Origin: a virus
IMG/VR virus record: IMGVR_UViG_3300045988_098052
Direction: 5' to 3' (one strand)
Length of the DNA: 13,139 nt
The position numbers were made by a program, and so were the translations under genes. The notes under the pieces are model-generated. The model did not search any database. It was given only the letters and a program-made list of their open reading frames with translations, and was not told where the DNA came from. Positions 1 to 13,139 of this stretch are shown in pieces. Position 1 is the first letter of the stretch. Each line of letters starts with the position of its first letter.

Positions 1-50
1 AAACTTGGCAAGACTAACCTGTGAACAAATTGTTAACATTTCCCCAATCT

Positions 51-79
51 GTTCATATTTCGTTCATATTTCGTTCATA
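51..79. repeat. Tandem 11-bp repeat GTTCATATTTC, 2.6 copies, about 50 bp from the genome end. The mirror copy is at 13061-13089.
   Basis: Direct reading gives units at 51-61 and 62-72 and a partial unit at 73-79. The half-site TGTTCA also occurs inverted as TGAACA at 22-27. Confidence 0.9.
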
Positions 80-159
80 ACATCAAAATTGGCATGATTC
101 TTGCTAGGCAACTATAACATTAAATTGCCTGACAATATCATACAAAGTCTGTCACTTAT

Positions 160-181
160 TCTATTGACATTCTATTGACAT
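160..181. repeat. Tandem 11-bp repeat TCTATTGACAT, 2 copies, each carrying a TTGACA box. The mirror copy is at 12959-12980.
   Basis: Direct reading gives units at 160-170 and 171-181. Confidence 0.9.
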
Positions 182-203
182 ATTAGTCCAATTGGACTAT
201 AAT
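175..203 (+). promoter_or_regulatory. Left-end early promoter, TTGACA-17 nt-TATAAT, with the 16-bp palindrome TAGTCCAATTGGACTA (184-199) in the spacer and overlapping the -10 box.
   Basis: TTGACA lies at 175-180 and TATAAT at 198-203, an exact sigma-A/sigma-70 consensus with a 17-nt spacer. A GGAGG RBS at 236-240 precedes the ATG at 250. Confidence 0.75.
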
Positions 204-249
204 ATAATCAACAAATAAATCACAGCCGATAGGCAGGAGGAAACAAGAT

Positions 250-438
250 ATGAAAGCAAATGAAGTAACAATGGAAATCATGGATGAAGTCGCAAGCTAT
301 ATGAATGATGAGATCAGAGAAGATATTCATATTGAATTAGCATCATGTACACCAGAAGAGTTTCTTACAGAATATTGCAATGCTGATCCAGATTTTGAAA
401 AATGGTGTCTTAATGATATCTTCGGTATTGAATTATAG
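250..438 (+). CDS. ITR-encoded 62-aa strongly acidic early protein of unknown function, left copy.
   Basis: The ORF has a GGAGG RBS and is the first gene after the consensus promoter. It has 17 D/E against 3 K/R. An identical protein is encoded at 12702-12890 (-). Confidence 0.8.
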   Translation: MKANEVTMEIMDEVASYMNDEIREDIHIELASCTPEEFLTEYCNADPDFEKWCLNDIFGIEL

Positions 439-452
439 GAGGTAAGTCAGTA

Positions 453-827
453 ATGAAATCAAAATACACAAAAATCAAATATACAAACACCGGGGTAAAA
501 GCCCCGGTTGTAACTCTTATTAAATCCAGGCCAGATCTTGATAGGTCGGATATGATAGAATTAAAATATCCAGAAATAAAGGTTACTATAAAGCGGATCT
601 CACGCAAGACAATGTACACACGTGCACAGTCTGTAATAAGTGTTATGAAAGATAATTTTAGTGCTTCATTTTTTGTGTATGATACAATCAATGATGCAAG
701 AGTGATTTGCGAAAATCTCTATTTGATCATTAAAAAACCAGAATTAGATTATTGTATTAATACTAGAGATTTTTATGAACTATATGAATATATGAAGGTG
801 GTGCTTAACAATGCCGAAGAATCCTAA
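453..827 (+). CDS. Hypothetical early protein, 124 aa, with a basic N-terminus.
   Basis: AGGAGG at 437-442 lies 10 nt upstream of the ATG. The ORF sits in the early operon and overlaps the next ORF start. I recognise no motif. Confidence 0.6.
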   Translation: MKSKYTKIKYTNTGVKAPVVTLIKSRPDLDRSDMIELKYPEIKVTIKRISRKTMYTRAQSVISVMKDNFSASFFVYDTINDARVICENLYLIIKKPELDYCINTRDFYELYEYMKVVLNNAEES

Positions 828-1431
828 AATCCCAACCACGTCAAAGGGTCTGAATGTCAACCCGAACATGCTAACAACGATGGAAGCTTTGCAACTCCGC
901 AAGCAGCTTGCAAAACGTCTGAATCAGCGTATGCGTAGGTTAAAAGCAAAAGGTTTTGACTCAGAAGTTGGCGGAGCGTACTCAGATTATCAAGATCTGC
1001 TTGCAAGATTTTTTCCAGGGCGATCCACTATTCCGGAAAATCTGGAAAATGAAAAATATAAAGGATTGCCTAGAACCCAAGTCAAAGCAATACAAAAAAT
1101 ACTGAAAGAAAAAAGCAGCACAGTCCAAGGCTGGCGTGAGATCATAGATAAACGTCAAAAGACCCTCAGCACAAAATACGGAATTAACTTTAAATCAAAA
1201 GAGGAAATGAAGTTATTTTTTACTTCTGAGGTCTGGAAGTGGATGCAGAATTTCTATGATAGTAAGCAAAGTATGAGAATAATTAGTCATAAACTTGATG
1301 ATTCTACGGCTTCTGAGATAATAAAAGATCTGGAAAAATTCCGGGGAAAAACAGATCCAGATATGGCTGACACGATAGCAAAACAGTTAGGGTTCTCCGG
1401 TGAAGTAGATGCTTTAAAATACAGGCCATAG
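811..1431 (+). CDS. Candidate terminal (priming) protein, 206 aa.
   Basis: It lies immediately upstream of the protein-primed DNA polymerase, as phi29 gene 3 does. It has a Lys/Arg-rich N-terminal part and a helical, charged composition. AAGGTGGTG serves as RBS. The call rests on position and composition only. Confidence 0.45.
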   Translation: MPKNPKIPTTSKGLNVNPNMLTTMEALQLRKQLAKRLNQRMRRLKAKGFDSEVGGAYSDYQDLLARFFPGRSTIPENLENEKYKGLPRTQVKAIQKILKEKSSTVQGWREIIDKRQKTLSTKYGINFKSKEEMKLFFTSEVWKWMQNFYDSKQSMRIISHKLDDSTASEIIKDLEKFRGKTDPDMADTIAKQLGFSGEVDALKYRP

Positions 1432-1447
1432 TAGGGAGGGATAAGTA

Positions 1448-3571
1448 ATGATAGTAGCAGGATATCCGGTTATTTATTTCAAAAATTATGATTATATGCG
1501 ACTATTCAATGGTGATTTTATCCGGAGATCCAGCTCAGGTCATTATCTTGGGGTTTATGAAAAAATCATAACTATAGACACAGAGACATTTGTTTATATG
1601 AACAAAGATATTGGGTTTGTTACTGACTGGACAATCACCATAGAGGATGACTGTTGTATCTATGGCAACCATGTTTCAGATCTGATTAACACGATTGATA
1701 GGATCTGTACAACTCTTCATAGTGATGATAGTCATCTTGTACGGTTTTATGTGCATAATTTCCCTTATGACTATGTTTTTCTTAGAAACCATTTTTTTCA
1801 AAAATGGGGATATCCGGATAAATCCTTAGCTGCTAAAACTCACAAATATATATTTATGAAATGGACAGGCCAAGGCATTGAGTTCCGTGATAGTCTTATT
1901 CTCACACAGCGGTCATTAGAGAAGCTATGTAAAGACATGGGAACAACTGAAAAAGCAGTTGGAACATGGGACTATAAGAAGTTTAGAACACCAGCAAGTC
2001 CACGTACATCAAAAGAAATAGCATATGTCTGTACAGATACCATTAGTCTATGCAAGGCGTTACGCAAATACATTGATCAGCGAGGATTCAATGTGGCTAA
2101 CTGCCCATTGACAAATACGGGTTTTATTCGTACCAATGCCCGCAGGAGGTCAAGAAAAGATAAGAAATGGAGAAAGCAATTTGAGAATATGGCTCTGACG
2201 TTGGAGCAATACGATCAAATGCTTGACTGCTATCATGGGGGATATACGCATGCAAATAGGTATTATGTCAATCAGCTGATAAAAGAACCTGTTGAGTGCT
2301 ATGATTTTGCAAGCTCATACATTGCATGGATGTGCTATTGTAAATTTCCAATGAGTAACTTTTGTTATACTAATAATATAACATTAAAAGACATAATGGA
2401 ACTCAAAGAAGAGTATGCTTTTTCAGGATACATCAGATTAAAAAATCTGAGATTGAAAAAAGACTGTCCTATGCCGCCATTAGCTTTTTCAAAAGCGAAA
2501 GTATGTGTTTTTCCGGAAGCAAAAAGCAAAAAAGAACAGTTCCACGATAATCTGGATAATGGAAAGATCGTCAATGCTGATCTTGTCATATATCCCTTTA
2601 CGGATCCGGATTTAGAAGTAATCTTGTCAAGTTATGATTATGACTGGGCTGATGTCTCAAAAGTCATGAGAGCAACAAAAGATTACTTGCCGGAGTGGTT
2701 TACCGGATATTTGATGGAATTGTTTTTTAAAAAATGCACCCTTAAAGGCTTGGATGAAGCAAACTACATGATTTCAAAAGGGGAGCTGAATGGTATGTAT
2801 GGCATGACTGTACAGAGAATCATTCAGATCTTATGCACAGAGCTTATGGAATCCGGAGAATGGGAAGCAAAAGAACCTGAGGACAGGGAAAAGGAACTTG
2901 AAAAGTTCTATCGGAATAAAAATAGCTTCATGCCCTACCAGTGGGGAGTATGGATAACAGCATATGCACAAGCATATCTTTTCCGGTTGGGCGCCTGCTG
3001 CCGTAGGTGGTTATATTCTGACACTGATTCAGTAAAGGGAACAGACTGGGATCATGATAAACTGGATGAGTTTAACAAGTCTATCATCAATATGTCACAA
3101 AAAAGAAACATCGGAGTAGTTGAGTATAATTCTAAAACATTCCGACTGGGTATTGCTGAATTTGATGGGATATACAGTGAATTCATCACTATGGGAAGCA
3201 AGCGTTATTGCTACAGACTGAAAAAAGATGCATCCTTGCATCTGACAGTTGCAGGTGTACCAAAAGAGGGTATTTACTGTTTGGATGATAATATAACCAA
3301 TTTTAGAAAAGGTTTCATTTTCAAAAATGATTTGACATTTCGTAGGAATTACAGAAGATTGAATGATTGGCAGGATCCAAAATGGAAGATGAAAACGGAA
3401 TATATTTTTCATGAAGGAATCAATGAAGTGACTGTTGACGGATGCAGGATTGAATATGGTTGTGCCATCCGCTTGAGCGATACAGAATACGAGCTTGATC
3501 ACGCAATCCCATATGACAAGGAAACAGGCTTGCCGTTACCATTTGAGATTGAAGATACCGTATACGGATAA
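1448..3571 (+). CDS. Family-B protein-primed DNA polymerase (pPolB), 707 aa.
   Basis: Exonuclease motifs: ExoI IDTET (D44/E46), ExoII HNFPYD (N104/D108) and ExoIII YVCTD (Y193/D197). Polymerase motifs: pre-A CYHGGYT, motif A YDFASSY (D286, Y291), motif B KGELNGMYG (K444), motif C YSDTDS (D525/D527) and KxY as SKRY (K585). The motif order matches the phi29 polymerase. Confidence 0.93.
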   Translation: MIVAGYPVIYFKNYDYMRLFNGDFIRRSSSGHYLGVYEKIITIDTETFVYMNKDIGFVTDWTITIEDDCCIYGNHVSDLINTIDRICTTLHSDDSHLVRFYVHNFPYDYVFLRNHFFQKWGYPDKSLAAKTHKYIFMKWTGQGIEFRDSLILTQRSLEKLCKDMGTTEKAVGTWDYKKFRTPASPRTSKEIAYVCTDTISLCKALRKYIDQRGFNVANCPLTNTGFIRTNARRRSRKDKKWRKQFENMALTLEQYDQMLDCYHGGYTHANRYYVNQLIKEPVECYDFASSYIAWMCYCKFPMSNFCYTNNITLKDIMELKEEYAFSGYIRLKNLRLKKDCPMPPLAFSKAKVCVFPEAKSKKEQFHDNLDNGKIVNADLVIYPFTDPDLEVILSSYDYDWADVSKVMRATKDYLPEWFTGYLMELFFKKCTLKGLDEANYMISKGELNGMYGMTVQRIIQILCTELMESGEWEAKEPEDREKELEKFYRNKNSFMPYQWGVWITAYAQAYLFRLGACCRRWLYSDTDSVKGTDWDHDKLDEFNKSIINMSQKRNIGVVEYNSKTFRLGIAEFDGIYSEFITMGSKRYCYRLKKDASLHLTVAGVPKEGIYCLDDNITNFRKGFIFKNDLTFRRNYRRLNDWQDPKWKMKTEYIFHEGINEVTVDGCRIEYGCAIRLSDTEYELDHAIPYDKETGLPLPFEIEDTVYG

Positions 3572-3594
3572 ATTGTTATAAAATTGTAATAGTT

Positions 3595-3622
3595 TTGTAA
3601 CATAAATAAGTTAAAATATAAT
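3595..3622 (+). promoter_or_regulatory. Candidate internal promoter, TTGTAA-16 nt-TATAAT.
   Basis: TTGTAA at 3595-3600 and TATAAT at 3617-3622 lie in the only sizeable intergenic gap after the polymerase. They are preceded by TTGTWA boxes with 11-bp phasing at 3573, 3584 and 3595. Confidence 0.45.
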
Positions 3623-3636
3623 CAGGAGGTGTAACT

Positions 3637-3750
3637 ATGAAAAAATTTTGGAGAGAAAACAAAGATGACATTGAAACGTTTTTTTGGACGTGCATCACTT
3701 TTGCCCTCATGTTTGCAAGCTGTCAAGTGTTGTTACTGATGGGCGATTAA
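3637..3750 (+). CDS. Small 37-aa membrane protein (MKKFWRENKDDIETFFWTCITFALMFASCQVLLLMGD).
   Basis: AGGAGG at 3624-3629 lies 7 nt upstream of the ATG. The protein has one hydrophobic span of about 20 residues. It is below the ORF-track length cutoff, so I translated it by hand. Confidence 0.5.
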   Translation: MKKFWRENKDDIETFFWTCITFALMFASCQVLLLMGD

Positions 3751-3772
3751 ATAAGTAAAGGAGGTGAGGAAA

Positions 3773-3910
3773 TTGATTGATATGTCAGAGATTTATGAAA
3801 CTATGAAAACAAGCACCCTGCGAAAAGTAACCTATGAGGATGATGAGATCAGTATAGTAGCTTACAAAGTAGGAAAAATTATTAGAATTGATGTAAAGGA
3901 GACAAAATAA
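3773..3910 (+). CDS. Hypothetical 45-aa protein with a TTG start at 3773. An alternative ATG at 3782 would give 42 aa.
   Basis: AAGGAGGTGAGG at 3758-3769 lies just upstream. The ORF fills the gap exactly up to the next gene's RBS. I translated it by hand. Confidence 0.45.
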   Translation: MIDMSEIYETMKTSTLRKVTYEDDEISIVAYKVGKIIRIDVKETK

Positions 3911-3911
3911 G

Positions 3912-4211
3912 ATGTTAAAATCAAACGTAAAAATCACTTGTAAACCATACAATGGAAGTATATCAACAAAAGCTTTTATTGACCTTGAACTGGATAATAC
4001 CCTTGTAATTAAAGGACTTACGTTGGTTGAGGGGAACGATGGTCTTTTCCTCTCATTCCCAAGTAAAAAGGGAAAAAATGGAAAATATTACAAAAGAGTT
4101 TACTCTCTGGACAAAGAATGGAAGCAATTATTACAGGATGCTTGCGTCAAAAAATACAATGAGTGCAGAAAGACTGCACAGCCTGCATCCTCCGGGGGTG
4201 GATTTCGGTAA
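3912..4211 (+). CDS. spoVG: SpoVG-fold nucleic-acid-binding protein homologue, 99 aa.
   Basis: The stretch KAFIDLELDNTLVIKGLTLVEGNDGLFLSFPSKKGKNGKYY...LLQDACVKKY aligns by eye with B. subtilis SpoVG [38 protein letters not shown]...IQDAVLNEY. AAGGAG serves as RBS. Confidence 0.75.
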   Translation: MLKSNVKITCKPYNGSISTKAFIDLELDNTLVIKGLTLVEGNDGLFLSFPSKKGKNGKYYKRVYSLDKEWKQLLQDACVKKYNECRKTAQPASSGGGFR

Positions 4212-5257
4212 TGAATATCTATGATAGAAATGGTTGGCTGGACGTTCCAAGGATCGTCCAGCTTGCTGATAAAAATAAAATTAACTTCATATTCATAATT
4301 GGAGCCAGAAGAACTGGAAAAACATATGGTATTTTCCAGCACTTCATTAATAACGTTTTTTCACAAAATGAGAAGATCATATACATGCGCCGGACAAAAG
4401 AGCAGCTGACAAAAGTCTTTCTTCCGGAATTTGATCCATGGATTGACATAAACAAGGACATGAATAGGTTTTTTCATTTTGAGAAACCCAGAGGTGAATA
4501 TGGTCGTATTAAGATCGTAGAGCAGGTTAAAGATGAAGAAATTTATAGAGGTGAAGCATTTTGCCTTACGTCAATGCATAACAACCGTGGTTTCTCTGGA
4601 TCTGATTTTTCAGAAGGGATTTATGATGAATTTATTCCGGAGAAGATCGCAAAAGCAATAACTGGGGAAGATGATGCTTTTCTGAATGCTGTTGAAACCA
4701 TCTCAGCAAACAGGGAATTGCAAGGAAAGAAACCGTTCCGCTGGTGGCTTGCTTCCAACTCAAATACGCTGGATAATCCAATTGTGCAGGCTTTCGGTTT
4801 ACTTCCAATCTTGGAACGAATGAAAAAGAATAAGCAGGAATTTTCCATGCTGAAAGAACGAGGGATAATATTGGTTCTGATTAATGACTCACCGATATCG
4901 GAAAAGAAAAAAGATACAGCTTTGTATCGTGCATTATCAGGTGATACGGACTTTGAAAAAATGGCATTATCGAATGAATTTGCATATGATGACGTTTCTG
5001 CAATACGATCAGAAGATATCCGACAATATAGACTTATTTGTGTGATCGGAAAAGTTGCAATTTATGAGCATAAATCAAAAGCTCATTTGTATGTCTCAGA
5101 TCATATATCTGGTTCATGCAAAGATGTATTTGAGGACACACAGCATGGTAAAGACCAATTCAGATGCTTTTATAGTTGGATCGACAGCTATCGTCTGACA
5201 AATAGGATAAGCTATCAGAATATTTCTGTAAAATTCTATATTGACAAATTATTTTAA
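4211..5257 (+). CDS. phi29 gp16-like DNA encapsidation (packaging) ATPase, 348 aa from ATG 4211.
   Basis: INFIFIIGARRTGKTYG matches phi29 gp16 LNFVIGARGIGKSY (Walker A). IIYMRRTKEQL matches FIYVRRYKPEL, and GIYDEFIPE matches IVFDEFIRE (Walker B). I prefer the start at 4211, which gives a TAATG overlap with the upstream stop, over the ORF-track start at 4163, which would overlap the SpoVG-like gene by 49 nt. Confidence 0.9.
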   Translation: MNIYDRNGWLDVPRIVQLADKNKINFIFIIGARRTGKTYGIFQHFINNVFSQNEKIIYMRRTKEQLTKVFLPEFDPWIDINKDMNRFFHFEKPRGEYGRIKIVEQVKDEEIYRGEAFCLTSMHNNRGFSGSDFSEGIYDEFIPEKIAKAITGEDDAFLNAVETISANRELQGKKPFRWWLASNSNTLDNPIVQAFGLLPILERMKKNKQEFSMLKERGIILVLINDSPISEKKKDTALYRALSGDTDFEKMALSNEFAYDDVSAIRSEDIRQYRLICVIGKVAIYEHKSKAHLYVSDHISGSCKDVFEDTQHGKDQFRCFYSWIDSYRLTNRISYQNISVKFYIDKLF

Positions 5258-5269
5258 CAATCATATATT
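5241..5269 (+). promoter_or_regulatory. Candidate late or ncRNA promoter, TTGACA-17 nt-TATATT.
   Basis: TTGACA at 5241-5246 lies inside the last codons of the ATPase gene and TATATT lies at 5264-5269. The predicted transcription start near 5276 falls at the foot of the downstream structured element. Confidence 0.5.
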
Positions 5270-5273
5270 AGAG

Positions 5274-5354
5274 ATAGGTCAACGTGGCTACATCGACCGC
5301 CGGAAGCGGATGCCATGGGGTGATAACCCGGAAGCGTTGACCTATTTTAATTTT
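5274..5354 (+). ncRNA. GC-rich branched RNA structure followed by a U-tract. It could be a small ncRNA, a leader attenuator or a complex terminator.
   Basis: An 11-bp perfect closing stem pairs ATAGGTCAACG (5274-5284) with CGTTGACCTAT (5335-5345). It encloses 50 nt holding two small hairpins, CCGC/GCGG at 5297-5309 and GGG/CCC at 5318-5329. TTTTAATTTT follows. The region is non-coding and is the most GC-rich intergenic stretch in an AT-rich genome. Confidence 0.55.
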
Positions 5355-5380
5355 AACTTCCGGCAGAAAAGGAGATAAAA

Positions 5381-5746
5381 ATGAAAGTAGAGGAAATTTT
5401 GGAACTCGGAAAACTTGGATTCTCAAAAAATGAGATTATGGGAATTATGAATGCACAGAATATGTCCGGACTTGGACAGGTCACAACTCCGGGACAGTAT
5501 GCAACTCCGGGACAGTATGCAACTCCGGGACAGGTTACACCGGGACAGGTCACAATTCCGGGACAGGTTACACCGGGACAGGCCACAACTCCGGGACAGG
5601 ATGCAACAAATGCAGCTCTTCTGACAGCAATCAATACATTGACTGCTACGTTACAGGCTGGTAACCTTTCTGCATCCGGAAAAGCTGGATCAGCACCACG
5701 AACATCTGAGAACGTGGCAGAGGATCTCATGAAAATTATGAATTAA
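5381..5746 (+). CDS. Candidate scaffolding protein, 121 aa, with an internal (T)PGQ repeat array.
   Basis: GGAG serves as RBS. The gene lies directly upstream of the capsid gene, as phi29 gp7 does, and is of similar small size with helical N- and C-terminal segments. The call rests on position. Confidence 0.45.
   Translation: MKVEEILELGKLGFSKNEIMGIMNAQNMSGLGQVTTPGQYATPGQYATPGQVTPGQVTIPGQVTPGQATTPGQDATNAALLTAINTLTATLQAGNLSASGKAGSAPRTSENVAEDLMKIMN
5468..5606 (+). repeat. Imperfect tandem DNA repeats of CCGGGACAG plus 6-9 variable nt, 7 copies plus one degenerate copy, encoding GQ/PGQ repeats.
   Basis: Direct reading gives the protein stretch GLGQVTTPGQYATPGQYATPGQVTPGQVTIPGQVTPGQATTPGQDA. Two units are an identical 18-mer, ACTCCGGGACAGTATGCA. 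Confidence 0.9.
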
Positions 5747-5761
5747 GGAGGTAGAAAAATA

Positions 5762-6958
5762 ATGGCAAACACTTTAGTGGTTCAGGATGCCTATTTGATT
5801 ATCAATGACTTATACAAGATGGCCACCGGTCGGGAGAACATTAAGGCAGTTGATACAAGCTCCTTTGTAGCTGTTGGTGAAACCATGCTACGTACAGGTG
5901 TAGAACCAACGTTAAAAGCCCTCAGCCAGTGGTGTGGTCGTACCTATTTTGAAATGGAAAAATACAGATCAGGAGTATTCCGCTCCATCATTGAGGATAA
6001 TGAGAGATGGGGTGCTATCACACGTGAGATTATTTCTCTGCCATTGGATGCAGAAGCATCACAGGATTGGAATACAGACTTGAATGAAAACCAGCTTGCT
6101 GATGGACAGTCTGTGGATATGTACAAGATTAATAAGCCAAAAGTGGTTGAGTTAAAATTCTACGGAAGCAAGGTACTTCAGTCACATATCACACGATTCC
6201 GGGATCAGCTGGCACTTGCTTTTTCCAACGAAGCAGAGTTTCTTATGTTTGTAACCTCATACATGACAGCTTATTATAATGACATCGAGAGCCGAAACGA
6301 AGCAAAGCGCAGAATGACGGTGCTTAACTTTATGGCGGGGGTTTCTTCCCTTGGCACAAATGAGGTTGATCTTGTAAATGAATACAATACAGCATATGGT
6401 ACAGAGCTTACAAGAAAACAGCTTTTAAGCCCGGAACATCACAGAGATTTCATGGCTTTTGTTGTTGCAAGAATCAAGAAAGACTCAAAAAAAATGCAGG
6501 ACAGAACAGCAAAGTATCATATGAATCTTACCGGAAAAGATATCTTACGTTTCACAAGACCGGAGAACCAGAAGTTGCTTATGTACACAGATTTCTGGAT
6601 TGACAGCGAAACACAGGTATTCCCGACAGTATTTAATGATGAGCAGCTTAGAATTGCTGATAAAGAACTGGTAAATGGCTGGCAGGAGTTCGACAGCCCA
6701 GCTATTAACATCACTCCAAACATTATTGATGTAAACGGTGTCTCAAAGAAAGCAGAGTCAGCTGTAAATATTCCTTATGTTCTCGGTCTTTTATATGATC
6801 GTAGAGCAATGGGTGTGAATAATCAGTGGATGTATTCTGCATCAACACCGTTTAACGCAGCAGGAGGCTACTACAATATCTATGATCATTACCGCTTCAA
6901 TGCTTGGAACAACTTCACACACAATGCAATTCTTTACGTGCTTGGGGAGGGAGTATAA
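5762..6958 (+). CDS. Major capsid protein, 398 aa.
   Basis: It is the largest ORF in the head module and follows the scaffold-like gene with a strong GGAGG RBS. Its size is typical of capsid proteins of small phi29-related podoviruses. I cannot verify a diagnostic motif by eye. Confidence 0.7.
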   Translation: MANTLVVQDAYLIINDLYKMATGRENIKAVDTSSFVAVGETMLRTGVEPTLKALSQWCGRTYFEMEKYRSGVFRSIIEDNERWGAITREIISLPLDAEASQDWNTDLNENQLADGQSVDMYKINKPKVVELKFYGSKVLQSHITRFRDQLALAFSNEAEFLMFVTSYMTAYYNDIESRNEAKRRMTVLNFMAGVSSLGTNEVDLVNEYNTAYGTELTRKQLLSPEHHRDFMAFVVARIKKDSKKMQDRTAKYHMNLTGKDILRFTRPENQKLLMYTDFWIDSETQVFPTVFNDEQLRIADKELVNGWQEFDSPAINITPNIIDVNGVSKKAESAVNIPYVLGLLYDRRAMGVNNQWMYSASTPFNAAGGYYNIYDHYRFNAWNNFTHNAILYVLGEGV

Positions 6959-7281
6959 TGATAATCGTTCTTGATGAACAATACAGAGAAACACCAGTTC
7001 AAATGAGTTCAATCCATATCGGGGTGAAAAAAATGATAATCAGTCCTAATGTTGTAAACAATGAACGATGTATAATTATGGCTGACAATAAAGGTTTTAT
7101 TTCAAAACCAATTTTTATTGGAACAGAACAAAATAATGGAATCTATACAACCATTGAGTTTCCAGAACAACCATATGGATATCCTGACCTATCAACCATG
7201 TTTTGGACAGGATTCGGGTTGGTTTTAGTTGAAACAGACACAAATTATGTTTCCGCTGATGATTATTTTAGATTGAGGTAA
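6958..7281 (+). CDS. Hypothetical protein, 107 aa, possibly a minor head or decoration protein.
   Basis: The start gives a TAATG overlap with the capsid stop and is preceded by GGGGAGGGAG. An alternative start is ATG 7033. The ORF-track start at 6904 would overlap the capsid gene. Confidence 0.5.
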   Translation: MIIVLDEQYRETPVQMSSIHIGVKKMIISPNVVNNERCIIMADNKGFISKPIFIGTEQNNGIYTTIEFPEQPYGYPDLSTMFWTGFGLVLVETDTNYVSADDYFRLR

Positions 7282-7285
7282 TTTT

Positions 7286-7510
7286 ATGATGGATACATTT
7301 TTAACTATTCTTGGAAACTATGCGTTTCCTATCGTATGCTGTTGTGCCATGGCCTATTTTGTTAAATACATGTACGATCAGACCAATCAGAGAGTTGATA
7401 AGCTCAATGAGGAACACAAAAACGAGGTTGACAACTTATCAAATGTGATTAAAAATAACACGGTTGCCATTGAAAAAATGAATTCCTTAATTGAACACTT
7501 AGGAAAGTAG
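7286..7510 (+). CDS. Holin-like protein, 74 aa, with a YvrJ-like N-terminal transmembrane segment and a charged coiled-coil tail.
   Basis: LTILGNYAFPIVCCCAMAYFV resembles the GNxGFPI motif of YvrJ-family small membrane proteins. The gene lies immediately upstream of the lysin gene. Confidence 0.6.
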   Translation: MMDTFLTILGNYAFPIVCCCAMAYFVKYMYDQTNQRVDKLNEEHKNEVDNLSNVIKNNTVAIEKMNSLIEHLGK

Positions 7511-7519
7511 GTGCAAAAC

Positions 7520-8170
7520 ATGACAGCTAACAAACTTGTCGAAAATGCAAAGGAATTAATTGGAGTGAGATATGTGTGGGGTGGTTCAAACCCCACACAG
7601 GGACTTGATTGCTCCGGATTGCTTTATTGGATCCAGAAGATGGCAGGATCAGAAGTTGGTAGACTGACTGCTTCCGGTTATTCAAAACTTGGAACAAGGA
7701 TTCCAATTGGGCAGCAGAAAGTAGGTGACTTCCTATTTTTTGGAACTCCGGTTACTCATTGTGCCATTTACGTTGGCAATGGTTATATGATCGAGAGCAG
7801 GGGTGGCAGAAAAAACACTGCTTACAATCCTGGTATTGGAGTAGTAAAAAGCCTTGTAACTCATAGGTCTGACTTATCCTGCATCCGCAGGGTATGGGAT
7901 AAGGTAGGATCCTATTATGAAATAGGTCATATTTATAATACTATGGTTGATCACTTACATGTACGATATAGTGTAGGGGGTCAGATCAAAGAGTATGCAC
8001 AGCTGACAAGGGATGGTATGAAACATGCTTATTCAGATGGTTGTTTGAAAAAAGGAACCACAGTCACGGTAAAAGATATAAAAAAGGATGATGCCGGAGC
8101 AACGTGGGTTAGGATTCCATCCGGATGGATCTGTGCAATCACAGCAAAAGGTGAGGTATATGTAAAATGA
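7520..8170 (+). CDS. NlpC/P60 cysteine endopeptidase with a C-terminal SH3b-like wall-binding domain. It is probably the endolysin and possibly also virion-associated.
   Basis: The N-terminal domain carries YVWGG...GLDCSGL (catalytic Cys)...GDFLFF...THCAIYVG (catalytic His). The C-terminal part, TTVTVKDIKKDDAGATWVRIPSGWI, looks SH3b-like. The start is either ATG 7520 or GTG 7511. Confidence 0.85.
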   Translation: MTANKLVENAKELIGVRYVWGGSNPTQGLDCSGLLYWIQKMAGSEVGRLTASGYSKLGTRIPIGQQKVGDFLFFGTPVTHCAIYVGNGYMIESRGGRKNTAYNPGIGVVKSLVTHRSDLSCIRRVWDKVGSYYEIGHIYNTMVDHLHVRYSVGGQIKEYAQLTRDGMKHAYSDGCLKKGTTVTVKDIKKDDAGATWVRIPSGWICAITAKGEVYVK

Positions 8171-9510
8171 CAGAGATTATTTTATTTCATTTTTCTAAAC
8201 GAAAAAACAGTACCAAAAGACCAGCAGGGCAGGGGACTTCTGTCTCCTGCCTTTTAAAAGCTAATACCACTTTTCAGAATCCAGTGTTTAAATTAAAATT
8301 GTCACTGGATAGTGCATTGCAATACAACTACTTACAATGGGCTGATCATTATTATTTCATTAATTCAACTACATCTATCAGTAACGACATGGTTGAGATA
8401 TCAGCAAGTGAGGATGTTTTGGCTACTTACCGGACAGAGATTGGCAACTATACATGTTTTATTGAGCGATCCAACAAGCAAAATACGCTTGCCAATGATA
8501 GAATGTACATCCCTACAAATGACTGGATAAGCCAGAGTGCAATAATAGCACAGCCAATAGATACCTTTGTGAATGGGTATGCACCAAACTATTTATTGCG
8601 TACTGTTTCGGTTGAGGGTGTAAACACCTACTATATGACAGGGGAGCAGATGAAAGAGCTATTTTCATTTATGTACACCTATGGCTCTATTCCGGATGTA
8701 GTTAATTCAGCACTTACAAAATTGCTTTTTAATCCGTTCCAGTATATTCTTGACTTAAAGTGGCTACCTATTAGAGTTGACAAATTTTTTAATGCATTTG
8801 ATACTGTAAAGCTAGGCTACTGGGATAGCCATGCAAGTGCCTTTTTAATAGGTGATGGATCCTGTTCTTTTTCCTACGATTTAAGCCTTGATAATCCCTT
8901 ATATGCTGATACAGATTTCAGATTTTACAATGCTGCTTTTTCAAAATATAGCGTAAAACTTCCATTTTTGGGGGTAATTCCTATCAATCCAGCAAAGACC
9001 CATAAAGGTCAGTTAGAAGCAAATTATAATTTTGACGCTGTTTCTGGAATGGCTGACATTTGGCTTACTTCCGGAACAGAGGAATATGCGCATTTCCAAT
9101 GTCAGCTTGCTGTTCCTATACAAATTGGATATGCTAGCAGTAACATTGGTCAGCTTACTACCAGCTTGATAGACATTGGTACAAGCCTTGCTTCCAATAA
9201 TCCGATAGGGGCTATAAAAAATACGGTAGGTGCTTTTCAGAGTGTGACATCTCCGGAGCCCAACATGGTAGGCACTGTTGGGAATATAACATCAATTCTT
9301 ACTAATATGGATGCAAACAGTATCTGCTATGCCTGCAAAAGCATAAATCCAGATGGATCAAGCGAAGGTTATGCAGATGGGAATGTTCGAAGTATTTCTT
9401 CATTGAGTGGCTTTGTAAAATGTAGGAATGCCTCTATCCAGGTTGCAGGTTTTGAGGGAGATCAAGATCAAGTGAATGATTATTTAAACAATGGTTTTTA
9501 TTTTGAATAA
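8167..9510 (+). CDS. phi29 gp9-like tail knob (distal tail tube) protein, 447 aa.
   Basis: The N-terminal stretch NYLQWADHYYFINSTTSISNDMVEISASEDVLATY resembles gp9 [41 protein letters not shown]. The C-terminal FVKCRNASIQVAGFEGDQDQVNDYLNNGFYFE resembles gp9 [32 protein letters not shown]. The start gives an ATGA overlap with the lysin stop. Confidence 0.6.
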   Translation: MTEIILFHFSKRKNSTKRPAGQGTSVSCLLKANTTFQNPVFKLKLSLDSALQYNYLQWADHYYFINSTTSISNDMVEISASEDVLATYRTEIGNYTCFIERSNKQNTLANDRMYIPTNDWISQSAIIAQPIDTFVNGYAPNYLLRTVSVEGVNTYYMTGEQMKELFSFMYTYGSIPDVVNSALTKLLFNPFQYILDLKWLPIRVDKFFNAFDTVKLGYWDSHASAFLIGDGSCSFSYDLSLDNPLYADTDFRFYNAAFSKYSVKLPFLGVIPINPAKTHKGQLEANYNFDAVSGMADIWLTSGTEEYAHFQCQLAVPIQIGYASSNIGQLTTSLIDIGTSLASNNPIGAIKNTVGAFQSVTSPEPNMVGTVGNITSILTNMDANSICYACKSINPDGSSEGYADGNVRSISSLSGFVKCRNASIQVAGFEGDQDQVNDYLNNGFYFE

Positions 9511-9525
9511 AGGAGTGATGAAAAC

Positions 9526-10446
9526 ATGTGGGTACCTATGAATTTTGATAAAATCAACATATGCACAAATTACTTTCAACCATCTGGAATTAAGGCTGAC
9601 AGCTTATATACAGACACCTTTGACCGGATGCTTTATGAACGTGTGTGTTCTATCCTTGATATAAAATACAATGCGAACATTGACATTGACTATTTCAAAT
9701 ATTGCTTACTTTTCGGTGGCTATATCTGCATCACAAAGACAGATCTTTATGGTCTTATTGCACAATACCCAATGTTGACAGGCTATAACATTTATTTTAA
9801 GCCTACGACAGCTACTATACACACGTATGCAAGCAATGCTACGATTGACATTGAGGATATGGAGATCGGAAAAGACTGTTCTGTCATATATCTCAGACCT
9901 ACTTTTTGCGGAATCGGAGATATTATTGGATTCTATAGTTATAAATTGGCACTTGTAGCATCAGCTTTTGACATGAACGTGTTTAACTCCAAACTTGCGT
10001 TTTTGATAGCAGCAAAAAACAAGTCATCAGCTCAGACATTGAAAAAAATCTATGACAGCATCCAGGCAGGTAATCCAGTTGAGGCTTTTGACGTGTCGTT
10101 AAAAACGGAGGACAGACAGGGAAGCAAACAAGATTCCTTTGAAACATTCAACAAAGATTTAAAGCAGAACTTTATAGCACAGGAGCTGATTGAAGTATTT
10201 GAGAAGCTTCTTGATCAGTTTGACACGGAAGTCGGCATTCCGTCCGTAGGATCTGATAAAAAAGAACGACTGAATGTGCTTGAGACAAGCAAAAATGATG
10301 CAGAATCTGTGACACGATTAACAACTTGGCTTGAAACAATGAAGGCAGGAATTGACATGACAAATAAGTTATATCCGGAGATGAATCTGTCAATCAAGAT
10401 CAGAAGTTATGAGACCGCGGAGGTAAAAAGTTATGGGACTATATAG
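9526..10446 (+). CDS. Portal protein (upper collar, connector), 306 aa, phi29 gp10-like.
   Basis: The size matches gp10 at 309 aa. DKKERLNVLETSKNDAESVT resembles gp10 [20 protein letters not shown]. The gene lies between the tail knob and lower-collar genes. AAGGAG serves as RBS. Confidence 0.75.
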   Translation: MWVPMNFDKINICTNYFQPSGIKADSLYTDTFDRMLYERVCSILDIKYNANIDIDYFKYCLLFGGYICITKTDLYGLIAQYPMLTGYNIYFKPTTATIHTYASNATIDIEDMEIGKDCSVIYLRPTFCGIGDIIGFYSYKLALVASAFDMNVFNSKLAFLIAAKNKSSAQTLKKIYDSIQAGNPVEAFDVSLKTEDRQGSKQDSFETFNKDLKQNFIAQELIEVFEKLLDQFDTEVGIPSVGSDKKERLNVLETSKNDAESVTRLTTWLETMKAGIDMTNKLYPEMNLSIKIRSYETAEVKSYGTI

Positions 10447-11122
10447 AGTAACGATAGCAGGACTTTACGAATGGAACAATACTCTGTTTGACAAGATGGA
10501 ATTCCCAGAAACAGCAGACAAGCAGAATTTTATTGATAGCTTGCTTCTGTCCTATGGAGATTGTGAGCCACTCTATCCGGACTGGGATTTCATGTATAAC
10601 AGTGCTATTCCTGCTTGGAGCAGGAAGTGGAAAACTAGCATTGACAAGGTTTATAATGTGTTAGAATTGACTAATTATGAACCGATTGAAAACTATGATC
10701 GTCATGAAGAATGGACAGATAGCCCGGATATGACACGAACAAGTCAGAGTTCCGGCCAGGATGTAAACAGGGCAGAAGCAGGACAGGGAACCACTACGAC
10801 CAACTCTGGCTCTGATACATCTACCAATGAAGTCAGTGCTTTTAATGATGCAAACTACAGCCCAAACGAAAAAACAACAACAAATTACGGAGGCAGTACA
10901 AAAGTACAAAGTTCTGGTGAAAATAAAAATACATTTGTGTACGGAAAGGGTGAGACAAGCCGAGAGACAGGTCAGAATAAGCATATCGGGCGTATTCATG
11001 GTAATATTGGAGTAACTACTTCACAGCGGATGATCCAGTCAGAGCTTGATTTAAGAAAACAAAGCTTCATTGACTATTGCACAGGGCTTTTTGCACAGGA
11101 TCTGCTTTTATTAATTTATTAA
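10433..11122 (+). CDS. Candidate lower collar or head-tail adaptor protein, 229 aa.
   Basis: It lies immediately downstream of the connector gene and overlaps it, as phi29 gp11 does. A long central S/T/G/N-rich stretch is compatible with the extended beta-hairpins of a tail tube. The call rests on position and composition. Confidence 0.5.
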   Translation: MGLYRVTIAGLYEWNNTLFDKMEFPETADKQNFIDSLLLSYGDCEPLYPDWDFMYNSAIPAWSRKWKTSIDKVYNVLELTNYEPIENYDRHEEWTDSPDMTRTSQSSGQDVNRAEAGQGTTTTNSGSDTSTNEVSAFNDANYSPNEKTTTNYGGSTKVQSSGENKNTFVYGKGETSRETGQNKHIGRIHGNIGVTTSQRMIQSELDLRKQSFIDYCTGLFAQDLLLLIY

Positions 11123-11134
11123 GGAGGAATTATT

Positions 11135-12391
11135 ATGATAAATAGATATCCACATGCTTCCATGCAAGATATGAATCTGGACTGGTTGCTGAAAGTTGGA
11201 AAACAGGCAGACAAAGATCATGAGGAATGGACGCATATCAAAGATACTGCTCAGACCATGATTGATGATGCCATCCAGAAATCTCTTGATGATGGAGAGA
11301 TTGGAAAAGTAGTAAATGAAGCTACTACCAAAGTAATTACTGAACAGATTGACCCATTAAAAGAACAGGTTGGAACAGATACAGCTGAGATCACAAAATT
11401 ACAGAAAAGAGAAGGACTTTTTGATCACTCCGGTAAAACCATCATAATCGGTGACAGCTACACCGTTGGTTATACACCGGACGGCAATGTAACTCCATGG
11501 ACAACTAACTTTATCAAGTACACAGGGCTTGAAGATGTAACTATTTCCGCAAATGGTGGGGCATCTTTCTCAACAGCTAGTAATTCATTTCTTATGCTGC
11601 TAAATGCTGTTCCGGCTTCTGCGGATGTCAAACAGATCCTTGTAGTAGGTGGATTTAATGAGTTTGGAAGCTATTCAGAAATTGAAAATTCAATCAACGC
11701 TTTTATGGGAGCAGCAGAAGCAAGATTTCCGAATGCCAAAGTGTTTTCCGCCATGGTAGCATGGTCAGTTGATAGGACGGATGACCCAAATGTGCAGAAT
11801 AGGCTTAAGATCGCAAAGAGTGTGTATAATACTCAACGGAAGAATTGGCGGTATCTGACAGGAAGCGATTATATTCTTCATGCAGATGGTTTCCTTGCAT
11901 CAGATGGATTTCATCCGAACACAACAGGGCAGGAACGGCTTGCAACCTATCTTGCTACAGCTGTAGAAACAGGATCGTGTAGTCCATCATTTTATGATGT
12001 TAATGCAAATTTTGAAGCAGGTGACTTTTCACCAGCACCAGGATCAAGTTGGACGTTTGTTAGCTCCTACAATGAGAATACAAGCACTCTGATCTGGGGT
12101 AACTATGTTTGCCTACCAAACAGCGGAACACTTGTCTGTGATGGCACGGAATACCGTTTGGGGCGGATTTTCTCAACGTCTTTTATCGGAGATCACAACG
12201 GATATACATGCTATCCAACTACTGTGATTATTAAGTCCGGAAGTGACTTTTATCACATCCCTGCACAGCTTAACTTCAGAGGACGGCATATCTATTTGAG
12301 CCTGTATGATATTTCAGACGATAAGCATAATTACCGGACTTTGACAGAAGTAACACAGGTACAGATTCATAGAGGTTCAATCACAATGTAA
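11135..12391 (+). CDS. Tail fibre or appendage protein with a central SGNH/GDSL hydrolase domain, 418 aa.
   Basis: The SGNH blocks are I IIIGDSYT (GDS at nt 11450-11458), II SANGGAS, III VVGGFNEF and V SDGFHPN (nt 11903-11920). A coiled-coil-like N-terminal 95 aa and a C-terminal 130 aa flank the domain. It is the last gene of the structural operon. Confidence 0.75.
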   Translation: MINRYPHASMQDMNLDWLLKVGKQADKDHEEWTHIKDTAQTMIDDAIQKSLDDGEIGKVVNEATTKVITEQIDPLKEQVGTDTAEITKLQKREGLFDHSGKTIIIGDSYTVGYTPDGNVTPWTTNFIKYTGLEDVTISANGGASFSTASNSFLMLLNAVPASADVKQILVVGGFNEFGSYSEIENSINAFMGAAEARFPNAKVFSAMVAWSVDRTDDPNVQNRLKIAKSVYNTQRKNWRYLTGSDYILHADGFLASDGFHPNTTGQERLATYLATAVETGSCSPSFYDVNANFEAGDFSPAPGSSWTFVSSYNENTSTLIWGNYVCLPNSGTLVCDGTEYRLGRIFSTSFIGDHNGYTCYPTTVIIKSGSDFYHIPAQLNFRGRHIYLSLYDISDDKHNYRTLTEVTQVQIHRGSITM

Positions 12392-12689
12392 TGAAAGATA
12401 GCCCAGCGTATGCTGGGCTATTGTTTTTTATGCATCTATTAAAAGCTTTCTGAGTAGCTTGACTACTGACCAGTTTGTTTTTTCTACAAAAAATGTTATC
12501 ATAAAAATAGACTTTCCAGTATTTAGATTTAGAGAGCTTAATTCCAACTCTATCATCAAAATTAAGATAAGATGCAAACAAGATATTAAGGTCATCATCA
12601 TATTCACATCTTAACCCTTGATTTTCAAGGTCACATGCAAGCTGACTAAATGTCATGACATTCTTAACATAACACACATTGTATTTCAT
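12381..12689 (-). CDS. Hypothetical right-end early protein, 102 aa.
   Basis: GGAGGG serves as RBS, directly after the stop of the ITR gene copy. It is the second gene of the right-end operon. Its 3' end runs through the terminator hairpin and overlaps the tail-fibre gene by 11 nt. I recognise no motif. Confidence 0.55.
   Translation of the reverse strand: MKYNVCYVKNVMTFSQLACDLENQGLRCEYDDDLNILFASYLNFDDRVGIKLSKSKYWKVYFYDNIFCRKNKLVSSQATQKAFNRCIKNNSPAYAGLSFITL
12398..12429 (+). terminator. Intrinsic terminator of the long + strand operon, possibly bidirectional.
   Basis: A perfect 10-bp stem pairs ATAGCCCAGC with GCTGGGCTAT around the loop GTAT. TGTTTTTT follows, 7 nt after the tail-fibre stop. 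An A-rich tract lies upstream on the other side. Confidence 0.85.
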
Positions 12690-12701
12690 GTTCTCACCCT
12701 C

Positions 12702-12890
12702 CTACAGTTCAATACCGAAGATATCATTAAGACACCATTTTTCAAAATCTGGATCAGCATTGCAATATTCTGTAAGAAACTCTTCTGGTGTACATGATGC
12801 TAATTCAATATGAATATCTTCTCTGATCTCATCATTCATATAGCTTGCGACTTCATCCATGATTTCCATTGTTACTTCATTTGCTTTCAT
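12702..12890 (-). CDS. ITR-encoded 62-aa strongly acidic early protein, right copy.
   Basis: The protein is identical to that of 250-438. The nucleotides are identical except in the last sense codon, CTG here against TTA on the left. Confidence 0.8.
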   Translation of the reverse strand: MKANEVTMEIMDEVASYMNDEIREDIHIELASCTPEEFLTEYCNADPDFEKWCLNDIFGIEL

Positions 12891-13139
12891 ATCTTGTTTC
12901 CTCCTGCCTATCGGCTGTGATTTATTTGTTGATTATATTATAGTCCAATTGGACTAATATGTCAATAGAATGTCAATAGAATAAGTGACAGACTTTGTAT
13001 GATATTGTCAGGCAATTTAATGTTATAGTTGCCTAGCAAGAATCATGCCAATTTTGATGTTATGAACGAAATATGAACGAAATATGAACAGATTGGGGAA
13101 ATGTTAACAATTTGTTCACAGGTTAGTCTTGCCAAGTTT
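12708..13139. repeat. Right inverted terminal repeat, the mirror copy of nt 1-432.
   Basis: Exact reverse complement of nt 1-432. The window ends ...ggttagtcttgccaagttt, which is the reverse complement of aaacttggcaagactaacc at the start. Confidence 0.95.
12937..12965 (-). promoter_or_regulatory. Right-end early promoter, the mirror copy of 175-203 with the same palindrome at 12941-12956.
   Basis: It lies inside the perfect ITR, so its sequence is identical on the minus strand. It drives the 12890..12702 and 12689..12381 ORFs. Confidence 0.75.

What the first reader, a model, noticed from the sequence alone, without database searches (positions are those of the whole stretch)
1..13139. Whole window is a complete 13.1-kb protein-primed podovirus-like genome with unusually long 432-bp ITRs
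The two ends are exact inverted copies for 432 bp. The interior holds a full but minimal phi29-type gene set: a terminal-protein candidate, pPolB, a gp16-like ATPase, scaffold candidate, capsid, gp9-like tail knob, gp10-like connector, lower collar, holin, lysin and tail fibre. phi29 is about 19.3 kb with 6-bp ITRs, and Staphylococcus phage P68 and Streptococcus phage C1 are about 17-18 kb, so this is near the lower size limit for tailed phages. The ITRs take up about 6.6% of the genome. The layout also differs from phi29. Replication, packaging and structural genes all lie on one strand, the ATPase gene precedes the head genes, and the lysis cassette sits between head and tail genes.
Basis: partly seen in the sequence, partly recalled or inferred. 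Interest (0 to 1): 0.75.

Follow-up and report, generated by a model that had tools for sequence, protein, structure and literature searches.

The report
Small gut phi29-like phage genome
The window is a complete 13.1-kb genome of a phi29-type (protein-primed) short-tailed phage from a common but uncultured human-gut lineage; it is ordinary in kind, but its terminal repeats have grown to include a likely anti-CRISPR gene at both ends, and it carries a conserved structured RNA of unknown role just before its head genes.

Summary
The two ends are exact inverted copies for 432 nt, or 442 nt with two synonymous mismatches. The interior encodes a full phi29-type gene set. The ends are real DNA ends: at least 15 independent relatives start or stop at the same AAACTTGGCAAG, and in one an Illumina adapter tail is fused directly to it.

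The genome is not a novelty in kind. More than 50 near-complete congeners (82-84% ANI) are in IMG/VR, one is in GenBank (MT836115.1), and hundreds of protein clusters are in public assemblies. Cultured protein-primed podoviruses of 10.4-12.3 kb are smaller. The gene order matches the cultured Amedibacillus phages AD70P2/P3.

In this clade the core ITR is about 225-250 nt: origin, a perfect sigma-70 promoter and an RBS. The window's ITR is longer because it also contains the first early gene, a 62-aa acidic AcrIC5-family protein. That gene lies at the left end in some relatives, at the right end in others, and at both ends here.

Side finding: a promoter-proximal three-way-junction RNA of about 70 nt (5276-5354) lies between the ATPase gene and the head genes. 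It has strong covariation, occurs in nine divergent lineages and is absent from Rfam. It could be a late-operon leader or a minimal packaging RNA.

The parts
1..442 (+). Left inverted terminal repeat. It is exact to nt 432 and runs to 442 with 2 mismatches. It contains the terminus AAACTTGGCAAG, 11-nt direct repeats, an early promoter, an RBS and the AcrIC5-like gene.
12698..13139 (-). Right inverted terminal repeat, a mirror copy of the left one.
1..12 (+). Genome terminus and presumed minimal replication origin, AAACTTGGCAAG. The 5' AAA reiteration is what sliding-back initiation requires.
   Evidence: The same terminus is found at the end of at least 15 independent contigs. In L035 the Illumina adapter tail CTTCCGATCT is fused directly to it. 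The AAA rule comes from PMC6266182.
51..79 (+). Direct repeats GTTCATATTTC/GTTCATATTTC/GTTCATA inside the ITR. This is a candidate binding array for an origin- or DNA-binding protein (inferred).
   Evidence: (I6/I7). The copy number varies in relatives.
175..203 (+). Left early promoter, TTGACA-17-TATAAT (12/12 consensus), facing inward.
12937..12965 (-). Right early promoter, an identical copy facing inward.
250..438 (+). 62-aa acidic AcrIC5-family protein (anti-CRISPR candidate), left copy. It is the first gene after the promoter.
   Evidence: PF22147 at 37.5 bits against a gathering score of 27. All 13 database homologues carry PF22147. pI 4.05, with 17 D/E against 3 K/R.
12702..12890 (-). 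Second, identical copy of the AcrIC5-like gene, at the right end.
453..827 (+). 124-aa early protein of unknown function, conserved in the clade.
   Evidence: No family hit.
811..1431 (+). 206-aa terminal-protein candidate, assigned by position only. It is predicted to be all-helical. Its family has near-invariant R40, S103, G107 and S151.
   Evidence: It lies directly upstream of pol, as in phi29, GA-1 and Cp-1. It has 77 homologues of 185-250 aa. There is no detectable similarity to gp3-type TPs, the PDB or Pfam. The model has pLDDT 50.
1448..3571 (+). [quoted passage not shown] Exo I-III motifs, motif B (KGELNGMYG), motif C (YSDTDS) and KxY are present.
   Evidence: The motifs were read from the sequence.
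3637..3750 (+). 37-aa small hydrophobic protein, conserved in relatives.
3764..3910 (+). Small early protein of 48 aa from the GTG start. It more likely starts at ATG 3782 (MSEIYET...), as in relatives.
3912..4211 (+). 99-aa SpoVG-fold nucleic-acid-binding protein.
   Evidence: PF04026 at 1.1e-15. NF009749 matches but below its cutoff.
4211..5257 (+). gp16-type DNA packaging ATPase (348 aa from ATG 4211).
   Evidence: PF05894 and phrog_2150 at 4e-29. The start was chosen by comparison with relatives.
5241..5269 (+). Late (morphogenesis) promoter, TTGACA-17-TATATT (11/12), conserved across the clade.
5276..5354 (+). Conserved three-way-junction RNA: P1, P2/P2b with a CGGAA pentaloop, and P3, followed by a U-tract. 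It starts at the predicted transcription start of the late promoter.
   Evidence: Fold z = -3.4. 8 of 20 pairs show compensatory changes, 98.8% of cells are paired, and 0 of 500 shuffles reach this. The CM hit scores 127.8 bits. The same architecture is found in nine lineages. There is no Rfam hit.
5381..5746 (+). 121-aa scaffold candidate (positional), with an internal TPGQ-type tandem repeat.
   Evidence: D1; homologues lie upstream of the MCP in distant loci.
5762..6958 (+). phi29-type major capsid protein (398 aa).
   Evidence: PF25622 at 1.3e-15.
6958..7281 (+). Variable ORF of about 107 aa, function unknown. It is absent from or replaced in many relatives.
7286..7510 (+). 74-aa protein with an N-terminal TM segment; holin-like, weakly supported.
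   Evidence: phrog_4898 holin at 1.5e-3. Homologues occur in 9 distant loci.
7511..8170 (+). NlpC/P60 peptidoglycan endopeptidase. It is an endolysin candidate and could be virion-associated.
   Evidence: PF00877 at 5e-17; phrog_329.
8167..9510 (+). gp9-like tail knob protein (447 aa).
   Evidence: Synteny. phrog_2248 at 2.7e-4. hhalign over the N-terminus, E 1e-3. The top 9 Foldseek hits are the phi29 gp9, C1 gp12 and Andhra tail knobs, best E 8.7e-6, but the model's pLDDT is 44.
9526..10446 (+). gp10-type head-tail connector (portal).
   Evidence: PF05352 at 5e-14 and phrog_2038 at 1e-23.
10433..11122 (+). gp11-like lower collar (229 aa).
   Evidence: hhalign of the family profile against phi29/GA-1/Cp-1 gp11 gives 94.6%, E 7e-8. 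Synteny agrees.
11135..12391 (+). Tail fibre/appendage with an SGNH (GDSL) esterase domain (418 aa).
   Evidence: PF13472 and phrog_31573 at 7e-25.
12397..12422 (.). Bidirectional intrinsic terminator where the rightward and leftward transcription units converge.
   Evidence: It is conserved in relatives.
12381..12689 (-). 102-aa right-end early protein, function unknown. Its homologues are the ~91-aa M(K/R)xN(P/Q)YYNK proteins of relatives.

Best explanation
The window is the complete linear genome of a virulent phi29-like podovirus of a Gram-positive gut bacterium.

Replication (inferred from the phi29 paradigm): a terminal protein, probably the 206-aa product upstream of pol, primes the family-B polymerase at each 3' end. 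The AAA terminal reiteration allows sliding-back.

Transcription: each ITR carries a perfect sigma-70 promoter facing inward, so whichever end enters the cell first, the first transcript starts with the ITR-proximal gene. The left unit continues through the TP, pol, SpoVG-like and ATPase genes. A second strong promoter at 5241-5269 drives the head, lysis and tail genes through a structured RNA leader. A bidirectional terminator at 12397-12422 separates this unit from the short leftward unit at the right end.

ITR enlargement: in the clade the ITR is normally the ~225-250-nt non-coding module. The slots just inside it hold interchangeable small early genes that move between the two ends. In this genome the promoter-proximal AcrIC5-family gene is present at both ends, and end-to-end copying has made the two copies identical. 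That copying could be recombination, template switching or panhandle repair between ITRs. It extends the identity tract to 432 nt and doubles the dose of a probable type I-C CRISPR inhibitor.

Shown: the anatomy, the homologies, the physical termini and the variable position of the gene.
Inferred: protein priming by p206, anti-CRISPR activity, and the copying mechanism.
For: - ITR.
- Physical ends: a shared AAACTTGGCAAG terminus in many independent contigs, and an adapter-genome junction in L035.
- phi29-type modules.
- Promoters and terminator.
- ITR lengths in end-complete relatives are 117-334 nt, mostly 224-257.
- The arms are variable, and the same small genes occur at either end.
- The Acr-like gene is at the left end in L070 and at the right end in L069 and L071-73. 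It is always in a promoter-proximal slot.
- The junction shows two synonymous mismatches followed by a shared RBS. This fits a gene-conversion tract in an already duplicated gene. It does not fit a k-mer mis-join.
- L026 has a 334-nt ITR that contains part of another arm gene, so this kind of expansion has happened more than once.
- AcrIC5 family: a Pfam hit above the gathering score, strongly acidic composition, and orthologues known in Firmicutes and Actinobacteria of the gut, where the protein blocks DNA binding (PMC7913775).
Against: - The terminal protein is not detectably related to gp3-type TPs, and its model is poor.
- No reads are available, so 2x coverage of the ITR and sharp coverage drop-offs at the ends are untested.
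- Some related contigs are clearly chimeric or folded back (L005, L008, L018, L027, L032, L042). Assembly errors at these ends do therefore occur.
- The AcrIC5 match covers 35 residues, and no Aca-type regulator lies next to the gene.
- The host is unknown.
Confidence: 0.85

Rival explanations
1. The genome is real, but the 432-nt ITR is an assembly product. On this view the true ITR is the ~240-nt core and the Acr-like gene exists at only one end. The second copy would come from merging two co-occurring variants, one carrying the gene on the left and one on the right, or from a fold-back.
For: Both single-end variants exist in nature: L070 on the left, L069 and L071-73 on the right. Several related contigs show fold-backs or chimeric ends (L005 557 nt, L018 1430 nt, L008 at 80% identity, L027, L032).
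Against: - The two copies are 100% identical over 432 nt, whereas the natural variants differ by 10-13% within the gene.
- The junction shares only 7-10 nt and contains two mismatches. That is too little to seed a de Bruijn mis-join.
- Both outer ends finish exactly at the conserved physical terminus.
- The total length (13,139) lies within the clade's range.
Confidence: 0.1
2. The ITR-borne 62-aa protein is not an anti-CRISPR. It would be another kind of immediate-early host-takeover or anti-defence protein, for example a DNA mimic aimed at restriction enzymes or at other nucleic-acid-binding defences, that merely shares a helical acidic motif with the AcrIC5 family.
For: The match covers only residues 11-45. 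There is no hit in NCBIfam or PHROGs and none to any solved structure. No aca gene is adjacent. Small acidic proteins are common DNA mimics (general knowledge).
Against: The score is above Pfam's curated cut-off, and all 13 homologues are independently assigned to PF22147. AcrIC5 orthologues are documented in gut Firmicutes and Actinobacteria.
Confidence: 0.3
3. Readings of the structured RNA at 5276-5354:
(a) It is the leader of the late operon. This means a promoter-proximal terminator/attenuator or an antitermination site, analogous to lambda PR'-tR' or to nut/put elements, that times head and tail gene expression.
(b) It is a minimal packaging RNA, a pRNA analogue, that links connector and ATPase.
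(c) It is only the terminator of the early operon.
For: - (a) It begins at the predicted transcription start of the only strong internal promoter. In most lineages it ends in P1 plus a U-tract just before the scaffold RBS. A downstream segment next to the RBS can pair back into the element.
- (b) It is a three-way junction closed by a 5'/3' helix, has its own promoter and terminator, and always lies next to the gp16-type ATPase gene. It is conserved wherever ATPase and connector are conserved, including the cultured Amedibacillus phage.
- (c) It has a stem plus U-tract.
Against: - (a) No antiterminator protein has been identified. Three lineages keep the structure but lack a U-tract.
- (b) It is about 70 nt against 120-174 nt for pRNA. 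There is no RF00044 hit. There is no consistent loop-loop complementarity (3 nt or less). The invariant CNGAA loop is unlike the variable loops of pRNAs.
- (c) Invariant loops, and a junction conserved across family-level divergence, are not expected of a plain terminator.
Confidence: 0.45

Closest known systems
Uncultivated human-gut congeners: GenBank MT836115.1 (Mexico, unannotated) and more than 50 IMG/VR UViGs (e.g. IMGVR_UViG_3300045988_084784)
   Same: Same gene order. Polymerase 92-95% aa identical; 82-84% ANI over 85-97% of the genome. Same AAACTTGGCAAG terminus, the same ITR promoter and the same structured RNA.
   Different: Below the 95% species line. Their ITRs are 117-334 nt and usually non-coding. 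The Acr-like gene is absent or present at one end only.
Amedibacillus phages AD70P2/AD70P3 (cultured; placed in Guelinviridae by NCBI; 12.2-12.3 kb)
   Same: Same module order (TP slot-pol ... ATPase-RNA element-head-knob-portal-collar-fibre). Homologous pol, ATPase, MCP, knob, portal, collar and 74-aa protein.
   Different: Only 25-31% aa identity. No lysis cassette between MCP and knob. No ITR was detected in the deposited record. No SpoVG-like or AcrIC5-like gene was found.
Streptococcus phage Cp-1 (Salasmaviridae, Cepunavirus)
   Same: Protein-primed, with a long ITR (236 bp annotated). TP, pol and structural genes lie on one strand, with a short leftward early unit at the right end.
   Different: 19.3 kb. 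The ATPase and lysis genes lie at the right of the late operon. Its MCP is not detectably similar by tblastn. Its ITR is non-coding.
Bacillus phage phi29 (Salasmaviridae)
   Same: pPolB (hhalign 99.4%), gp16 ATPase, gp8-type MCP, gp9-gp10-gp11 order, AAA terminus, a bidirectional terminator between convergent units.
   Different: 19.3 kb with a 6-bp ITR. Early genes lie on the opposite strand. It has pRNA at the left end and the p4/p5/p6 proteins, none of which is detectable here.
AcrIC5 (type I-C anti-CRISPR, Pseudomonas; Pfam PF22147)
   Same: Small, highly acidic, phage-borne. The Pfam model matches above its gathering score.
   Different: Too distant for direct sequence comparison. It is not next to an aca gene. 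It sits inside the ITR of a protein-primed phage. Its activity is untested.
phi29 prohead RNA (Rfam RF00044), and lambda-type promoter-proximal late leaders (PR'-tR' 6S RNA; nut/put sites)
   Same: Three-way junction closed by a 5'/3' helix, encoded with its own promoter in a phi29-like genome (as pRNA is). Alternatively, a short terminated transcript between a strong promoter and the late genes (as in lambda; general knowledge).
   Different: About 70 nt rather than 120-174. No interlocking loops and no CM match. No Q/N-like protein has been identified.

Membership tests
phi29-like protein-primed podoviruses (Salasmaviridae/Rountreeviridae/Guelinviridae assemblage) | [quoted passage not shown] | tested here: met
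   PF03175, and phrog_1907 at 3.6e-50. The family profile hits only phi29 DNAP in the PDB, E 5.6e-18. hhalign gives 99.4% over 466 columns.
phi29-like protein-primed podoviruses | Linear genome with inverted terminal repeats and a reiterated terminal nucleotide (sliding-back) | tested here: met
   432/442-nt ITR. The terminus AAACTTGG is shared by independent contigs and is adapter-tagged in L035. The AAA rule comes from PMC6266182.
phi29-like protein-primed podoviruses | Terminal protein covalently bound to the 5' ends | not testable with these tools
   Only a positional candidate exists (811-1431). A profile of 63 homologues shows no similarity to the phi29/GA-1/Cp-1 TPs, the PDB or Pfam. 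Covalent linkage needs wet-lab work.
phi29-like protein-primed podoviruses | gp16-type packaging ATPase, gp8-type MCP, gp10 connector | tested here: met
   PF05894, PF25622 and PF05352 all score above their gathering scores.
phi29-like protein-primed podoviruses | gp9 tail knob and gp11 lower collar flanking the connector gene | tested here: met
   Collar: hhalign 94.6%, E 7e-8. Knob: the top 9 Foldseek hits are tail knobs, E down to 8.7e-6, but the model's pLDDT is 44 and the TM-score about 0.24. Support for the knob is therefore moderate.
phi29-like protein-primed podoviruses | Prohead RNA (Rfam RF00044), known in Bacillus members only | tested here: not met
   No Rfam match at E <= 1 anywhere in the window. 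A different conserved RNA is present at 5276-5354.
Guelinviridae / Salasmaviridae / Rountreeviridae (family-level placement) | Clusters with members in proteome or marker phylogeny | tested here: inconclusive
   The nearest cultured phages are the Amedibacillus phages (labelled Guelinviridae) at 25-31% aa identity. The MCP has no tblastn hit to C. perfringens Guelinviridae, Salasmaviridae or Rountreeviridae. The review PMC11476376 notes that the Amedibacillus placement itself needs clarification. No ViPTree or vConTACT run was possible.
AcrIC5 anti-CRISPR family (PF22147) | Sequence match to the family model above the curated threshold | tested here: met
   37.5 bits against a gathering score of 27, E 2.6e-9. 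All 13 homologues are pre-annotated PF22147.
AcrIC5 anti-CRISPR family (PF22147) | Small, strongly acidic protein | tested here: met
   62 aa, pI 4.05, 17 D/E against 3 K/R. AcrIC5 is described as highly acidic.
AcrIC5 anti-CRISPR family (PF22147) | Inhibits type I-C CRISPR-Cas (blocks target DNA binding) | not testable with these tools
   This needs a functional assay. The host and its CRISPR type are unknown.
AcrIC5 anti-CRISPR family (PF22147) | Association with an aca (HTH regulator) gene | tested here: not met
   The neighbouring ORFs (p124, p102) have no HTH or any other family hit.
phi29-type pRNA | Three-way junction with a closing 5'/3' helix | tested here: met
   RNAalifold and covariation. 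Independent folds in nine lineages agree.
phi29-type pRNA | Two hairpin loops with intermolecular Watson-Crick complementarity (interlocking loops) | tested here: not met
   The best loop-loop complement is 1-3 nt and is inconsistent across lineages.
phi29-type pRNA | Required for DNA packaging; bound to the connector and gp16 | not testable with these tools
   This needs RNase-sensitivity and prohead-binding assays, which are feasible in the cultured Amedibacillus phage AD70P3.

The most novel reading that the evidence does not exclude
The conserved ~70-nt three-way-junction RNA lies immediately after the gp16-type ATPase gene in this genome and in at least eight other divergent phi29-like lineages, including the cultured Amedibacillus phage AD70P3. 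It may be a minimal packaging RNA. If so, RNA-dependent DNA packaging, currently regarded as unique to phi29 and its Bacillus relatives, would be an ancestral and general feature of the whole phi29-like assemblage.

A second, smaller novelty: the ITRs of protein-primed phages act as mobile double-dose expression cassettes for anti-CRISPR genes.
Probability: 0.25. Interest if true: 0.85.

Novelty: new member of a known kind. Interest (0 to 1): 0.5.

Why it matters
As a genome it adds one more species to a very common but uncultured and unnamed gut phage lineage, which is of modest value.

Two aspects are more useful:
1. The clade gives a natural series showing how the ITRs of protein-primed genomes grow, shrink and shuttle early accessory genes between ends. 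Here an AcrIC5-family gene sits in the first-transcribed position at both ends. That arrangement would guarantee immediate anti-CRISPR expression whichever end enters the cell first.
2. A previously undescribed, strongly covarying RNA sits between the packaging ATPase and the head genes across family-level divergence. This makes an old question directly testable in a cultured phage: do phi29-like phages outside Bacillus use a packaging RNA, or how else do they time late genes?

Tried and rejected
- Rfam scan of the whole window at E <= 1: nothing, so no known pRNA or other RNA family. No tRNAs.
- Terminal protein: single-sequence and 63-member profile searches against phi29/GA-1/Cp-1 gp3, the PDB and Pfam all gave nothing. 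The AlphaFold model has pLDDT 50 and was not used.
- Tail knob and collar: single-sequence and profile searches of the PDB and PHROGs were negative. The assignments were resolved only by hhalign (collar) and Foldseek (knob).
- Polymerase: the single-sequence PDB search was negative, but the profile search was positive.
- Host inference through endolysin relatives in 185k genomes: only the generic NlpC/P60 domain matched, at 27-47% identity, mostly in Firmicutes and Actinobacteria with a few other hits. This is uninformative.
- Exact search of IMG/VR for the first 26 nt of the ITR: no hit, because relatives differ at positions 13-16.
- The gap 3572-3763 was considered as a pRNA locus and rejected. 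It holds a conserved 37-aa ORF and its fold z-score is -0.66.
- A pseudoknot between the CGGAA loop and the downstream CUUCCGG is not conserved in L055, L056 or L072, which instead pair with a different segment. It is left as an unexplained alternative pairing.
- p62 against the PDB: only spurious nanobody matches.
- NCBIfam added nothing except SpoVG.

Full report
OBSERVATION

The two ends of the window are exact inverted copies for 432 nt. The repeat finder extends the arms to 1-442 / 12698-13139. The extra 10 nt contain two mismatches, at 433 and 435. These convert the last Leu codon of an ITR-borne ORF from TTA to CTG, a synonymous change, and are followed by a shared stop codon and GGAGG.

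GC content is about 38%, with a steady positive GC skew that reverses only in the last ~600 nt. This matches the coding strands: nearly everything is on the + strand, and two ORFs at the right end are on the - strand.

ARE THE ENDS REAL?

A polymerase-based scan of IMG/VR returned 65 loci, more than 50 of them 12.4-13.8-kb relatives. At least 15 contig ends from independent assemblies start or stop with exactly AAACTTGGCAAG. Two more distant genomes (L055, L056; polymerase 68% identical) start with AAACTAGGCAAGG.

In L035 the contig end reads CTTCCGATCT|AAACTTGGCAAG. The first ten bases are the 3' tail of the Illumina TruSeq adapter (my own knowledge of the adapter sequence). So a sequenced fragment began at precisely this base.

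The window therefore runs from the first to the last nucleotide of a linear molecule. The 5' AAA is the reiteration that all phi29-like termini show and that sliding-back initiation needs (PMC6266182).

GENE CONTENT

The following are firmly identified:
- Protein-primed PolB, 1448-3571. PF03175 and phrog_1907 at 3.6e-50. A nine-member family profile hits only phi29 DNA polymerase in the whole PDB, E 5.6e-18. hhalign against phi29 gp2 gives 99.4% over 466 columns. The Exo I-III, B, C (YSDTDS) and KxY motifs are visible in the translation.
- gp16-type ATPase: PF05894. The likely start is ATG 4211, as in relatives.
- Phi29_MCP: PF25622.
- gp10 connector: PF05352.
- NlpC/P60 lysin.
- SGNH/GDSL tail protein.

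The 229-aa protein after the connector is a gp11-type lower collar (family profile against phi29/GA-1/Cp-1 gp11: 94.6%, E 7e-8).

The 447-aa protein before the connector gave only weak sequence signals, and its AlphaFold model was poor (pLDDT 44). Even so, the nine best Foldseek hits in about 350,000 PDB chains are all tail knobs of phi29, C1 and Andhra (E down to 8.7e-6). With the synteny, the gp9-like assignment is reasonable.

The holin (74 aa) is weakly supported. The scaffold assignment (121 aa, with TPGQ tandem repeats) is positional.

The terminal-protein candidate (206 aa, directly upstream of pol, as in phi29, GA-1 and Cp-1) belongs to a real family of 77 representatives, 185-250 aa long. 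A 63-member profile of that family shows no similarity to gp3-type TPs, to the PDB or to Pfam, and its model is unusable. Near-invariant S103 and S151 are candidate priming residues; this is inference only.

A 99-aa SpoVG-fold protein lies between pol and the ATPase gene. No p4, p5 or p6 homologues were detected.

TRANSCRIPTION MAP

Each ITR holds a perfect TTGACA-17-TATAAT promoter facing inward (175-203 and 12965-12937). An 11/12 promoter lies at 5241-5269, and a bidirectional terminator at 12397-12422. The layout is thus a long rightward early unit, a rightward late unit, and a short leftward early unit at the right end. This is the Cp-1 plan. The gene order is also that of the cultured Amedibacillus phages.

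HOW NEW IS IT?

GenBank holds one unannotated congener (MT836115.1, human faeces, Mexico): 84% identity over 88% of the genome. The IMG/VR relatives have 92-95% polymerase identity and 82-84% ANI over 85-97% of the genome. That means the same genus-level cluster but different species.

Protein searches find hundreds of 90%-identity clusters for the TP and knob proteins. Some contain about 1000 member sequences, and none is named.

The nearest cultured phages are Amedibacillus AD70P2/P3, at 25-31% aa identity. A 2024 survey lists more than 2000 phi29-like genomes, including many 12-17-kb human-gut ones (PMC11476376).

Smaller tailed phages exist: 10.4 kb (Vibrio K58 g2), 11.2-11.9 kb (Astrithrvirus-type) and 12.2 kb. 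So the window is a new member of a known kind and is not at the size limit.

WHY THE ITR IS LONG

In end-complete relatives the ITR is 117-334 nt, mostly 224-257. It ends at the start codon of the first gene. In other words it is the origin + promoter + RBS module, and is comparable with Cp-1's 236 bp. Bacillus phi29-likes have ITRs of 6-16 bp and C. perfringens phages 25-30 bp.

Inside the ITRs lie variable slots of small ORFs. On the left these are nothing at all, a 77-81-aa MKRGMILNG protein, a 59-aa ...RLYELA protein, or a 148-aa or 231-aa ORF. On the right there is a conserved ~91-aa protein, with or without the RLYELAH protein and with or without a 62-aa protein. The same genes occur on either side in different genomes.

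The window's ITR contains the 62-aa gene. This protein matches Pfam AcrIC5 above the gathering score (37.5 against 27 bits), as do all 13 of its database homologues. It is very acidic (pI 4.05).

AcrIC5 blocks target-DNA binding by type I-C Cascade and has orthologues in gut Firmicutes and Actinobacteria (PMC7913775; preprint 10.1101/2025.06.06.658234).

The gene is at the left end in L070, at the right end in L069 and L071-73, and second or third in the right arm of L014, L016 and L029. It is always in a promoter-proximal slot. In the window it is at both ends.

The identity tract stops just before the stop codon, with two synonymous differences and then a shared RBS. This is what a gene-conversion or recombination endpoint in an already duplicated gene looks like. 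A k-mer mis-join would not produce it.

L026, with a 334-nt ITR that contains a fragment of the RLYELAH gene, shows that such expansions recur.

Mechanism (inferred): end-to-end copying through ITR pairing, by panhandle repair, template switching or recombination, as established for adenovirus and for linear plasmids (general knowledge). The functional consequence (inferred) is two copies of the first-transcribed gene, expressed whichever end enters the cell first.

ARTEFACT RISK

Some relatives are plainly mis-assembled:
- L005 and L052 are fold-backs.
- L018 has a 1430-nt ITR that reaches into the tail-fibre gene.
- L008 has an 80%-identical inverted left-end copy at its right end.
- L027 and L032 carry foreign sequence at an end.
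- L042 carries a poly-A run.

Without reads I cannot exclude that the window's second Acr copy is a chimera. I put this at about 10% for the reasons given above.

SIDE FINDING: A CONSERVED STRUCTURED RNA

The 123-nt gap between the ATPase gene and the scaffold gene folds with z = -3.4 into a Y-shape. In 52 distinct sequences from relatives the element is much better conserved than its flanks. The variable spacer after the -10 box gives way to conservation exactly at the predicted transcription start.

On a 24-sequence alignment that includes L055 and L056, RNAalifold gives:
- P1, 9 bp;
- P2, 3 bp, plus P2b, 4 bp, with loop CGGAA;
- P3, 4 bp.

Eight of the 20 pairs carry double compensatory changes. 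98.8% of cells are paired, and no shuffle out of 500 and no slid register comes close. G-U pairs favour the + strand RNA.

A covariance model finds weak hits at the same syntenic position in L061, L062 and L064. Independent folding shows the same architecture right after the ATPase gene in nine lineages whose polymerases are only ~30% identical, including the cultured Amedibacillus phage AD70P3. That architecture is P1 (followed by a U-tract in six of the nine), P2 capped by a C-N-G-A-A loop, and a P3 hairpin; most copies also have a sigma-70-type promoter just upstream. Rfam 15 has nothing like it.

pRNA is considered unique to phi29 and its Bacillus relatives (PMC11476376; PMC5066667). This element shares the three-way junction, the closing helix, its own promoter and a place beside the ATPase gene. 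But it is half the size, lacks interlocking-loop complementarity and has an invariant loop.

The alternative is a late-operon leader, attenuator or antitermination site, analogous to lambda PR'-tR'. I consider this somewhat more likely (about 45% against 25%). The persistence of the fold in three lineages without a U-tract argues against a mere terminator.

VERDICT

The claims of extreme size, unique layout and absence of relatives are not supported. The genome is a new species of an abundant, uncultured, unnamed gut phi29-like lineage.

The interesting residue is the gene-bearing, evolutionarily mobile ITR with an AcrIC5-family gene, and the undescribed conserved RNA in front of the morphogenesis genes.

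Noticed in passing
window 5276-5354 (CM hit 5268-5376); also L055 6112-6218, L056 6105-6213, L062 4787-4893, L061 5246-5352, L064 5136-5243, and just after the ATPase gene in L059, L060, L063, L065 and L002: An undescribed, strongly covarying three-way-junction RNA with a conserved C-N-G-A-A loop. It follows a sigma-70-type promoter (in most copies) and lies between the packaging ATPase and the head genes in nine divergent phi29-like lineages. It has no Rfam match. It is either a late-operon leader/attenuator or a minimal pRNA analogue.
   Followed up: yes
window 5357-5366 against 5306-5313; L055, L056 and L072 at the equivalent positions: A segment just upstream of the scaffold RBS (CUUCCGGC) is complementary to the P2b loop and stem (GCCGGAAG). 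In L055, L056 and L072 the corresponding segment is instead complementary to the P2-3'/P3-5' strand (GCCACGG/GCCGUGG). This could be an alternative pairing or riboregulation. It is unexplained.
   Followed up: partly
window 3912-4211: A SpoVG-fold protein (PF04026) encoded between pol and the ATPase gene. It is conserved in the clade and in L055/L056 but was not detected in the more distant lineages. It may stand in for the missing phi29 p6/p5-type DNA-binding proteins, or it may bind the RNA element. This is speculation.
   Followed up: partly
left and right arms of L004-L054, L069-L073 (first ~250-850 nt inside each end): The slots just inside the ITRs hold a changing set of small ORFs: MKRGMILNG 77-81 aa, ...RLYELAH 58-64 aa, the Acr-like 62 aa, and 148-aa and 231-aa ORFs. 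The same genes appear at the left end in some genomes and at the right end in others. This indicates exchange between ends.
   Followed up: yes
L018 1-1430 / 12147-13576; L005 1-557; L008 234-695 against 12419-12880; L052: Relatives with very long or internal inverted duplications. L018's 1430-nt ITR reaches into the tail-fibre gene. L008 has an 80%-identical inverted copy of the left-end genes at its right end. These may be assembly fold-backs or chimeras, or real defective or recombinant genomes.
   Followed up: no
L035 right end; L042 left end; L027 right end; L032 left end: Technical remnants in public contigs: an Illumina adapter tail fused to the true terminus (L035), a 33-nt poly-A run (L042), and unrelated high-GC sequence joined to the ITR (L027, L032).
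   Followed up: partly
window 5468-5625: Tandem 18/33-nt repeats encoding (T/I)PGQ(V/Y)(A/T) units inside the scaffold candidate. The protein's length varies (105-123 aa) among relatives.
   Followed up: no
window 21-37 and 51-79 (and mirror copies): Inside the ITR there is a 17-nt imperfect palindrome, GTGAACAAATTGTTAAC (14/17 self-complementary, read directly from the sequence), and 2-3 copies of GTTCATATTTC whose number varies among relatives. These are candidate protein-binding sites of the origin. There is also a duplicated TTCTATTGACA at 159-180, which creates two overlapping -35 boxes.
   Followed up: no
window 6958-7281: A variable ORF between the MCP and the holin-like gene, with two alternative RBS + ATG starts 75 nt apart (repeat D6). 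It is absent from many relatives (L069, L070) and replaced by unrelated ORFs of about 105 aa in others (L031, L072).
   Followed up: no
window 7286-7510; L059, L063, L064, L065: Homologues of the 74-aa 'holin-like' protein are among the few proteins shared with distant lineages. There they sit directly after the RNA element rather than next to a lysin, so the holin label is uncertain.
   Followed up: no
protein P0257: A 2909-aa database protein matches residues 101-133 of the TP candidate in 22 separate stretches. It appears to be a large repeat protein containing this motif. It was not examined.
   Followed up: no

What the first reader, a model, noticed from the sequence alone, without database searches (positions are those of the whole stretch)
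250..438. A strongly acidic 62-aa protein gene lies entirely inside the ITR and is therefore duplicated at both ends behind a consensus promoter
The ORF at 250-438 and its mirror at 12702-12890 encode the same 62-aa protein, with 17 D/E against 3 K/R, a net charge near -14. At each end it is the gene closest to the terminus and the first gene after a perfect TTGACA-17-TATAAT promoter. Small, very acidic early phage proteins are often DNA mimics or host-factor inhibitors. Examples are phi29 p56, which inhibits uracil-DNA glycosylase, and T7 Ocr. In phi29 one end enters the cell first and genes at that end are needed early. Placing the gene in the ITR would guarantee doubled dosage and immediate expression whichever end enters first. 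This looks like an end-encoded anti-defence or takeover module and is my best candidate for something undescribed here.
Basis: partly seen in the sequence, partly recalled or inferred. Interest (0 to 1): 0.8.

Follow-up and report, generated by a model that had tools for sequence, protein, structure and literature searches.

The report
AcrIC5-like anti-CRISPR gene duplicated in phage ITRs
The small acidic gene at both ends of this 13-kb gut phage is real, but it belongs to an already described anti-CRISPR family (AcrIC5), so the protein is not new; the unusual part is that this genome's terminal repeat has grown to include it, giving two copies.

Summary
The window is a complete 13,139-bp phi29-like podophage genome. 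The ORF at 250-438 and its mirror at 12702-12890 encode the same 62-aa protein (17 D/E, 3 K/R, charge -14.4). It is the first cistron behind the only perfect TTGACA-17-TATAAT match in the genome. One correction: the perfect repeat ends at nt 432, and the last Leu codon differs between the ends by two synonymous changes.

The protein is not undescribed. It passes Pfam's threshold for PF22147 AcrIC5 (37.5 bits, cut-off 27). A profile of its relatives matches the validated Pseudomonas AcrIC5 group (hhalign 97.4%). PDB 7YHR (AcrIC5) is the top hit by both sequence profile and fold.

In 64 related contigs the ITR promoter is conserved. The slot behind it is variable: empty, AcrIC5-like, or other small unknown genes. 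Of 16 relatives that show both end promoters, 3 carry the gene, each at the right end only. Only this window has it at both ends. The protein's target, the host and the benefit of two copies are all untested.

The parts
1..442 (+). Left inverted terminal repeat. It is exact to nt 432, and 440 of 442 nt match the right arm. It starts AAACTTGGCAAG, which is conserved in relatives.
12698..13139 (-). Right inverted terminal repeat, the mirror of 1-442.
175..203 (+). Left ITR promoter: TTGACA (175-180), a 17-nt spacer, TATAAT (198-203). An 11-nt tandem duplication (161-182) adds a second -35 box at 164-169.
   Evidence: The promoter is conserved about 150 nt from both ends across the clade.
12937..12965 (-). 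Right ITR promoter, the mirror copy.
184..199 (.). A 16-nt perfect palindrome, TAGTCCAATTGGACTA, in the promoter spacer and overlapping the -10 box. It looks like an operator. The mirror copy is at 12941-12956.
   Evidence: only these 2 sites in the window and 0 in shuffles. Relatives keep symmetric half-sites with compensatory changes.
235..240 (+). Shine-Dalgarno AGGAGG, 9 nt upstream of the ATG. The mirror copy is at 12900-12905.
250..438 (+). Left copy of the acr-like gene. It encodes a 62-aa AcrIC5-family protein. The stop codon TAG overlaps the next gene's RBS (TAGGAGG).
12702..12890 (-). Right copy of the acr-like gene. The protein is identical. The last Leu codon is CTG, where the left copy has TTA.
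453..827 (+). Conserved first core gene of the left early operon (124 aa, MKSKYTKIKYTNTGVK...). It is followed by a 206-aa gene in the position of a terminal-protein gene (811-1431; identity inferred from position only) and by DNA polymerase B (1448-3571).
12381..12689 (-). Conserved right-end gene downstream of the acr-like gene (102 aa here). Its C-terminal third is frameshifted relative to relatives.
12397..12422 (.). Bidirectional terminator-like hairpin between the rightward late genes and the short leftward right-end operon.

Best explanation
The ORF is a real early gene for an AcrIC5-family anti-CRISPR protein. Host sigma-A-type RNA polymerase would transcribe it from the consensus promoter inside each ITR as soon as that end is in the cell (inferred from the promoter sequence). 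Translation would start from an open 5' UTR with a strong Shine-Dalgarno site. By homology with Pseudomonas AcrIC5, the small, highly acidic helical protein would bind the Cascade complex of a type I CRISPR-Cas system. Type I-C is the most likely target, probably through Cas8c near the PAM-recognition site, so that Cascade cannot bind target DNA. The gene is an exchangeable accessory cassette. It sits in a variable slot between the conserved ITR promoter and the first core gene of either end. In this genome the ITR has expanded by exactly one cassette, which gives two copies. Shown here: the sequence features, family membership, purifying selection, the cassette structure and the distribution in relatives. 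Inferred: expression timing, target, mechanism, host, and any benefit of the doubled copy.
For: The protein matches Pfam PF22147 AcrIC5 at E 2.6e-9 and 37.5 bits, above the curated cut-off of 27. All 13 close homologues and more than 100 further ones carry the same domain. Profiles of the relatives put PDB 7yhr_A (AcrIC5) first (E 0.0024 and 0.0018). hhalign of the family alignment against the validated P. delhiensis AcrIC5 group gives probability 97.4% and E 1.2e-11 over 37 columns. BLASTP gives 50% identity over 34 residues to a protein that is 78% identical to AcrIC5 (E 2e-11). The AF2 model has pLDDT 90.6 and four helices. Its best PDB match is 7yhr (TM 0.54/0.57), and its best viral matches are 'AcrIC5-like domain-containing' gut phage proteins. 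Strong acidity is a family trait: median net charge is -12 in 109 relatives, and AcrIC5 itself is -10. Homologues in Lachnospiraceae and Clostridium genomes are followed by a small HTH_3 gene, and some are fused to an HTH domain, as in acr-aca operons. Within-group dN/dS is 0.12-0.44. Published work shows that AcrIC5 blocks type I-C CRISPRi, inhibits both the P. aeruginosa and the Eggerthella lenta I-C systems, and has orthologues in Firmicutes (PMC7913775). A Cas8c PAM-site complex has been predicted for it (bioRxiv 10.1101/2025.06.06.658234). The promoter is the only perfect match in the genome. It carries an inverted repeat of the kind Aca regulators bind (PMC13551039).
Against: Only the central 37 of 62 residues align with AcrIC5, and identity to the validated protein is 32% over 34 residues. 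The N-terminal beta-hairpin of AcrIC5 is absent, and the C-terminus differs by an extra helix. Foldseek ranks 7yhr first but without significance (E 4.9), whereas an AcrIC5 model scores TM 0.95 and E 1.5e-9. As far as the papers read here show, no Firmicutes-type member of the family has been tested. The host and its CRISPR subtype are unknown. No HTH or aca gene was detected in the window. The family is very large, with 1079 clusters (50% identity), and it may not be functionally uniform. PHROGs, NCBIfam and PADLOC gave nothing useful.
Confidence: 0.65

Rival explanations
1. The protein is an acidic inhibitor of a target other than CRISPR-Cas. The target could be a restriction enzyme, uracil-DNA glycosylase (as for phi29 p56) or another DNA-binding host factor. 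It would share only an ancestral three-helix scaffold with AcrIC5.
For: Homology covers only the central core, and the termini that could define a binding surface differ. The family is very large and diverse. Acidic DNA mimics can act on several targets, which is general knowledge. PADLOC gave a sub-threshold match to a type II restriction enzyme model (E 0.013), which is most likely noise.
Against: No similarity to p56, Ocr or ArdA appeared in the Pfam, PDB profile or Foldseek searches. The only significant relatives are AcrIC5-family proteins. Homologues sit in acr-aca-like gene pairs.
Confidence: 0.15
2. The protein is a non-defence early protein, such as a small replication or transcription accessory factor that the phage needs at both ends.
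For: It is the first gene of the operon that also encodes the putative terminal protein and the DNA polymerase. No function has been shown experimentally.
Against: Most close relatives lack the gene: it is present in 7 of 64 IMG/VR contigs. It is replaced by unrelated small genes or by nothing, and it occurs at either end. A core replication factor would not be dispensable in this way. One relative (L020) carries an in-frame 7-residue deletion that removes the most conserved motif.
Confidence: 0.07
3. The two-copy, ITR-embedded state is not biological. The contig would be an assembly chimera of two co-occurring strains, one with the gene on the left and one with it on the right, or an inverted-duplication artefact. 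The real genome would then have one copy.
For: ITRs are collapsed repeats in assembly graphs. Two related contigs have 'ITRs' that break inside genes and look chimeric (L005, 1430 nt; L050, 557 nt). Left-only and right-only arrangements both exist in other samples. The two-copy state was found in this contig only.
Against: The repeat ends exactly at a cassette boundary. Beyond it each end continues into its own conserved gene. The last codon differs by two synonymous changes, and the stop codon and RBS are kept at both ends. This is what two separately maintained functional copies should look like, and not what an artefactual copy should look like. Both junction types (acr-orf124 and acr-orf102) are seen independently in other samples. 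L034 shows another ITR (334 nt) that extends through a slot cassette remnant at both ends.
Confidence: 0.12

Closest known systems
AcrIC5 of Pseudomonas delhiensis (SDK41378.1 / WP_089394111.1; PDB 7YHR; Pfam PF22147)
   Same: Both are about 60 aa and strongly acidic (net charge -14 here, -10 for AcrIC5). They share a conserved core motif (M-[DN]-D-E-[IL]-R-E-[DE]-[IL]-H ... E-F-L-x-x-Y) and a three-helix core. The window protein passes the Pfam threshold, and the profile-profile probability is 97.4%.
   Different: Identity is only 32% over the central 34 residues. The window protein lacks the N-terminal beta-hairpin and has an extra C-terminal helix (DPDFEKWCLNDIF). AcrIC5 was found next to aca1 in a Pseudomonas mobile element, whereas this gene sits in a tiny lytic-type protein-primed phage with no detectable aca. 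Activity has not been tested.
AcrIC5 homologues in Firmicutes and Actinobacteria (Leon et al. 2021, PMC7913775), including the Cryptobacterium curtum homologue used as bait in the AcrIB2 study (bioRxiv 10.1101/2023.05.22.541795)
   Same: They come from the same broad family and the same gut-associated Gram-positive setting. Cellular homologues retrieved here are from Lachnospiraceae, Clostridium, Blautia, Lactonifactor and Oscillospiraceae, and are often followed by an HTH gene.
   Different: Those lie in prophage or genomic contexts with regulator genes. This one is the first cistron behind a terminal-repeat promoter and is present twice.
Other small acidic Cascade-blocking anti-CRISPRs (AcrIF2, AcrIF14, AcrIC9) and the DNA mimics Ocr and phi29 p56
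   Same: They work alike in principle: a small, acidic, early protein occupies a DNA-binding surface.
   Different: No sequence or fold relationship was detected. The resemblance is in mode of action only.
Anti-defence or host-takeover genes placed in first-entering or terminally repeated DNA: the plasmid leading region (PMC11541004), the T5 first-step-transfer DNA and its terminal repeat, the SPO1 terminal redundancy, and diploid immunomodulator genes in poxvirus ITRs (the last three from general knowledge)
   Same: A counter-defence gene sits at the very end of the genome behind a strong promoter. As in poxviruses, it is duplicated because it lies inside an inverted terminal repeat whose boundary can move.
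   Different: T5 and SPO1 have direct repeats, not inverted ones. The poxvirus case is eukaryotic and involves repeats of several kilobases. Here a 442-nt ITR of a protein-primed 13-kb phage holds one 62-codon gene.

Membership tests
AcrIC5 family (Pfam PF22147, AcrIC5-like domain) | Match to the family HMM above the curated gathering score | tested here: met
   37.5 bits against a cut-off of 27, E 2.6e-9, protein residues 11-45 on profile positions 10-44 of 53.
AcrIC5 family (Pfam PF22147, AcrIC5-like domain) | Detectable homology to the experimentally validated protein (P. delhiensis AcrIC5, PDB 7YHR) | tested here: met
   Profile searches against the PDB put 7yhr_A first (E 0.0024 and 0.0018). 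hhalign of A2 against A3 gives probability 97.4% and E 1.2e-11. BLASTP against AcrIC5 gives 32% over 34 residues, E 2e-5. Single-sequence phmmer against the PDB missed it.
AcrIC5 family (Pfam PF22147, AcrIC5-like domain) | Same fold as the crystal structure 7YHR | tested here: inconclusive
   7yhr is the rank-1 hit among 350,542 chains, but with E 4.9, TM 0.54/0.57 and rmsd 5.6 A. The control AcrIC5 model gives TM 0.95 and E 1.5e-9. Three core helices correspond, but the beta-hairpin is missing and there is an extra C-terminal helix.
AcrIC5 family (Pfam PF22147, AcrIC5-like domain) | Small size (about 60 aa) and strongly acidic surface | tested here: met
   62 aa with net charge -14.4. The family median is -12 and AcrIC5 is -10.
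AcrIC5 family (Pfam PF22147, AcrIC5-like domain) | Inhibits type I-C CRISPR-Cas interference by blocking Cascade-DNA binding | not testable with these tools
   This is known only for Pseudomonas AcrIC5 (PMC7913775). It needs plaque, transformation or CRISPRi assays.
AcrIC5 family (Pfam PF22147, AcrIC5-like domain) | The host carries a type I-C (or related type I) CRISPR-Cas system that targets the phage | not tested
   The host is unknown. The nearest cellular homologues are in gut Clostridia.
Canonical acr-aca operon | An acr gene co-transcribed with a small HTH/RHH regulator (Aca) that binds an inverted repeat in the promoter | tested here: inconclusive
   An inverted repeat lies in the promoter spacer. 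No HTH or RHH gene was detected in the window by Pfam, NCBIfam or PHROGs. Homologues elsewhere do have an adjacent or fused HTH. The palindrome is present in relatives whether or not they carry the acr-like gene.
phi29 p56-type UDG inhibitor; Ocr/ArdA DNA mimics | Sequence or fold similarity to p56, Ocr or ArdA | tested here: not met
   None of these appeared in Pfam, the PDB sequence or profile searches or Foldseek.
phi29-like protein-primed podophage (genomic setting) | Linear genome with ITRs, type-B protein-primed DNA polymerase, gp16-type packaging ATPase, phi29-type MCP and connector | tested here: met
   Pfam gives DNA_pol_B_2, Podovirus_Gp16 and Phi29_MCP, and Phage_connector in relatives. 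ITRs are shown. The terminal AAA is conserved. No pRNA was found by Rfam.

The most novel reading that the evidence does not exclude
The two promoter-proximal slots just inside the ITRs of this gut phage clade form an exchangeable anti-defence cassette system. Cassettes share the same 5' UTR/RBS and the same TAGGAGG 3' boundary. They move between the left and right ends and between phages. The ITR boundary expands by inter-end gene conversion to make a favoured cassette diploid, as happened here with the AcrIC5-like gene. Under this reading, the other slot occupants that have no database match would be new anti-CRISPR or anti-defence families. These are the 58-64-aa 'MMSEARLYELAHEALL' family and the acidic 'IETSWGYxYTLYKEYNG' family.
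Probability: 0.3. Interest if true: 0.6.

Novelty: new member of a known kind. Interest (0 to 1): 0.4.

Why it matters
This is a diverged, untested Firmicutes-type branch of the AcrIC5 family in one of the smallest tailed phages. Such a phage has very little room for accessory genes, so keeping this gene, here in two copies behind the strongest promoter, argues that CRISPR pressure on these gut phages is real. In practice the protein is a compact candidate inhibitor for type I-C (possibly I-B) systems of gut Clostridia. The variable slots behind the ITR promoters also give a simple guilt-by-association handle for finding further small anti-defence genes. The moving ITR boundary resembles, on a small scale, the gene diploidy seen in poxvirus ITRs. 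None of this changes current understanding of anti-CRISPRs.

Tried and rejected
- Single-sequence phmmer against the PDB returned only nanobody framework noise (E about 0.02) and missed AcrIC5. Profiles were needed.
- PHROGs, NCBIfam and PADLOC gave nothing usable for the 62-aa protein or its neighbours.
- Rfam at E <= 1 and ARAGORN found no RNA genes, so no pRNA was identified.
- The one metagenome scan with the single protein found only 3 loci and did not recover the window's own contig. An exact look-up of the window protein also found no record. The source sample and its read support therefore could not be examined.
- The long 'ITRs' of L005 (1430 nt) and L050 (557 nt) were considered as further examples of genes inside ITRs. 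They were rejected because they break inside genes and look like assembly chimeras.
- dN/dS values between the two allele groups were discarded, because an indel offset misaligned the codons. Only within-group values were used.
Its profile found nothing in the PDB.
- The other slot proteins have no Pfam or PHROGs match, apart from a PAPS-reductase domain in L027.
- A literature search combining inverted terminal repeat, anti-CRISPR and protein-primed found no description of this arrangement.

Full report
**What the window is.** The 13,139-bp window is a complete linear genome of a small phi29-like, protein-primed podophage with 38% GC. It encodes a type-B DNA polymerase (1448-3571), a SpoVG-like protein (3912-4211), a gp16-type packaging ATPase (ending at 5257), a phi29-type major capsid protein (5762-6958) and an NlpC/P60 lysin (7511-8170). 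It also has a 306-aa gene (9526-10446) whose same-sized counterparts in relatives hit Phage_connector, and a 418-aa tail gene (11135-12391) whose counterparts hit GDSL lipase weakly. Almost all genes read rightward. Only the last two genes at the right end read leftward. The sequence starts AAACTTGGCAAG, and several relatives start the same way, so the contig appears to reach the true termini. The nearest GenBank record is an unannotated human-faecal contig, MT836115 (84% identity over 427-12478). The nearest cultured phages by capsid protein are the Amedibacillus phages AD70P2 and AD70P3, at about 30% identity.

**Checking the observation.**
- The ORF at 250-438 and its mirror at 12702-12890 encode the same 62-aa protein, with 17 D/E, 3 K/R, net charge -14.4 and pI 4.05.
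- The inverted repeat is reported as 1-442 and 12698-13139, but it is exact only to nt 432. Positions 433 and 435 differ (TTA on the left, CTG on the right, both Leu). TAG GAGG is then shared, and the ends diverge from 443. The gene therefore lies inside the ITR except for its last sense codon and stop codon, which sit at the edge.
- TTGACA (175-180), a 17-nt spacer and TATAAT (198-203) form the only 12/12 promoter match in the genome, once per ITR. Promoter-like sites in general are not enriched over shuffles.
- AGGAGG lies 9 nt before the ATG, and the 5' UTR is essentially unstructured.
- The ORF is not a chance frame. It is conserved in related contigs, with within-group dN/dS of 0.12-0.44.

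**What the protein is.**
- Pfam places it in PF22147 (AcrIC5) at 37.5 bits against a curated cut-off of 27 (E 2.6e-9).
- Thirteen close homologues, and more than a hundred further ones listed, all carry the same precomputed domain. An exhaustive profile search found 1079 clusters (50% identity) at E <= 1e-3.
- Single-sequence phmmer against the PDB gave only noise. Profiles of 13 and 109 relatives both put 7yhr_A, 'Anti-CRISPR protein Type I-C5', first (E 0.0024 and 0.0018).
- I recovered the validated Pseudomonas delhiensis AcrIC5 (P0269) and ten of its relatives. hhalign between the two family alignments gives 97.4% probability and E 1.2e-11 over 37 columns.
- The window protein is 50% identical over 34 residues to a protein that is itself 78% identical to AcrIC5. 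It is 32% identical to AcrIC5 itself.
- The AlphaFold2 model is confident (pLDDT 90.6) and has four helices. Its best PDB match is 7yhr, but without statistical weight (E 4.9, TM 0.54/0.57). Its best matches among viral models are 'AcrIC5-like domain-containing' proteins of gut phages.
- As a control, a model of AcrIC5 itself hits 7yhr at TM 0.95 and E 1.5e-9. That model has an N-terminal beta-hairpin followed by three helices. The window protein keeps the three-helix core, lacks the hairpin and adds a C-terminal helix.
- Strong acidity is a family trait: median net charge is -12 in 109 relatives, and -10 in AcrIC5.

**What is known about the family.** AcrIC5 was found next to aca1. It inhibits the type I-C systems of P. 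aeruginosa and Eggerthella lenta. It relieves CRISPRi in a cas3 deletion strain, which means it blocks DNA binding by Cascade. It was reported to have orthologues in Proteobacteria, Firmicutes and Actinobacteria (PMC7913775). The group that solved its structure treats it as a small acidic protein that occupies the DNA-binding site (PMC10478522). A recent preprint predicts a complex with Cas8c over the PAM-recognition site (bioRxiv 10.1101/2025.06.06.658234). The claim that it is undescribed is not supported. No relationship to phi29 p56 or Ocr was detected.

**Context of homologues elsewhere.**
- Cellular homologues retrieved from species-representative genomes come mainly from gut Clostridia: Lachnospiraceae, Clostridium, Blautia, Lactonifactor, Oscillospiraceae and Subdoligranulum.
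- In two of them (L072, L074) the next gene is a 57-65-aa helix-turn-helix protein (HTH_3, E 1.8e-6). In others an HTH-like gene lies nearby, and some family members are fused to an HTH or a zinc ribbon. This is the usual acr-aca signature.
- A different 17-kb phi29-like contig (L091) also carries an AcrIC5-like gene close to its end, upstream of its 198-aa gene and DNA polymerase.

**The ITR, the promoter and the slot.** Using the capsid protein I fetched 64 related contigs from IMG/VR, most with 90-96% capsid identity. Six more came from exact-protein look-ups.
- The non-coding part of the ITR is highly conserved. This includes the promoter, which lies about 150 nt from each end, and an inverted repeat in its spacer.
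- The region between that promoter and the first core gene is variable. The core genes are the 124/144-aa gene on the left and a 90-100-aa gene on the right. The slot may be empty, or it may hold one of the following:
  - the AcrIC5-like gene;
  - a 58-64-aa 'MMSEARLYELAHEALL' protein;
  - an acidic 'IETSWGYxYTLYKEYNG' protein;
  - a PAPS-reductase-like protein;
  - other small ORFs with no database match.
- All these cassettes share the same upstream leader and RBS, and they usually end with a stop codon that overlaps the next RBS (TAGGAGG).
- The AcrIC5-like gene is present in 7 of the 64 IMG/VR contigs, always at the right end. In the other contigs it is at the right end in four (L002, L069-L071) and at the left end in two (L003, L004).
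- Among 16 relatives whose contigs include the ITR promoter at both ends, three carry the gene (L019, L038, L039), each at the right end only. The window is the only genome with a copy at both ends.
- One relative (L020) has an in-frame 7-residue deletion that removes the invariant YM(N)D motif.
- The gene is therefore an accessory gene, as expected for counter-defence, and not a core function.

**Is the duplication real?** ITRs are difficult for assemblers. Two relatives have long 'ITRs' that break inside genes and look chimeric (L005, L050). The window is different in several ways.
- The repeat stops at a cassette boundary.
- Each end then continues into its own conserved gene.
- The last codon differs by two synonymous changes, while the stop codon and RBS are kept.
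- Both junction types occur independently in other samples.
- L034 shows another ITR (334 nt) that runs through a slot-cassette remnant at both ends.

I judge the duplication to be probably real (about 0.85-0.9). I could not reach the reads, so a mixture of a left-copy strain and a right-copy strain remains possible.

**How it most likely works.**
- Inferred from sequence: host RNA polymerase starts at the consensus promoter in whichever ITR has entered the cell, and the acr-like gene is the first cistron translated.
- Inferred from homology: the acidic protein binds type I Cascade, most likely type I-C through Cas8c, and prevents target DNA binding. This would protect the incoming genome.
- Speculative: two copies could raise early dosage. 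That would matter because Acr phages are known to be dose-limited, which is general knowledge from work on phage cooperation.
- In phi29, DNA entry is polar with the right end first (my recollection of Gonzalez-Huici et al. 2004; the reference was seen but its text was not read). If this clade behaves the same way, the usual right-end position already gives first entry, and the left copy mainly adds dosage.
- The 16-nt palindrome TAGTCCAATTGGACTA in the promoter spacer occurs only at the two ITR promoters. Relatives show compensatory half-site changes. It resembles the operators bound by Aca regulators (PMC13551039). No HTH gene was found in the phage, and the palindrome is present whether or not the acr-like gene is, so it more likely belongs to the general early-to-late switch.
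- The ITR expansion is most simply explained by recombination or gene conversion between the two ends, using the shared ITR upstream and the short shared RBS boundary downstream. This is inferred.

**Verdict.** The protein is a new, diverged member of a known anti-CRISPR family and not a new kind of module. The ITR-embedded, two-copy arrangement and the exchangeable end slots are a modest but real curiosity. I found no description of them in the literature searched. Interest is 0.4.

Noticed in passing
window 184-199 and 12941-12956: A perfect 16-nt palindrome, TAGTCCAATTGGACTA, fills the promoter spacer and overlaps the -10 box. It is found only at the two ITR promoters. Relatives keep symmetric half-sites with compensatory changes (for example TAGTTCATATGAACTA). 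It looks like an operator, but no binding protein was identified.
   Followed up: partly
window 51-81 (mirror 13059-13089): Tandem 11-nt repeats (GTTCATATTTC twice, then GTTCATAAC) lie inside the ITR. Copy number varies from 1 to 3 among relatives. The unit resembles the operator half-site AGTTCATA found in relatives.
   Followed up: partly
window 161-182: An 11-nt tandem duplication (CTATTGACAT-T / CTATTGACAT-A) gives two -35 boxes, at 164-169 and 175-180. It is absent from the ten relatives aligned over this region.
   Followed up: partly
window 12381-12689 (-), overlapping ORF 12428-12607 (-): The conserved right-end gene is frameshifted in this genome. The C-terminal motif TNWSVVKLLRKLLIDA, which is conserved in relatives, lies in another frame (the 59-aa ORF). 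The annotated 102-aa ORF instead runs into the terminator hairpin. L023 shows the same alternative frame. This could be a natural variant or a sequencing error.
   Followed up: partly
L020 (right end), compared with L036 and L039: This AcrIC5-like allele has an in-frame 21-nt deletion between two ATGAATGA-type direct repeats. The deletion removes IALYMND, which includes invariant residues, so the allele is probably inactive.
   Followed up: yes
L025, L027, L039, L042, L048 and others; L013, L017, L021, L022, L037, L038, L040: Two recurrent small-protein families occupy the same promoter-proximal slots and have no Pfam or PHROGs match. One is 'MMSEARLYELAHEALL...' (58-64 aa), sometimes directly upstream of the AcrIC5-like gene. 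The other is the acidic 'IETSWGYxYTLYKEYNGxRYFADA...' (62-98 aa). Both are candidates for unknown anti-defence genes by association.
   Followed up: partly
L027 left end, 26-853: A PAPS-reductase-domain protein of about 255 aa (Pfam E 1.3e-7) occupies the left slot of one relative.
   Followed up: partly
L005 (1-1430 / 12147-13576) and L050 (1-557 / 12031-12587): These contigs have very long, 100%-identical 'ITRs' that break inside genes. One includes antisense sequence of the tail lipase gene. The other fuses the N-terminus of the 206-aa early gene to the right-end gene. They are probably assembly chimeras or defective genomes.
   Followed up: partly
L091 429-662: A different 17-kb phi29-like contig carries an AcrIC5-like gene (58% identity) close to its end, upstream of a 198-aa gene and a 632-aa DNA polymerase B.
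   Followed up: partly
window 3912-4211: A SpoVG-like 99-aa protein (Pfam E 1.1e-15) is encoded just before the packaging ATPase. It is present in every related contig for which called genes were returned. It is a nucleic-acid-binding fold of unknown role in these phages.
   Followed up: no
window 5381-5746: A 121-aa ORF upstream of the capsid gene contains tandem TPGQ(V/Y)(T/A)-type peptide repeats. It overlaps antisense and alternative-frame ORFs generated by the same repeat.
   Followed up: no
P0093, P0037, P0077 and other hits: Many AcrIC5-domain proteins are 120-285 aa long and are fused to other modules, including HTH_3/HTH_19 and zinc ribbons. Some of these may be Acr-Aca fusions, and some may be gene-calling artefacts.
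   Followed up: partly

Follow-up and report, generated by a model that had tools for sequence, protein, structure and literature searches.

The window, that is, the whole stretch of 13,139 nucleotides analysed here (IMG/VR record IMGVR_UViG_3300045988_098052), is a complete linear genome of 13.1 kb from a phi29-type podovirus and carries inverted terminal repeats of 442 bp. It encodes a DNA polymerase B of the protein-primed type, a Gp16 encapsidation ATPase (PF05894, E = 8e-17), a phi29-like major capsid protein (PF25622) and a GP10 connector (PF05352), the N-terminus of which (MWVPMNFDKINICTNYF / MWVPMNFDKINICTNYFQPSG) is devoid of a basic cluster. The stop codon of the ATPase gene (5255-5257) falls within the spacer of a + strand promoter of the sigma-A/sigma-70 type (5241-5269), composed of a -35 box TTGACA (5241-5246), a 17-nt spacer and a -10 box TATATT (5264-5269). 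A structured element follows at 5274-5345 and precedes the Shine-Dalgarno sequence AAGGAG (5369-5374) and the ATG (5381) of the first late gene (together 5369-5383, + strand), which encodes a scaffold-like protein with TPGQ repeats. Besides this element, no sizeable non-coding stretch was found in the genome. Two candidate sites for a classical packaging RNA (pRNA) gene were examined and rejected: the gap at 3572-3911 (340 nt) contains two small ORFs with good ribosome-binding sites, and the terminal-repeat leader offers only ~40 nt between a promoter at 175-203 and the first ORF. Neither tRNA nor tmRNA genes were detected in the window by ARAGORN, and Rfam gave no tRNA match there either.

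A sequence-only reading of this locus had proposed that a near-consensus promoter drives the synthesis of a structured RNA that is not a simple terminator. The promoter was confirmed by reading the sequence: it fits the consensus at 11 of 12 positions, a level (11/12 or better) that only three sites in the window attain. Since promoter-like matches in the whole window were not above chance (50 found, 45.9 expected), support for it was taken from conservation instead. None of the 55 close relatives compared departs from the -35 box or from the spacer length of 17 nt, while the spacer sequence drifts. Among distant relatives, a promoter of the form TTGnnn-16..18-TAnnnT is found upstream of the element in 79 of 92 distinct contexts, with the end of the -10 box most often located 6-7 nt 5' of the first base of the closing stem, termed P1. 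Transcription in the window is predicted to start near A5276, at the 5' end of P1.

The element itself (5274-5345, + strand) is a predicted three-way junction of 72 nt, or ~70 nt if transcription starts at 5276, and scores 107 bits with covariance model (CM) R1. Its G+C content is 53%, against 34-36% in the flanks, and it folds at -30.4 kcal/mol compared to -20.3 +/- 2.9 kcal/mol for shuffled sequences (z = -3.5, with none of 200 shuffles as stable). Positions 5274-5284 pair perfectly with 5335-5345, as initially described, and the pair U5285-G5334 extends P1 to 12 bp (AUAGGUCAACGU, 5274-5285, and GCGUUGACCUAU, 5334-5345); G-U pairs such as this one are found only when the + strand is read. 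The GC-rich branched insert closed by P1 consists of two arms. The first begins with P2, in which GGC (5286-5288) pairs with GCC (5312-5314), continues with an internal loop of 8 nt on the 5' side (UACAUCGA, 5289-5296) and ends in the E hairpin (5297-5309), with stem strands CCGC (5297-5300) and GCGG (5306-5309) and loop CGGAA (5301-5305). The second is the P3 hairpin (5317-5329), where GGG (5317-5319) and CCC (5327-5329) enclose the loop GUGAUAA (5320-5326). The inner fold of the single-sequence minimum free energy structure was rejected in favour of P2, which is supported by covariation and by RNAalifold. Contrary to the first reading, which saw no complementary loop pair, A5292-U5293-C5294-G5295 of the internal loop is complementary to U5321-G5322-A5323-U5324 of the P3 loop (AUCG/UGAU). 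The other sequence features that this reading had pointed out, namely the doubled CCGGAAGCG (5300-5308 and 5328-5336), the U-rich tail and the downstream CUUCCGGC, are all present.

An Rfam search, also suggested by the sequence-only reading, gave no identification of the element: no family matched it at E ≤ 10, whether it was searched within the window or alone, and none reached its gathering threshold anywhere in the window. Elsewhere in the window, the only matches at E ≤ 10 were to unrelated families and lay far below threshold. Rfam scans of phiCPV4, AD70P3, MT835998 and eight other phage records returned nothing relevant. The element is a member of a large and previously undescribed family of predicted structured RNAs of ~70-110 nt, which has members in over 150 related contigs as well as in cultured Guelinviridae. 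These RNAs head the late operon of small phi29-type phages related to Guelinviridae, where a predicted strong promoter of the host type drives their transcription. The carriers, small phages of the gut and of clostridia, form a large group in which no such RNA was known before. A model built from the window family only matches distant loci at 21-49 bits, and a broader model, R2, matches 37 loci at 25-79 bits. R2 misses the versions of phiCPV4 and AD70P3, both of which were found by eye and by folding; it gave no match in Eggerthella LE1-1, Bifidobacterium BadAztec1, Enterococcus Athos and PZA, which is not proof of absence. A scan of IMG/VR with a 17-mer core also returned ~30 matches in large unrelated contigs, which were set aside; their CM R1 scores do not exceed 19 bits, and about as many are expected by a rough estimate of chance.

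In the C. perfringens phages phiCPV4, phiZP2 and CPS2, the RNA is ~110 nt long. In this phiCPV4-type version, the helix that joins the 5' and 3' ends is long and bulged (14 + 7 bp), the loops are paired as GCCA/UGGC and a further hairpin is present on the 3' side. Substitutions between the three phages lie at sites read by eye as paired (C and A helices), and one of them creates a mismatch. In GenBank records, the RNA overlaps mis-called ORFs such as CPS2_5.

The common fold of the family, as derived by comparative analysis, is a P1 helix joining the 5' and 3' ends, a first arm made of P2, an internal loop and the E hairpin, and a second arm made of P3. Structural covariation, for which the sequence-only reading had proposed to look, was found in both close and distant homologues. 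In the close family, 97% of the cells are paired compared to 31-38% in slid controls, double changes were counted in 3 pairs and 20 cells, and the covariation score was reached by none of 500 shuffles; RNAalifold independently yields the same three-way junction. Compensatory changes in this close family were found in P1 (AC/GU to GA/UC in 8 distinct sequences, and C-G to U-A) and in P2 (G-C to A-U in 4 distinct sequences), whereas the E stem is paired throughout, with wobble variants. In relatives with ATPase identities of 63-66% and 34-40%, P1, P2, the E stem and P3 have diverged and are still paired, and the loops are conserved. P1 of distant relatives has an entirely different sequence with its pairing intact, P3 likewise differs in sequence with pairing retained, and the E stem covaries (CCGU/ACGG, CUGC/GCAG, CCC/GGG and others). 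Helix lengths across the family are 8-15 bp for P1, which is without a conserved bulge, 3-6 bp for P2 and 3-7 bp for P3. The E loop contains the most conserved nucleotides of the RNA, reading CGGAA in 90 of 100 parsed elements, and the junction strand J3/1 is variable (GGAA, AAGAAA, CUGAU, CAAA, AUUAA and others). Covariation together with conservation in very distant relatives strongly supports a promoter-driven structured RNA rather than a simple terminator.

The complementarity between the two loops is a constant feature of the family. The internal loop measures 7-8 nt, is present on the 5' side only, and its 3' part is always complementary to the P3 loop over 4-6 nt. Loop columns of the CM alignment being out of register between clades, the loop-loop statistics were obtained with our own parser, which is blind to the loops, and with permutation tests. 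The pair covaries between lineages, with ~41 distinct cores in the family, for instance AUCG/UGAU, ACCA/UGGU, AGGG/CCCU, GGUCA/UGACC, UGUCA/UGACA, GCACA/UGUGC, UGCAC/GUGCA, GAAACA/UGUUUC and GCUAUA/UGUAGC. The longest Watson-Crick match between the loops averaged 4.05 within a lineage versus 2.27 across lineages, and none of 5000 permutations reached the observed value.

The first reading had counted the position of the element directly after the gp16-like gene in favour of a packaging function. This position is not conserved, and a link of the element to the ATPase gene was rejected: in both MT835998 and phiCPV4 the RNA lies far from that gene, at the head of the late operon. In MT835998, it is located 3' of a 62-aa ORF on the other genome arm, and the ATPase gene is followed by its true terminator, a plain hairpin; in phiCPV4, the RNA is flanked by a SpoVG-like gene and a scaffold-like gene. 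The conserved context of the RNA is the head of the late (structural) operon and not the ATPase gene.

Directly 3' of P1, the U-rich tract UUUUAAUUUUAA (5345-5356, + strand) could serve as an intrinsic termination signal, probably a partial one. P1 followed by UUUUAAUUUU is terminator-like in the window, but this hairpin encloses a branched insert of 48 nt and a terminator scan does not call the site. The tract is present in the window family, and at least four U follow P1 in only 24 of the 92 distinct family contexts. The next segment, CUUCCGGC (CTTCCGGC in the DNA reading; 5357-5364, + strand), located 4 nt 5' of the Shine-Dalgarno sequence, is complementary to GCCGGAAG (5299-5306), that is, to the 5' strand of the E stem and the E loop, and is termed here anti-E. 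It is nearly invariant in the close family while neighbouring positions vary. Other lineages carry an anti-E that covaries with the 5' strand of their E stem and is placed 1-8 nt 5' of the Shine-Dalgarno sequence (GGCCGGA/UCCGGCC, AGCCGGA/UCCGGCU, CCCCGGA/UCCGGGG, GCUCGGAA/UUCCGAGU and GGACGGA/UCCGUCC for E and anti-E, respectively). Matches of at least 6 bp were obtained in 39% of the comparisons within a lineage versus 18% across lineages, the observed mean being reached by none of 5000 permutations. Of 33 E-hairpin types, 15 have an anti-E, which corresponds to about half of the lineages. Its complementarity to the Shine-Dalgarno sequence itself is small (4 bp including one G-U in the window) and, since it lies downstream of the U-tract, it cannot serve as an antiterminator. 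L219-222, L300-302, phiCPV4 and AD70P3 have neither U-tract nor anti-E, and yet junction, loop pair and E loop are all preserved in them. Two further arrangements were observed. In L294-297, a canonical terminator hairpin separates the RNA from the late genes. In the MT836587 lineage (16 contigs, at least 5 samples), a functional tRNA-Gln is located 3' of P1 with a constant 4-nt linker, an arrangement implying that the RNA is set free. A 'tRNA-Pro' called by ARAGORN in MT836263 sits in a GGCCCGGGTCC repeat and was discarded.

What function could such an RNA have? The phi29 packaging motor, built from a gp16-type ATPase, a connector and a phi29-type capsid, needs pRNA (PMC5066667), and a 2025 survey recognised new pRNAs by covariation of their right- and left-hand loops together with the presence of gp10 and gp16 (PMC12670572); both features are found for the window RNA. 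The explanation that we favour, with confidence a little short of even, is by analogy with phi29 that the element is a free RNA and a miniature counterpart of the prohead/packaging RNA, of which only the prohead-binding core is left. In phi29, pRNA molecules pair with one another into a pentamer or hexamer, and this RNA is bound to proheads, is needed for packaging and does not occur in mature virions. Molecules of the new RNA would likewise join hand in hand, each through pairing of its internal loop with the P3 loop of its neighbour, and form a ring at the prohead's portal vertex, where the CGGAA hairpin would contact a conserved portal or capsid surface and P1 would be directed outward, to the gp16-type ATPase. 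The free RNA would be made by termination at the U-tract after P1 in the window family, via the separate terminator hairpin in L294-297, by RNase P cleavage at the tRNA 4 nt downstream in the MT836587 lineage and by some other processing in the remaining lineages, the late genes being carried on read-through transcripts. Pairing of anti-E with the E hairpin, in about half of the lineages, might mask the RNA while it is within the mRNA, or might link translation of the first late gene with the way in which the RNA is folded or occupied. We regard as plausible, on a somewhat more tentative footing, the general proposal that pRNA-dependent packaging is common to the Guelinviridae-like branch and that the window RNA is a natural minimal pRNA of ~70 nt, made up of the ring-forming and prohead-binding core with a short A-helix, produced from the start of the late transcript and tied in its folding, through anti-E, to the expression of the first late gene; its release would then proceed by termination, tRNA-guided RNase P cleavage or other processing.

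Several observations speak against a packaging RNA. The RNA is invariably located at the 5' head of the late mRNA and many lineages are without a terminator, so that a free RNA would need a putative processing step, and a covarying anti-E beside the Shine-Dalgarno sequence points to a function in cis. The similar lengths of P2 and P3 make an intramolecular loop-loop pseudoknot sterically conceivable, and sequence covariation fits both this and the intermolecular pairing. In addition, the mismatch to the Rfam pRNA family RF00044, the short bulge-free P1, the connector without an RKR cluster and the gene position are all unlike phi29. RF00044 gave no match at E ≤ 10 to the window, the element alone, phiCPV4, MT835998 or AD70P3, while the PZA pRNA used as positive control scored 144.7 bits. 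(The PZA record M11813 places the pRNA just upstream of gene 7; this was taken as an orientation artefact of an old composite record and not used.) The pRNA likeness put forward in the sequence-only reading is closer than that reading assumed; it holds for the layout and the covarying loop pair, which are those of the phi29 prohead-binding domain, and fails for the RF00044 match and the long bulged A-helix.

The alternative that fares best, although we consider it rather unlikely, is a leader or switch acting in cis on the late operon, in which the junction with an intramolecular pseudoknot would bind a phage or host factor and set late-gene expression through termination at P1 and the U-tract, through E/anti-E pairing by the Shine-Dalgarno sequence, or both, the RNA remaining in the mRNA. 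Such a role agrees with the invariable location at the 5' head of the late operon, whichever gene lies upstream (MT835998, phiCPV4), with the position and covariation of anti-E, and with a P2 and P3 of similar height that are compatible with an intramolecular kiss; in the window family, a constitutive-looking consensus promoter with a terminator right behind it would be a natural point of temporal control. However, neither expression platform is universal, several lineages that possess neither keep the whole core of the RNA, anti-E is downstream of the U-tract and hardly complementary to the Shine-Dalgarno sequence, and the long bulged helix of phiCPV4 has no obvious role in a leader. Moreover, the tRNA of the MT836587 lineage lies between the RNA and the Shine-Dalgarno sequence, and RNase P and RNase Z would cut the leader off the mRNA. 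The late-operon switch envisaged at first is partly supported by the covarying anti-E in about half of the lineages and weakened by its lack of universality and its place after the U-tract.

A free trans-acting small RNA without a role in packaging, whether it titrates a host protein as decoy or sponge, acts as an anti-defence RNA or pairs as an antisense regulator, through its exposed CCGGAAG loop, with the anti-E of late mRNAs, seems improbable to us. It would account for the strong promoter of its own, the 5' end paired in P1, the plausible release by a terminator or an adjacent tRNA and the complementarity of a conserved exposed loop to a site beside the Shine-Dalgarno sequence. On the other hand, the E loop is conserved even in lineages without an anti-E target, the covarying loop pair and the close match to the pRNA topology are left unexplained, and no host factor or target could be identified from the sequence. 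We give still less credit to a processive antitermination RNA of the HK022 put or Bacillus EAR type, which would bind RNA polymerase and ensure read-through across the 7-10 kb late operon. Its obligatory site immediately after the late promoter in every lineage would be explained, as would the lineages without U-tract and anti-E, the fold itself being functional without any platform. Yet put/EAR similarity and Rfam matches to the element at E ≤ 10 are lacking, the RNA would be cut off from the polymerase where a tRNA follows after 4 nt and, in the window family, the helix that completes the fold, P1, is itself the terminator-like stem.

We consider very unlikely an ordinary terminator insulating the replication/ATPase operon, with a 5' stem stabilising the late mRNA and inner branches devoid of specific function. 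The 12-bp stem followed by a U-rich tract in the window fits this explanation, and 5'-terminal helices protect mRNAs in Firmicutes. Conservation of the loops and of the covarying loop pair at only ~30-40% ATPase identity, the scarcity of U-tracts, the failure of a simple terminator scan to call the site and, in MT835998, a plain hairpin as terminator of the ATPase gene with the element elsewhere all argue against it. This explanation, also among those first offered, is largely refuted by the covariation data, and termination is probably not the conserved function of the element. Finally, a riboswitch whose junction and loop-loop contact sense a metabolite or second messenger to time the late genes is scarcely credible: the size of ~70 nt, the P1-closed junction, the long-range loop contact and, in some lineages, the merging of P1 into a terminator are as expected, but variable junction strands and invariant bases in a distal hairpin loop are the opposite of a ligand pocket, and neither a consistent expression platform nor an Rfam match was found.

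Ever since pRNA was first described in 1987, it has been considered exclusive to phi29 and its relatives on Bacillus, the Salasmaviridae, a restriction still held in 2016 and 2024 reviews and in the 2025 Infernal survey (PMC5066667, PMC12670572). Why only phi29-like Bacillus phages should use an RNA in their DNA-packaging motor is an open question that now becomes directly testable, because a covarying RNA with the same topology and loop-pair logic exists in a second, much larger phi29-type branch. This Guelinviridae-like branch includes abundant human-gut phages as well as C. perfringens phages, and cultured systems exist in phiCPV4, CPS2 and the CPQ phages on C. perfringens and in AD70P2/AD70P3 on Amedibacillus. 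If the RNA does serve in packaging, it would be a natural minimal pRNA of 70 nt revealing which parts of the A-helix are dispensable, and would offer new three-way-junction and kissing-loop modules for RNA nanotechnology based on phi29 pRNA. Should it be a cis-acting leader instead, it would still be a new and widespread class of phage RNA that controls late genes and is unusual for its two sets of covarying long-range pairings. In either case, it merits an entry in RNA family databases.

The family can be compared with several known systems. The lambda PR'-6S RNA-tR' arrangement, where Q antitermination operates, resembles the window family, MT835998 and L294-297 in its strong constitutive promoter, short terminated transcript and late genes that need read-through. 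Lambda 6S RNA is not known to have a conserved tertiary fold or a function of its own; here, the fold is conserved, not the terminator, and the U-tract is missing in most lineages. HK022 put and Bacillus EAR are likewise structured RNAs found right after a promoter that could act without a separate expression platform. However, put consists of two stem-loops, a different architecture, no sequence or model similarity to put or EAR was detected, and one lineage of the new family has a tRNA between the element and the genes. The purine riboswitch, with its L2-L3 kiss, and the THF riboswitch, with a pseudoknot between a loop and an internal loop, share with the new RNA a size of ~70 nt, a junction closed by P1 and two arms, about equal in height, whose loops make Watson-Crick contacts, the intramolecular nature of which is putative here. 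They differ in that the new RNA has no conserved junction pocket, carries its invariant bases in a distal hairpin loop, matches no Rfam family and is found in a phage late-operon context.

Differences from phi29 pRNA are substantial. The two share no sequence or covariance-model similarity, and phi29 pRNA, with a domain I of ~117 nt, measures 117-174 nt versus 72 nt for the window RNA. The phi29 A-helix is ~25 bp long, whereas P1, its counterpart, has 12 bp in the window and 8-15 bp in the family. Nor has P1 a bulge of the CCA type, which in phi29 marks the ATPase-binding, packaging-essential part of the A-helix (PMC5066667); the 14 + 7 bp bulged helix of phiCPV4-type relatives brings them closer to pRNA in size. 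Junction strands measure 0-1, 0-2 and 4-6 nt in the new family and 1, 3 and 0 nt in phi29, and pRNA domain II is missing in the window RNA, phiCPV4 having an extra 3' hairpin. The phi29 pRNA gene lies at the genome end, unlike the new RNA at the late-operon head before the scaffold gene, which is often continuous with the late mRNA and in many lineages followed by anti-E. In phi29, a basic RKR cluster at the N-terminus of the connector binds pRNA; the window connector is without it.

The likeness to phi29 pRNA concerns the carrier phage, the promoter and the architecture. Both RNAs belong to phages with a gp16-type ATPase, a gp10-type connector and a phi29-type capsid, both have a strong host-type promoter of their own, and in both the three-way junction is closed by a single 5'/3' helix. 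The elements follow one another in the same order in the window RNA and RF00044 (A, C, 5'-side internal loop, 4-bp E hairpin, C 3', D hairpin, A 3'), with P2 as the counterpart of the C-helix, the internal loop as that of the CE or 'right-hand' loop and P3 as that of the D-helix with its D or 'left-hand' loop. The one-sided internal loop has 8 nt in the window RNA and 9 nt in the Rfam consensus of phi29 pRNA, and in both RNAs the complementary loop bases abut the E helix. The conserved distal loop is what is expected of a protein-binding loop such as the phi29 E loop, and the 72 nt of the window RNA are close to the 71 nt (bases 25-95) of the prohead-binding core of phi29 pRNA that has been crystallised (PMC5066667). 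The layout of CE loop and D loop in phi29 pRNA is thus that of the internal-loop/P3-loop pair described here, which covaries between phages.

The element at 5274-5345 on the + strand is well supported as a real structured non-coding RNA, conserved and belonging to a new family. The local features listed in a sequence-only reading of the window were recovered: a TTGACA-17-TATATT promoter at 5241-5269 (11 of 12 consensus positions), a perfect stem pairing 5274-5284 with 5335-5345, here termed P1, which can extend to 12 pairs, a GC-rich insert within this stem (53% G+C against about 35% in the flanks), a U-rich tail, two copies of CCGGAAGCG (5300-5308 and 5328-5336) and CTTCCGGC at 5357-5364, 4 nt upstream of the Shine-Dalgarno. 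Folding, covariation and homologous loci in related phages, which it had suggested as checks, gave support. The element is more stable than shuffled sequences (z = -3.5) and is kept in all 55 close relatives (54 IMG/VR contigs and MT836115, with ATPases 91-96% identical), in which the -35 box and the spacer length are constant while the spacer sequence drifts, and the RNA core is much better conserved than its flanks, changes inside the core being compensatory. Across 39 distinct sequences of this close family, 97% of cells were paired in the proposed structure as compared to 31-38% when partners were slid, and none of 500 shuffles reached the observed covariation score. Both partners of a pair have changed in P1 (A-U/C-G to G-C/A-U in eight sequences, and C-G to U-A) and in the inner helix P2 (G-C to A-U). 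RNAalifold independently returned the same three-way junction. The MFE fold of the single sequence differs from it in its inner pairing, and the + strand alone accommodates G-U pairs such as U5285-G5334. The suggested Rfam search gave no family matching the element at any threshold applied, and no tRNA was detected in the window.

Perfect 442-bp inverted terminal repeats (1-442 and 12698-13139) show the 13,139-bp window to be a whole linear phage genome. Each repeat carries one inward-pointing promoter with a 12/12 consensus match (175-203 and its mirror 12965-12937) and one copy of a duplicated 62-aa ORF (250-438 and 12890-12702), and each also has short direct repeats, GTTCATATTTCGTTCATA (at 51-79). 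The genome encodes a type-B, protein-primed-type DNA polymerase (1448-3571), a Gp16-family encapsidation ATPase (PF05894, 4163-5257), a scaffold-like protein with TPGQ repeats (5381-5746), a phi29-like major capsid protein (5762-6958), a GP10-type connector (9526-10446), an NlpC/P60 tail protein and a GDSL hydrolase. Its closest GenBank record is MT836115, an unannotated human-gut contig (84% identity), and its nearest cultured relatives are the Amedibacillus phages AD70P2 and AD70P3, placed in Guelinviridae; since its ATPase cluster (95% identity) represents 1466 public-assembly sequences, the phage belongs to an abundant gut type. Within the scaffold-like gene, a unit of 18 or 33 nt occurs in tandem six times with imperfections (5468-5625), which encodes TPGQ(Y/V)(A/T) repeats and raises the local G+C to 51-54%; low-complexity repeats are also found in the scaffold-like proteins of MT835998 (PAAPAAP) and AD70P3 (KEEEQKK). 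The only other apparent gap, 3572-3911, contains a promoter-like site (3595-3622) and two small ORFs with strong ribosome-binding sites, one hydrophobic of 37 aa (3637-3750) and one of 48 aa (3764-3910), both below cut-offs of 50 or 60 aa, the ORF listing having used a 50-aa minimum. The sole clean canonical terminator of the genome is a strong bidirectional hairpin at 12397-12422, GATAGCCCAGCGTATGCTGGGCTATT and then a run of T, which separates the rightward late operon, ending at 12391, from the leftward genes of the right end.

The family is both large and ancient. Trained on the close relatives only, a covariance model placed the element directly behind the ATPase gene, at 66-77 bits, in contigs sharing just 63-83% ATPase identity with one another, and it detected much more distant contigs at 21-49 bits; a second model gave hits of 25-79 bits in 37 of another 98 loci. 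With a rule-based parser, the architecture was recognised in 100 of 108 regions. In distant relatives P1, P2, the E stem that ends the P2 arm and the P3 hairpin forming the other arm are unrelated in sequence and their pairing is kept, the E loop being CGGAA in 90 of the 100 elements. The element is also present in AD70P3, MT836263 and MT835901, and in the Clostridium perfringens Guelinviridae phiCPV4 (16180-16292, minus strand), phiZP2 and CPS2 (about 1337-1459) the RNA is longer, at about 110 nt, and lies upstream of the scaffold-like gene. This version keeps the two arms, its 5'/3' helix is long and bulged (14 + 7 bp), and it has an additional 3' hairpin; the sites of substitution among these three phages are, on reading by eye, paired ones. 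Their retrieved records hold no RNA annotation over this stretch, and the CDS CPS2_5 (1337-1459), which overlaps the RNA in CPS2, is probably a spurious mis-call. Larger variants in two relatives (L217 and L218, about 3500-3630) have an extra hairpin giving a four-way junction, with a GUCA/UGAC loop pair, and in MT837693 the corresponding position (about 5590-5740) is taken by a variant of about 130 nt with another build.

The sequence-only reading had seen no complementary loop pair, but one exists. The P2 arm has an internal loop on its 5' side, and the 3' portion of this loop complements the P3 hairpin loop (AUCG 5292-5295 with UGAU 5321-5324 in the window); across the family the loop sequences vary while complementarity is kept, in about 41 distinct cores. 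These include ACCA/UGGU, AGGG/CCCU, GUGC/GCAC, GGUCA/UGACC, UGUCA/UGACA, GCACA/UGUGC, UGCAC/GUGCA, GAAACA/UGUUUC, UAGCA/UGCUA, GUCCA/UGGAC and, in phiCPV4, GCCA/UGGC. With a parser that chose the fold without regard to the loops, the longest Watson-Crick loop match averaged 4.05 bp within a lineage versus 2.27 bp between lineages, and none of 5000 permutations reached the within-lineage mean. Such covariation would fit pairing within one molecule as well as between molecules.

Placement directly after the gp16-like gene, to which the same reading had drawn attention, is not the conserved context. In MT835998 the ATPase gene stops at a plain bidirectional terminator, with a convergent gene on its far side, and the RNA is some 8 kb distant, on the opposite strand, behind its own TTGACA-17-TACTAT promoter, followed by a BhlA-like gene, a 69-aa ORF, the scaffold-like gene and the capsid gene. 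The organisation of phiCPV4 is similar, the RNA heading the late operon apart from the ATPase gene; what is conserved is thus its place at the 5' head of this operon. In most of the distant relatives (L216-L222, L223-L302 and L141 12704-12856) the first gene after the RNA is not the scaffold but a BhlA/UviB-like holin-type gene (about 50-90 aa, one transmembrane segment, motif VGFPIA), so that the RNA heads an operon beginning with a lysis-type gene. Roughly half of the lineages (15 of 33 E-hairpin types) have, 1-8 nt upstream of the Shine-Dalgarno, a segment termed anti-E that is complementary to the E-stem 5' strand and loop and covaries with them: CUUCCGGC with GCCGGAAG in the window, UUCCGAGU/GCUCGGAA in another lineage, and elsewhere UCCGGCC/GGCCGGA, UCCGGCU/AGCCGGA, UCCGGGG/CCCCGGA and UCCGUCC/GGACGGA. 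Matches of at least 6 bp were found in 39% of own-lineage comparisons versus 18% between lineages (0/5000 permutations). Judged by this covariation, E/anti-E pairing would be a real second conformer, and nothing else argues as strongly for a cis-regulatory component. The late-operon switch proposed in the sequence-only reading is thus partly supported. At least four U follow P1 in just 24 of 92 distinct contexts, so termination does not appear to be what the family conserves. A purely cis-acting late-operon leader would account for anti-E and is the most serious of the alternatives, albeit an unlikely one; the conformer is open only to read-through or unprocessed transcripts.

Several lineages carry candidate signals for release as a free RNA. 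In the MT836587 lineage a functional tRNA-Gln(UUG) gene lies between P1 and the Shine-Dalgarno of the scaffold-like gene, always 4 nt after P1, an arrangement kept in 16 contigs from at least five samples (MT836587 5063-5206; L315-L329), with compensatory substitutions both in the RNA (E stem, P3) and in the tRNA. RNase P processing at this tRNA would cut the junction RNA away from the mRNA and give it a defined 3' end, the pair forming what would be a natural tRNA-guided 3'-end-forming device. A 'tRNA-Pro' called by ARAGORN in MT836263 (9066-9142) lies inside a GGCCCGGGTCCCGGCCCG coding repeat and is almost certainly a false positive. In four other contigs (L294-297) a canonical terminator hairpin stands between the RNA and the anti-E/Shine-Dalgarno, and in the window family and MT835998 P1 continues into a U-tract; lineages thus appear to differ in how the same promoter yields a discrete small RNA. 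Such an RNA might serve another role in trans, which we regard as improbable, and put-like antitermination from the operon head has a slimmer chance still. A plain terminator or 5' stabiliser, for all the U-tract of the window, is very improbable given the 24 contexts, and a riboswitch, in this family with no Rfam match, is the least probable of all.

The reading we favour, tentatively, is that the element would be a miniature counterpart of the phi29 packaging RNA (pRNA), possibly with cis coupling through anti-E. A 2025 survey (PMC12670572), a 2024 review (PMC11476376) and the C. perfringens phage paper (PMC3362512) place pRNAs in Bacillus-type phages alone. In PZA (M11813) the pRNA was found at 4883-5000 (RF00044, 145 bits); in this old composite record it lies with the early genes on the + strand just upstream of gene 7, and its left early region seems to have been deposited as the reverse complement of that in the standard phi29 map, which makes its feature tables misleading. 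Several features that define pRNA are lacking: no covariance-model similarity links the new family to phi29 pRNA, P1 is short, variable (8-15 bp) and unbulged, junction strand lengths and gene position differ, and the connector of the window phage, unlike that of phi29, has no N-terminal basic cluster. With these defining features absent, the element is not filed as a member of RF00044. The helix and loop order does agree. phi29 pRNA runs A-helix, C-helix, CE loop, E helix, C 3' strand, D hairpin and A 3' strand, with a 9-nt loop confined to the 5' side and an E helix of 4 bp plus hairpin loop (PMC5066667, Hill et al.; Rfam structure line), and the new family shares this order and a one-sided internal loop abutting a 4-bp hairpin. 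In phi29 the D loop pairs intermolecularly with the last CE-loop bases (PMC5066667), and the new family has the corresponding covarying loop pair. The 2025 survey accepts new pRNAs on loop covariation together with gp10 and gp16 in the genome (PMC12670572), and all three are found here. At 72 nt the element is close in size to the 71-nt prohead-binding core of phi29 pRNA, and our tentative view is that it would work like a pRNA.
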